A stretch of DNA of 64,000 nt from the NCBI GenBank assembly GCA_038496445.1, contig JALMLS010000276.1, forward strand, positions 29,868-93,867. Direction: 5' to 3'. Below are positions 1 through 64,000 of the stretch, in pieces. The notes beneath the pieces were generated by a model. That model was not told the DNA's origin, made no database searches, and worked only from the letters and a program-made list of their open reading frames with translations. Both the position numbers and the translations under genes were made by a program. Source of the DNA: Trichosphaerium sp. ATCC 40318. Its lineage: Eukaryota; Protista; Tubulinea. Position 1 is the stretch's first letter. Each line of letters begins with the position of its first letter.

Positions 1-2158
1 AAACAAACTCGAGGTCAAAGAAGAATTGTTTACTCACCTCAATAAAACGTAGCTTAGTCTCCAGGTATCTGATAAACTAATCATCTCTTTCATAGTCTAA
101 AAGCGAAAGTAATAAGTAAATTATAATAAGCTGAGGGCCGATTGGAAAAGAATGCGATGAGAAAAGAGATGACTTACATCTGAAAAAAATTCATATTGGT
201 TGCATCTAATAGCAACAAAGCAGCAGTCGTATGCAATACAGACACTTCCTGGAAAATATCTTGTACTAGCTTGATATCTGTAAGTATGCCAAGACTCCAA
301 AGCTGTCTAAACGAGAAAATGTTGAGAAATAACAAACAAAACAAGATTACACATACTTCAAGTGCTTCATCATTTTTGGCAGCTGCTAAGCTTACAATTG
401 ATTTTGTCGCTGAAATCATGTTGGAGAAAAACCTCACATTAGTGGGTGATGTATCACTTAGATATTTAACAAGTAGATCTTTTGTATGATTGAGTTGGCC
501 CATACAAACATCATATTCTTCAAGAGACTAAACCGAACAAAAAAAGTTACTCGCACATCAAGCTCAAAAAAAAAAGCCGTACGATTGATGTAAACCCACA
601 ATTGGCTTCTCCCCATGCGCTTGAATACCATGGCATACCAGCAACTCTGAAGAATATCTACAAGGAGTGTAAACAATAAAAAGCAAGAGAGTAAGCTACA
701 AACAACACCAAGAAAAACCCCGGAATTCGTACTCTTGATACTGAAGCCCAGACATGTTGTATGAACTCTGCATTTGTTAAGTTTGTTGTATCCATCATAT
801 CTGCTAATTCAGCTGAAATCTCCTTGTGGACATCAATAATTTCATCCCTTAATTAAATAAGGTATTCAATGTTATTCTGTTTTACAAAAAATTAAAGTAC
901 CTAGACGCTTCGAAAACGTTATACTGGTGAAGCCTAAACCCTCGAGCAAGAGCATCTGCCCTTCTTGACACTTGTTCGATATTTACCCCATCCCATTTTA
1001 ATCTTTTCGCCATTGCTATACCACGTGCTTTAGCAAAAAAAAAAAAGCAAACAAGCGCTAATTTCACGTTCTCTGAGAAATAGTCTTGTGACATTTTCGG
1101 AGCGATTAAAGCACTTGAACATTAGGCGCTACCTTGCGATATTTGCATGTAATAGAAGCCTTGAGGTAAATCATCAAATGTAGCTATACATAACCCCAGT
1201 ATATAAGCACCAGCTGGATTTGAAAAAAAAGGTGTCAGTTGTTGCACGAAGATTATTGCTAGTTTTGGGTGTGGCGTACAGGCTGCGGATACGTTTATAG
1301 TATCGTACAAGTTACGTAGTATACGTTTGCAATCATTATAAACGAATCTGCGTGTCTATCAAATCCACCTATTCTAGCACCAAGTGCCATACAACTCATG
1401 ACTTCAAGCAATTTTGGATTAAATTGCCATGCTGTAAATTATTAATTTTTGTTGTTAACAAAGCGGAAAAGAACCCTGTCAACAAAAAATCGTTACGTAC
1501 TTCTATCCTGTTTAAGCGTTTCTAATACATTGACTGCATTCCATCCATTCGTAGAAGCACCCTAATGGATTATTACTAAATCCTCTAGGTGTACAATACA
1601 ATAACCAAAAACGAAAAAAAGTTTCTTGCACAAAACAAAGGACGTACATGCCACACAAGCAAACATTCCAAGTACATGTCAATATGACCAGCAATAGAAG
1701 AACTCAAACCAAGGTGTACAGATACTTTCCATAACTCACACTTTATAAATGTGAGAAAAAATCACGTGACTCCGGAACAACTTCATCCCAAAAAAAATCC
1801 CAAAAACTGCTGTCAGAAAATTCATCAAATGTACCTGTTTAGACGTATTTAACTCATATAGCTTCTTCCACCGTTGCGCTTCTAGTTTTTGCTCTTCTAC
1901 CTCCTTTTTCATCCTCTCTAGATCCTGTGTTGACTTACTTCTGCTCCCTCAATCAAAATCAGCATAAAAACGCCTTAAGAGCGTCATTGTGCGTTTATTA
2001 CCTACAGCAGGGCCTCGTTTTTTCGGAATAGGGTATGTACATGTCAAATTGCTCTTTGCGCAACGTCCGCACGGGTTTCTACCACTGCATTTCACGTGCT
2101 GCTTACGGCAATTCTCACAGGCTATTTTATTTTTTTTACGCCGTTTTCTTGCTTGCAT
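1..2158 (-). CDS. Zn(II)2Cys6 (GAL4-type) transcription factor, multi-exon, 3' end runs off the window
   Basis: Exon 1 encodes CENCRKQHVKCSGRNPCGRCAKSNLTC (CX2CX6CX5CX2CX6C) with basic flanks. Downstream GT-AG exons give a coiled coil (ERMKKEVEEQKLEAQRWKKLYE) and continue toward position 1. Internal exon phases were not fully resolved. Confidence 0.8.
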
Positions 2159-2390
2159 TTGATGTAGAAGGTAGTTGTAGGGTAAAAGTATTTATGATAA
2201 ACGTTTATCAAACCGAAATTCGTTGTTCCACCGACTTTGACGTCCCACCAAAGAGTGTTTTCTGAAAAAGCAAAAGAGTCACGTGTCAATTCCAGTCAGC
2301 AACTATTTTATGAACAACATAAGGCTCATCGCCAAAGTCTGTATCAATTGCTTTACGCTGGATATGAACAAGCCTTTATCAAAATCTACC

Positions 2391-3220
2391 ATGCATTTAA
2401 CAAACAAAGCTTGTCCCATGTTAACAATGATAAATCACTAGCAGATTTACCACTTGAGACACTAACGCATATTCTATGTTATTTAAATAAACATCAACGT
2501 ATTGAAGCATCTGCAGTGTCTCACGTGTTTAATAACATCATTCGCTGTAATATTGGCTTTCATAGCATCACTGTGAGAGATTCGTTGGAGTGTAGCATCC
2601 TAAAGGTAGTCCCCTTCTCGAAAATACCCATATAGCTTGCCATTTGTTGACTCTATCAGAAAGTGACTTGTCTTGCCTTTCTGGAGTCAAATCAATAAGC
2701 TTGCTTCGAACAAATACTACAGACTCACATATCCTTAGGTTACTAGGAGGAAAGCACACCATTCACGCCATTAACTTGTCATTTACAAATATAACAGATG
2801 TATCATTGATTGCACTCAGAGGTGTACACACAATTTGTCTTCGAGGTTGTGTAAAGGCACTCAAAGATGTACATGAAATTAGAATCGATCCAAAAGAGTC
2901 ATGGCTCAAACATCTTGGGAATGTACACACTGTTTATATTGGGTACTCAGCAACAGATGATGGAATTAAATCATTGATCAATGTCAAGCATTTACGTTTA
3001 TCTCATTGTCATAAGATAACTGACTCACCTTGAACACTTGAGAATTTTTAGGTGTTCTTTGCTTACTATTGATTGTTTGAAACACTTGACTTCTCTCAAA
3101 ACATTCACTACATGTGTAGACTCCAATATTACAAGAAAAGAAGTTGAAGCATTGGGTTGGATTGGCAGACCTACTAACGGATTTGTGGTCCACTATTTGA
3201 AAATCCAGTGTTCCAAATGA
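2391..3220 (+). pseudogene. F-box/LRR family pseudogene
   Basis: F-box (LPLETLTHILCYL) and LRRs are split over three frames. There is a frameshift at ~2603 within the family KGSPLL motif, an in-frame loss after LRGC, and a second break at ~3027. Confidence 0.85.
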
Positions 3221-4505
3221 GAAGAAAAAGTTTTCAAATCTGCGTTGTAAGGCAAGAACTATGGCTATCTGTACAATTAACTTTATTCATGTTTACATTA
3301 ATAAAAAGGAAGTACTATTGATGCCTTATGACGGTAATAGAAATATCAGTGTCTGTACTATTGATTGTACATTCTTAGCCAGTAATGACAACACGGTACT
3401 AGACAGAAGTTTAGCTATTAGTTTCCTATCAAAACAAGCATACCAAGGTCGTGATAAACTGAAAGGTAGCACTGCATGTGACATGCCATAAGTATCAGTG
3501 GTTTAAACGTAAAAGTAGCAACGAACAAAGGACAGGTAGTACAACAGCCTAGATGGAAACCACCGCCAATACTATGATTACGTTCCTCTTTGAAGTACTT
3601 CAGTTTTTTTGGAAAAGTTACATGTAATATACAGCCTGTAAAGTTCCAAGATAAATGGGTTACGGAGACTAAGCGAGGATTGCGACTTTACATAATACAG
3701 TCAACAACCTAGAGGCGTAACAACGCAATGACTACAATGTACTCGGAAAAGTTTTTGGTTTTTCGGTTGTTGTTTAATTGTGACTTTAAATAAAACAAGT
3801 TTCAGGCTTCATCACTAAGTGGTCAAGCCAAGAGATAGGTTCTGATCCAATCAAGTGTTGTTGTTGTTTGTAAGAGCCAATGGCGATAGGGATCTAACGT
3901 TACTCTAGAGTGTATTTTACAACAACGGTATAGTTCTTTCAATGTCTTCAGCATCGTATACATACCTCACAGCATCGTATGGCTCATTTGAACGTGTCAA
4001 ACATGTCTATCAATGACATACTGATGACTTGGAACTACAAAACTGTAAAGAGATTACAAACATTGTCACATAATGATGTACCTAACATACCTATCGCTAT
4101 CCGGTATGAAGAAAGTCAAAGTGAAGAGTCGTCAACATCATAAAAGCAAAGAAAAGGTCACGTGAAAAACTGAAAAAAAACAAACCAACAACAATGCTTC
4201 CCGTAATAGGAGCCTGATTGTTTATCAGATATTCTAAATAATTGCAAACAAGAACAATGTGTAGATAAGCTAAGGTTATAAGTCGAGTTGTTACAGGTAC
4301 GAGGTAAGGAGAATTCTGGTTCTATTAACTTTATAACATAATACAGAATGAACTTCGTTATATTCAGATAACGAATGGCGTACAAGAGGCCCCATATACG
4401 ACAAATGTGACTTTAGCAGAGTATTTTGTTTATTTACCTTGGAAGTATTGAGGCAGAACAACAACGAACTTAAGGGTTATATTTTTTTTATTTTTTCAGC
4501 TGTTT

Positions 4506-5165
4506 TTAATGATATGAAATTATAGTCCCCATAACTAAGCTTGATACACTCTCTTCCATGCCACTATAAAAGTTTCCTTTTACATTATCGGAGTCAAGTT
4601 GAAAACTGTGGCACGTGCCACGGCTGTAGCCCGGAGCCCCAGGGTTCTTACAAACTTGCAAATATTCGTAAGCACGGCAATTAAATGCACGGAAACTTGA
4701 AGCATCATCACCAAAGGAGTACTCATGTAGGTCCGACACATACATTGCGCCATAATTTCGAGCACCAAAGTCAATTGTTTTGCCACCTTGGTTTGGATGA
4801 TCATAGAGTCTAACGAAGCAATTAGTGCTTGGCGTCATTCTAAGAAATCTATTGGCTGATGGTATATTTGGCGTCTTTTCCCCTCCAATATGAATAACAA
4901 AAGATCCGCCCAAACTAGAAGTGAGAGCGCGTACAGTCTGGCAACCGCTTGAAACATGTATTGATTTAATTGCGAATGGAACCTCGTAAACTGTTTCAGA
5001 TGAAGTACAAGCAATTCTAACAGAACCCCGAAAGTCTTTGGAGGAATAAGCTTTAATACAACAACCTGAATTTTCGCTGTATGATCCCCAATCTACGGAG
5101 TACTGGAAAGATAGTACTAAGGTGGTCATAGATAAAGCCATAATTAACACTTGAAGTATTGCCAT
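4506..5165 (-). CDS. Secreted protein with beta/gamma-crystallin-like Greek-key motifs, intronless
   Basis: Signal peptide, then motifs CIKAYSSKDFRG...IKSIHV and CFVRLYDHPNQGG...FGDDASSFR, resembling the crystallin (Y/F)xxxxFxG and D/N-D-x-x-S-S signatures. Confidence 0.7.
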   Translation of the reverse strand: MAILQVLIMALSMTTLVLSFQYSVDWGSYSENSGCCIKAYSSKDFRGSVRIACTSSETVYEVPFAIKSIHVSSGCQTVRALTSSLGGSFVIHIGGEKTPNIPSANRFLRMTPSTNCFVRLYDHPNQGGKTIDFGARNYGAMYVSDLHEYSFGDDASSFRAFNCRAYEYLQVCKNPGAPGYSRGTCHSFQLDSDNVKGNFYSGMEESVSSLVMGTIISYH

Positions 5166-5766
5166 TATTGTTGAAGGAAGTTATTTTGGTTTTAAGTGTT
5201 CGTCAACTTAACCATTGTTAAAACTAATTTTCCGGTATGACGCGACATGGTTTTTCCCAATTTGTGATATTTCTTTAAGAAGGGTTATATAATATACATC
5301 TACAAACGCTCTAGTTACGTTTTTAAAGTATTCTCTGCTGTTGAACGAATACTTGAAAATACACATTAATTTTGTGTTTATAATTAACAGTGAAGGTGGT
5401 CCATGTAATCCACGGGAAAACAACGTAGAAAAAGAGTTAAAAACTACAGATAGTATTAAGTCATTAACCAAAGTGTAAAGAGACCGCTGTATGTGTGTTG
5501 ATAACGCACCATAGGTTAGTAGTAAGTAAGAAGTTATTACAGAAAAAACTACAAAAAACTATTGTCTTTGAACTGCAATAGCGCTATTTTGAACCGTTCA
5601 TTTACAGTTGGATTCACAAACTTCCGCACCTTTTTCGGCACGTTCTACACCCTACCGAAGTAGCTCTAAATCTTTCAACAAAAACCAAAAACACATTCAA
5701 CTTGTGAATCCAATTATAGACTTTTCGAATGCTAGGTTTATGCAGGTTGAATTACTTACTAACCAC

Positions 5767-6088
5767 TAGAGGTGGTCGTCGTCCGTTCCCGGCTAAGCCG
5801 GTTACAAAATCTGTAGTCGGTTAACCGGCTAAGAAACTCAGCAACAAAATCTGTAATTGGTTACTCGCTCAAAAATGTGAGATTTTGTTGGTGTTGTACC
5901 ATGGCACCACATGCTTTTTCTAAGTTCTACATGCTCTTAATCGCTTTAAAATTCGTATGTTCAATACATGGACAAGCCTATAGTGGCTCAAGGGCCAGTT
6001 TTAGTTTTCCCTTATTTTTCGTAGCCAGTTAGTTCTTCCCAATAACTTAAACGGCTAGCCGGCTATAACCGCTTAGCTACCACCTCTG
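5767..6088. mobile_element. Non-autonomous hAT-superfamily element (MITE-like), 322 bp
   Basis: TIRs TAGAGGTGGT...ACCACCTCTG. Perfect 8-bp TSD CTAACCAC at 5759-5766 and 6089-6096. Clustered subterminal CGGYTA/TARCCG repeats at both ends. Confidence 0.9.
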
Positions 6089-6594
6089 CTAACCACTGCG
6101 AAAATATGCGAATTTTGATCTGTACCTTGGATCCATTAGAGTTGAAGGTACTACACTAGGTGCAGTTGTAGTTTGGTAAACAGAGTGCAGCATTTGGATT
6201 CAAGTTGATACACAGACCATAAGTTTCGTGACAGAAATCCAAAATCCCAGGTAAAATCCTATGGATTACCGGTCATCTGCCACTAAATTGGCACTACCGC
6301 TACAGCAACCATGAGTGCTAAATGAATCTTATGTTCCATAGAACAAAATAATTTCGTGCATTAATTGACAGTGGTACATCGAATGCGGCATATTAGTATT
6401 GTAATTGTGAAGATGTGTCATATATTCTTATCTCCTTGTAATAAGTTGCCATGCATTGAAACTGATGCTTTCATCAAGGTGATGCGAATAAGTTGTTTCG
6501 TATATTTTTTTTTTTCAAACTAAGTTTGTACGTTGTTTGTTTCGTATGTCGGCATCCACTTAATCACTCCGCCACGCGGCAAAAATCCCGAATG

Positions 6595-6661
6595 CTGTGC
6601 GAGTTTCCTTGTCATTGTTGGCATGTGTTGTTATTATTATGTACAAAGAAAACTCGCACAG
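6595..6661. other. Intergenic inverted repeat / hairpin
   Basis: CTGTGCGAGTTTCCTTGT ... ACAAAGAAAACTCGCACAG gives a 12-bp perfect plus ~6-bp imperfect stem. Confidence 0.55.
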
Positions 6662-6860
6662 TTTTCAGCTTTTTTAGCTCTCGCCCACACGCTCCTGAAA
6701 CAAGTACTAATAGTCAAACTTTGCTCTCCTACGCTCGTAAAGGCCGTACACTAGCGGGAACGTTTCAGTGGAAGTCGACAAAGTCAGTAAGTAAAGTCAA
6801 CTATTTTCTGCAATAAGTGGAGCTAACTTCTGTTTGACAGTTGTACTGCGCGTGTAAACA

Positions 6861-9800
6861 ATGCATGGATGGAGGCAACTTCACGATAGATATTACAGGA
6901 ACAATGAACTCTACAAATTACCATGGGACTTGGACTTCTCAAAGTACCAGTTCGTTGGTTGTAGTTTTGGAGGACCAATAGGTGCGTACAATAAAAATAA
7001 AAAAAAAAGGAAGCAACTGATACCGTAATCATTAATTTTACACTACCATACGCTTCAACACTTTCTAGCAGCGAAAACGACTCGGAAATTTTTTACTTCA
7101 ACCGAAACTAACTCCAAATCAGCAATAACGCGCGATGATAACAAGATTGTTGCCGTAAAGGGCGAATTAACGCCTATGATAGACGTATACACATCTGCAG
7201 GTGTTAAAATCTCTTCCTTCCCTAGACCAGTCGTACAGTCAGCAAAAATCGTAAAAATGGGCTGGTCGGATCTAGAACAACTAGTTATAGTGATGAGGTA
7301 CCGCTTATTGACACTTTATTTGAAATCAGATAAATATGCGCAAAATCCTTCGTTAATAGCTTCATAGTCATGGTGTCGTTATGTTATACAACGTATCAGG
7401 AGAAAAACAGCGAGAATTCACTCTGGGCGGTGTACGTTGCTCCTCTTTTTTTTTCATCTACGCGAGTAGAGCTGTAACATTTTTTCTAAAACAGAATGGC
7501 CACTGACGTCCTACTTAGATTTACAAAGAAACAGATATCGAAGATGCAATCATATGGGGTACAGGCTTAGTTGTAATGACGCGAGAGTTCAGATTCTTCA
7601 CAGTAATGAACTTAAACGATCCATACAATTTTCGTCTTAAAGATCCTGGACCAGAATTCATATCTGCTCCATCTTCTTGGACAATTATAGAACCACAGTT
7701 TACCAGACATAAAGAATGTGTTGATGTCATTGTTGCAACAAAGTCTGGCACTGTATTGGTCATAAATCATCGTCAGTGTCAGGACCTCATGTTGAATCTT
7801 GGTCCATTTACAAGAATGGCTGTTGCTCCAAAAGGAAAAATTTTGGCTTGTATTAACAGCACTGGTAAGGTCTGGGTTGTATCTACAGACTTTCAACAGA
7901 ATCTATCTACATTTGATACAAAGAGCCCACAACCACCTGATCAACTTGTATGGTGTGGTAATGATGCTGTCGCATTATATTGGCAGTCTGATAGTTTATT
8001 GTTTATGATTGGTCCTTTTGCGAACTGGCTTAAATATAACTATGAGCATCCTATCTACCTTGTACCTGAGTGTGATGGTATACGTATAGTATCAAACAAT
8101 ACATGCGAGTTCTTGGAGCGTGTTCCTAGTACGTCAAAACTGTTTTATCAAGGACCTAGACCGAGGTCACTCCCGAAGAGCTTTTTTTTCTTTTTTCTTT
8201 TTTGGATTGATGTTTTGGGGTTTTTGTGTTTTAGCTTTTTGTCACGTGTTATTTTACTTATTTTTGTATTGTAGATGTTACAGAAACAATTCTCAAGTAT
8301 GGATCTGTTGAGCCTGCAGCACTACTGTATGATGCTCTTCAACATTTTCAAGAAAGAAGTCCAAAAGCAGATGAGAATATTCGCGCTATTAAAGAAAAGC
8401 TTCCAAAAGCAGTAGAACAATGTATTGAAGCAGCAGGTCATGAAATAACACAAGAGACACAGCGAAAGCTACTTAAAGCCGCTTCATTTGGCAAAGTAAG
8501 TCAAAAATCTTTTTTTGTTTGAAATTTCGTTTTTTTCGAAGAGAAAAAAGCAGTTCCTTTACTAGATCAAGTGTATACACTTGCTTCTCTTTTCTCGACT
8601 GCTTCACTGCCAGGACTATATTGTACATAACCGCATCCTCCTTAGTGTAGTGGTTTAGCACGGTAGCCTGTCACGTTGCCAACCCGGGTTCGATTCCCGG
8701 AGGAGGAGTTCAAAACAACTTTTTTACCTGTTTCGTATTTTTTTCTGATTTGGAACTTTTTAGGCTTTCCTTGACTTCCGTGTTACTGGATTCCCTCCTG
8801 ATTTATTCGTTGATACTGCACGTATTGTTAGAGTACTCAATCAAGTCAGAGCACAGTTCATAGGACTACCAATAACCATGCAACAATATAAAATCTTGAC
8901 TCCAGAGAAGCTCATAGAAAGATTGATTCAGCGTCACCATCATCTCCTCGCTTATGAGATATGCAACTACCTAAAGCTAACTCTCCTTGAAGACTCGGCA
9001 CATCGTGGAGGTCCACTAAAAGGAGATCCTCTTGCGTATAAGGTTTTAATCGACTGGGCTTGCTGTAAGGTTAAAGGAACAACAATGGATGTTCAACAAG
9101 TACTTCAGCAAATAGGTACCAACTTCATACTTGGCTTCGTTTTTTGTTGCTCACGTGATATTTTTCTTTAGTTAACAGGTTGAAAAACGCACCTGGTATA
9201 TCATACGCACGTATTGCATCTACAGCACATGTAGCAGGAAAGAAGGAACTCGCCACAATGGTAAAGAAACGTGAAAAGAAAACTACTTTTTGTTAACCTT
9301 TTATTTTAGCTCCTTGATTATGAGCCAAAACCTGACTCTCAGGTTCCTCTTCTTATATCAATGAACCAGCCTTGGCGCGCTCTCGATAAAGCCATAGCTT
9401 CAGGTAACACAGACCTTGCTATGCTTGTCATACTTCATCTCTACAGAGAGCACAAAGATTCGTTTTTTGATACTTTGGCAAGAAACAAGGTCGCTCTTGC
9501 TTTATACATACAGTACACTCGACAAACCGATACAGGTCTTCTACAAGAAGTATATAGATATCTAGGACGTAAAGACTTGGAAGGAGACCTTGCATTCCGT
9601 CAAGCATTGACAAGAACGAAAGCAGAAGAAAGTGATAAAATATGGAAAAACGAATATCAAAAAGCATCATCTCTTTACAAGTCTGTTGATCACTTTAAAC
9701 AAAAAATGGTCGACGAAAAACTAAGTCTATTACTCGACCAGAGAGATCTCGAGGCAGGTGGTGATAAATCAGAGGAAAATCGTTTTGTTGGATCTAGTTT

Positions 9801-10484
9801 ATCGAGCACAATCTATAGGTTGATTTTGCTTGGAAATAATAAACGTGCAGGTCAATTAAAGGATAAGTATAAAGTACCTTCTAAGAGGTATTGGTGGATT
9901 GTTATAAGAGCATTGGCTGCTTCTGGTAATTGGCCTGGTTTAGAGAAACTAGCTAAAGATAAATCTCCTATTGGATACCGCCCATTTGCTCAGATTTGCA
10001 TCGATGAAGGTACCTTTTTCTTTCTTTTTTTTTCTCAAAAAATTCTTTCTTTATTCTTAAAAACAAACCAAAAAAAAGGCTACAGTACTATGGCTCTGGC
10101 TCTCAAAAACAACTATTTATATTTGAAATTTTCTCTAATTTCGGAGTATTACTCTTGATACAAGCCATTACAGTACGAGAGCAAATCAGATCAGACTTTT
10201 TTTACGTTTTTTTTTCAGTCAGCTTTCATCTTGTTCGCTCTTGTTGTTAACTGTTTTTTTTCTTGTCAGGCAAGAATGATGAAGCAGTAAAGTATATTCC
10301 AAAGATATCAAGCGCTCAAGAGCGTATTACTCTATACGCTAGTATTGGTAGATGGAAGGAAGCTGTTGATGATGCTATAAATCTTAAAGATCCAGAGCTA
10401 CTACAACAAATCGCTCAGCAGTGCAATGATCCATCGGTGGCCAATAAAATCCAGCATATCTTGCAGTCTAATAGTGGAAGATAG
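6861..10484 (+). CDS. VPS16: Vacuolar protein sorting 16 (HOPS/CORVET core), multi-exon
   Basis: Spliced translation gives CSFGGPIA, PPDQLVWCGNDAV, LVPECDGIRI, PKADENIR, LLKAASFGK, ISYARIA, EPKPDSQVPLL, YKVPSKRYWW and KSPIGYRPF, all characteristic of Vps16. Confidence 0.95.
8636..8708 (+). tRNA. tRNA-Asp(GTC), nested in a VPS16 intron on the same strand
   Basis: 73-nt cloverleaf: acceptor TCCTCCT/AGGAGGA plus discriminator G, D-arm, anticodon loop CTGTCAC, T-loop GGTTCGATTCC, and an oligo-T terminator ~12 nt downstream. Confidence 0.95.
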
Positions 10485-10733
10485 ACACTATACCCAGTTC
10501 TTAGATATATTGAAAGCCTAATACAAAGACTTCCAGATCAGATTTTTTATGAAAGAAATCGTATCTGACATATGCGGACTTGGCCTATTTTTTCTCTCTT
10601 CAAATTTCACTCATGCAGCTAGTAGTTTGCAGTATGTAACGAGAAGCCTATAGTAGTGTAAATTAACAAATAAAATTTTATCTCATTTCAGTAAAAGAGA
10701 GAGGTAAACTGTTGAGTTGCGGAGAACAAGAAT

Positions 10734-12809
10734 TTAAATCGAAAATATTTTTTGTTGGATGTTTTTGTAGTACCTTTGTTTTGATTTTTTTTCAGTTTTG
10801 ACTACATCTGCTTTACGCCATATATGCATAGGATAGAGCTTTGATAGTAATGTTGGATAGTAATTTGCAATTCCACCGCCACCCATTGATACTATATCAC
10901 TTTGAGATACACGAAGCCAATCACTTGGTGATTTCAGCAATAAACGTGCTTCAAGTGCTAGAAAAAACAAAAGAAATCAGCCACAACAACCAGCTTGTAT
11001 TTTTCGTTATGTATGTCAAACAGCCCAACTATGCGGTTGTAATAACCGTAGGAAGAGTTTTGAAGAGGTGCAATCAGAAGGATAAAAAAAGGAAAAAAAT
11101 GAGAATCCATGCGTACATTTAAGGAAGGCTAAAGCGTTTTCTGTAACTTGCCAGTACCCTTGCTTTACTTTTCTAGCAGGTGAAGATCTACAAATAAACT
11201 CATGAATAATTTTACTATTTTATCACGTGGGAACAAACAACGAACCTAAATCTTGATGAATCCCATTGGAACTTTGGATAAATAGTCTTTAACGCTTTTA
11301 ACATTGACTTGCCATACCTATGAAGAAACAAGTAAGGTCATTGATTGTGAGCGTAAATTTACCTCTCCATTAGCCCAGAGCCACCCATAGATACAATAAC
11401 GCGATATTTCACATCATACCAACCTGAAACTGTAGTGATACCAAATTCCTCAGCGACTTTGTCGAAAAAGGTTTCTTGATTTTGTAAATCGTCAAAATAT
11501 CGTTTCGGAACCATCCTAGTTTCATTCATCAACAACTTTTCAATCACCACAGATATGTTAAACGCATTCACAACGTACTCAAACTTTTCTATAGACCATT
11601 CGTATTCATTGTATATTGCACATAGTGCAGAAGAGAGTGTATTGTTGTGTCTATAAAAGAAGTTAATTCAAAGAGAAAAATGCAAAAAAAAACCCGAAAC
11701 GCACAGTGACAACACAGTACCACCTTGACGACATATTATATCTTTTGCATTTATACAATACCATTCATCCATACAGTATACATCTAATTCATGTCCAAGA
11801 CTATCAAAAAGAGAGCGCTGATTATCCATATTGTCCCAATATCCATCAGGAACTTGCTTCCTATTTGTTTTTAATTGTTTTTTTTGACATCTTAATTTCA
11901 GCTCATGGACGTACCATGATATGCCTTGATCCCTTTTATAGTTTTTATATGTGTCATTGAGCATAGTATATATTGAATTACCGCTCCTGATAAGGATATT
12001 AGGTAACTCTTGAATGAGAAAGTAAATGTCCAAACCTGAGCAGTAATCCACTTCCACCGCATTGTAGAATATCATGATGGGTACATTTAAGCCAGTCATC
12101 AAATATTTTGATACCAAGCTCTTCTGATATACCTTCCAAAGCATTTTTTCTATTACTAAGTACGTTCCAGTACGCTGAGGGCATCTTACTGTAAACATAA
12201 AAAATCAGTTTACAAAAAACTTTCATCAAAAAATTAAACTCAGAAAAGCAACCTCCCTCACTCTTAGATACCCATCTTTTATACCGTAGTCAGTATACAT
12301 TAATGATTATATACGTTGATTACAATATCACAGTGAAGGAGGCAACAGGCGAGGTGAGGCCTCGAAATTTTGGGTTTTGAAAAAACAAAAATCGTACGCA
12401 AACTTATATTTTTGCCAGGTGTATTGTGGATACACAGATGCAAGTGCAATGCTTAAACAGCCCCCATATCTAAGGCGGATTATAAATAAAGCGAATGACA
12501 CCTGTTTTACTCACTGTTGAAGCACTTGAACGCCTCCAGCTTCTTTTACTTTTTTGTATGTGACAGAATACCACTCGTTTAACGATTTTACGCCTAAGTT
12601 TTGTCCTACGCTATCAAGGACAACAGCTTGATTCTGTTTTTTGATCCAAAAGCCATTAGATCGCCTAACACGTATTAATTTCACGAAAATACACTGGCAA
12701 TGGGTGTGTGATGGTTTTAACGTGTGACATGGCAGGTTTGGCAGAATGCGTGCCTTGGTTTTTTAACAGCTCGTGGCTTTAGCGCTAAGCACACTCGCGG
12801 TGCGTTCAT
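10734..12809 (-). CDS. Uncharacterised tandem helical-repeat protein (about five GYW..N..F.D......W......I...GG..L...Y repeats), possible mitochondrial presequence
   Basis: Spliced exons give SNGFWIKKQNQ, PSAYWNVLSNR, PDGYWDNMDNQ, PKRYFDDLQNQ and KQGYWQVTENA repeat units. The N-terminus is basic and lacks acidic residues. Start codon uncertain. Confidence 0.7.
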
Positions 12810-13006
12810 GCGTCAACTAAGATTCTGGCGCAATCTACAAAATGCGAGTCTACAAAACAAATCCAACTGTAGTCAAACACCTATTAATGCGCTATAGTTG
12901 GTCTATCCTTACTTGCCAGCCAGGAAAGCTAAAGAACAAGTCAAGACGAGTACAGGCTGGCAATATTTTGCCCACACCACTCTATTTTTGAAAAAGGGTG
13001 TACACA

Positions 13007-15094
13007 ATGAGCTCCAGAGAGTACGAGAGAAACCTAAAACATGTTGAAGCGGAGAGACGTAAACCCGCAAACAGCGTTTGCATGGATTGCCCTATAAAGG
13101 TAACTGAACGCCTTTACCAAGTGAGATACACCATTAAAATCAACGTTAGGCGAATTACCTTAACATGACGCACAAAACGTTCATATGCATGTTGTGTAGT
13201 GGTATACAGTGCGTAATAATACTTTTGAGCAATATAACTGACATGCATAGCTCTGAATTCTCTCATCGCGTCAAAGGTATTACCATGACCAACTGGAAGG
13301 ACGCTGATGTAGTTGCAATAAAAGCCGGAGGAAATGAGGTTAGTTCTCATGAAATTGCATAGTAATTTGTTGTAATACATCTAACGCACGTAATTAGCTC
13401 GCCAGGAGTACATGGTTGGCAGAATGGCCAAAAGGTACGGCAGTTAAAACCGTTTATTTCAAAAGCACTAGATTTGACATCTAATAGGCAAGAAGTTACC
13501 TACAGAGAGGAAAGACATCAAAAATCACATAAACGACGTTTACATTAATAAAAAGTACCAAAAACCTTCCGTTACACCTTGAACGTACATCTAATTGATA
13601 CGCAGGTACTTCAAAGCCACAGTCCGAAAAACGAAGAAAAAGAAATCGACTCAACCAGCAGCCACCACGTCTGCCCCAACTGCTACGCCTACAATGAGTG
13701 TACCTATAGCTCAAAACCCAGTTGCAACACCACAACCAACAGGTACGCCGAAAGCAAACGCCGAAAACCGAAATTTGCAACTGATTTGTTTTATTACTTT
13801 AAAATGCGCCATCAATGTCTGCCAACGCTGTGGGGTAACTGTATATTACATTCCAAATCAAAACAACCTTTTTATTGGGCTTTAAGGCTGCTGAGAAGCA
13901 GAATCTCACGGCGACATTTCTCAACAAAAAAAGTTGATTGAATTGATTTCTTTTTTCTTCGTTCGCAACGTAACGTGCTTCAAAGGGTTTCTTTTTTCTT
14001 CTATGACTCACAGGGTATTTAGTTGGGAATCTTCTCGATTTTGGTATGCCTTCCACAACGACTAATAATACAGCACCATCACCAGCGCCTACACAACTTT
14101 TACCTGATTTTTTAAGCGATTTTACAGCACCACCAGTTACCAACACTCAGCAACCTCCTGGGCAGCTAATGGGCGGATTTGGTAGCCCTACTATGTTCTC
14201 AAGTGTTACACCAGCTCCACCACACAACACCCCAGTTGTACGTGTACAAGCGAAAAACCAACAAACGGGTCTCATTTTTTTCTATATAATTGTGCCTCTG
14301 TCCTCCCTTTTTTTTATGAATTCTTGTCCTTATTTAATTACTAGGCTATTGGTGCACAGTTTCCAGCTAGCTTTGGAAATTTATCTACATCTCCTAATGT
14401 TCAAGGTACACAAGGAGTACCAGGCCAAACACCGCCTACAAATGTTCACCCTGCGAATGATCCTTTTGGACTCGGTATAGGCACAACAGCACCTATGCAG
14501 ATGCCTCAAGCACGAGGCATTGTAGTCAATAGTACGTAGAATAAAATGAAAATCTATTTATTGTTACAGGCGCTTGGATACACAACCAACCGTTTGTTTT
14601 GTATTGACATTTTGTTTGTATTTTTTGTGTTTCGTTACTGACTTGTTTTAGCACCTCATAATACCCCAAGTACTGGAAACACACCTTCTGGAGGTTCTCT
14701 TGATTTCAGTTGGCTTGGTAATTATAAAGAGGACCCTACAGCGCGTGATAGGATAATAGCAAAGAAATTACAACAAGAAGAAGAAAAAAGAGCTAAAGAA
14801 GAGGAACAAAAAAGAAAAGCTGCTGAAGAGAAGAAGCGAAGAAGGTTAGCTAGAAAGCAAGCCAAAGCAGCTAGTAAAACCCAAGTTGATGATGATATGG
14901 CTCTTGCCATGAAGCTTCAACAAGAAGAGTACGAAAGAGAGAGAAGGCGAAGGTAAGCTGGTTTTTATGCTGTTGCAACAGAAGTCAAGTTTTGATGTTT
15001 TTTGTTTAGAGGTGGAGGCCGTTCTCAACAAGAGATATCTGATGCTGAATTAGCTAGGCGTCTACAAGCACAATTTCAGCTTGGTGATAACTAA
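13007..15094 (+). CDS. ArfGAP-domain protein (AGFG/Hrb-like) with a low-complexity middle, a coiled coil and C-terminal ubiquitin-binding-like motifs
   Basis: NSVCMDC...TFICMLCSG...HRVKGITM...GGNE zinc finger; P/T/Q-rich linker; DMALAMKLQQEE and DAELARRLQAQF motifs. Confidence 0.85.
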
Positions 15095-15328
15095 ACTCTG
15101 AGAGATGTGTAGAAAAATAAAAGCGAGGAGCGCTGCTGTATTGATAAACAAAAAAAAAAAATTTAAACACCATTTGCAAGTTTTGTCTTAGCAAAGTCCT
15201 GACTTTGACTGGAGTGTCAAAAACACTCAAGGTTTATCTATGACTCAAGGTTAGTTTAAGGCTCAGCAGTATCTGCTAAGGCATGGTTTGTTAAGCAACC
15301 TCAGCACCACAATTCCTACGTAAAAAGA

Positions 15329-16730
15329 ATGCTTGGTGCAGAAACGGAGTACGTTTTTACCGTGGAACGAAATGGTTCAATTTTAACATATTAACGAACT
15401 CTTTTATCTAATTGTTGTAATAAGGCCATTGGAATTGCTGTATCTGCCTACAGAAATTATATTTTGTATTCTGGCGTTTTTGGACAAGAAATGCCGTGTA
15501 TCTGCAACGTTTGTATGTAAACTGTTTTCTACAATCATTTTAGAGCATTTGGGGTATAAAGCGGTTACAGTAAAGTCTAAAAAGAATCTACACAAACTAT
15601 GTGGAAGCCCTCTTTTAAAAAATACAAAAGTATTTATTTCCGACATTTCTATGACTGATGATGACTTCAAAAACGTCTCTGGTGTTAATCACCTTGAAAT
15701 AAATAGTAACTTGTCAGTAACAGATACCATGTTGGAGCATATATCAGGTGTACATCACCTGAAACTAAATGTACAATCGGTTAAAGTTGAATGCAATTTT
15801 ACATGTCTTGGATTTAAATCACTTCGTGGTGTTCATACACTACTACTATCAGGATTCAAGTTAAAAGATGAATGGCTTCAAGGACTTGGTGGTGTCCACA
15901 CAATTGATGTTTCACGTACAGGTATAACAGATAAAGGACTTGCAGCCCTCTCTGGAGTTCATACTATTAATTTGGATTATTGTTACGATTTCACTGATGA
16001 AGGTGTTGCCAGTTTAGGTAATGTACACAAGATACAGTTTACCTATAGTAGTATTACAGATAAAAGTGTAAAATCACTAACAAATGCAAGTGAAATAGCC
16101 CTTTGCAGTTGTTACAACATTACAGATGAAGGAGTAAAGTATCTACTAACACAAAATCAAAAAACAAACAAGATTAAAAAAATTAGTATTGAATGTTGCT
16201 CACGCTTATCAAACAATGTGTTTAAACTTCTTGCTGGTATACCTTGGATAGAGTTGTATGGTTCTGTACAACTAAAAGATGATACCTTATCATGTTTGGT
16301 AGGAGTACAACATATTGACTTGGGTGGATGTAAATCTGTAACAAATGATGGGATAAAACAATTGGCAGGTGTAAAAGCAATTGGTCTTGCAAATCTTGAT
16401 TGTGTTGATGACAGTACCTTGAAGGTACTTGCTGGAGTACATTCAATATTTCTTGGAGAGACATCTGTGACAGATAAGGGTTTAGGCTACTTAGTTGGTG
16501 TTAAAGTAATAGAACTTGCGGAATGTGAGCTCATTACTGACAAAGGAGTGAACAGACTTATTGGTGTTAAGAAACTTGATCTAGAAGGCTGCAAGCAAAT
16601 AACAGATGATGGAGTTGGTAATTTAACAAGCCTTGATGTAATTAACATTGTTGATACTCAAATAACACAACAAATGGTTGATTATCTAGGATGCACGTGC
16701 AGTGATGAATACATGTGGCCAACATTTTAA
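15329..16730 (+). CDS. F-box/LRR protein (long type) with one short 5' intron
   Basis: No in-frame ATG precedes the F-box. Mini-exon 15329-15348 spliced via GTACGT...AAG (15349-15424) restores the frame (MLGAETEPLELLYLPTE). More than ten LxGVHxIxL...ITDxG repeats follow. Confidence 0.85.
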
Positions 16731-17111
16731 TGGTATTGTCAGCTATCTTGAACCCAAGCACCGAGTCAACAACAGTGCTTAGCTGTAAAAGTGTTGTATA
16801 TTACAAGTAAAACCAATAAATCTACTTAGCTCAAGCCACCTTACTGTTGTTATAGCCTACACATAATAACCCTAGCCCTTCGTATGGCTTGTCTGCACAA
16901 TAAAACGTGTTTTCTGGTTATTTTGCTCTGCCTCACAGAACGATTGATCTTCATTGTGCACCATTTAGCTGCTGGAGGTAGTAGATCATTAGTCTTATGA
17001 GACAGAATGCAACGCTTGGAGTAGAGTTTTCATGTGTTCGGCTATTTTTAGAGTAGTTTTTTGTGTTTTAAGTAATTTTTGCCTTCGCTGGGTGTTCTCT
17101 TCTACCTGCCA

Positions 17112-19470
17112 ATGAAGATATTGAGGTATTGTGGAAACACGTGTATTCCAATTATGACAGATGTGAGTTTTACCGGTTCGTGTACTTCCGGGCTCGCTTG
17201 TCTCGACGCCATCACGACTTAAGACAATTCGCGGTTAAGTATAAAACCCAACAATACTACCAATTCAGTTATTAATTAAGACCATAACGAGCTACAAATA
17301 TAAATGAATAAAGAGGAAACTTCCTTGGATGTAAAGAATGCTGTATGGGAATTTTTCTTCCACAGAAACTCCCGTGTTATAGCTTACGTTGTTTTAGAAG
17401 GCTACGAAGATACAACGCTTATTTAGAAGCTACAGCGCGCGTAAAAAAGGCAAAGACTTGAGTACGTCAAAGCTACAATAAATTAACAACAAAACGAGGG
17501 AGAATTATGGCGATTCGCTGTATGATGTGCTTATTTTTTTCTAGTTTTGTTACACGTGCGACGAACCTGTATTGCCCAAGAAATGCTTGAAACAGAAAGA
17601 AATTACGTAGATCATCTTACCATGCTAACATCGGTACGAAAAAGGAAGTTTCACATGTTTTTTTTTTTTTTTTTTTTTTGTGTCACGTGATTGACTTTTT
17701 CTTCTAGATTTTCTATAAACCTATGAAGTTACAAGGTGTTCTTAATGAACAAGAAATGGATGCGATTTTTATGAATGTACAAGATATTTTACGTATGCAC
17801 AGGGTAAGATCTTTTATTTAAACTAGTTTTAAGACGCTTGACTGATGTTCTTCTTAAGCGGATTCTAGAACAATTAGAATATAAATTAAAGAGGTGGGGT
17901 CATCAACAAACCCTAGGAGATATTTTTACTAATGCTATAAGCGATTTTTCGATGTACAAGGTAAGTTAAAACAACACAACACTCAAGTGGAAAAACTTTT
18001 TTTTTTTTTCAGCTTTTAATTCTTTTTTTGTAGACGTACGCACTACGATACCCTGATGCCAGAAAGACTTATAAAAGATTAAATAAGGAATCTATTGTAT
18101 TTAGAGACTTTCTAAAGGTACATATTGTAACGCTATGCGGAGTCACAACTCACTTTTTTAATTCAGATTGCTTTGTCAAGTCCAATGTGCTTGAAATACG
18201 ACTTTGCTGATTTCTTGATAACACCAATTCAACGGTACCTATCTTCGCTTTCATAACGTCTAGAAACACTAGTCTGACAATTGTATTTAGGTTACCTAGA
18301 TATGCGTTATTACTTGCAGTACGTGTGAAAGCATCAGTCAATGTTGTTCAAAAAAGATCGTTAAACTGGAACTCAAACTAACCACCAGTTTACAAGTTAA
18401 TCTGTAAATCTGGTGATCTTTGATGCTCTATGTTGAAGCTAACTTGAGGACAACTTGATTGACTTTTAGATTATTTTATATGCTGACAATTCGTTAGAAA
18501 ATGAAAAACACAACGGATATTCTTCATCCTGATTTTAATTATTGTCGTGTTGCTGTAAATCGATTACAGCTAGTACTCACATATATGAATCTATCTGCAG
18601 CTAGAACACGTGACAATGAGATAACAAGCGACAAGGTCCAAGAAATGTTCAATAAAATACCTAGACGAGTAGTACGTTACAACGTAGTTCTTGTGCCGCT
18701 TCTGACTTGTTCTAACAGTGTCAACAAATTGAAAAGTCTAATCTTGACAACTACCTCTACGAAGGACCCCTGGAACATGTTGATAATGTAACCAGTAAGA
18801 GGACTTCATTGTATGGATTCTTGTTCAAGGAGACGTTGATATTAGCGAAACACATCAAACGTATGAACATTAAGTTCTTTTTTTTTTACTGATATTTTTT
18901 TTAGCTGGAATTTTTGGGAGGACAAAGCTTCGGTATCGCCTCACTGGATATAAATTTAGTTCTGCCACTAGCGTAAGACTAACAAATTACGATATTCTAC
19001 CAAGAATGAAAGGTTCGTAGTCCCACAAAACATACACAAACAAACAGAGAAAAATACTTTATTTCTTTGGTTTTTTTTATTTAAAAGTACTTGCTCTTGT
19101 CAGTACTCACGTGCCTCAATTTATGCGAGATTCTGCTTTATTTGTTACCCTATTTTCTTCCATTTAACTATACACTTTTGGAACGGCTGTCACCTTCGGG
19201 TAGGTACTTACATTGTTTTGTTTAGGGATAAAAAACGCTTTTGAATTGATGCATACAAACCCAGGTCATCAATCTTTTATTCTGGTTGCACCTTCAAGAT
19301 CAATAAGAAATGAATGGGTTAGTAAACTTAATAAAAAGAGACGTCTTGATTGTCATTATTCAAGACTTACAAGAGCAATGCATATATCATCTGAAGAACC
19401 AAAAAACAAAACTCCAAGCCTAGTTCAAAACAAATGTAAAAAAAGAACTTTCGAAATAATCACTAAATAA
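17112..19470 (+). CDS. DH-PH RhoGEF, multi-exon
   Basis: EMLETERNYVDHL, IFMNVQDI, LGDIF and FLITPIQRLPRY DH motifs, then a PH domain (YEGPL, FLFKETLIL, RNEWVSKL). Start codon approximate. Confidence 0.85.
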
Positions 19471-19619
19471 ACAAACACGTGTACACTGCTCTTCCCAGAT
19501 TGTATGTAGTACGTTGTAAGATATGTACGCGAAACACATTGCTAAGCTGTTTGAGCCATTAGTCTTGACCAATTCATGTACGTTATTTGGGAGCCTTTGT
19601 TTATTGTTTGTCAAGGATT

Positions 19620-20130
19620 AGATCTGACAGCTAGTGACTTGTGATACCTTTTTGGTGTTCATAGCATATCTCTGCACCAAGCTACTATAACTGATGGAGG
19701 TATAATCGAATTAGTGCAACAAGGAAAGCACACCATTCACGACATCGATTTGTCCCACATAGAGATTACAGATTCTTGATTGATTGCACTCAGAGTTGTT
19801 CACAATTAATATTATGGGTTGCCGCAAGATTAGTGTTGACACAAATAAAGGCACTGTACATGAAATTAGAATCGATCCAAAAGAGTCATGGCTCAAACAT
19901 CTTGGGAATGTACACTATTTATGTTAAGTGGGATCTCGATAACTGACAATGCACTGAATTTATTGATCAAAGGGAAGAAGTTATATTTGAGTGCTTGTCT
20001 AAAGAAAACAGACCAAGGGTTCCACAATTTAAATAATCTTGAATAACGCTCAATTTTTGTAGTTTACTTACAAACGATTGTTTGAAACACTTACCTTCTC
20101 TCAAAACAATTAAAACCGTGAGGAATTGGG
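19620..20130 (+). pseudogene. Decayed F-box/LRR family fragment
   Basis: GKHTIH, LIALR and DPKESWLKHLGNVH remnants with stops and frameshifts; 61 bp identical to 2868-2928. Confidence 0.85.
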
Positions 20131-20374
20131 TATAACTTGGATATGAAATAGTGTTTTTGAATGAGTACTATCATAAGCTCTAATGGTACTGAATGCTGAC
20201 AACTGTGTTAGCTGCAATGACGTTACACAGCAGTAAGAGTTATAAGAGGATATTTGGTACGATTTTGACTTTGTATTTTGTGAACCTTGGTGTTGAGGTT
20301 GTTGGTATTTAGCCTCCATAATGTTGTTGTCAAGAATCAAATAAACACGTTTTATTGTTAAGGTTTATTCCTGA

Positions 20375-21539
20375 CTATACTTGTGCAAGTCCCATACCGC
20401 CATCAACGCTGAAATGCGATCCGGTAATATACTGACTCTGGTCAGACAAGAGAAAAACAGCCATCTGAGCAATTTCATCAGTTTTACCAAGCCTCTTTAT
20501 CATTGGCTTTTGACTACAGGAAAAAAGTAAGAATAATAATTATGGCGGTAACTACAAAAAAATTAACATACGCTACCATATCGAAAACTTCCTCAGGTAC
20601 TTCACCAAGAATCTCAGTTCTTATTGGTCCAGGACGGATTGAGTTTACAGTAATACCACATTCAGCAGTTTCCTTTGCAACACACTAACATAGAAAAGAG
20701 ACTTAGGTATATTGTAAAGGTGCTAAAGCACGTACTCTTGTTATAGCATCCAAAGCTGCTTTACTAGCTACATAACCAGAGAACCCAGGGTATGCCTAAG
20801 TCATAAAAAGTAAGATACGTTGGGCACAAGGTAATTGAGAGAAGAACTTACCATTGGCACAGTACATGAGCTGTTGTTGACTATACTCCCGCCAGGTGGT
20901 TGCTGTTTCTTCATCTGCTCAACTTGGTACTTAATACACCATACAGCACCCTTGATGTTAATATTGTATAGGCTCTACAACAACGCTACGGTAAGTACTT
21001 TTCGATGCATTGAAAAAAAAAGTACATACATCAAGTTGAGCTTCAGTAACGTTTTCAATTGTTTCCATTTTACCAAGAATACCTGCATTATTGAACTAAA
21101 CAAAACATCTTAGTACCCTTATGAGAGATAATACATACAGCGCCGTCAATCCTGCCAAATGTTTCAACAGTCTTGTTAACATAATTCTTAACATCTGTTT
21201 GGAATACCGTTAGTTAGAGATTCTCTAGCGACATTTGTGTGTTTACCTTGTTCCTTTGATACATCACAAACTGTGAATAAAGCAGTACCTCCGTTCTTTT
21301 CAATCTCAGCTACGACTTCATCACCACGTTCTTTACGTCTTCCGCACAAAGATACTTTTGCTCCTTTAACACACAGTGTCAATTACTAGTTCTCTAAAGC
21401 GTCCAGTACCTTCTGCTGCGCATTTGATGGCCGTGTCTCTTCCAATACCGGATGTTGCACCAGTGACCTTAAAAATAATTAAAGTGAGAACACGTGATAT
21501 AACCAAGGTGTCTACCATTATAACTTTGTTTGAAAGCAT
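20375..21539 (-). CDS. Classical short-chain dehydrogenase/reductase, many short introns
   Basis: TGATSGIG, CDVS, NNAG, YVASK catalytic motif, VNSIRPG, ITGSHFSVDGG. Confidence 0.93.
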
Positions 21540-21610
21540 CTTTATGTTGAGTATGAGCTGTTGTTTCGTTTGTTGGAAAGTTTGAATAGATGACTTATGT
21601 TTAAGCAAGA

Positions 21611-21663
21611 TTCCGCGGAAATTGCGGAGCGGACCTATTACGCGGAAAACATTCCGCTTCCGA
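21611..21663. promoter_or_regulatory. Cluster of GCGGA/TCCGC half-sites, including palindrome TTCCGCGGAA, upstream of the SDR gene
   Basis: Six GCGGA/TCCGC pentamers in ~50 bp of AT-rich DNA, 70-120 bp upstream of the SDR ATG. Confidence 0.5.
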
Positions 21664-22000
21664 GGAGTAAGGATCTTAAAAACTGAAAAAATATGGAAAC
21701 AGAGTTCAGAACCTGTAAAGTACAATCCAATCGATAAAATACCTAAAGTTCTGGGAAATTCTATAAGATGAGTTTTGACAAGTGTATCAAACTTTCACAA
21801 CAATTTCATAAAACGAACATATATTTTTTTGCAAACACGTGATTTATAGTCCGCTTTAAAAATCCATCCAACATGAATGGTCTCTATTCTTGTACTTTAC
21901 TCTATTTTATGCGTATACTCTATCGCTAGCACCATAGATCCAGAACTCTTCATGTAAAAAGATGGTCAAGTTTGTTGTGATACTCTCAAGTATAAAGCTG

Positions 22001-22834
22001 TCAAAACCATTTTATACCCAATGCCTCAACATTTTTCCTTGTAATCTGATTGCAACCTACAGCTTTAAGTGATTTGAGTGATATCATGTACTGCAAACAA
22101 CGATATGTTATCTTAGCGCAGCTGTCTAAGTCCATATGCTGAAGATTTATCAAATGCTTAACACCTGAGTCTGTTATTGTATCACAATGATACAAACGTA
22201 AATGCTTGACATTGATCAATGATTTAATTCCATCATCTGTTACTGAGTACCCACCATAAATAGTAACAGTATGTACATTCCCAAGATGTTTGAGCCAAGA
22301 TTCTCTTGGGTCGCTGAGTGATATATTATGAGCATCTTTAAGTGCCTTTATTCCTTCAATAGTAATATTGCAACTATACAGATTAATTGTGTGTACACCT
22401 CTGAGTGCAATCAATGAAACATCTGTTATATCTGTCGATGCTAAGTTAATGGTGTGAATGGTGTGCTTTCCTTCTTGTATTAATGCAAGAATACAATCAT
22501 CTGTGATGTTTGTAAAAGATAAATCTATGTTTTGAACACCAGAAAGATAACTCAACTCATCACGTGATAGATTCCAAAAACTACAATCAATGGTCGTGTT
22601 TTTCAATAGTGGACTACTTCTAAGTGTTGGCAAATCTGATGCACTTGCTGAGAGTCGATGAAAGCCAATATTGTTGCGAATGATGTTGTTAAATGTGTGG
22701 GAAACCGCAGACGCAATAATACGATACGCTCTGTGTAAATAATGTAGAATATGCGTTAACATCTCCGGTGGTAATTCTTCCAACGATTTCTCTTGGTTTA
22801 CTTTAATAAAGCTCTGTTTCTGTGCTCTAGACAT
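22001..22834 (-). CDS. F-box/LRR protein (short type), intronless
   Basis: LPPEMLTHILHYL F-box, SPLLKNT linker, LRRs. Confidence 0.9.
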   Translation of the reverse strand: MSRAQKQSFIKVNQEKSLEELPPEMLTHILHYLHRAYRIIASAVSHTFNNIIRNNIGFHRLSASASDLPTLRSSPLLKNTTIDCSFWNLSRDELSYLSGVQNIDLSFTNITDDCILALIQEGKHTIHTINLASTDITDVSLIALRGVHTINLYSCNITIEGIKALKDAHNISLSDPRESWLKHLGNVHTVTIYGGYSVTDDGIKSLINVKHLRLYHCDTITDSGVKHLINLQHMDLDSCAKITYRCLQYMISLKSLKAVGCNQITRKNVEALGIKWF

Positions 22835-22878
22835 AATTAAGGACGTATTGGATTGTTAGCTCAGCACAGCTAAATCAA

Positions 22879-24102
22879 CTAAACAACAATAGTCAACACA
22901 ATTAAAGTAGGTGTAATTGCACTCGAACAGTTGATTCTGAAACTCAAGTCAGATTGCAAGGGTATCACAGTACATGGTGGGGATTTAAATCCTGTTTTAA
23001 TAATTATTGTGTTACTACCCATTCCGTTGAGGGGTACCACGTGGTTAAAGTATTGTCCAACTGTTTTATATGCAAAATATAAACCACGAAAATTTCAGGT
23101 ATACAATCAAATACAATTACTTGGAATACCTTCAGTACAAGCTGTCCTGCGCCACCCACCCAGTTATAAAACTGCAAAAATACAGAAAGACCACGCCCTA
23201 TTGATGCAAATGATATGAGAGCTGCAAGTAACAAGACCTAAAAGTGTCAACAACATCCAACAGTGTAAAAACCAGTACTTTGATTTTTAGGACAGAGAAC
23301 CCACGTGGGAGACTTTTGTACAATACATAAGCTGCGATTATGAATAAGACTCCTTGCCCAATATATAGTATCAAGAAATAGAATATCTAGATCATGTTAA
23401 ACGAATAGGAATCATCAATATAGCATTGCCAAACTGACAAACCTCTATTTGATGCATGATTGATAGAATTCTTTTGTATTCTTCAAGCTTTCCATGTTGC
23501 TTGTACACGTAATAGTAACCTGTCAACATTGTAATCATAATACCGGCCCATATTATTAGTATAGCACTAACTGTTAAGAGGTACACAACGACCAAATTGC
23601 CAATAAATCTGTACTTCGTTTTCCATGCCTGAAATATCAACATTGCCCTTTTAGGACAATTAGTAGGCGCTTTGAAGGGGAGTGTACCAGAACAATAAGA
23701 GCAATAAATATGTACATATATAGACATAACCTGATAGTGAACCAACCACTATTTGCCAAGGGTTCAACTGAGATTCAATAGGAAGCGTTGATATATCAAT
23801 AAATTCGTTCCAAAAAGCAATGATGTATCCCAAAGGCACTATAAAAAAAAGTCACGTGATAGAACATAAATCACGTGATTACGTACATAACAGCGAAAAA
23901 GGAAGTATAGCTACGAATATATAAGAAAAAGACTTGGATTGCGAGTTGTACCATGTAATATTGTCGCAAGAGAGAATCTTCGTGTATATACAAACCGTAC
24001 GAGCGCAATGATCACAATCAAAGATGTAACAGCGTAACTTACAACAAAAACAATTCTAAACGCAGCAGCAACGTTCCTTTCACTAGTAGAGGAATCCTCC
24101 AT
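22879..24102 (-). CDS. Multi-pass membrane protein (TOM1/GPCR-like 7TM inferred), multi-exon
   Basis: Successive hydrophobic exons and a final helix DCIPEIFVVYIL. The 3' end is approximate and the family assignment is tentative. Confidence 0.6.
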
Positions 24103-24376
24103 GTTTGTCAGTGTTTGATCACGTGGCTACAACAATACAATGATGACTCGCTTAACCGGTATGTACCTTTTCCATTTTGGTAGTAATCCTCACCGTTGTC
24201 CAACTCAAAGAGCTCTTTATCACTAAGTGCATTGTGCATACTGTTTTATGTTACATTCTTTATTTTGTTTTTCAATTCACGCTTGCCAAACGACCTTTAC
24301 CACTGTCGAACACTGGTGTCTACAGCAGTATTTGTATTGTTTCAGCGCTGTACTTAGTTTTGCATGAGTTTCATAT

Positions 24377-25511
24377 CTACTCTCCTCCAGCTCTGGCTAA
24401 ACTGATTTCTTTCTTCATTTCGACTTGTAAACGCTCTTGAACATTAAGAGTAGACTGCAACGCAGCAATGAGTGGCTTACAATAGTATTGAAGCAAGGCA
24501 GTTACAGCAGTTTGATGAACACTCTGAGCGCGTATAACTTCCAACTGAGAAGCACCAGAAGCCTCTATACGTGCCATAGCAGCTTGAAAGTACTTTGTTT
24601 CCTCTTTGAAAAGAATTTTGGCCAATTCCACCAATTGGTTAGGGAAATTCGATGGATGAGCTGAAAACAGTACTAAAATAATATAAGAAAGTGAACAGAC
24701 GCGTAATGATGGGTTTGTTGTCAATTCAAACAAAATTAAAATGACAATAAAAAAACCGTAACAAAAACGGTCTTTTGAGGCGTTTACCTTGGTTGTCAGG
24801 GACGATTTGAATCTCAATTGTCTTCTCCTCAGATCTTTCTATTGTTTGGAACGCTTTTAAGCGTATAGTACCTTTATTATCCTGAGTAAAAGGTCAGTTT
24901 CTTCTTTTTCTTTTTCTTTTTTTTTTGATTTAATTGTTTTTTTCTCAATACGTTCTGACTTGTTTGCAACATTTTAACGAATGCGTACGTTGTCGTGGTC
25001 AAAGACTGAAACGATTATACCAAAAAAATCACCCATCTGTTGGTTTGTCCATTGATTACGTAAATCGACCGGAGAGGGCTGTATGGTTATGTGTGGATGC
25101 GAATGGTACCAACCAATAACGCGTGCATCGAGTTGTTCAGCTAATTGACGAGCAGAATCTAGCTGGACTATGTTTAGCCGTATTAGTAGGTTCACAACGA
25201 GAGAAACATCAAACAGGTCGGTTTCAGAATATACAAAATAAAGCGTACTCGGTGTGGCTTCTACGCGATCTTTACGCTTATCTGCACGTTCTAGTATCTA
25301 TTTTAGCGTTAGATTTAAACCGAAACGTTTAAAACGCCATTTGTACCTTTATATGTTGAACCACTGCGCCGACAGTGCCTTTATCGCTCGTAATCTTACC
25401 AATCAACATACCCAATATTTCTTCTCGCTCAGTAGACAGCGCATGAGTCACTAACGCGCCAAAAGTGAACCGTGATATCTTTACATAATCTATAATCCGG
25501 CTTGACGTCAT
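24377..25511 (-). CDS. BRCC3: BRCC36-like JAMM/MPN+ K63 deubiquitinase
   Basis: HALSTEREEILGMLIG, DKRKDRVE, VIGWYHSHPHITIQPSPVDL and a C-terminal coiled coil. Confidence 0.9.
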
Positions 25512-25910
25512 TTTTACGTCTCAACGCTTGAACAGGCAACACACTCCTTCCTTGAGGCCACGCGACTACTATACAACAAAAAGCAGCGTTCAGTGTACCG
25601 TAAACACAATCTACAAACAAACATGTCAGCTCAAACGACAAAAAAGTCAAAAAACTTCGTCGGTAACTTTCGGCCGAAAATACTAGCGTCGAATAACATA
25701 TTGGCATCTACAACTATCATTAAGGTACAGATACATATCTTACTTTATCACCAAATACAGCAATTATCTTTTATGCTCGGGTATATTTGAGTACATTAAC
25801 TTACTTTCTTCTAAAGGCTCAGAAAGCAAAGTCAACGCAAAGGACATTAAAAAACAACTAAGAAAAAAAAAAAAAATCACGTTGTTCAACTCATTTCCTT
25901 TTTACGAATT

Positions 25911-27847
25911 ATGGGCGGTATATGTGGTAGCCATAGGAGTGAGACTGATCTTAGGATAAGCAGTGACTTGCGACATGAAACGAAGGAGGTAAAAAAAACT
26001 GTAAAGGCACGTGGTAGCATGGGTATTATCAAGTTATTTCGTTTTTGTTACTTTTAATGTAAATTGGTCCACTAATCACGTGAACAAAAAAAATAACATT
26101 AAAAATGTTGATACTTTTCTTAGGTTCTTCTACTCGGAGTCAGTAATGCCGGTAAATCAACACTACTTCGACAGTTAAGCATAAACCACGGAGAAGCCTC
26201 GACGGACGACAGTGCGTTTTTTTTGTCTTTTTTTTTAGTTTTTTACTTAAACGTTAAAAAGAATTCCCCGACGCATTGTAGTATTAGACTACGTGAATGC
26301 TCTGGTATTGTATTTTGTATTTCGAGTTTAAGATCCAATAGATAAAAAAAACTATTTATTTTAGCTAAATCACGTGACCATAGGTTATAAAATAGATATG
26401 AGGCTATTACTTAGATTAAACGCTATTATTGGCATAAAAAAGCTTTTTCGTTATTGTACGAGGATAGATCTTTCTCTACCGGACAAGTGTGTTAAAGCAA
26501 ACGAACTGCTCGACAATGATGGTAGTTTTGAACTAGCGGAGGACTTCTCAGTAGCTACAGTGCAAAGTCTTATAACAATATGGGAAGACGTATCAGAAGA
26601 TATTTTTGAGGAAGCAGCGGAGAAGTATGAGGAATTACGACACCTAAAGTATCTTATGGAAATAATGGATAGGATGTCTGAGAAGGGATATATGCCTACA
26701 TCAGAGTACGTGGTTACTATGAGGATGCATATCAAGCGCTTCCTTTTACAGCAAAAAAAAAACCGCATCAAAAACTAGCTTTTTTTTTCAGTCACGTTTC
26801 GGACACGTTACATCTCCCGTTGGCTTATCTTTTTACCTAGTGATATGTTACATGCAAGAAGAACAACTGTAGGTATTTATAGCGAAGATATACATGTACG
26901 CACAACCAAAACGAAAAGAATCGTCAACAAGACTGTTTACTAAACAAGTTTTTTTTTTTAGTTCAACGGTTATTTATGGCAATGTATTGATGTTGGTGGT
27001 CAAAAGAGTGAGCGAAGAAAATGGATACACTGTTTCGATGTATGTGTGAAACACTATTCACTTATTTAACGTATCCTAACCGTATTGTAGAATGTTGATG
27101 TGTTGGTGTATTGTGTAAATTTGGCTTCATTCGACGAGGTAATCCGAGTTGGTTTTTTTTTTCAGTTCTTATTTTTGGAAAAAATCGGACACAGTACCTG
27201 TTTGTTCCTGCACCCTTTTATGTGTTAAAAAAAGATCACAAAGGGGCAGTTCTTGCTGTTTAAAAATATCTCATGTGGTGGTTTACAAAAAACTGTTTTA
27301 CTAGTCGCGTTAGGAACCAAGCACGTGAGATATGGCTATGTCGATCTTTTTCTTTCTTTTTTTTTTTTGGTGTACACAAATTGTTCACTCTTTTGTTCTG
27401 TAGCCGTGTCCATACAACAAGGACAGATGTATACTAGATGACTCACTTAGTGTATGGAAGAGTATATTAGCTACTTTTACAGCCGAACCAATAGTACTCG
27501 TACGTTTTCTTAACTCAGCAAAAAAAAACCCAAAAAAAAAAACATTCTTATGTTTGCGCAAACCATAGGTTTTCAATAAAGTGGACTTATTCAAACATAA
27601 AATGGCAGAGCGTAAACAGAGCTATAAAGACACTCTCCAAGATATAAAACATCAATTTTTGCACGGCACACAATCAAACCAAGTTATAAACGTGTTTACC
27701 ACGTGTGCACTTGACTCTAGACAAGTCATGAAGCATTGGAGACTAATGATGAATTCTTACTTAAAATCACAGACAAAATGGATTGCTGAAAAGAAGAAGA
27801 AAAACAAGAGAATGCATTCAGAACTAAAACAATCGCTAATAAAGTAA
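25911..27847 (+). CDS. Divergent heterotrimeric G-protein alpha subunit, multi-exon
   Basis: MGGICGS lipidation start, [48 protein letters not shown]. Confidence 0.9.
27187..27336 (+). ncRNA. Candidate intronic two-hairpin RNA (H/ACA-like layout) in a G-alpha intron
   Basis: Hairpin 1 CTGCACCCTTT/AAAGGGGCAG, hinge AAAATA, hairpin 2 ATATCTCATGTG/CACGTGAGATAT plus TGGTTT/GAACCA. The tail box is AUA, not ACA. Confidence 0.4.
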
Positions 27848-28194
27848 GAAAGAGAACCGAAAAAAAAAATAAAAAAAACCAAAACACTTTTTTTCTTTGT
27901 TTGGCGTTTGCTCTCTCTATCTTACCTCTACATAATCATCACGTGATTAGTTTTCATTTCGACAATTTAGATGACCAGTTGAACATTGTCGGCTCTCTTG
28001 CTTGAAAAACGTTTTCTGTAAGCCCACAGCTTCTGTTTTTGAAGAAAAATGTAGGTTCATGTTACAACTACCGTTTTTTGGAAGTTTTTAGTACAAAGTG
28101 GGTACTGATCCCACCTTTCTCAATTTTAACAAAATTCGAACACGTGCGCTGAGTTCTAGCAAAAAAAACTGAACATACTTTACAGGTGGTTCAG

Positions 28195-28470
28195 AAATAA
28201 GATGGTTGACCATTTTGTCTTGCAATCTGGGTTCCTGCATTGTTAATCCGATGAAGCCTACTTAAATTAACAATGCCTTTATCAGTGTTTATGAGCACAT
28301 GAATGAAGAAATATTCTAACCCAACAAAACACCCTTACCAGTAATGCCTTACAAAACCCAAGACATATGTTTTCGACACCAGTCAGATATCCAATACCTC
28401 TGTAATTTTGGCACTGTCAATAGCAATACATTGGACACCAGCAAGTGTCTTTAACGTACTGTCATCCACT
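28195..28470 (-). pseudogene. Decayed C-terminal fragment of a long-type F-box/LRR gene
   Basis: Frameshifted translation VDDSTLKTLAGVQCI...GIGYLTGVENICL...TDKGIVNLSRL...TQI aligns with the C-terminus of the 15329-16730 protein. Confidence 0.8.
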
Positions 28471-28638
28471 TAGAGATGGCAGAAATACCAGTCCGAACAG
28501 GTTCCAAAATCTCAGAGCCTCCATCCATTGACCTAATCACTGTGTGCATGCACATAAGGTGGCTGTACACTTTTGTGGCACGTTTGAATATCCCGAGATG
28601 GTACAGTTATTCTATCCAAGCATTTAGCTCCTACAAGT

Positions 28639-28803
28639 AAAAAGTCCAGGGTTGGTTGTGCGTTCAATCGTGGCACTGGATCTCCTCCCTAAGTGCCTAG
28701 CCAAAGGCCTTAATCATAAAACTACCTTTCCGGTATGTTTTTTGGAGTTTGTCCGGTAACTATTTCCCCGATACTTAACTTGTTTCATTTATAATTCTAT
28801 TCA
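28639..28803. repeat. ~165-bp repeat, copy 1 (tandem with copy 2)
   Basis: Shares the core CCTAAGTGCCTA.CCAAAGGCCT.AATCATAAAACTACCTTT...GTTTGTCCGGTA with 28816-28992 and 29905-30058. Confidence 0.9.
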
Positions 28804-28815
28804 TCAGGTGTTTGG

Positions 28816-28992
28816 AAAAAACAAGTCTAGGTTGATTGTGCACACTCAATCAAGGTGCTGGTTGTACTTCCTAAGTACCTACCCAAAGGCCTCAATCATA
28901 AAACTACCTTTGCAGTGCACGTGTTTTTTGGAGTTTGTCCGGTAATAACTATTTCCCCGATACTTAATTTGTTTCATTTATAATTCTATTCA
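28816..28992. repeat. ~175-bp repeat, copy 2
   Basis: Direct repeat of copy 1. Confidence 0.9.
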
Positions 28993-29128
28993 CTTCTTTG
29001 GGTACCCCAACAAGCGTAGAAGTTAATAGTAAGTTATTAAAGAATCACAAACGTAAAAATAGATAATATGTCAACTTAAGTTAGCATTGTTCTTTAACAC
29101 CAACAATACAAACAACTACACCCTTAAA

Positions 29129-29438
29129 ATGAAACTCTTACTACTTTTCGCCGTATTTCTTTGCTTGCTATGCATTGCCGAAGGCTACTGTCATAGTAAA
29201 TGCTCCAGGAAATACAGTATGTCTTTAGAACTCGCTTTTGTGTTTTTGATTTAATGAAGGGTTTAGTTCGCAGTTAAATGGAGAAAAGCTATGTAAGCAT
29301 AAAAACAATCATTGCCCTGAAAAGGAGTACCCTGGTATAGATGCAATAACAAGTTCTAAAAAATGCAGGTCATGCTGGGAACGCAACTGTGGTTCTCAAT
29401 CAAGAAGAATTAACGGCGAAAAATTCTTTATATGCTAA
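29129..29438 (+). CDS. Small secreted cationic 8-Cys peptide, two exons (not in the ORF track)
   Basis: Signal MKLLLLFAVFLCLLCIAEG; 43-nt GTATGT...AAG intron at 29217-29259; mature YCHSKCSRKYRFSSQLNGEKLCKHKNNHCPEKEYPGIDAITSSKKCRSCWERNCGSQSRRINGEKFFIC. Confidence 0.8.
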
Positions 29439-29904
29439 GCTTAACCAACAGCTCGTTTATTGTTTCACCAATAAACCCCTCAACATTCCATTATACTTTG
29501 TATGTTTTGTATATGCTGCATCTTTTTGGAATACAAACCGTGTACATAGTCAGAATGACTTGTTTTTACTATTTGATTAACATCATTTATAAATTATTCG
29601 TATGTTTGATCTTTATCAAACTAATACAATAAATAGTCAAGGCAAACTGTAACAACAATCAACTTATTAAAAATAGTTTGTCAAATTGAGACAATATGTC
29701 AGACTTTGTTTTTTAAAGTGTAGGAGAGCAGTTTGGATGAAAAAACAGTGTCCAGTGGCTTGCAAGTGAAGCCAACAACTTTCATCTTCACAATAACCAC
29801 AACTGAGTACGAATTATCATAACCTGTCGCTAATCAGTTTTCTATGAGCTCTAGTCATTAAGTTCAATCGGTAATGGTTTTTGGCATCAGCTGAAAGTGT
29901 TCAG

Positions 29905-30058
29905 AAAAAAAAAGTCCAGGGTTGGTTGTGTGCACAATCGTGGCACTGGATGTCCTCCCTAAGTGCCTACCCAAAGGCCTCAATCATAAAACTACCTTTT
30001 CTGTGCACGTGTTTTTTGCAGTTTGTCCGGTAGTAACTATTGCCCCAATATTTAACTT
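29905..30058. repeat. ~155-bp repeat, copy 3
   Basis: Direct repeat of copies 1 and 2, downstream of the peptide gene. Confidence 0.9.
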
Positions 30059-30339
30059 CCCGTTCAAACGAAGACAGAGATGTGCGAACAGCCTTATTTT
30101 TAGCTACATAGTAAATAAAGTAACTACAATAGAGCTTTCCAAAACATGCGTTGTTGTAACAATGTCGTATAAGAACAATTGTTCTCTTCATGTATTGTCG
30201 ACAGCAGTCAAGTTAAAGAGCATCAAAAAAACCTTGTAACGGAAAAGTAGACAAACGAAGCATCCATAAAACATAACTCCTTCGATTTGTCCACCACTCA
30301 TAAACCATTAATACAAATACAGCTGCCTAATAGAACGTA

Positions 30340-30654
30340 TTATATCATAAGAGAGCGATATTGGAGTGATGTCGTACCTATGTCAAGCAAAAAGCAAGAC
30401 GGTATAGAAGAAATCTTGTCCATATTAAAGCAGCTGTTTTGTGTAACATCTTCACCTGCTGGATCAATTGTAATAAGCACAGAATCAGTTTCGTTCGTTT
30501 CTAGAAGATATTCTTCATGTTTTGTCCATACTCTATAAACAAGCAATACATATACAAATGACAAAACCAATGATGAAATACATATAAAAAAAACTGAAAA
30601 AACGAAGCTCAGAATGATCTTTAGGAATCCAACACCTAGGTCTCTGTCACTCAA
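30340..30654 (-). CDS. Possible small single-pass membrane protein exon
   Basis: Hydrophobic stretch followed by an acidic tail and a GTACG donor. No ATG in the ORF and no recognised homology. Confidence 0.3.
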   Translation of the reverse strand: MSDRDLGVGFLKIILSFVFSVFFICISSLVLSFVYVLLVYRVWTKHEEYLLETNETDSVLITIDPAGEDVTQNSCFNMDKISSIPSCFLLDIGTTSLQYRSLMI

Positions 30655-30833
30655 TATTGGTGTTTAAGACAACGGATATAATGTGATACTAACCATCCTA
30701 GTAATTGGCCGTATCCTCTGAAATAAGGCGCCTACCCAGTATACAAATAACATTTCTGAAGCTAAACAACAAATTTCGCTGGTAAAAAGTCAGCTGAGGT
30801 CAGTACGACTTGCCAACTGGACGAAACAGCACC

Positions 30834-31721
30834 ATGTCCACTAACAATACCATACATTCACTTTGTGATGTTCCACCAGAGATATTGACACTTGTACTAC
30901 GATATTTAGACAAAACACAGCGTATTACTGCTACAACAGTTTCTCATCGTTTTAATGACATCATTCGACATAATCTGGGATTCATGATGATAATCCTAAA
31001 AGAAAACTCAGATTGCGCTGTTCTGAAAGGAAGCCCTCTGCTTAAAAACACACGTATTGTATCTACTAGGTTAAATCTATCAGATAAAGACTTGAGTTGT
31101 CTCAGAGGGGTTCATACAATAACACTAGCAACAGGATGTATTGGTGACTCGGGTATTAAGGCATTGTTGGAGGGAGAAATGACTCCTCCTTATGACATCA
31201 CCTTGCATTACTTAGACATAACAGAAGTATCTCTAAAGGCTCTCAAAGGTGTACATAAAATACATATTCAGTACTGTAAATTCATTTCAGATTCCGGACT
31301 TAAAGAACTCAGAGATGTCCATACTGTTAGCTTATACTATCCAAAAATAGATGAATCTATTAATGTACTTGTTAATGTGAACACACTTATTATCAAACAA
31401 GGAACCAACTTAACAGATGATGCATTCAAAGGATTGACTAATTTAAAACATTTGAACCTAACAGATTGCCGTGGCGTAACAGATAATGGGTTTAAGGATT
31501 TGGTGAGTCTAGAAAGTCTAGTACTTAAAGATTGTCGAAGAGTTACAAATGATTTTTTGAAGCACTTGAAGTCTCTCAAAGAAATCAAAGTAAACAATTG
31601 TGAGTGTATTACACGTGATGCTATTAAGTCGTTGGGTATACCCTTTGCTTATAAAGGATCACTCATTGCATGGTTGAGGCGCTATAGCAAAGGACATAGT
31701 GGCATGAACAATGTTAAGTAA
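30834..31721 (+). CDS. F-box/LRR protein (short type), intronless
   Basis: VPPEILTLVLRYL F-box, KGSPLLKNT, LRRs; ATG at 30834. Confidence 0.9.
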   Translation: MSTNNTIHSLCDVPPEILTLVLRYLDKTQRITATTVSHRFNDIIRHNLGFMMIILKENSDCAVLKGSPLLKNTRIVSTRLNLSDKDLSCLRGVHTITLATGCIGDSGIKALLEGEMTPPYDITLHYLDITEVSLKALKGVHKIHIQYCKFISDSGLKELRDVHTVSLYYPKIDESINVLVNVNTLIIKQGTNLTDDAFKGLTNLKHLNLTDCRGVTDNGFKDLVSLESLVLKDCRRVTNDFLKHLKSLKEIKVNNCECITRDAIKSLGIPFAYKGSLIAWLRRYSKGHSGMNNVK

Positions 31722-31791
31722 ATCACGTGTTAGTTTGTTTTCAACAAAAAAAAAAAAAATCAAGTTGTTTAGATTATACTTTTTCGGTTTA

Positions 31792-32347
31792 TTAGCACTT
31801 TTGTGGAGGTGTAATACATCCACCGCTGTTGCTATCAGGTCCAAGATTATCCATACGTATTATACGTTTAGGATGAAATGTTGTCGAACAGTTCCATTCA
31901 AAATGTGCCGTTGGTCTAAAGTAAAGAGTAAACGAGCCGGACGTTTTCGACAACTAAAACAATCCTTTATGGATAAAGCTCAAATGACTTTTTTTGGTCG
32001 TACCCTGAGAAGATACAAGGAGAACACTTGCTAGAGTCACATACTGAACCTTTACTTTGGTGTAGAAATAGCGTATACGTCTCAGAAATGTTTGAGTCGT
32101 ACCAAACAGTAAAATGACATGGGTCTACTCTCGTGCTCGTCTCGTTTATGTAAAATATCATATTGAAGTCGTTTGGTTGCCATGCTTGAATAGTCACTGG
32201 ATAAATACCACTGTCACCACATTGCATCGTATAGTGTTCAATACCATCCCAAAGGGGGTCAGAGTATACTTGGTAACGGTATGCCCACGTGCTTCCTGAT
32301 AGGCATAAAATAAGCGTCACGGCGTAGAAGAACAATTGTTGCTTCAT
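31792..32347 (-). CDS. Small secreted Cys-containing protein, two exons
   Basis: Signal peptide. A GTACGA...TAG intron joins to an exon encoding PTAHFEWNCSTTFHPKRIIRMDNLGPDSNSGGCITPPQKC*. Confidence 0.75.
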
Positions 32348-32547
32348 TTGGTGTAGAATCCAACGATATTTTTGTCACTAGTCACACGTGACTGATATTG
32401 ACAAAAGAATAGTTGTTTTTTGTGTTCAGCTGACTTGTTAGGCGGAGTGACCACCTTGGCGTTCAATATGTTTGTCAAGAACAGTTTTAAAGCAAAACGT
32501 TTCGCTTTATTTTTTTCGTATTCACAAGTAAGGTTTGCTTTGAAGCC

Positions 32548-35500
32548 TTACATCATCATAACTAGAGCAACAAGAGCGAGCACACAAGATAGCACCAATG
32601 ATAGGGTGCTGCTTGACGAACTAGGAGCATCAGTAGCTACTGGAGCGATAGTAGCTACTGGAGCGATTGGGGCTACAGGGGCTACAGGTGTTGCAACAGG
32701 GGATGTTCCAGGAGCTGAAGTTGTGCCCTCTTGTTCACTTCCAGTTGAAGTACCAGAAGCAGAAACAAGTGCAATTCCTGTTGTAGTTTGTAGTGAAGCT
32801 TGAGAAGTAGATGTACTCAAATCAGTAACCATAGCAGAAGCGGTATTCGCTAAAAGAAGAAAAAAGTAAGTACTTAAAAACAACAAGCGAAGTTAAAAAC
32901 ATCAAAAAGAATCATACAAGCACTTGATCCTGAGATAGTAAGAGAAACAGATGTACTAGATTGACGCTTGCTAGTAGGTACAGAAACAAGTGTGAAGCTA
33001 TCAGTTGCAATGTTAAATCTCTCTGAAATCCATTTTGATAGCTTGAAGAGAGCTTCGTCGTTCAAATCTCCATCAACAACAATAACAATTACAATATCGG
33101 TTGTTGGACAAGCAGGGCTTGATGTAGAATACTCTACTGTACGACCACATACTCTCCACTTACCTTCAGATTTAAATGCAGGTGTAGAGGAACAACGTGG
33201 GTAGAACCCAAAGTCTCCAGGATAGAATTCTAGAGGAGGTACTCCTGACTAATCAAAAAATTAGATTTGTTTTTTTCAAAAGGGTTTTTTTATTGACGTA
33301 CCACTTCACCGTCAGCCATAATGATGTTGCTCTCTGGGTCAGCAGATATCTCTAGGATACCTCCAGTATTTCTATAAGTCAAACAAGCTCTTGTTAAGTT
33401 TGTATCAGGGTATACACAGTTGAGAATTGGAATAACAGTGCACTCATCAACTAAGAAATAAAGCTGTTAAAAAAAAGCAAAAAAAAAAATAACAAAGAAA
33501 AACATACCTGCTGGTTTGACAGCACATTCGCGAGGAGTACAATACCCTCCCTTCTCTAAGATATCATTTTCACACCACTTCCATGTTTGGCTATCATTGA
33601 CAGGTTTACAAGCGTCACAGCCATCTTCATCCAATTTTGGAGAACAAGCAAGTTCAGCTCCTCCTTCACATGGTTTTGAAGAGCAATATAATCCATTTGC
33701 AGAAACACAAGGTTCACATCCGAAAGCAGCAAAGAATTCACATGTCTCAAAGTTATCAACAAGTTCGCATTCTAAGCAATTGAAAACGTTAGTTGTGATG
33801 ATGACCAATTAATAATGGGAGTCAGGTACGTGCCTACAACACATCTCTCGTCATTGTTAGGGAAACAACCTTCTTCTCCATCAATATCTTTGCAAGATCT
33901 GCAACGTTTATCGCTTTCACAAGTTGCATCATCTCTGTCTTCACATTTCTGAACATCAGAACCACAACCTTGCAGTGCAACGTTTGCGCTGGCTATACAC
34001 TTGCCATCACAAGCAGTACAACCAGGAAAATCTTCACACTCCCCAGAGGATTTATCACTGCAAGCTAAAACAAAGAAAGTTAATAATAAGCTACTTTTTA
34101 TAGAGACTAGAGAGTTTTGACGTACAGCAGTCATCCTTGAGAGACTCTGCCAATCCACGATCAAAGCAAGTCATCTTCGCTGGACAAAAGAAACAGCTTT
34201 TCTCGCCAGTATCAAAAGAACGCTAGAAAAACAACAAGTGAGCTCTTCATCGGGCAATAACAGCTGTAACAAAAAAAACATTGCACGTACGATTAAACTA
34301 CACTTTTCAGCGTCAGAACCAGCGTCCTTACACTCATTAGTGAATGTGAAATCATCCACGCAAGTATCATTAACAGGGAACTCATCAGGATTACGGCATG
34401 GTGGGAAAGCATCATATCCACACCAACTACAATCTCCTGTACATTTATCTTCGTCACCAACAGCGCAAGGATCGGTATCAATACAAGCCTTAAAAACAAC
34501 GTGAGTCCACGTGTTGATAAATCAAAGTATATAGCACGTACTTCTCTAGGGATACAGAGTTCTGTACCTCCGAACAAGTTACACCAAGTACATCCAGATA
34601 ATTGACCACATTCGTAAGAGTTTGTGACGTTATCAGTTTTACATGGATTGTAAAAGTCACCAGGACAAGGATCGCTTGTGTATGGAATGAAGGTACATTC
34701 GCCTTTTCCTTGACACCAAGTACAGTGTTCGTTTCCAGGAGCTGAAAAAAAAAAGAGGTAAGTAAGAAGTGATAAAAACAAAACTGATTACCTTCGCATT
34801 CATAAGGGCCATCAAAGTCGCATAAGTCATCTTTAGAATCAGGTACATAGTATGGTACACAAATTTCATCTTTAGGACCTACAGTAACGAATTTACAGTC
34901 GTCAAAGCAGTCATCAGTCCTATGTGAAAAAAATTCTTAGAATTCAACATAGCAATCGAAGAAGAGCTCATTGTTAAGACACTAACCTTCCCCAACAAGG
35001 CCTTGAAAATTCACAAGGGTCTACAGTGGCATCGAATGAATCTTGGACACAAGTTTCGTCAAATGGACAAAAGATACAGTCACCATCACAAGCATCAGAA
35101 TGTTTTCCCCAACATTGATCAACTTGTTCATCACAAGGGTCAATATTTGCAGAACGAATCTCTCTACATCCTCCAAACTGTCCACAGAAAACACAATCAT
35201 AGTCTACAACGAAAATAAGACGGAATAGCTCTTCAAAAAAGAAAAGTAATAGAAACAAGAAAAAAAAGAGAATAAAAACCAACGTACTATCTTCGCAGTC
35301 ATCAATGTCAGTGTATCCTTTACATTTATCAACTTGTTCTACAGGACAAGAAATATTCTTTGGGTTACAGAATTCACCACACCATAGGCAATCACCTTTA
35401 GTAGAAAGAGTCAAAAATCGGTTCAAATCTTGAACAAATTTCACGTGGTGAAAAAAAAGTTGAACGTACCAAGACATTGCCCTTCGCTCAGGCTTCTGCA

Positions 35501-36792
35501 GTCTGTGCTCTTTGGCTCGCATGGATTGAAGTTCGTTGGGCTGTTTGGACCGACAAACACACAAGTAGCGTTTTGCTGAGCTGATTCAGGACAGTATGCA
35601 CAATCACCATCACAATCAGTCTCATTCCTTCCTTTACAGAGTTGATTGATGCTATCTCCGCAAGGATCTTTTCCTTCAAAACGGAAAGCGCACTCGTTAG
35701 ATCTCTGACAAAAGACACATTCTGGTAGAACTACACAAAGAGTCAAACAAAAGTCGGAAAAAGAGGAAAGGTAGAAACTTCGAAGAAAAAGGGAAAAAAA
35801 AAAAGAGTCTTCATATTTTCGGCTTTGTTTTTGTGTGGTTGAACGTACTTGCGCAGAAGTCTGGTGATAGATTCTTACAAGGATCGTTTGAATCACCACA
35901 GCTATTATACAAAGGACCAAAGTTAAATCTACATTCTTGTTGTTGTTGACACTCTTCGCATTCGTTTGTACAATTTACCGATTTTCTTTCTTTACATGGT
36001 GTCCAGTTTAGTTGATCAGTTGGACACTCAATCGAGTTGTGTATACAACCACCAAAATCATCAAATAAATTACAATATTTACATTCTCCAGAGCACTCGT
36101 TTGGTCTCTTTCCACGGCACTTACTACCGCAAACAGGGAGAGCAGGGTGTTCTGATTTACCCTCACAAAAGCCTTGTTGTTCACACCAACGACAGTTATT
36201 GTTGGTATCTAAAAAAGGAAAAATGTTAATGGATTGTAACAGTTAACAAGTGCAACAGAAATTCTCTTTTTTTTTTTGGCTCAAGAGTTTTTTTGTTCAG
36301 AAGTTCGAGAAAGAGAACGTACCACCACAAGCTGTTTTATTTACATGTACTGAGCAGTTGAGAGGTGCACAGGGGCGCGTAGAATTAAGTAAGCCACAGA
36401 TACCATCGTTTTCGTTACCACACCATACACACGCTATGTAAAGAGGTTAGCTTACTGAAAAAGGAGTAACGATTCAAAAAAACAGTTACTAAAATAAGAA
36501 AAAAAATCCGAGTTGCAATTTTAGACTTTTTTTTTTGTTTGTTGGTGGTCTTGTCACATACCTGATTCTTCGTAGCAACCTGATTGGTCAAAATACATGC
36601 AATCTGGTACTTTAGTATCTATAAAAAGAGCATAAGGACAAACAACGTAAGAAGCGTAATCAGATGGTTTCTAAACAAGGCGCAACGGTTCGGCGTGCGT
36701 GACAAAAAAAAAAAAAAAAAAAAGGAAGGTTCGAACGTACAAACAATGGCTGCACACAGAAGCGTTAATAGAACTGTAGTTCGGTTTAACAT
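32548..36792 (-). CDS. Large Cys-rich cell-surface protein with PSI-like repeats, Ser/Thr/Pro stalk and probable GPI signal
   Basis: Signal MLNRTTVLLTLLCAA; many C.WC/C.FC...C...DPC exon modules; PVAPIA stalk; hydrophobic C-terminus. Confidence 0.8.
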
Positions 36793-37432
36793 TATTTTCC
36801 AATTCTTATATATGTATCTTTTCAATCCCTTCTTATAGTTATTACGAGAGTTGCTCTGCTGGTATTTTTGGAATTAAATGGTTCGTGCTACTGATGTTGA
36901 CTTTTTGTTCAGGAATTTCAGTTTTTTGTAGTTTTTTCCTAAATTTAGTGTTCTGTCCACCCCTTTTTTCTCCAACTTTTCTTTTCTTAGATTACCTATT
37001 TAATATAGCCTATTGTGATACTTTTTGGTTGATTTCATGCTGAAGCAATTGATAAACTCCGTCAGAGTTTTTTTAACCACCAAAAAAAACTTAAGAGTCA
37101 AAATACGCCGTAAACGATATCCCTACGCGTAGAATACCTGTTCTAAGCGATTTTGATCTTCTTTAATGGGTTTCACGGTAGTGTAAAAATAAACTACTAA
37201 AAACCCCCCCTAAACATCCTAAAAACCACCATAACGTTGCGTAATATCACCAAATCAAGTTCAAGATTCAATTTGGTTTTTTAAGATGCATGCAAGGAAA
37301 TTTAGTGAAATTTCAGGATTTTTCAATGTAGTTTTTTGTGCCTTTCGAAACGAAGCTACTTACTGTTTTATTTTGTTGTTGTTATACATTCATTGTTGGA
37401 TAAGACAAGACCACTGATACACGTTTTATCTA

Positions 37433-38671
37433 TCAATTAGGGACAAACTTCCTTTTATCCTCATCAAATCGCCTCTCTGATGCGTATTCGCGTTGGACGT
37501 ATGGTTCATCAGGACCTAAAACGTGTAAGCAAACAAGAACAAGCACCATAAATCTCGAATAAAAAGAATAACTGCCTCAGTTTTAGCACTTCTACAGCAG
37601 GCTCTGCAACACAAGAAAAACACTTGGAGTATTTTACTGAGGCAAGGTGAAGAATAGCAGTAGATAGGGTAAAGCAAATTTAAAAGAGTTGTACTTGGAA
37701 GACCGCTTGTTGATCCACGTGGGCCAAAGTACTTGTTACGTATTTGGTCTCTCTTTGATGATCTTTCAGAATTTCTTGGTTTTTTACTACCATAATCCGT
37801 TGTCTAAATAACCACGTGTTAGCAATACAGGATTGTTGTTTGTAAAGTAATCTTTACCTTGACTTCAATCTCTTCGTATCCTTCACGTCTTCTTCTGCTT
37901 TTACGGCTGCAACGACAACAACAGCAACTACATATAATAATACCAAGAACAAGTACTACCAAAATACCACCAGCAGCGCTAACCAAAACGATAATTCCAT
38001 TCACCTTTACAACACGAATAAGTCAAAAAAAAAAAAAACAGCTCAATCTTTAATTTCTTGTACCGAGCACTGTTTCCATCGCCAATCTGAGCAAGTACCT
38101 AAGAATACAAAGTTACTATTTTAGTAAGAGCTTAAAACCAAAAAAATTTGCCATAAACACGTGCGAAGCACTTTGTGTGCCTTGTTAAGTTACTAGTAAA
38201 TAAAAGTTGTTTTGTTGTTGGTGTAAAAACACGTGCTTGTTCCGTAAAAAGCGCCATCAACACACGTGGCATCACCATTACACCAAGCGCATTTCCATTC
38301 TTTAACACAAGCGCTACAACTTAACAAAGTACCACAATGACTTGTAACGTTTGTATTATTACTCCTAAAGAAGGCGTAAGAAAGTCTTTCATCAATAAAA
38401 AAAAGAAATCAAGTATTTTGTCGTTTGAGAAAAGTTGTCGGATTTTTTAGTCGTTGTTTTGGCGTTTAGAACGCCAGAAGAAAACAAAGAGCCGGTTTTG
38501 TATGATTTTTAGTAATAAACGTACGCATTTGTCTTAATTATGCCATTGGATGTATAAAAAGCGTTATGGGCGCCTAACGGCGTAATTTGTTAGTTTATTC
38601 CTGATTTTATAAGACACGTAACTGCAAGCGCAATAAAAAGACGCAACAATAATAAACAACAAGAGACGCAT
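37433..38671 (-). CDS. PTTG1IP-like PSI-domain single-pass membrane protein
   Basis: Signal peptide, SCSACVKEWKCAWC, TM helix, CSCCCCRC cluster and KRDQIRNKY motif. Confidence 0.7.
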
Positions 38672-38843
38672 CTTGTACGGGGTGTGGATTTCTTTCTTTG
38701 TTTTGGCTAAGCCACAAACATCGCTTAATCTAGTTTTAACTGCTTTTTCCGACTTAACCTTTTTTGCTCTTGTACTCACTTTCTGGTTCTACAAATTGAT
38801 CGAATTAACCATCTTTATTATCATTAAAGTCGGTTACATTGTT

Positions 38844-41121
38844 TTAAGCAACAGAGATGCCTTCTGCTTTTGGAGGGACAGGAACAAAAGGTTTGTGTTG
38901 ATCAACCATCAATCTTAGAATCTCTGATGTTATTGTAGGAAACTTATCCTTGATATCAACCTTTTGTCCTAGATCGGTTGTAAGATCATACAAAAAGAAC
39001 TCTCCGTTTGGATGCTTAGTGCAGTAGTCTGGGATAGGGTATTCTGCATTAGGAGTAGGTCCAAGACAAACACCAGTGTAGTTGCCTTTCAAAAAAGTAA
39101 GTATTTTAGGAATAGATAGAAGTTCTTTTTTTTTGGCTCTCTGGCGTACCCATACGAACTGATTGACCGTAATGGCAATCTAGAGCTTTAATTGACTTGC
39201 ATACTGGATCTTGAGGATCACCAAACTCGTGGTAGATGAACTCAGGCTGTTTTTGTTTTTGTCCAAACATTGTTGGTTTTGCTGAGTATCCATCAATGTC
39301 CTTTTGTTGAAAGTACTTGTAAGTCATTTATAAGAGCATAAGTGAGATCGTACTTCTGGGTATGCTGATGTTGGAATTTCAGCCAAATCAGCTAACGTTG
39401 GAAGCAAATCGTAAAAAGCAAATTGCTGGTCAGTAACACCTATAACTGTTTCAGCGACGATGTATTTTTTTGTTTCTTGGCTTCGTTTTGTTAACGCCGT
39501 TTTTACAATACCTGGTTTTATTTTTCCAGGCCAACGCACCATGAAGGCAGCACGATGTCCACCTTCGTGGAGCGATCTTTTAAATCCGTTCAAAGGCCCA
39601 GAAGACTCAAAAAATTCGTATTTGTGACCTCCCTTTTGAAGATTAAAAAACACCATGATTTGTACTTGTAGTCTACCTCGTTGTGTGCTCCATTGTCTGA
39701 ACTCCACATTACTATTGTATCTTCTTCTAAACCAAGGGAGTCAAGTTTTGCTATTACTTCACCACTCAAAGTGTCAACAGTCGTAACAGCGGTAGCAAAA
39801 TCTTTTTCAACTTTTGGCCAAGATTCCTTTGCATATGGTCCTTTGCTAGTTCTAGGAACAGGAACATCATTCTCAACTATAATTAAGAACATAATTAGAT
39901 TAAACATCAATCAAAGAACGGATTATTACCTGTGCTGCCCACAGAACCTGCATGTGGAGTAGTGAATGATAAGAAAATGTACCAAGGCTGTTCTTTATTT
40001 TTAGCCTATCAGTAAGGATTAGAAAAAATGTTCAATGACACAACGGTTCGGAAAGCTAAAAATCTTACAACTTGGTCCAATAAACGTAAGGTATCATTAA
40101 CCCATAAGTCTCCTGTCCATTGACAATTATCGTAATCGAATCCACACTTGGATACACTAGCGCCAAAGTTTGCTGGAATAGATTCATTAACAGCATTCCT
40201 CCATTGCCATGCTGGATAGTAGTTATGACATATGGCTTGATCGACCTGACCGTAGTAATAATCAAAGCCCTAGTACATTAATTTTAGTTGTTTCCTTGTT
40301 AGTGCTTGTATTAATGCTGACGTACTTGAATAGTTGGAAAACCAGGTCCTAGTTTGGTAGGAGTTGGAAGGCTGCCGTCTAAGCCCCACTTACCAACGAG
40401 CGCAGTGTAGTACCCGTTATCCTTTAGCATTGATGCAATAGTAGTGCTGGTGTTCTTGAGAATACAAGCATTACCGCTTCCACCAATAATATGACCTTGG
40501 TGATACCCTAACAAAAAACAATGATGACTACATTCAAGAAAGTTTGAAAAAAAAGTTGGTTTGGCCTTCAACCTCGAGCTAGTTTGAAAAACTTCGATTT
40601 GCTTTTTGAGTTTAAAGTGGCGCTAATTATCTGTAATAATGTTTTGTGTACAAAACACTTAAAGAATACGAACTTTTCTCTTCAAAAAAAAGTAGTTGTA
40701 CTTTTCTTTTTCTTTTTTTTTTTCGCTCTTGATCACGTGATAAATCCAAATTAAAGCGATGAAACACGAAAATTATAAAAGATAAAGCGTTAAGAGTCTT
40801 ATACCTGTCATTAGCGCGAATCTACTAGGAGAACACACAGGAGCACCAGCGTATGCGTCAGTAAACATCAAAGACTAGTTTTTCGCTGTTAATATAGGCC
40901 AAGTACCGATAGATTACAGTTCTACGTACTTCAGAAGCGAATTTATCGAGTAGTGGCGTATGTAAGCGCCCATGAGGAGAGTTAGGGTTTGGGTAAACAT
41001 TAACATCGCCATAACCCAAGTCGTCCGCTAGAATAAACAGAATGTTCGGTTTTTTGGCATTAGAGACTGTTAAAAGTACTAAGGCACACAGTAGTACTGC
41101 TAATTGAGTAGTAGCTGCCAT
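38844..41121 (-). CDS. Secreted arylsulfatase (formylglycine-dependent S1 family)
   Basis: KPNILFILADDLGYGD, CSPSR...LMTG, GYYTALVGKWGL, SSDNG, GFKRSLHEGGHR, LYDLTTDLGQ. Confidence 0.93.
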
Positions 41122-41415
41122 GCTTTGGTAGTGGTGAGGGTAAAAACGAATCACATGTGCACGTGTCGTAGAAAACAAAGAAAGTCATGAGATTGTTGCT
41201 ATCACAACTTACTGAACCTCGCCTGAGGAAAACTACTTAACGGACCGTCAGGGAGAATGTACGCTTGCAGAAGGCAAACCCAAGCGCTTGACATTGAGTC
41301 AATCTCATTCACAAAAACAATAGCATAATCCGAAGTTAGAATACTAGAGAGCCTATTAAGGCTTCATTATTGAACATAAAAAGGCGCTCAGCTTTTCTGT
41401 AGATACTAGTTTATT

Positions 41416-42768
41416 TTATTGAAGATTGTCGATGCCTCTGCATGAGCACGACCATGTATAGGGTACTTCAGAGCAATGCTCTGATATATTCTTACACTCG
41501 AATAAATGCATTTTAGTTCTTCCTTCAAGAGAAAGTACGCCTTCATCGGTTATAGGTAGTCCCCTAGCGCATATATAATGAGCACCTACCAACGATGATA
41601 AACCAACATCTGTAACTTGTGTACCACACAAATAAATGTCATGTACTCCAGCCAGCGCTTTAACACCCTCATCTGTGATTCTAGTACAATAATACAAAGA
41701 AATATACTTAACACCAGCAAGTGCTTTTACACCTTGATCGGTTATATTACTGTTGTTATTAAGAACTATCTTTGATATGCCAGCAAGTTTACTAATACCT
41801 TCATCAGTCAACGAACTACAATGTCCAAGTATCAATGTATGTACACCAGAAAGTGACTTAATACAATCATCATTCACACCTGTTGCTCCTGTTAAATCTA
41901 CGTGATGTGCACCAGCAAGAGATGAAATACTCTCTGTTGTTGTACCAGTACATCCTGATAGATTGATAGTATGTACACCAGCCAAGGATGAAATACTCTT
42001 CTCGGTGATTAAGGTGTTTCCGTTAACTGAAATAGTGTGGATATTTCTTTTGGAAAGGGATAGTATACCCTTGTCTGTAATTGCATTACCACTCACATTA
42101 ATGTATTCAATACACTCAAGTCCCTTTAATCCATTGTCAGTAATACCACCACACAGTCGTACATCTAGATCAACAACAGTTGAAAGAGCTCCAATACCTT
42201 CATCTGTTATTTTATAGCAATGACGAAGATGAACTTTATGTGCGCCCTGAAGTGCTTTGATCCCTTTATCTGTTACTAAAACGCAACCATTTAAATTTAT
42301 AGAATGAACACCAGCTAGAGACATACATACATCATCTGTTACATTTTTATTAAAAGCCAAGCTGATAGTGTGAACACCGGCAAGTTTTTTCAATGTTGAA
42401 TTTTCTATTTTTGAATTACTTAGATCAATCTTTTGTACGCCTGAGAGTAATGATATATCGCTATTGATAATATTATACTTTGTCAACCATGCTATAGAAT
42501 TAAGTAGACCACTATAATCGTCATAACAATGGCAATCCAAGAAGGATTTCTTCAACAAAGCTGGAACTTTTCTTATTCTTAGTACATCAGCACGTGACTT
42601 AACACTTATGTTAATGTAGCCCAAGTGAAAGTGAATCAACGAAGCGAATAATCTACATGTTGCTACCAAGGAGTACCGTGATATTGTGAGGTTCTTAAAT
42701 ACATGACAAATCGTCTCTGTTGGAAGAAGCCTGAACAAACTCGAAGACAATGCCCTTTCTGATGCCAT
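41416..42768 (-). CDS. F-box/LRR protein (long type), intronless
   Basis: LPTETICHVF F-box and more than ten LAGVHTIxL...TDEG repeats. Confidence 0.9.
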   Translation of the reverse strand: MASERALSSSLFRLLPTETICHVFKNLTISRYSLVATCRLFASLIHFHLGYINISVKSRADVLRIRKVPALLKKSFLDCHCYDDYSGLLNSIAWLTKYNIINSDISLLSGVQKIDLSNSKIENSTLKKLAGVHTISLAFNKNVTDDVCMSLAGVHSINLNGCVLVTDKGIKALQGAHKVHLRHCYKITDEGIGALSTVVDLDVRLCGGITDNGLKGLECIEYINVSGNAITDKGILSLSKRNIHTISVNGNTLITEKSISSLAGVHTINLSGCTGTTTESISSLAGAHHVDLTGATGVNDDCIKSLSGVHTLILGHCSSLTDEGISKLAGISKIVLNNNSNITDQGVKALAGVKYISLYYCTRITDEGVKALAGVHDIYLCGTQVTDVGLSSLVGAHYICARGLPITDEGVLSLEGRTKMHLFECKNISEHCSEVPYTWSCSCRGIDNLQ

Positions 42769-43191
42769 AAGTTGCCTGTAAGTTGCTTTTTTGAGTAAGT
42801 GAATACGTAATCTTTAGTGAGGTAAGTTAGAGTGGTTTTTAAGATAACGGCAACGTCGCTGTTTCAGGTAATTCAGCTGTCAGAGCAAAAACTGATGAAA
42901 GTCAACTTTTTTCCTTCTGATTTCTTTAGAACATCTTTTCACCTTTAGAAAAGTCATCGCGCTATCGTGCACGTTTTGTTCTTTCACCACAATGACTCTC
43001 GAACGCTAGTCTGACTTTTTGCTCACGATGACACTTTTTAACAGAAAAAGCTCTAACGCGCTTTAATAGTAATACCAGATGCGTAAAAGCGCGTAAACGG
43101 GTACTCTTTGTCTGACAAGCAACGTACAAGCCAGTCACCAAAAATCAACGGCTTTTTGACCGAAATATCCTAAACACACTCCGGAGATAGC

Positions 43192-44463
43192 ATGGACTTT
43201 TGTACAAAGTTCAAGAAGGATTTAAAGAGCGATACCGCTAAATTTGGCGCAAAGTATGACGAGAAGCGTATGGACGCTGTATTTGCGCTATTCAAAGACA
43301 CATACATGCAAAAAACACCAAGTACTTTCTTTCAAATCCGATACAACACAAAACCAGGCAAAGACCCAGTTATCAACTTCAGAGCAGAAGTCAGTGCAGA
43401 CAAAGACAAACTGTACGTTAAAACGCACCGATAACTAAAAACGGCCATCATTTGCCCGTTTATTCCATTCACTATCCCACAGTGAGCGTCGCCACCGGCG
43501 AAAACAAACTATAGTTTATTTCGGTAATTAAAGCTAGATTACGTCACAAAAACGCCTAATTAGTACTTTATTGTTTTACTGATAATTTTCCCAAAGCAAG
43601 TCTTCTTTCAACCCAATGGACATTATCAAAGCATCTTCCCTAAAACAAGATGCCTATGGACCTTCAAAAGCTTATGCTAAGGAGCTAGGATATCTGATAT
43701 CAAGTGCACTAGATTCTTTCCCATCATTTGCGCTCGCTCTTGACTTTGACACTTCTGAGGGTTTGGTTAAGTTATGGCACTTCGGTGCTTATTCTCTTGA
43801 GGAGCTTGCTTCTCTTCCTGAATCACCAAAAGCTTTAAAAGCTTTTGTGAAACCATTAGAGGAACTAGATATGACTGATTGTTATTGTACGGGTGTAGAC
43901 TATACGAAGGGATCGATGAATGTTTATTTCATTAATAATTGCATCACATCTAAAGCTGTGTTGAAAGCTTTATCCATTTTTGGATTTGAAGCACCACCTC
44001 GTACGTCATAGATAGGGTTTTTGTGTTTGATGGGTTTTTTTTGTACTGTCACGTGATGTGGTACTCTGTTCATGAAAGAACCGGAGTTAATTGGATTTTT
44101 TAGAGCATGTTGTTAAAGAGAGTTCACAAGCTTCTGCTTTGGCTGTAACATTTACTTGGGATAAGGACACACCTAGTCGATGTTGTTTCTATGTACCTAC
44201 AATGTTTATTGATGAACCAGAACACCAAAAGTTCGTTATGGATCATGTCTTGGCTACAACTGTTGTAGAAGGTTCGTTCTCATTTTGTATCTTGGTTTTT
44301 TGTTGTGACTGATTGTTTAGATGAACCTGGTGCATTCATGGGATTCTCCTTTGGGCCTAAGATGAGCGATCATTATAAGAAGCTGGAACAAGATTATTGC
44401 AACACATACTATGAATTCTTGACTGATTTGATACTCAAGCGTGAATCTCTAAAAAAGAAATAA
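43192..44463 (+). CDS. ABBA-fold aromatic prenyltransferase (CloQ/NphB type), four exons
   Basis: INFR, LDFDTSEGLVKLWHF, GVDYTKGSMNVYF, AVTFTW...SRCCFY and GFSFG...YKKLEQDY follow the PT-barrel strand order of the NphB/CloQ family. Confidence 0.8.
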
Positions 44464-44730
44464 GCGTTGGAATCCGATATAATAAACAAGTATTTAAAAG
44501 ACCTTTTCCGTTTATTGTATCATATCTGCAGGTTTAGAACCAAAAAACGTTTTGTGTACAGAGTGAGCTAGACTTTGATGTCGAAATCACTTTATTTTGG
44601 CAAAACGTACGAGTCATCCTTTGACTTTATCACATGTTGTAGCTAATGTTTCTTAACATTGTTTGAATAAGGCACCCTCCACAGTGTTAAGCGCAATTGT
44701 GAGGATGTTTGTATAAAACCAAAGAGGATA

Positions 44731-47700
44731 ATGGCTGAGCCAGAAGAAAAGGAACTCGTTGTTACCAACGGCGAGGCATTTTCAATAAATGGAGATCCAG
44801 AAAATCATAACGAAGATGACCAACAGACTCCTCTTGTTTCTAAAAGGCCTAGTAGCTTAACAACAACAGAACAGAAGAGGCTTTCAGAACAATTAGAGTT
44901 TTTTGCTCATTACCAGCCCTCAAGCCATAGTTCGGCTTTGTTTCCTAAAACATTGTCTGGTAAGCAAAAAACAACAAAAAGGACCGCTTGTGCTGTTTCT
45001 CTTGCTACTTTTGCATTTGTTATGGTTGTTATGGTACGTCTACGCTTAATTTTTGAAAATAAGATACCGTTTCGATCACGTGCGTACGACAAAAGATCAA
45101 ATTCTTCGTTTTTAGGTTTTAATTGTATTCTCTTTTGTTGTCGTTGTATATTTCAATGGGGTGCGTCTATCCTAGTTCCTCTTAGACTTTCGTTCATTTC
45201 TAACAAACGGTAAAGAAAATTCCAACTATAAACGGAGAGCAAGTTTACATCACGTCAACAACCGCAGGTACGACCAATAGCTATAGTTCCGAAAATGACA
45301 CGTTTTGTCATTGGGCGTTAACACTTTTTTGTTAAGAAACACAACTACACATTCAAGATTCTACCGGTGCTACGGGAGTGAATCTAGAGTCTAAAGGGGG
45401 CACTTTTTACATTGAAAACAAAGATAAGACTTTAAGAGTGTCAAGCAGCATGCAACGCAAAGCCTTGATAGTGTCATCAGCTGGCGACTTTGAGGCGAAT
45501 GGTGTAATCCAAGCGACTGACAAGGTACGCCTGTAATGTCATCACTATTCGTAGAGTATAGGGCTTATATATTGTAGTTTAAAATAACCAATGGCGCGAC
45601 AGATGAGGTGTCAGTTGCCATTGAAAGAGACGAGAACGTTTTAGGTGTTACATTTGATGAATATCGTATTTTATCGGTATGTTCACGTGTGCATTCATCA
45701 AAATGACTTAGAACGCTTTAGGCAGGTTTACTGGAACAACCAGATAATAATGATTCATTTTGGAGCTATGATAGAAACGACACATTTGTTCCTTTCATTC
45801 AAACAGAAGTACCTTTTTCTGTTCTAGAAGGTTGACTAAAAAATAAACCTAAAAAGTAAATGATGTTTTTAGGGGTTTCTGTCTTTCATTACATGGATAT
45901 TAATAACGCTGATTTGAATGTCAAAGGAGGAGATGTTACAGTACGTTAAAATTATAAGAAAGGACTCAAATGTTGTTTAGATAGAAGGAAATTTGATGTG
46001 CTCGGAAGCAGCAACTCTTCTCGGTATAGTTTTTCGCTTTTGATCTTTACTGTTTACCTAAAGTTAAGTTTAGATCTTACTGTTAATAGAACAGCTACCT
46101 TTTCTTGTGGTATACTTGCCAATCAAGTAAACGCAGTCGTTTTGTTGTTGATCTCTAATGAGAGAAAATTAGGAAAGTATAATGGATCAACTTTTTGTTT
46201 CTGAGAATATAACCGTTTCTGGATGGACAGTTGCAAGAGGAGGTCTTGATTTATCTGGAGATCTTATATGTGGTAATGTAAACATACTTGGATACGCATC
46301 ATTAAAGATGAACATGACGGTATATGGTCAAACACTATTGGTAAGAGGAATGTTTTTTTTCGAATGTAAAGTTTTAACGGGAAGTATTTCTAGGAGAGCA
46401 ACATGACTGTCAACGCATGGAGTAATCTTAACGGTGGTGCAGTGACACCTATATTAAATGTTCAAGAGAGAGCCACTATACAAGGGCAATTTTTAGCTGA
46501 AGGAGGAGCTCAAATTAACAAACAATTGATTGTTAAAGGTCATACATATGCCGAAAATGCAACATTTGCAGACACAGGTGCTATCAAACCTACGTATTGA
46601 TTTTTATCTTATTTACTTTGTTCAGTTACTGTTAATTCAAATACAATCTTGAGTGGTTACGTTGAAGGTCATGGTGGAGCATATTTATCAAATCTTACAG
46701 TTGGACCAACACTTGTATCTGGAACTCTTACAACACTTAAGCCTTTTATTGCAGACGATTATGTTCATGTCAAGAAATTTCTTGCTGTGGACGGATACGC
46801 TATAGTGAATGGTGGTCTAGAAGCTAGTAACCTCACAGTCGACACGCACGGACTGTTTAACGGTGACGTAACAATAGAAGGTAAAAAATTAGAATTCCGT
46901 TCGTACAGCATAGTGTCACAGTTTTTGGTTTATCTTTTTTGTGTAGGTGTATTAACAGCCTCTGGTGGATTAAAAGCAACTAGTGCTATAATAGGAAGTG
47001 GTACACTATCAACTCAAAATATAACATCTTCTGGATACTCAACGGTATGTTGATAAAGTAGCTTAAAAAAACCACATCCTGACTTAAACATAGTTTGCTC
47101 ATTTACTGTCTCCCGATGCAACTATTGGCACTTCCAAGCATAGTGTGGTACGCTCATCTATAATATAACTTAGAGTACTTATACTCGCGGTAGGGATTGA
47201 ACGTGAACGGTAAGCACACGTGTTATTTGTTATCCGCTGTGACGTTTGAAAAGGTAAAAGTAATTTTAATGCAAATGTCGATATATACGCACCTCTTGGT
47301 GTTAATGATCTCACTGTTTCCGATACAACACTCATGCAAGGCTATGTATCAATGTCAGGTATACTCGCACTTATTAAATACTACTGATTATAACTGCTTT
47401 TAAAGGAAACGCTGAAATTGCCGGTAATTTGCAAGTCAAGGGGTACACAAGCTTAAAACAACTCAAAGATTCAACGTTTATTTGTCATATAGAGAATCAA
47501 TGTTCCATACAATTGAGGCATCGTCAGTGAAGGTATCTGGTGGTGTAAACGCTGAAGGAACAGGCCAATTCTCCTCTATAAATATCAACAACTCAGTGAG
47601 CTCCAAGAGTATGCCTATTTTTTTATACATTGATTAAACAAAGCTTAACTATTTACTTCATTCTAGCATTAAATAGTCAATCAGCTACTTTCGGATCCCT

Positions 47701-48830
47701 TATTGTAACTGGTATGAAATCTCTTATTATCAAACAATCACGTTTTTTCTGATGTTTTAAAGGCACTACAAACCTGAACGGCGGAGTTTATGTTAGGGGA
47801 CAAACTCATTATGATGGAGGCTTAACAACAACTTCTCTTGATATTCTTGGTCAAACAGCAAGCCTTAACTGCGATGGAAGTACGTATTTCTATACAAACA
47901 CACAAGCAAAAGCAGCTGTGTCATATAATTCTTCGAAGAAAAGCACAAGAATCCTTTTCAGGAAAAGACCTTTGTTTTTCATTGTTGACTAAATTATGAT
48001 AAGTGGCGACGTTCTCAGGTGGTGCTACAGTGAGCAGAGGATATATTACAGTTAGTTCCGATAACCCAAACAGTATAACAACGCAGGTATGTTGGTTAAA
48101 ATAAGTAAGATAAAAGTTTAAAGTATGATTTGTAGGGTGGAATAAACGCTATTTATGGAAGGGTTGCTGGTAGAGAACTTTGTATCCAAGATCAGTGCAG
48201 AAGCTATTGGGTGAAATTACTGAGCGAGAGAGATGCTATTGTATCACATGATGCTTCTCTAAAACCTGGAGAAGAAGTCTTGCTTAAAGTTGGAAAATTT
48301 GATAATCACGTGGTGTTGACTGCTTATATTCATCCTGTTGATGAAGAATCTGAAGGCGTTTTTGAGCACTCTTTCCTTCAAGTACGTTATAACTATAACA
48401 CTATCTTTATCCCTTTTTGGGACCATACAAGAAAATTTACAAAACAATCCAAGTGTTGGTATTGTTTTATTCCAAAAAACTTTTTGGCTTGCAGTTACAT
48501 GCCAAAACGTTTTTATCGAAGGTGGTAGTATATAAAGCTTGAATACAAGGCTCAGGGTGAATGATCCACCTTGGAGCAAGTATTTCTAAATACCCTGCTA
48601 CAGTTTCTTTTATGAAATTTTTTTTTTGATTCACGTGCTATTATAGGGCGTTTCTAGTAAAAAATCAAGTGAATCATCGTTTGGTGGAGAAAAGGTTAGA
48701 CAAGGTACAACTTGGATATCAGTTAGACGAAGGGACTCATTCACATCAAACCCAATGGCTATTAAAGTTGAAATCAAACAATCTACTGACTAACCTCCAT
48801 CAAAAAAATATCAAAAACCGAAAGCTGTGA
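44731..48830 (+). CDS. Type II membrane protein with a long Gly/Val/Thr/Asn beta-repeat (fibre-like) ectodomain, many exons
   Basis: Cytosolic N-terminus with a PLV motif, one TM helix, repeats like VNGGLEASNLTVDTHGLFNGDVTIEG, and an ELCIQDQCRSYW motif. The last exons are ambiguous. Confidence 0.7.
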
Positions 48831-49009
48831 TAATAAATAATTGAATACAACAAAGAATAACACTATGCTTTGAAACTTTACTTGTTTTATTAAATCTTTT
48901 AGTGTCTTTGTGTTTTCATTAATACCCAGGTACTCTTAGTCAACCCAAAGGGTATGCAGTAGGTATCTCAACATGTGCATATCCTTGTAATGTTAGTGGG
49001 TATTTTTTT

Positions 49010-49897
49010 TTATAAAACAATGAGGTTCGTTATGCCCAATGCCTCAATAGCTTTTGTTGGAAACTTATTCCCCACATCCATGCCCAGGCTTAGTGTTTTG
49101 AGAGAAGTCAAGTCTTTCAAACAATCACTTGTAAGTGAACGACAAAGATCAAGTGTCAAGTGTTCAAGATTAATCAATTTCTCGAACCCAGAGTCTGTAA
49201 TCTTGAAACAATTATGCAAACTTAACTTCTTGACATTGGTCAATGATTTAACTCCATCATCTGTTATTGGTGACCCATAAACTGAATCACCATAAATAGA
49301 AACAGTGTTTACACTACTAAGATGTTTGAGCCACGAGTCTTTTAGATCGCTGAGTGTAATATCAAGTACATCTTTGAGTGCCTTTATTCCTTCTTCACTA
49401 ATATTTAGACAATCAATAATATCAATTGTGTGTACACCTCTGAGTGCGATCAATGATGCATCTGTTATCTGTGTTTGTGACAAGTTAATGGTGTGAATGG
49501 TGTGCTTTCCTCCTTGTAGTAATGCAAGGATACCTGAGTCTGTAATATTTGTTCGAACCAGGCTTATTGATTTAACACCAGAAAGACAACACAACTCGTC
49601 AGGTGATAGATCCATATAACTACAAGAAATATACGTGTTTTTCAGAAGCGGGCTGCCTTTGAGTGCTGGCACATCTGATTGTGTTATTGAGAGGCGATCA
49701 AAGCCAATATTACAACGAATGATGTTATTAAACACGTGAGAAACTGCAGACGTCTTAATAAGGTGTTCTCTTTTTAATTGGTGTAGAATAAAGGTTAACG
49801 TCTCTGGTGGTAAATCTTCAAGTGATTTCTCTTTGTTAACTTGAGGACCGGATGTGTGAAGTTTGTTGGTTGCCATTGTATTATCTGTGCTTGTCAT
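49010..49897 (-). CDS. F-box/LRR protein (short type), intronless; close paralogue of 57170-58036
   Basis: LPPETLTFIL F-box, KGSPLLKNT, LRRs. Confidence 0.9.
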   Translation of the reverse strand: MTSTDNTMATNKLHTSGPQVNKEKSLEDLPPETLTFILHQLKREHLIKTSAVSHVFNNIIRCNIGFDRLSITQSDVPALKGSPLLKNTYISCSYMDLSPDELCCLSGVKSISLVRTNITDSGILALLQGGKHTIHTINLSQTQITDASLIALRGVHTIDIIDCLNISEEGIKALKDVLDITLSDLKDSWLKHLSSVNTVSIYGDSVYGSPITDDGVKSLTNVKKLSLHNCFKITDSGFEKLINLEHLTLDLCRSLTSDCLKDLTSLKTLSLGMDVGNKFPTKAIEALGITNLIVL

Positions 49898-50377
49898 CTT
49901 GTGAAGATTTGTTTATGTGGAGAATGTATCAAGAATTGAATTCATAGGAACTGAGATTATTTCAAGATATTTTAACTGAACAAGGACGGAGCAAGACAAA
50001 AGCGTTACGAGTTTTAATATGTTCAAAAATGAAGAAAATTCAATGCATACATCTGGTAAAATACCCTGTAGGAACGTGCTTTGTTTGTGGTAAAAATACA
50101 ATGAAGGGATTGCTCAAACAGGTAAGTTTAGCTGTTGTGGCTCATTGCTACTTCAGTACAAATTACATAAATTGAAACCATCAATCAATAAAAACAATCC
50201 ATTGTTTGGTTTATGTACTCGAAGTGAGGCTGAGAGGGTGTAGATTTTACAGAATTTTTAGTAATTGATGGTATTACGTTTTATTTCTTAAACAATTGCG
50301 GAGGGAATGGTAATGTGAAACTCACGTGATTTGACAATGTGTTTCAGTTACCTGATTCGTTTTATTTATGGTATTGT

Positions 50378-52603
50378 TTAACAATTAGATGTACATGTCA
50401 TCTTCACCATAACGACTCCATGTGAAGGTACGCTTGCTGAAAATGATCCAGAGAAGCTTCCTAGATCTTTTCTTGCCCATAAATCCCTTACAGTTGCTGT
50501 TGAACCAATCTTCAATCCGACATCCTTCCTATTTGAAAAAAAAAAATTAAAATCAATATCATTCGTCTTCTGAAAAACGCTTACCAGCTTGCTATTATCT
50601 TATCTGTTGATCCAGATCTATTGAATAAGATTACAGCGACTGATCCATCTGATAAAGGACCAGCCCATACTTCAAGATCAGTTGACATTTGATAATCAAG
50701 ACACATGCCCATTGACTTGAAATTACCATTTTCAAAAGACCATTGTTGATTTTTTCCACCATTACACTCGTATAGTTGTACATTTGGTCCTTGTGAAGTA
50801 CAATATGAGGCTACACGGAATTTATTGTTTGTCTATTCTTACCTTCAAAGTTGTAAACATCAATGCACTTATGAGGATCCATCGCTGAAACAATTGGTCC
50901 AGAACTACCAGACGAGAATTTTAAGTGAAATTCTTGATTTTCGTCATTATCGCATCCAGAGCCAACATGACATCCGTACATCTGAATATTAGTACCACTG
51001 GCATCCTAGGAATCGGGTCAAATAAATAAACACAATACATGACATACTTTGCAGTCATAGACGTCCAAACATTGACCAGAAGAAGACCGAATCGTATTAT
51101 CAGTCGCATTAATCGTCCACTGTTGTGTTTTACTCCCGTCACACTGATTAACTATTACGTTATCTGCACCTGCTTTTAAACCGTTTTGCATGTTCTTTAA
51201 TTGTTCAGTAGAGAGCGCTGAGTTGACTTTATGACCTTGAACACCTAAACTATCTTGACTGATGCCGATCACTTCAGGAGCCATCAAAATTTCTCTTGTC
51301 TCATTTGACATGTTTGTGATATCGGTACCAATAAGTAGAGGTGCCTTTGCAAGGCACCACAATGAGAAATGTGCTTTATACTCTTCAAAACTCATCCCAC
51401 CATTTCCAACTTCGAGCCTTGTGTTTTTTTTGTTAGTTTCGAAACCAAACTGTTTGAAGATTTTAACTGGCGTACATGTCTGGATCGTTCCACCCACCTG
51501 GCCCAGCGTATTTCCATACTCTATCATTAATGTCGATTCTAGATGTCATTGTACCCCTACAAAGGGAGGTAAGCGTATTTGAAAAGTGACTAAGCGAAAA
51601 AATAAAGTGAGACGAACCAGTTGTCTTCTATATCACCTGTAGTTCTCCAGGAATTACCAACCTCCATGGCCCATGTAGCAGGATCATCTTGGCCCCATTC
51701 GCACATGGAATCTATTAACGTTTGTTAACACAGCATTCTAGAATCGTTCGGTGGACGTACAGAAAATATGTCGAGATGTCTTGTTCAAAGCGTCTCTCAT
51801 TACTGGGTACCTACGATTGTATCACGTGATTTTCGTTTTTTTTATTATAGGCCACGAAGACTACCTTGTTTTTGGAGGTATATTATTGTTGTTGCAGTTA
51901 TCGTATTTCTAAACAAAAGTGAGGTAGATGCAAGAGAAGAGTACGTACCAAATAATCAACGCCCCAAGATGCGTAAGAATTTGCATCAGAAATTTCATGA
52001 TTAAGAGATCCAGGTCTTCCAGCGCATGTTTTAGTGCCGGCATCAGAGTAAAGACCAAATTTGAGACCTTTTGAATGCACTGTAGAGTGTCAAAACTAGC
52101 ACCGGAAAGTTTTTCTTTTACTAATGTACCGTAGTCAGCTAGAGCTTTTATACCACTTGGAAACGCTGTAGGATCAGGCTAGACCATTTATCAAAAACTA
52201 CTAGACAAACAAAAAACTCTCCCATACCTGAATATTCCCTTGAGCATCACGTGATCTAGCCCAACCTATTTAGAAAAAAAATCAGTTAGTAACACGTGAT
52301 TACAGTTAGAAAAAAGTATAAATGATAAAAAACGTCGTACAGTCATCCATGTTAACGTAGTTGTACCCTGCATCCTTTAACCCAGTTGACACAATGGCGT
52401 CAGCTGTTTTTTTAATCAAATCCTCGTTAATATTGCAGTGGTAGTGGTTCCTTACGTCCGTTTGTAAGTTATTTTTTTTCGCTTTATTTCATTTATTTGT
52501 CTCACCAGCTGTTCCACCCCATTTGTGGTGTTTTGCCTTCTCCATTATCTAACCCTGTTACCAAAGATACTGTAAGCAATAATAGAATAATTATTCGTTG
52601 CAT
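50378..52603 (-). CDS. Secreted GH27 alpha-galactosidase with a ricin-B (CBM13) lectin module
   Basis: [44 protein letters not shown] and [22 protein letters not shown] ricin repeats precede the C-terminal domain (EVWAGPL, VRDLW, VPSHG). Confidence 0.95.
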
Positions 52604-53475
52604 TGCCTCCAATTGAAGTTGTTTCTAGTTAGCTTAAGTTTCTCGAATCCTGACTAATCAGAAGTAGTTTAAATTAGATTGTCGTTACTTATCTACACAT
52701 CAAGGAACCCACAGCAGTCATTTTAACGTGCTTAATACCGGTTTGGAGCTTAATTAATTTATGTCGACCTGTATTTGAAGTGCTGAAATACGAATGGAAA
52801 TTTAGATACGTTCAGCAGTTGTATGTGAGATGATTAGAGGTAACGCGTGCTCTCCCCAGAATTTTATTTAACGGATCCTTAGCCAAAGTCTTGACAACAT
52901 CCGGAGCCTTCTCAACATTTTTTCAGAGCGGTATAAACCATACACAGCTGTACATAAAACGACGACTAAAAAAGGAAAAAACCTGGTCGGCGTTTTGCAA
53001 GTTCGGAACTTTGCTTTGTAATTTTTCATAATCACCAAAATCCCTGGCTGTCTACTGACAAAGAACGCCCTCGATGGGCTTTTACGAAGTGTTCCAAAGG
53101 CATTGACAAATAAGGAGCACTATGGTATGAGCTTAAGTGAAGGTACATTAAGTGAAGGTGTTTGCATACAAAACACTAGTTGCAAAAACAACAAGTCCGG
53201 TTTGGGAAATCTGAAGTTATTCTCATTTTTAAAGAAACAAGTTCCAACGCTATAAAATCTAATAACATGAAGTGTTTTAGCGTGATTTGCAGTCATTGTT
53301 TTTCGGCGCAACCCAAAAAGTCAACGGTTTTGTTTAAACACACATAACTCAGTATCAACACAAAGTATAGCATATCTAGGCTTACGCCAGCATAATTAGA
53401 AGTTAATAAGGTATTTTTCGCCGCTATCGTCTTTAAAAAAACGATTAGACGTCTTTTAACGCATGTTAGAGTACC

Positions 53476-54438
53476 ATGTCTCACCCAGAAACATCCTTTA
53501 TGCTAGATTTACCTCGCGAAATTCTTTGCGCCATTTTTGCACTTCTAGAGTCACCTTCAACGTTTAACGTATGCGCATCATGTTGGCTGTTCGCTAGTAT
53601 AATACGTAATAACGTTGGATACGGTAACGTGGCTCTTTGGTGCTCTGAAGACTATAACCAGTTCGTCAAGTATAAGTCTATGCTTAAAAACACAAGAGTG
53701 CGCATTGAAACACCTCTCATGTTGGAGGACATTGACATATCTTTGTTGGCTGGCATCCATACTATCGATTTATCTATTACCACAATCTCTGATAGTGGAG
53801 TTAAAGCATTAGCTGGGGTTCATAGTATTTGCCTATCACGTTGCCGTAACATATCTGATGAAGGTGTTAAATCATTGGCTGGAGTCCATACAATAGATCT
53901 TCGAAGAACTGTTGTAGGTGATGAAGGTGTCATTGCTCTTGCTGGAGTTCACACTATTTTTCTTGATCACACAAGTGTGTCAGATAAGGGGATTATAGCA
54001 TTAGCTGGAGTACATACTATGTCATTGATAGATTGTAATTACTCTCACAAGGGGATAGTGGCGTTAGCTGGTGTTCATACGTTAGTTTTGAAGAAAATGA
54101 TAAATTACAAAGTTGATTTTGTTATTTTTAACAAAACTTTAAAAGCCTTGGCTGGAGCACATACACTTGTGTTGAATGGCTCCGGTTGTATAATGGATGC
54201 AGGTATTGAGTATCTAACAGGAATTCATACATTATATATTGATCGATGCTCTTGTGTTAATGGACACGGAGTACAAGCGTTGGACGGGTTGTATGAGTTA
54301 AGCATTCAAAAGAACATCTCAATCAACGACTCTTCTTTGGATTACATGGCTGGTATTAAGATCCTTCATTTAAAAGACACTATGGTTACACCTGAAGGCG
54401 TAGGAGGTCTTAAGAATACTCATGTAACAGGTGTATGA
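53476..54438 (+). CDS. F-box/LRR protein, intronless
   Basis: LPREILCAIF F-box and LAGVHTI repeats. Confidence 0.9.
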   Translation: MSHPETSFMLDLPREILCAIFALLESPSTFNVCASCWLFASIIRNNVGYGNVALWCSEDYNQFVKYKSMLKNTRVRIETPLMLEDIDISLLAGIHTIDLSITTISDSGVKALAGVHSICLSRCRNISDEGVKSLAGVHTIDLRRTVVGDEGVIALAGVHTIFLDHTSVSDKGIIALAGVHTMSLIDCNYSHKGIVALAGVHTLVLKKMINYKVDFVIFNKTLKALAGAHTLVLNGSGCIMDAGIEYLTGIHTLYIDRCSCVNGHGVQALDGLYELSIQKNISINDSSLDYMAGIKILHLKDTMVTPEGVGGLKNTHVTGV

Positions 54439-54513
54439 ATGTAACTTAAGTCAATAAACATTGAAATATGCTGACTTTTTGCAATATTTTTGAGCGTTAA
54501 CACAAAAAGAAGC

Positions 54514-56828
54514 ATGAGGCGATTGGTTTGCGTTTTATTATGTTTTGTTATTTATCACGTGATATCAGCTGATCCAACTTGGTGTGGTAAACACTATCAA
54601 GCGCCAGGTCCGTATGTGCCGTTTCCTAGGCCGTTGGATGACAAGGCGATGATTGTTACGCCTGGTAAGTCCGATGAATCGTTTTAAACCGTAAAGTCTG
54701 ATTCACGTGTTCTAAAGGGTTACTACCGTACGACAGAGAAACTGAGGGTCATATTGTCGCTACTATTAAAGAAGATTTACCTAACTTTCCTTACACTTTT
54801 CGTGGCGTTATAGAAGGTCAAGCAGGTGAAGTTCTGGTCGAGGTTAGTTTTTTGCCGTATCTTATTTTTTCCTTTTTGGTTTGTCTTACTCTGGATAGAC
54901 TCAAGTGAAAGCAGGCGGGAAGTTGTTTATACCATTCGACCTAAACAAGCTGACCATAAGCACAAAGAAAACTGATGTATCTTGTCAGCTGATTGAGAGT
55001 GATAGTATGACACCAATAGCAACAGAAACTGTACATTTATATCGTGTTCCGCATCGAGAGGAGACTGCCAAAGTAGACTACATGACTCACGGATACCTAG
55101 GTACGTTTTTCATCAACTCAATTTAAAATGTCAATACAAACAACCCACGTGATAACGTTTTTTTTTAAAGTTAATGATGAACCTTTCTTTCCTGTTGGCT
55201 ATTTCTATTCTTGGGATAACTACCTTTCAAAGAATATAACAATACTTGATCAGATGAAGCTTGATGGATTTAATGTCTTTCAAGCAAGACCTTCGCTCTT
55301 AGTAAGTACCCAATATAATCAAATATACATGTATAAACTGTATATTCATTCTTTTATCTAGCCTGAGAGCTTATGGGAACAGTTCATGAATAGAGCACAT
55401 GAGCTTGGTGCGAAGAATAAACCATAAAAAACTTGTTACTGATATTTGTTTAGGAATAAAAGTTCATTGGTCTCTTGAACACTACTATAAAGACCTCGAT
55501 CTAGTTAGGTATCATATCAATAGGTGGAAGGATCATCCTGCTATATTTGCATGGTAATATTACGCCAAAAACCAAGAGGGTTGTTAAGCTTCTGTTTGTT
55601 AGGTATACTGCTGACGAACCTGATGGTCCTGGCGTTGCTCCTTCTGTTGTCCTTGAAGCTCAAAAGCTTATTAAAGAACTAGACCCTTATCACCCAACAA
55701 CAGTTGTGTTGAATTGCCTAACATCAACACAAGCGTATTGGCACACAACAGACGTTTTAATGGCAGATCCTTATCCTATTGTTAGTTAAATGTTTTGAAC
55801 AAATTCCTCCTGACTTAATCTAGGGCGTTGACATGACTCCTTGTAATCTAACATACGGTGTATGTGGTTGCGATGATTGTATTGGTGATGTAACAGATGC
55901 CCCACACAGGTACAAAGAATAGAAGAAATATCAACGTACATGTGATATCGTGAATTCATTTTTTGTATAAAGAGTGGATATTTATCATGGTGACACGTTT
56001 AACACAAAGCCAGTGTGGATGATACCTCAGTCATTTGGTATTACGAGTTATTATTAATCATGTCCACAAAGCTAACATTCATCTTTATAGGTACCAGTGA
56101 GTGGTGGTCAACTCAACCAGATCCTAGTCAAGGCCGATACATGTCATACTCAATGATCGTTCATGGCAATGTTAATGGCTTTTTATATTTTATGAAAGGT
56201 TCTGCACCATCTGATGTGAATCCGGCTTTGTACATAGAGACATCTAAAATTGCAAAGGAGGTAAGAGAGCTCACAAAATATTTGACTCAAAGAAACAACA
56301 ACATTTGTATTCGGTGTTTTTTCCGCTTATTGATCTTTGTTTCTAGATGCCTGTTGTTTATCCTTTTATACTTCTTGGTGAAGATATACCCCTTGATGTT
56401 TATCCTAAAGATACAACAGAAGTATGGAAGATACCTTATGTTGATGCTAGGTGCGTTCTTAAAACGATAAAGGAGCATCAATGCTTTGTTTTATTCTTAA
56501 AATTTTCTTGTTTTTAGAGCATGGAAGGTGGGACATGAAGTAATGCTGATTGTAACAAACCCAACTGATACGAGATTTCCTTTCAAAATTACACTTCCAA
56601 TTCAAGTAGAGAACATAAGAGTACGTAAATAGGGAGGGAGTGGTGAAGCCTTCATTGAAAATACTTTGAAACTAATAGTTTTGTTTTTTTCAGAGATTGT
56701 TCACAACAGAAGATACACAAACAGATTTGGATGATGGTAACGAATTACAAGGAGACTTAATACCACTCGATGTACACGTATACTTAATGAATTCTCATGT
56801 TAACAATGAGGCAAAGATCTTAAAATAA
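54514..56828 (+). CDS. Secreted TIM-barrel glycoside hydrolase (clan A-like), multi-exon
   Basis: Signal peptide, WCGKHY, PFFPVGY, KDHPAIFAWYTADEPDG, DPYHP..VLNC, ADPYPI, YGVCGCDDC, KPVWMIPQSFG. Confidence 0.8.
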
Positions 56829-57169
56829 AACCCAAAAAAGTTGTTGGTTTGGTTTTTTGGTGTTATTAACTTACACTTTACAATGCTATTTACAGGAGGT
56901 GTATGAATGCCAAGCGAACATTTCATGTTTTTCTTACTCAAGGTTAGTATAAGTAGCCGGGTGCCATGGCGTCATTGTTGTTGAAGAGTGGCAAGTAGCC
57001 ACAACAGCTAAGCTTGCGTGTTTGAACAATCCTTTATTGCATTTTTGCCATAAATAAGGCACCTTCTAAAGGGCTTCCCTAATAACATGAATCTCAGTCC
57101 TATGAATTCAATTCTTGATAATTCTCCAAACAAACAAATCTTCACAAGAGGGCAAGCACAGGTAATACG

Positions 57170-58036
57170 ATGGCAACCAACAAACTTCACACATCCGGTC
57201 CTCAAGTTAACAAAGAGAAATCACTTGAAGATTTACCACCAGAGACGTTAACCATTATTCTACGCCAATTAAAAAGAGAACACCTTATTAAGACGTCTAC
57301 AGTTTCTCACGTGTTTAATAACATCATTCGTTGTAATATTGGCTTTCATCGCCTCTCAATAACACAATCAGATTTGCCAGCACTCAAAGGCAGCCCGCTT
57401 CTGAAAAACACGTATATTGATTGTAGTTATATGGATCTATCACCTGATGAGTTGTGTTGTCTTTCTGGTGTTAAATCAATAAACCTCGTTCGAACAAATA
57501 TTACAGACTCAGGTATCCTTACATTACTACAAGGAGGAAAGCACACCATTCACACCATTAACTTGTCACGACAGATAACAGATGCATCATTGATCGCACT
57601 CAGAGGTGTACACACAATTAATCTTTGTGGTTGTGTGAATATTAGTGAAGAAGGAATAAAGGCACTCAAAGATGTTCATGATGTTACAATCAGCGATCCA
57701 AAAGACTCATGGCTCAAACACCTTAGTAATGTACACACTATTACTATTTATGGCAGGGCTTCACTTGTTGGACTACCAATAACGGATGATGGAGTTAAAT
57801 CATTGACCAATGTCAAGAAGTTAAGTTTGAATAGGTGTTGCCTGATAACTGACTTAGGGTTCAAGAACTTGATAAATCTTGAGCACGTGACAATTTATAT
57901 TTGTCCTTTACTAACACATGTTTGTTTGACATACTTGACTTCTCTCAAAACACTTAGCCTGGATTTTAGTATGAGGAATAATTTTCCAATAGAAGCTATT
58001 GAGGCATTAGGCATAAGGTTGCACATTGTTTTCTGA
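57170..58036 (+). CDS. F-box/LRR protein (short type), intronless; inverted paralogue of 49010-49897
   Basis: Near-identical N-terminal half and shared flanking UTR sequence. Confidence 0.9.
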   Translation: MATNKLHTSGPQVNKEKSLEDLPPETLTIILRQLKREHLIKTSTVSHVFNNIIRCNIGFHRLSITQSDLPALKGSPLLKNTYIDCSYMDLSPDELCCLSGVKSINLVRTNITDSGILTLLQGGKHTIHTINLSRQITDASLIALRGVHTINLCGCVNISEEGIKALKDVHDVTISDPKDSWLKHLSNVHTITIYGRASLVGLPITDDGVKSLTNVKKLSLNRCCLITDLGFKNLINLEHVTIYICPLLTHVCLTYLTSLKTLSLDFSMRNNFPIEAIEALGIRLHIVF

Positions 58037-58376
58037 AAAACCCATAGCATTACTACATGGACATATTGGATACCTGCGACATACCTCGAGTTGACTAGTC
58101 TTTAATGAAAACACAAAGAGAATTAATAAAAGAAAAAGTAGTTTATTAATAGCAAGTTGTAGTGTTCAATTATATTATCAACGCCACATGATGATAAAAA
58201 AAAATGAGCTGTTTTATGCAAAACACAATGTAATCGTGCTTTCAGCTGTGTTGTAATTTGTTAGAGTGGCATTGACACTAAAGTGTACAATCTGTAGAAT
58301 GGCGTCAATTGAGCCTCAACATTTAGTTTCTATGATGAAGAATGAAGTGATAAAATCACTTTTTTTATTATTTATC

Positions 58377-60582
58377 TCAAGCGACTTTAAGGTCCATGAC
58401 TGCGCCTTTCTTTACGGTATGACTTTTGTCATAAAAAAACAGTTTACCGTTAACAACATCTACTCCCTTATGAAGAAGCAATGTTTTGGTGAAAGTATAC
58501 AACACCAAACCTGTCTTAACACAATGAACATTCACGTTGACAAGTTTACCTCTGTTCGCTGCAATCCCAAGCCATACTTTGTTTTCAAAGTCAAAGAAAT
58601 TCACAAAGGAACTAATATGAGGTACTTCAGGTCCTGTTTTGCTTATCCATACTCTTTGCTTTGTTCTTACATTATAAAGCGATACACTCTTATTCTTTTC
58701 AGGCGACATTGTAAAGAAATAACCTTTATAAAAAACAATTAGAGGCAGAAGCAAACAAAAAAAAAAAAAAAAAAAAAAAAAGAAAAGCAGAGCTTAGTGT
58801 AGTACAATTTGTTCAATCCTACTTTTTTCTTCCCCGTCCCACAGAAACACGTTACGTTTTTGCAAGCTAGGTTATAAAAACAATATTTCAAGGCAAAGGG
58901 AGAAAAAACTGAGAATATGAATGATTTGAGCTGTACAGATCAGCTTTTCTTGGAAAAACAAAAAGGCAATCTCAGATTTTGTATAAACTTATTGACCATA
59001 CCTTGTTCTGGGTAGTATACCCGTGTACTAGAGAACCTAGATACTACATTTTCGGTAATAAGATATGATTTTCCTGTTTTGAGAAAGTACAATCTTTGAC
59101 CTGGTGTCTTAAAACTTGAATACCAAATGAAGTCTTCATTTTTAGATCTATAAACTTGTAATTGTGGGTTGAATCCAACATTTAACAAAACATCACATTT
59201 TGAAGGCTGAGAAAATAGGTAAATGGTAAACAATTAGAAATACAATAAGCATACCTCGCTGACAAGCCATAACTGGGTTTGCTTTTGATATATCAACCCT
59301 TGTGATGTTACACCGATATATTCACAATTATAGTCCAATACTCTATGATCTACTTCAGTAGGTTTGATTACAATCGCTCTATAAGTCAACCCGTTAACAG
59401 AATAGTCTTGGAAAATAAGGAAAATACTTTTTTTGCTTCTTCAATCCAACAAGTGAATAGTACATAAACGACTTGCGAAGATAACTACCAAATTCCTAGT
59501 ATCCTTGTAAGTATATTAACATAACAAGTTTTATTGTACCAAAATTATGAAATCCTTGTAAACAGCAATAGAGCTGACCTGTCCTGTATACTCAAGTGTG
59601 TATTTATGCCGAACATTCTTTATTCCAGACATTGTGTACACCTTACACTTGTTGCCTACTAACCGGGTTGAAGCCACTGTTAGTGTATCATTGTTATCTG
59701 TTAAGATAAGTTAATAATTGTCAATAGCTACGAATGTATCGTACGTACAGTCTTGGTAAACAGCCATTATATCTCCTTCAAAATACGACGAAATACCAGA
59801 GCATTTCAATGTTTTAAGGTCCAAGGAAAACACTGTTCCAGGTTTACGTGAAATAAACCCTAATAAATCTTCGTGTTTAGACCTCGTTTTTAGCATAACT
59901 TTCTCTCCACCAAGAACAGTAGCAAGAGTAGAGGCGTTCTTGAAACGCCTAATATCATCATTAAGAAAAAAACGAGAAAATCCTAGCAATAAAAAAAACA
60001 CTTACGCCTCCCATTGTTTTCCAACTGCACGTGATAATGCCAAGCCTCTTGGAGATTGTCTTACCCGTATCCCACCTTTATCAGTTTTATACCTCACCTG
60101 AATATCTTGAGGCAGTGTCTTCAACCATAGCCTTTCATCCTGAAGGATATTGAACCAAGTCAGGCAAACAAGTCTAGTAAACACTTAGTACTGCTGACAC
60201 TTTGGAGAGCTCAATGTCGAAAAGTCAGACAATAGTCTGTATTAGTCCAGTCATACTCGAAGTCTCGCCATTTTGACACTGGTAAGAACCCAAGTACTTC
60301 AACAATGCACTCAAGAGGTACACAGTAAATATGAGAAGTATCGCCGACTTTTGGCGCTGGAGTTGAGATTTCTTGTGGTGTTGCGCGTGTTTGGTGTTTA
60401 CGCCGTTGGTGGGGTGCTTGATTATCATTTTGAGCATCGTTTGATTCAAACGAAGCGTTTAGCGGTAGTTTTTGCTTAGTAGTGTACGGATTGACTGTAA
60501 TACGCGACGTAAGCTCAATGTACAATAATCTATGATCTAAAAACAGCGTACACGGCTCATCTATGCTAAATTCCTCCGCCAT
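58377..60582 (-). CDS. F-box protein with a beta-rich (propeller-like) C-terminus, multi-exon
   Basis: VPLECIVEVLGFLP...RLVCLTWFNILQDERLW F-box followed by beta-strand-rich exons. Confidence 0.7.
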
Positions 60583-61556
60583 CAGTGGTAACGTTATGTA
60601 TTTTTCTTTACAAGTATTAGTGTTGCTCTCAGCACAGTTTTAGACAATTGGGTAAAAAGTTGTGTTCCCAATTAAGCGAGTGTAGCCAAATGGCTGTACG
60701 TGTTTTTCTCCGTTACAGACTTAGTGAGACTCACATAAATCAACTACAAACAGCCTACAACGCTTATAAAGAACATGGCGAGCAGCAATCACCCACATCC
60801 CCCAAAAATTTCCTTTTCAATTTGTGAAAAATACTGTAAAACTTTTCTTTTATTTTCCAAGTGTTTCTTGTATAATAGATAACAAATGCTTGGCGCTGCC
60901 CTAGAGCCACAAGACATTTTGTCTTCCCCAACATCGTCTAAGTTGAGTTCCTTTGGTTAGTTGATAGAAGAGAGTAGACTTAGTGTAATAACTCTAATGC
61001 GAAAAAAAGGTGAAAACAGCATATTTCACGTACACAAAACGACAACATTTAGTAAATTAAGACTTTACTTTTCAAATAGATCTAGATAATACCAAGAGAT
61101 GGAGGTATGGCAAACTGAAAAAGGCAAGAGCTGCAAAAAACAATTGTATGCCTTTACCTTGTTGCACGTGAAAATTACCAAACAATATTGTTGTCGTAGG
61201 TCCACCAAGGAGCTTAGAGTCCAAACATGAGTTCATAATTTTAATAAAACTTGTTGCAAAGGCGGTACTGACTAATTTTTGAAAAATGTAGTTTCTTAAT
61301 CGCTTAATTGAATTACAACAACTCAAACGCTGGTACTCGTTGAGCTAAGCCTATAATGTCCGCTGGTGTGAATAGAGCCCGGCTTTTTGAATAAAAAAAG
61401 CAAATTTAGAAATAAGTTTCAACCCCTTACCACGTGATTGTTGGACCCTTTTGAATGCACAAGTGCGTCATAAAATGTTACCTCAGTATTGAGCTAGATG
61501 CTTATTTGGTCAGATTGCTTATTATGACAATAGATATTAAAAGACGAGAAACTTTT

Positions 61557-63344
61557 TTATTTGTTTTCTAATTCAATAGTGTCTTGGAGTGCTTTAACCT
61601 CCTTATTTATTTTTTCCATAGCTTGCTCGCGACGCTCTAGTTCTTCATCTTCTTCTTTTTTTTCTGGTACTTGCTCTACAGCATTGTTCAATAGTAAAGA
61701 TGTGATAACAAGAGAAGAGTCCTTAAGTGTTGACTGAGATCCGGTTTTATGGAGAGATAAGTGTAGATATGTTGAAATGTTGTCTGACAATGTCTGGCCA
61801 TCCCGATCTACTCTCAAGAGACGTTCCATTGAATACTCTTGGAGGTACCTTTCTACAACACCTTCACCTTTTAACTTTTCAACTAACAACTTGAAGAAAC
61901 CGTCAATAATCAACAACAGAACGCAGATTGTTTTTTTAAGTAATGTACCTTATCAGCTTCTCTCATCTCTACTAACCGCTTGTTAATACGCCTTATCGCT
62001 AACTTCTTACTAGGTAAAATCTATATAAAGTAGTAAGAAAATATAAGAGCTTAGCTGCCAAATCAATATACCTGCACCAGCCTACAACAGGTGTTAATAA
62101 AAAAGAGCGAAATGAAAAAGTTTACGATTGCAAAAAAAAAACCAAAATGACATTAATCCTATACATTGAACTTGTATTAATAACGTACCTCAATGAACGA
62201 CATATTTTCCTTAGTTGGCTCAAATTAAAAGAATCCAAGCCAATCAAATTGATTATAGAAACACTTTTTTTAACATCTTCTTCAGTGATAGCATAACCAT
62301 TTTCGACCTTAAAGAAAACCATTAATAAAATGCCACGTGCTTTCAAAAGATTAAACGCAATCATATGTACCTTTTCTAGTATTTCTTGAAACTTTGTCGC
62401 TGAAGCAAGGATCACATTCTTAGATGCACGACTACCCAAGAGTGTCTTTAACTTATCCATCTCAAAATCAGTTAAGTCAGTATCTCTTTCTAACTTTCTT
62501 TGAAGAACCAAAAGCGTATCATCCTCGGTGTTATTTGGTGTATTTTTTACTAATATATTAGATATCGCACTATGAAGCGTAGGTAATACAGTGGAAGATA
62601 GCTTGTGTTTTCTGGAAATATCACGATTTAATATTCTGAACCAAACTTTCCATGACCAAAGAGTTGTCGGCATACACTCTGGCCATACAAATCTATATGT
62701 AAGTATCATAGGTAATGCAGCTATTATTCCTGGTGATAGTTTTGAGAACATAAGTGGGAATAATAGAAAGAATGGTATGGAGTACTAAACAACATCAGAA
62801 AAAATCAAGAATCAACATTGGTTGGTAAATTTTTTCTCTCATTGCGTTTTAGGGTCCTGTGGCCATTTTGAGCGTACTTTTATATTTAAACTCGATTTAC
62901 GTATTGTCTGGAATTCAGCAAACTTTAGTTTTTCACCTTTTAAGCGTTTTAGTTGGATTTGGCTTTATGTCATATGTTGACACTGTACATCAACAAGCGT
63001 ACTGACATACCTCGTGAACGCTTTTTTTTAAACTTTCTAGCTCGATAGGCATCTATTGGAATGAGATATAAGCCTTTGTAGTAGCGGTGAATTTTGTCTA
63101 ATATTCTATGTACGGTTATTATGAGCGTATGCGAGTACTGCACCTTTCTTGTTTTAGCCGTTGCTTCTGTTCTTGAGATAAATACCTACAAACCACTACA
63201 GGAGACGTTTTACGTTTCTGTACGCTTTTAATTGCAATATTATTGCGGTTGTACGCATAATTGCTGCGCCGAACGCCAACTACACAAATATTAATTATAA
63301 CGCGCTTAGAACGATTCTAAACAATGATTACCCCTAGTAAGCAT
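61557..63344 (-). CDS. LETM1-domain mitochondrial protein, multi-exon
   Basis: Arg-rich presequence, HRYYKGLYLIPIDA...GEKLKFAE, WPECMPTTL, LDSFNLSQLRKICRSL and EMREAD, consistent with the LETM1 domain. Confidence 0.65.
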
Positions 63345-64000
63345 GCAAGAATGAGCTTTAGACGCAAATTACAATTGTCTAAACTCGTGTACCATTCTTG
63401 ACTCAAAATACTCCATTTTTCTTTGGCAGAAATTGAAATAGAGCACGTGACCTTAAGGTGCAGCATTGCATGTCAATTGTGTAATGAAAGTAACTATACA
63501 ATCGAGACAATAGCAGGCATACAAACTAGCAATGATTGTTTTGAGCTAGTACATAGGTATCGCCTGCCCAACTACAACATTGTTTTGGTGGACACATTCT
63601 CAGTATTAGTAAACTATTGGGTTACCAATAGAGTTCAAAGCAACCTCTCTTTTGTTTGCAGTGTGTTCTTGAAGGTTGGTGGCATTTCTATGTCGGTATT
63701 GGCGGAAAAACAACAACTTGGAAGACAATGAAAACCACAAAAGCTAGTGGTTATATGCACATTACAAAACAGTTCACTTCTTTCCATCTCAATACCTGCA
63801 TTATTCAACAATTCACAGAGAATTGTTGCCAAAATGGTGTGTTCATTAAACATAATTGCCAAAAACTATGGAAAAAAAAGAGGTTTACAACAGGTAATGG
63901 GTTCTATCAAAAGTACATATCTACAATGCAGTTGCTAGAGTGCTGAGAAGGTATGGAATTAGTTCAAGTTCAACAAATCCGGGTATGAGGAACTTTGTAT

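Follow-up and report, generated by a model that had tools for sequence, protein, structure and literature searches.

Genes of one F-box/leucine-rich-repeat (LRR) family lie among ordinary host genes in the amoeba Trichosphaerium sp. ATCC 40318. What do these genes encode, where are their nearest relatives, and how did the copies multiply? The questions were addressed in a window of 64,000 nucleotides (assembly GCA_038496445.1, contig JALMLS010000276.1, positions 29,868-93,867 of the forward strand); positions given below are those of the window. The Trichosphaerium genome has a GC content of 37.7%, introns of ~75 nt and exons of ~154 nt (Tekle et al. 2023, PMC10521059). The same study reported ~1,570 virus-like gene models, with F-box and MORN as the commonest domains. 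Best hits of the F-box genes were to Indivirus, Harvfovirus, Hyperionvirus, Catovirus and Tupanvirus, and such genes were read as virus-derived; part of the published gene table places single 'F-box domain protein' models between ordinary eukaryotic genes. That work is a catalogue without repeat subtype, local clustering, pseudogenes, gene conversion or selection, all of which are given here.

Family members, relics and neighbouring genes

Searches of all six frames with tblastn and a family HMM located nine solid family places in the window, seven intact genes and two pseudogenes (Table 1). A sequence-only reading had proposed the seven genes, and their ORFs were confirmed in place, all with Pfam F-box or F-box-like and LRR_6/LRR_4 domains. 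Each encodes an F-box, a conserved linker and leucine-rich repeats of 21-22 residues. The proposed common architecture was borne out by alignment of the seven end to end, with a (G)SPLLKNT linker and GVHT-type repeats in all. As also claimed, the F-box/LRR region is free of introns, and 7/7 ORFs are unbroken from the F-box through the stop codon. The ORF of member A has no ATG at its head. For the proposed start at 15329 to hold, a 76-nt GT..AG intron predicted upstream of the F-box would have to be spliced out (exon 15329-15348, intron 15349-15424); the upstream sequence offers an ATG, a GTACGT donor and an AAG acceptor in phase.

Table 1. Positions and state of family members and relics in the window
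Feature	Position	Strand	Type and state	Particulars
Relic 1	2393-3202	+	Short subfamily, full-length pseudogene	F-box to C-terminus
Member A	15329-16730 (ORF 15429-16730)	+	Long subfamily	433 codons (translation, Pfam); F-box 23.1 bits, LRR_6 44.9 bits
Relic 2	19600-20111	+	Short subfamily, 5'-truncated, heavily decayed	LRR part only
Member B	22001-22834	-	Short subfamily, intact, intronless	277 aa
Possible relic 3	28182-28469	-	Short doubtful LRR fragment with stops	Too weak to count as a member
Member C	30834-31721	+	Short subfamily, intact	Most divergent short type, 54-58% nucleotide identity to others
Member D	41416-42768	-	Long subfamily, intact	450 aa, ~14 repeats of period 22; LRR_6 65.9 bits, F-box-like only
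Member E with flanks common with G	48905-50152 (ORF 49010-49897)	-	Duplicated unit	Self-BLAST
Member F	53476-54438	+	Long subfamily, intact	320 aa, repeat period 21-22, 8 VHT-type motifs; LRR_6 35.4 bits
Member G with flanks common with E	56987-58119 (ORF 57170-58036)	+	Inverted young duplicate of E	~7 kb from E

Three relics had been proposed, of which the first two stand; the third is borderline, with E 0.007 in tblastn and, for 28386-28469, E 0.049 with the family HMM. Relic 1 aligns in three frame segments to members B, E and G at 53-66% amino acid identity (tblastn) and has 69-75% nucleotide identity to paralogues. Its reading frame shifts twice (near 2602-2623 and 3011-3027), is broken by one or more in-frame stops and has lost 7 residues. 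Relic 2 lies between two spliced neighbour genes and contains several stops and frameshifts; its similarity (tblastn E 1e-17 to 6e-19) begins at about residue 82 of the paralogues.

Members are spread over 56 kb, one at a time and in both orientations, with host genes between them. The neighbours are of ordinary host type and include Vps16, BRCC36-like, G-alpha and alpha-galactosidase genes. Their intron richness, as proposed, is documented by spliced RNA contigs at 17461-19391 (+) and 20350-21199 (-), which contain 14 GT..AG introns of 43-213 nt in two neighbours. RNA contigs over 15200-21199 cover these neighbours and leave gene A and relic 2 without coverage. Paralogues of the family are present among transcripts, and the protein collection searched includes no transcript that matches member B or D exactly. 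Some transcriptome paralogues have a 95-residue N-terminal extension, and no upstream exon resembling it was found in the window. GC and GC3 of the family copies equal host exon values. An Rfam scan added nothing on the F-box/LRR family. A tandem array was rejected as a description of the locus because other genes separate the copies and orientations are mixed. A giant-virus insertion block was rejected because viral hallmark genes are absent and the copies are separated by spliced host genes.

Domain architecture and kinship with giant-virus proteins

The curated Pfam F-box cut-off was passed by five of the seven proteins; member F scored 20.0 bits against a cut-off of 20.5, and member D had an F-box-like match at 16.2 bits. 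An AlphaFold2 model of member B (pLDDT 89.7, pTM 0.82) has a three-helix F-box (residues 23-31, 35-44 and 46-56) followed by ~9 LRR strands. Its best solved-structure matches in Foldseek are SKP1-bound FBXL2, SKP2 and FBXL17, and a profile search of the PDB returned FBXL2 at E 3e-25 and aligned SKP2 end to end. The proteins have the N-terminal F-box of ~45 residues and the C-terminal cysteine-containing LRR_6-type solenoid of the FBXL type. Cellular FBXL proteins (FBXL2 6o60, SKP2 1fqv, FBXL17 6w66, KDM2B 5jh5) share the three-helix F-box, linker and cysteine-containing solenoid. However, the amoeba family is only 16-18% identical to the solved examples and, unlike them, has a conserved His-Thr at strand starts and many young copies and pseudogenes. 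Since its repeats are 21-22 rather than ~26 residues long, the solenoid is a variant of the FBXL type.

The proposed assignment to SCF substrate receptors is thus supported by Pfam domains, predicted fold and structural matches. Most likely, the proteins are adaptors that select the targets of a ubiquitin ligase. Their resemblance in fold to Skp1-bound structures suggests Skp1 binding; a ubiquitin-ligase function and the existence of substrates are likewise putative. The N-terminal F-box would dock on Skp1 of the SCF (Skp1-Cul1-Rbx1) ubiquitin ligase, and the solenoid of short cysteine-containing repeats would hold the protein due for ubiquitination.

The repeat is of a distinct subtype of 22 residues, with V-H-T at the start of the beta-strand, C at position 9 and then ITD.G. 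Autocorrelation peaks at 21-22 residues; the window proteins have 2-8 VHT-type motifs each and the giant-virus-like proteins 7-9. The same period and motif occur in the transcriptome paralogues. In the bacterial relatives retrieved (locus L003), the period is 24 residues, VHT is missing and the genes stand in a tandem array.

The best named relatives of the family are F-box/LRR proteins of Klosneuvirus-type giant viruses. That the nearest relatives are giant-virus proteins is an observation absent from the sequence-only reading. In BFVD, member B matches F-box/LRR proteins of Hyperionvirus, Pithovirus, Tupanvirus, Barrevirus and Catovirus. Matches to Hyperionvirus, Tupanvirus, Barrevirus, Catovirus and Harvfovirus F-box/LRR proteins have E 1e-15 to 1e-12 and 22-30% identity. 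The viral matches score better than any solved cellular FBXL, and the best 40, with E down to 9e-15, are nearly all from Klosneuvirus-type viruses, Mimivirus or Pithovirus. The best structural matches include Barrevirus A0A3G4ZPK3, Tupanvirus A0A6N1NWW2, Hyperionvirus A0A3G5A7S5 and Catovirus A0A1V0S9L6, some of them full-length, and named viral 'F-box domain' proteins at BFVD ranks 4-5 match over their full length. Member D has homologues at 29-38% identity, among them proteins encoded on giant-virus-like contigs. Contigs with relatives of the family also encode an RNA polymerase subunit, thymidylate synthase, mRNA capping enzyme and topoisomerase IA, and the atlas neighbours of the family are Nucleocytoviricota clusters. 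The giant-virus relatives are intronless. In viral genomes such genes presumably serve as anti-host effectors; the amoeba copies sit among host genes.

Metagenomic giant-virus-like proteins have the same 22-residue VHT repeat. For the best metagenomic hits, cluster look-ups gave no names. In the giant-virus-like proteins examined, Pfam detected no F-box, and profile-profile comparison of their N-termini with the amoeba F-box (hhalign) gave no similarity. Their N-termini are modelled at low confidence; in protein P0013 the AlphaFold2 pLDDT is ~40 over the first 100 residues, too low to judge an F-box. The viral contig collection had no match with the family alignment, member D or the F-box-plus-linker alignment. 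One metagenome scan with F-box-plus-linker patterns gave no match, and a word-index search with residues 1-90 of member B gave a single match, a transcriptome paralogue. Among the viral and metagenome collections searched, the SPLLKNT linker was absent, and the F-box-plus-linker module was seen only in Trichosphaerium transcripts. The VHT repeat subtype is common to the amoeba and Klosneuvirus-type giant viruses.

Duplication, selection and competing explanations

Members E and G are a young pair. In self-BLAST, 48905-49958 aligns to 58119-57090 at 87.6% identity and 50064-50152 to 57073-56987 at 81%. The shared sequence includes ~250 bp before the ATG and ~105 bp after the stop codon. The pair is a mosaic: up to ~480 nt into the ORF the two copies are 96-98% identical, beyond that point 75-87%, and dS by successive thirds is 0, 0.058 and 0.20. 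Gene conversion appears to have homogenised the 5' half. Five of the six short-type copies are mutually closest, at 66-75% nucleotide identity in a star-like tree, and all five are inside the 56 kb; the nearest transcriptome paralogue has only 52% protein identity. The members had been described as dispersed and lying singly. Each does stand alone, but close paralogues are loosely clustered in the window, and this clustering, judged from the window and a partial transcriptome, points to local duplication. The rapid turnover claimed earlier is supported by pseudogenes that differ in how far they have decayed and by a dN/dS near 1 in the young duplicates.

For E and G, dN/dS is 1.1 overall, which may reflect decay under way in one of the two. 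Older pairs are under mild purifying selection (dN/dS 0.34-0.55). The E/G differences cluster at sites x5, x7, x8, x10 and x11 of the C-terminal repeats. At this patch, which was picked post hoc, dN is 0.20-0.27 against an LRR-wide dS of ~0.14 (Fisher p ~0.06). The concave set defined a priori has too few E/G changes for a test. Older pairs have dN/dS of 0.47-0.71 at the patch positions. At the start of each strand, the conserved H and T occupy the two sites that usually point towards the ligand.

The best explanation, to which we assign a probability of about 0.7, is that the genes are lineage-specific paralogues of FBXL-like SCF adaptors that share the VHT subtype with giant viruses and increased by local birth-and-death. 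Shared flanks and the dS gradient from 0 to 0.2 in E/G indicate local DNA duplication, gene conversion and decay. The family would have grown in the window by DNA-level duplication between nearby sites, followed by conversion between copies and then pseudogenisation, a classical birth-and-death process among host genes. Spread by retrocopying or a carrier element had been proposed instead, with intronless copies as processed mRNAs or transposon cargo. Coding regions unbroken between F-box and stop in seven of seven members, against ~8.7 introns per gene in the genome at large, would fit such an origin, as would a run of 14 A beginning 24 nt past the stop of member C. The end of E/G homology near an AATAAA makes a transcript-shaped copy of that pair conceivable. 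However, that A run is the only poly(A)-like tract beside any member; the other six have no poly(A) remnant after the ORF, a mark that old copies could have lost. No target-site duplications, flanking direct repeats, terminal repeats or common flanking element were found. The shared upstream flank of E/G is suggestively long against 5' UTRs of 19 and 87 nt in two transcript contigs, closest paralogues are neighbours rather than scattered, and gene A probably has a 5' intron. Because the giant-virus relatives are intronless anyway, an intronless founder multiplied by DNA duplication explains the pattern, and the retrocopy or carrier route is very unlikely. Somewhat different is the possibility that the copies are recently acquired giant-virus effector genes, left by integrations, that have no host role yet or any more and decay neutrally. 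Klosneuvirus-type proteins as best named relatives, the Alien Index classification of Trichosphaerium F-box genes as viral transfers (PMC10521059), intronless copies, several pseudogenes and the E/G dN/dS agree with it. We consider it unlikely, since the window has no viral hallmark gene, each copy is alone between spliced host genes, GC3 is host-like, older pairs are under purifying selection, and the F-box-plus-linker module is confined, in the collections searched, to the amoeba. Identity to viral proteins is only 22-38%, against 60-90% among paralogues, which indicates that the expansion happened inside the host.

A possible immune role had also been proposed; in this reading the copies are a diversifying set of receptors inside the cell that detect giant-virus or endosymbiont proteins and route them to the proteasome. 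Fast turnover with pseudogenes, the gathering of E/G differences in C-terminal repeats and patch dN above LRR-wide dS are in its favour. Viral nearest relatives would allow host and virus proteins to compete for the same partners, and published work relates the F-box expansions of nematodes and plants to conflict. The idea is not supported by the selection analysis and we regard it as quite improbable: the binding-face excess is non-significant, its patch was chosen after the data were seen, older pairs stay below 1 even there, and the ligand-facing H and T are conserved. Uneven dS along the gene means that gene conversion confounds the binding-face signal. In a related and highly speculative reading, with very little probability, host and giant viruses share the 22-residue LRR scaffold through a contest over the same partners, and the fast-turnover SCF receptors mark viral LRR-binding proteins for degradation or are themselves domesticated viral effectors. 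If true, this would be an SCF-based intracellular surveillance repertoire in a protist. Local birth-and-death of host adaptors remains our preferred explanation.

Comparison with known F-box families

Nematode and plant F-box expansions comprise hundreds of fast-turnover genes, with pseudogenes and variable substrate-binding domains. Their substrate domains are mostly of other kinds (FTH, FBA, Kelch), positive selection is documented, and we know of no viral counterparts. The amoeba family is alike in turnover, but positive selection is non-significant in the window. Parachlamydiaceae, which are amoeba symbionts, have NEX1 F-box-LRR expansions that form large families under birth-and-death (Domman et al. 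2014, PMC4209131). These also have a conserved region between F-box and repeats, and pseudogenes in intergenic DNA; they differ as bacterial type III effectors.

The family is real, turns over quickly, was already known from Trichosphaerium and is shared with giant viruses. F-box expansions, birth-and-death dynamics and occurrence in Trichosphaerium and giant viruses are all on record, and no new kind of biology is opened. Amid normal host genes, the window displays duplication of DNA to nearby sites, gene conversion and pseudogenes that vary in age. The 22-residue His-Thr-ladder subtype ties the host family to giant-virus proteins and sets both off from bacterial and metazoan F-box/LRR proteins. 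It is useful for genome annotation and for working out which way genes have moved between host and virus.

Family members and relics

Seven long uninterrupted ORFs of 277–450 codons lie on both strands of the window, which has ~37% G+C along its whole length. In Pfam searches, the N-terminus of each of the seven matches F-box or F-box-like, and the remainder matches LRR_6/LRR_4. The curated F-box threshold is passed by five members; 53476 falls half a bit below it, and for 41416 the only match is a weak one to F-box-like. The proteins can be aligned over their whole length, sharing the F-box, a conserved linker whose last residues are (G)SPLLKNT, and repeats with the consensus L.GVHTI.L..C..ITD.GI. 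They form a short and a long group (see table).

Six-frame searches of the window, using tblastn with the seven proteins and a family HMM, gave nine solid family places and no more. The two places beyond the seven ORFs are pseudogenes, and relic 1 retains 53–66% protein identity to its paralogues. A third relic near 28195 was left out of the member count because its scores were marginal (tblastn E 0.007, HMM E 0.049). The family described in the sequence-only reading is real, with its seven intact genes and two of its relics retained and the third relic excepted. Between that doubtful relic and member 30834 lies a repeat of ~165–175 bp in three copies (83–87% identity), two in tandem and the third 1.1 kb off. 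This repeat matches nothing in Rfam, contains no inverted repeats, and shows no sign of coding capacity.

The stretch from F-box to stop is free of interruption in all seven ORFs. ORF 15429 lacks an ATG at its head, and a start at 15329 requires removal of a predicted 76-nt GT..AG intron, which preserves the frame; on sequence grounds this 5′ intron is plausible. Neighboring genes are ordinary cellular genes split into many small exons. RNA evidence came from a small run of 2015, whose assembled contigs match the window at >99% identity and reveal 14 GT..AG introns of 43–213 nt in two neighbors. No assembled contig of this run covers gene 15429 or relic 2. Given the unbroken family ORFs and the multi-exon neighbors with RNA-shown introns, the contrast first drawn between intron-poor members and intron-rich neighbors is correct. 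Base composition and gene structure in the window fit the published Trichosphaerium sp. draft genome, in which G+C is 37.69%, genes hold 8.7 introns each, and introns and exons average 75 nt and 154 nt (PMC10521059).

Other features were observed among the neighbors. A tRNA-Asp gene lies between the N-terminal (7576–8274) and C-terminal (9361–10158) exons of Vps16 on the same strand, and is probably located within a Vps16 intron. In the published gene tables, the putative bacterial transfers include a "prenyltransferase" gene with introns (PMC10521059), which may be the gene of the prenyltransferase exon in the window. Short contigs from a 2024 public run are 90–99% identical to a neighboring housekeeping gene (17995–19496), and this run could derive from a related strain or species.

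Features of the window (family members are given by ORF start)
Feature	Position	Strand	Remark
Short-group members	22001, 30834, 49010, 57170
Long-group members	15429, 41416, 53476
Relic 1	2393–3202		Full-length pseudogene; two frameshifts, at least one stop, 7-residue deletion
Relic 2	19600–20111		Pseudogene without F-box, full of stops
Predicted 5′ intron of 15429	15349–15424
Vps16 N- and C-terminal parts	7576–10158		Ordinary cellular neighbor
tRNA-Asp (GTC)	8636–8708	+
Neighbor with RNA-shown introns	17461–19391	+
Neighbor with RNA-shown introns	20350–21199	−
BRCC36-like exon	24377–24817
G-alpha exon	26374–26778
Repeat copies	28639–28803, 28820–28992, 29897–30058
Aromatic prenyltransferase exon	43616–44011	+	Matches bacterial-type Orf2 family
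Alpha-galactosidase/ricin-lectin exon	51018–51527

Protein fold and relatives in giant viruses and bacteria

A confident AlphaFold2 model of member 22001 (pLDDT 89.7, pTM 0.82) begins with three helices and continues with about nine strand-helix repeats. Its best matches among solved structures are FBXL2, SKP2, FBXL17, and KDM2B, most of them complexed with SKP1. A search with the family sequence profile returns FBXL2 (E 3e-25), and SKP2 aligns to the profile from the F-box through the last repeat. The Pfam F-box and LRR matches, with a predicted fold like that of SKP1-bound FBXL2, SKP2, and FBXL17, support the proposal that these proteins may act as SCF substrate receptors. The repeat period of 21–22 residues is unusually short, compared with ~26 residues in cellular FBXLs, and His-Thr is kept at the start of each strand.

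Predicted viral structures were matched more strongly than solved ones, with E values down to 9e-15 at 22–30% identity among the best 40 matches; the viral matches in this set are almost all F-box or LRR proteins of giant viruses (Hyperionvirus, Pithovirus, Tupanvirus, Barrevirus, Catovirus, and Harvfovirus). The 21–22-residue period and VHT signature are common to transcriptome paralogues and to proteins on giant-virus-like metagenomic contigs, which carry an RNA polymerase subunit, thymidylate synthase, a fused mRNA capping enzyme, and topoisomerase IA. Transcripts with the F-box-plus-linker module came from one eukaryotic transcriptome alone, whose contigs derive from a single sample, and searches of the viral and metagenome collections did not recover the module. 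No F-box was detected in the viral-like proteins examined, whose N-termini have poor predicted folding. The LRR scaffold is thus clearly common to host and giant viruses, and the whole gene may be as well, with transfer conceivable in either direction.

Two metagenome contigs carry several LRR relatives each. On a giant-virus-like contig that also encodes RNA_pol_N, thymidylate synthase, and a RING protein (L001, 3131–13042), three genes, two of them adjacent, have the 22-residue VHT repeat of the amoeba family. On a bacterial contig (L003, 8295–16279), six LRR_FBXL15-type genes stand in tandem near genes for FtsK, BacA, and a competence protein; at least one of the six has an F-box-like N-terminus. 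Repeats of these bacterial relatives are 24 residues long and lack VHT, unlike the 21–22-residue VHT repeats of the amoeba family, and the array resembles an intracellular bacterium's effector family.

Duplication, decay, and selection

Members 49010 and 57170 (the E/G pair) are inverted, ~7 kb apart, and 87.6% identical across ~1,050 nt plus a separate 89-nt block. Their homology spans ~250 bp 5′ of the ATG to ~105 bp beyond the stop. ORF identity is 96–98% in the first 480 nt and 75–87% in the rest, and synonymous divergence rises along the gene from 0 to 0.058 to 0.20. The pair therefore arose by an older duplication, and gene conversion later homogenized its 5′ half. The region upstream of 49010 (49960–50090, compared with 57081 upstream of 57170) contains ~85–110 nt that 57170 lacks; because the segment ends can still be recognized there, the difference reflects an internal deletion or insertion and not a clean intron loss.

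Spread by retrocopying or a carrier element, as originally proposed, is disfavored. A poly(A) remnant is absent after six of the seven genes, no target-site duplication was found, and self-comparison of the window showed neither repeated flanks nor a carrier sequence next to copies other than the E/G pair. Codon-position G+C of the family is that of host exons. DNA identity among 22001, 49010/57170, and both relics is 66–75% in a star-like tree, with 30834 more distant from other short-type copies (54–58%). The best match of short-type copies outside the window is a transcript with only 52% protein identity. Closest relatives lying side by side are the expected product of local DNA duplication, not of retroposition into a 71-Mb genome. 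Birth-and-death turnover, also suggested earlier, is supported by the two pseudogenes and the duplicated E/G pair. At the published annotation density of about one gene per 2.6 kb (PMC10521059), seven members would account for about one gene in three within 56 kb, a share that suggests a loose cluster and not a chance sampling of dispersed copies.

The dN/dS ratio is 1.1 in the young E/G pair and 0.34–0.55 in older pairs. E/G replacements concentrate at variable post-strand positions (dN 0.20–0.27 versus an LRR-wide dS of ~0.14), with p 0.06 for positions picked after the data were seen. Gene conversion distorts this comparison, as dS is uneven along the gene. In all older pairs dN/dS is below 1, even at those variable positions. 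This pattern is the usual one, with selection relaxed or mixed in new duplicates and mild constraint on survivors. It gives no evidence of an immune-type arms race, and the possible immune role raised in the sequence-only reading finds no positive support.

Relation to the published record

About 1,570 Trichosphaerium gene models are of putative giant-virus origin, with F-box and MORN the commonest domains among them and Harvfovirus, Hyperionvirus, Indivirus/Catovirus, and Tupanvirus the main "donors" (PMC10521059). Entries in the gene table include single "F-box domain protein [Indivirus ILV1]" models between normal eukaryotic genes (PMC10521059). With these virus-like models and entries, the family is already on record for Trichosphaerium as a catalogue entry; its giant-virus link, absent from the sequence-only reading, is likewise already reported. 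The family in the window is a further, well-resolved example of an already known kind of F-box/LRR family.
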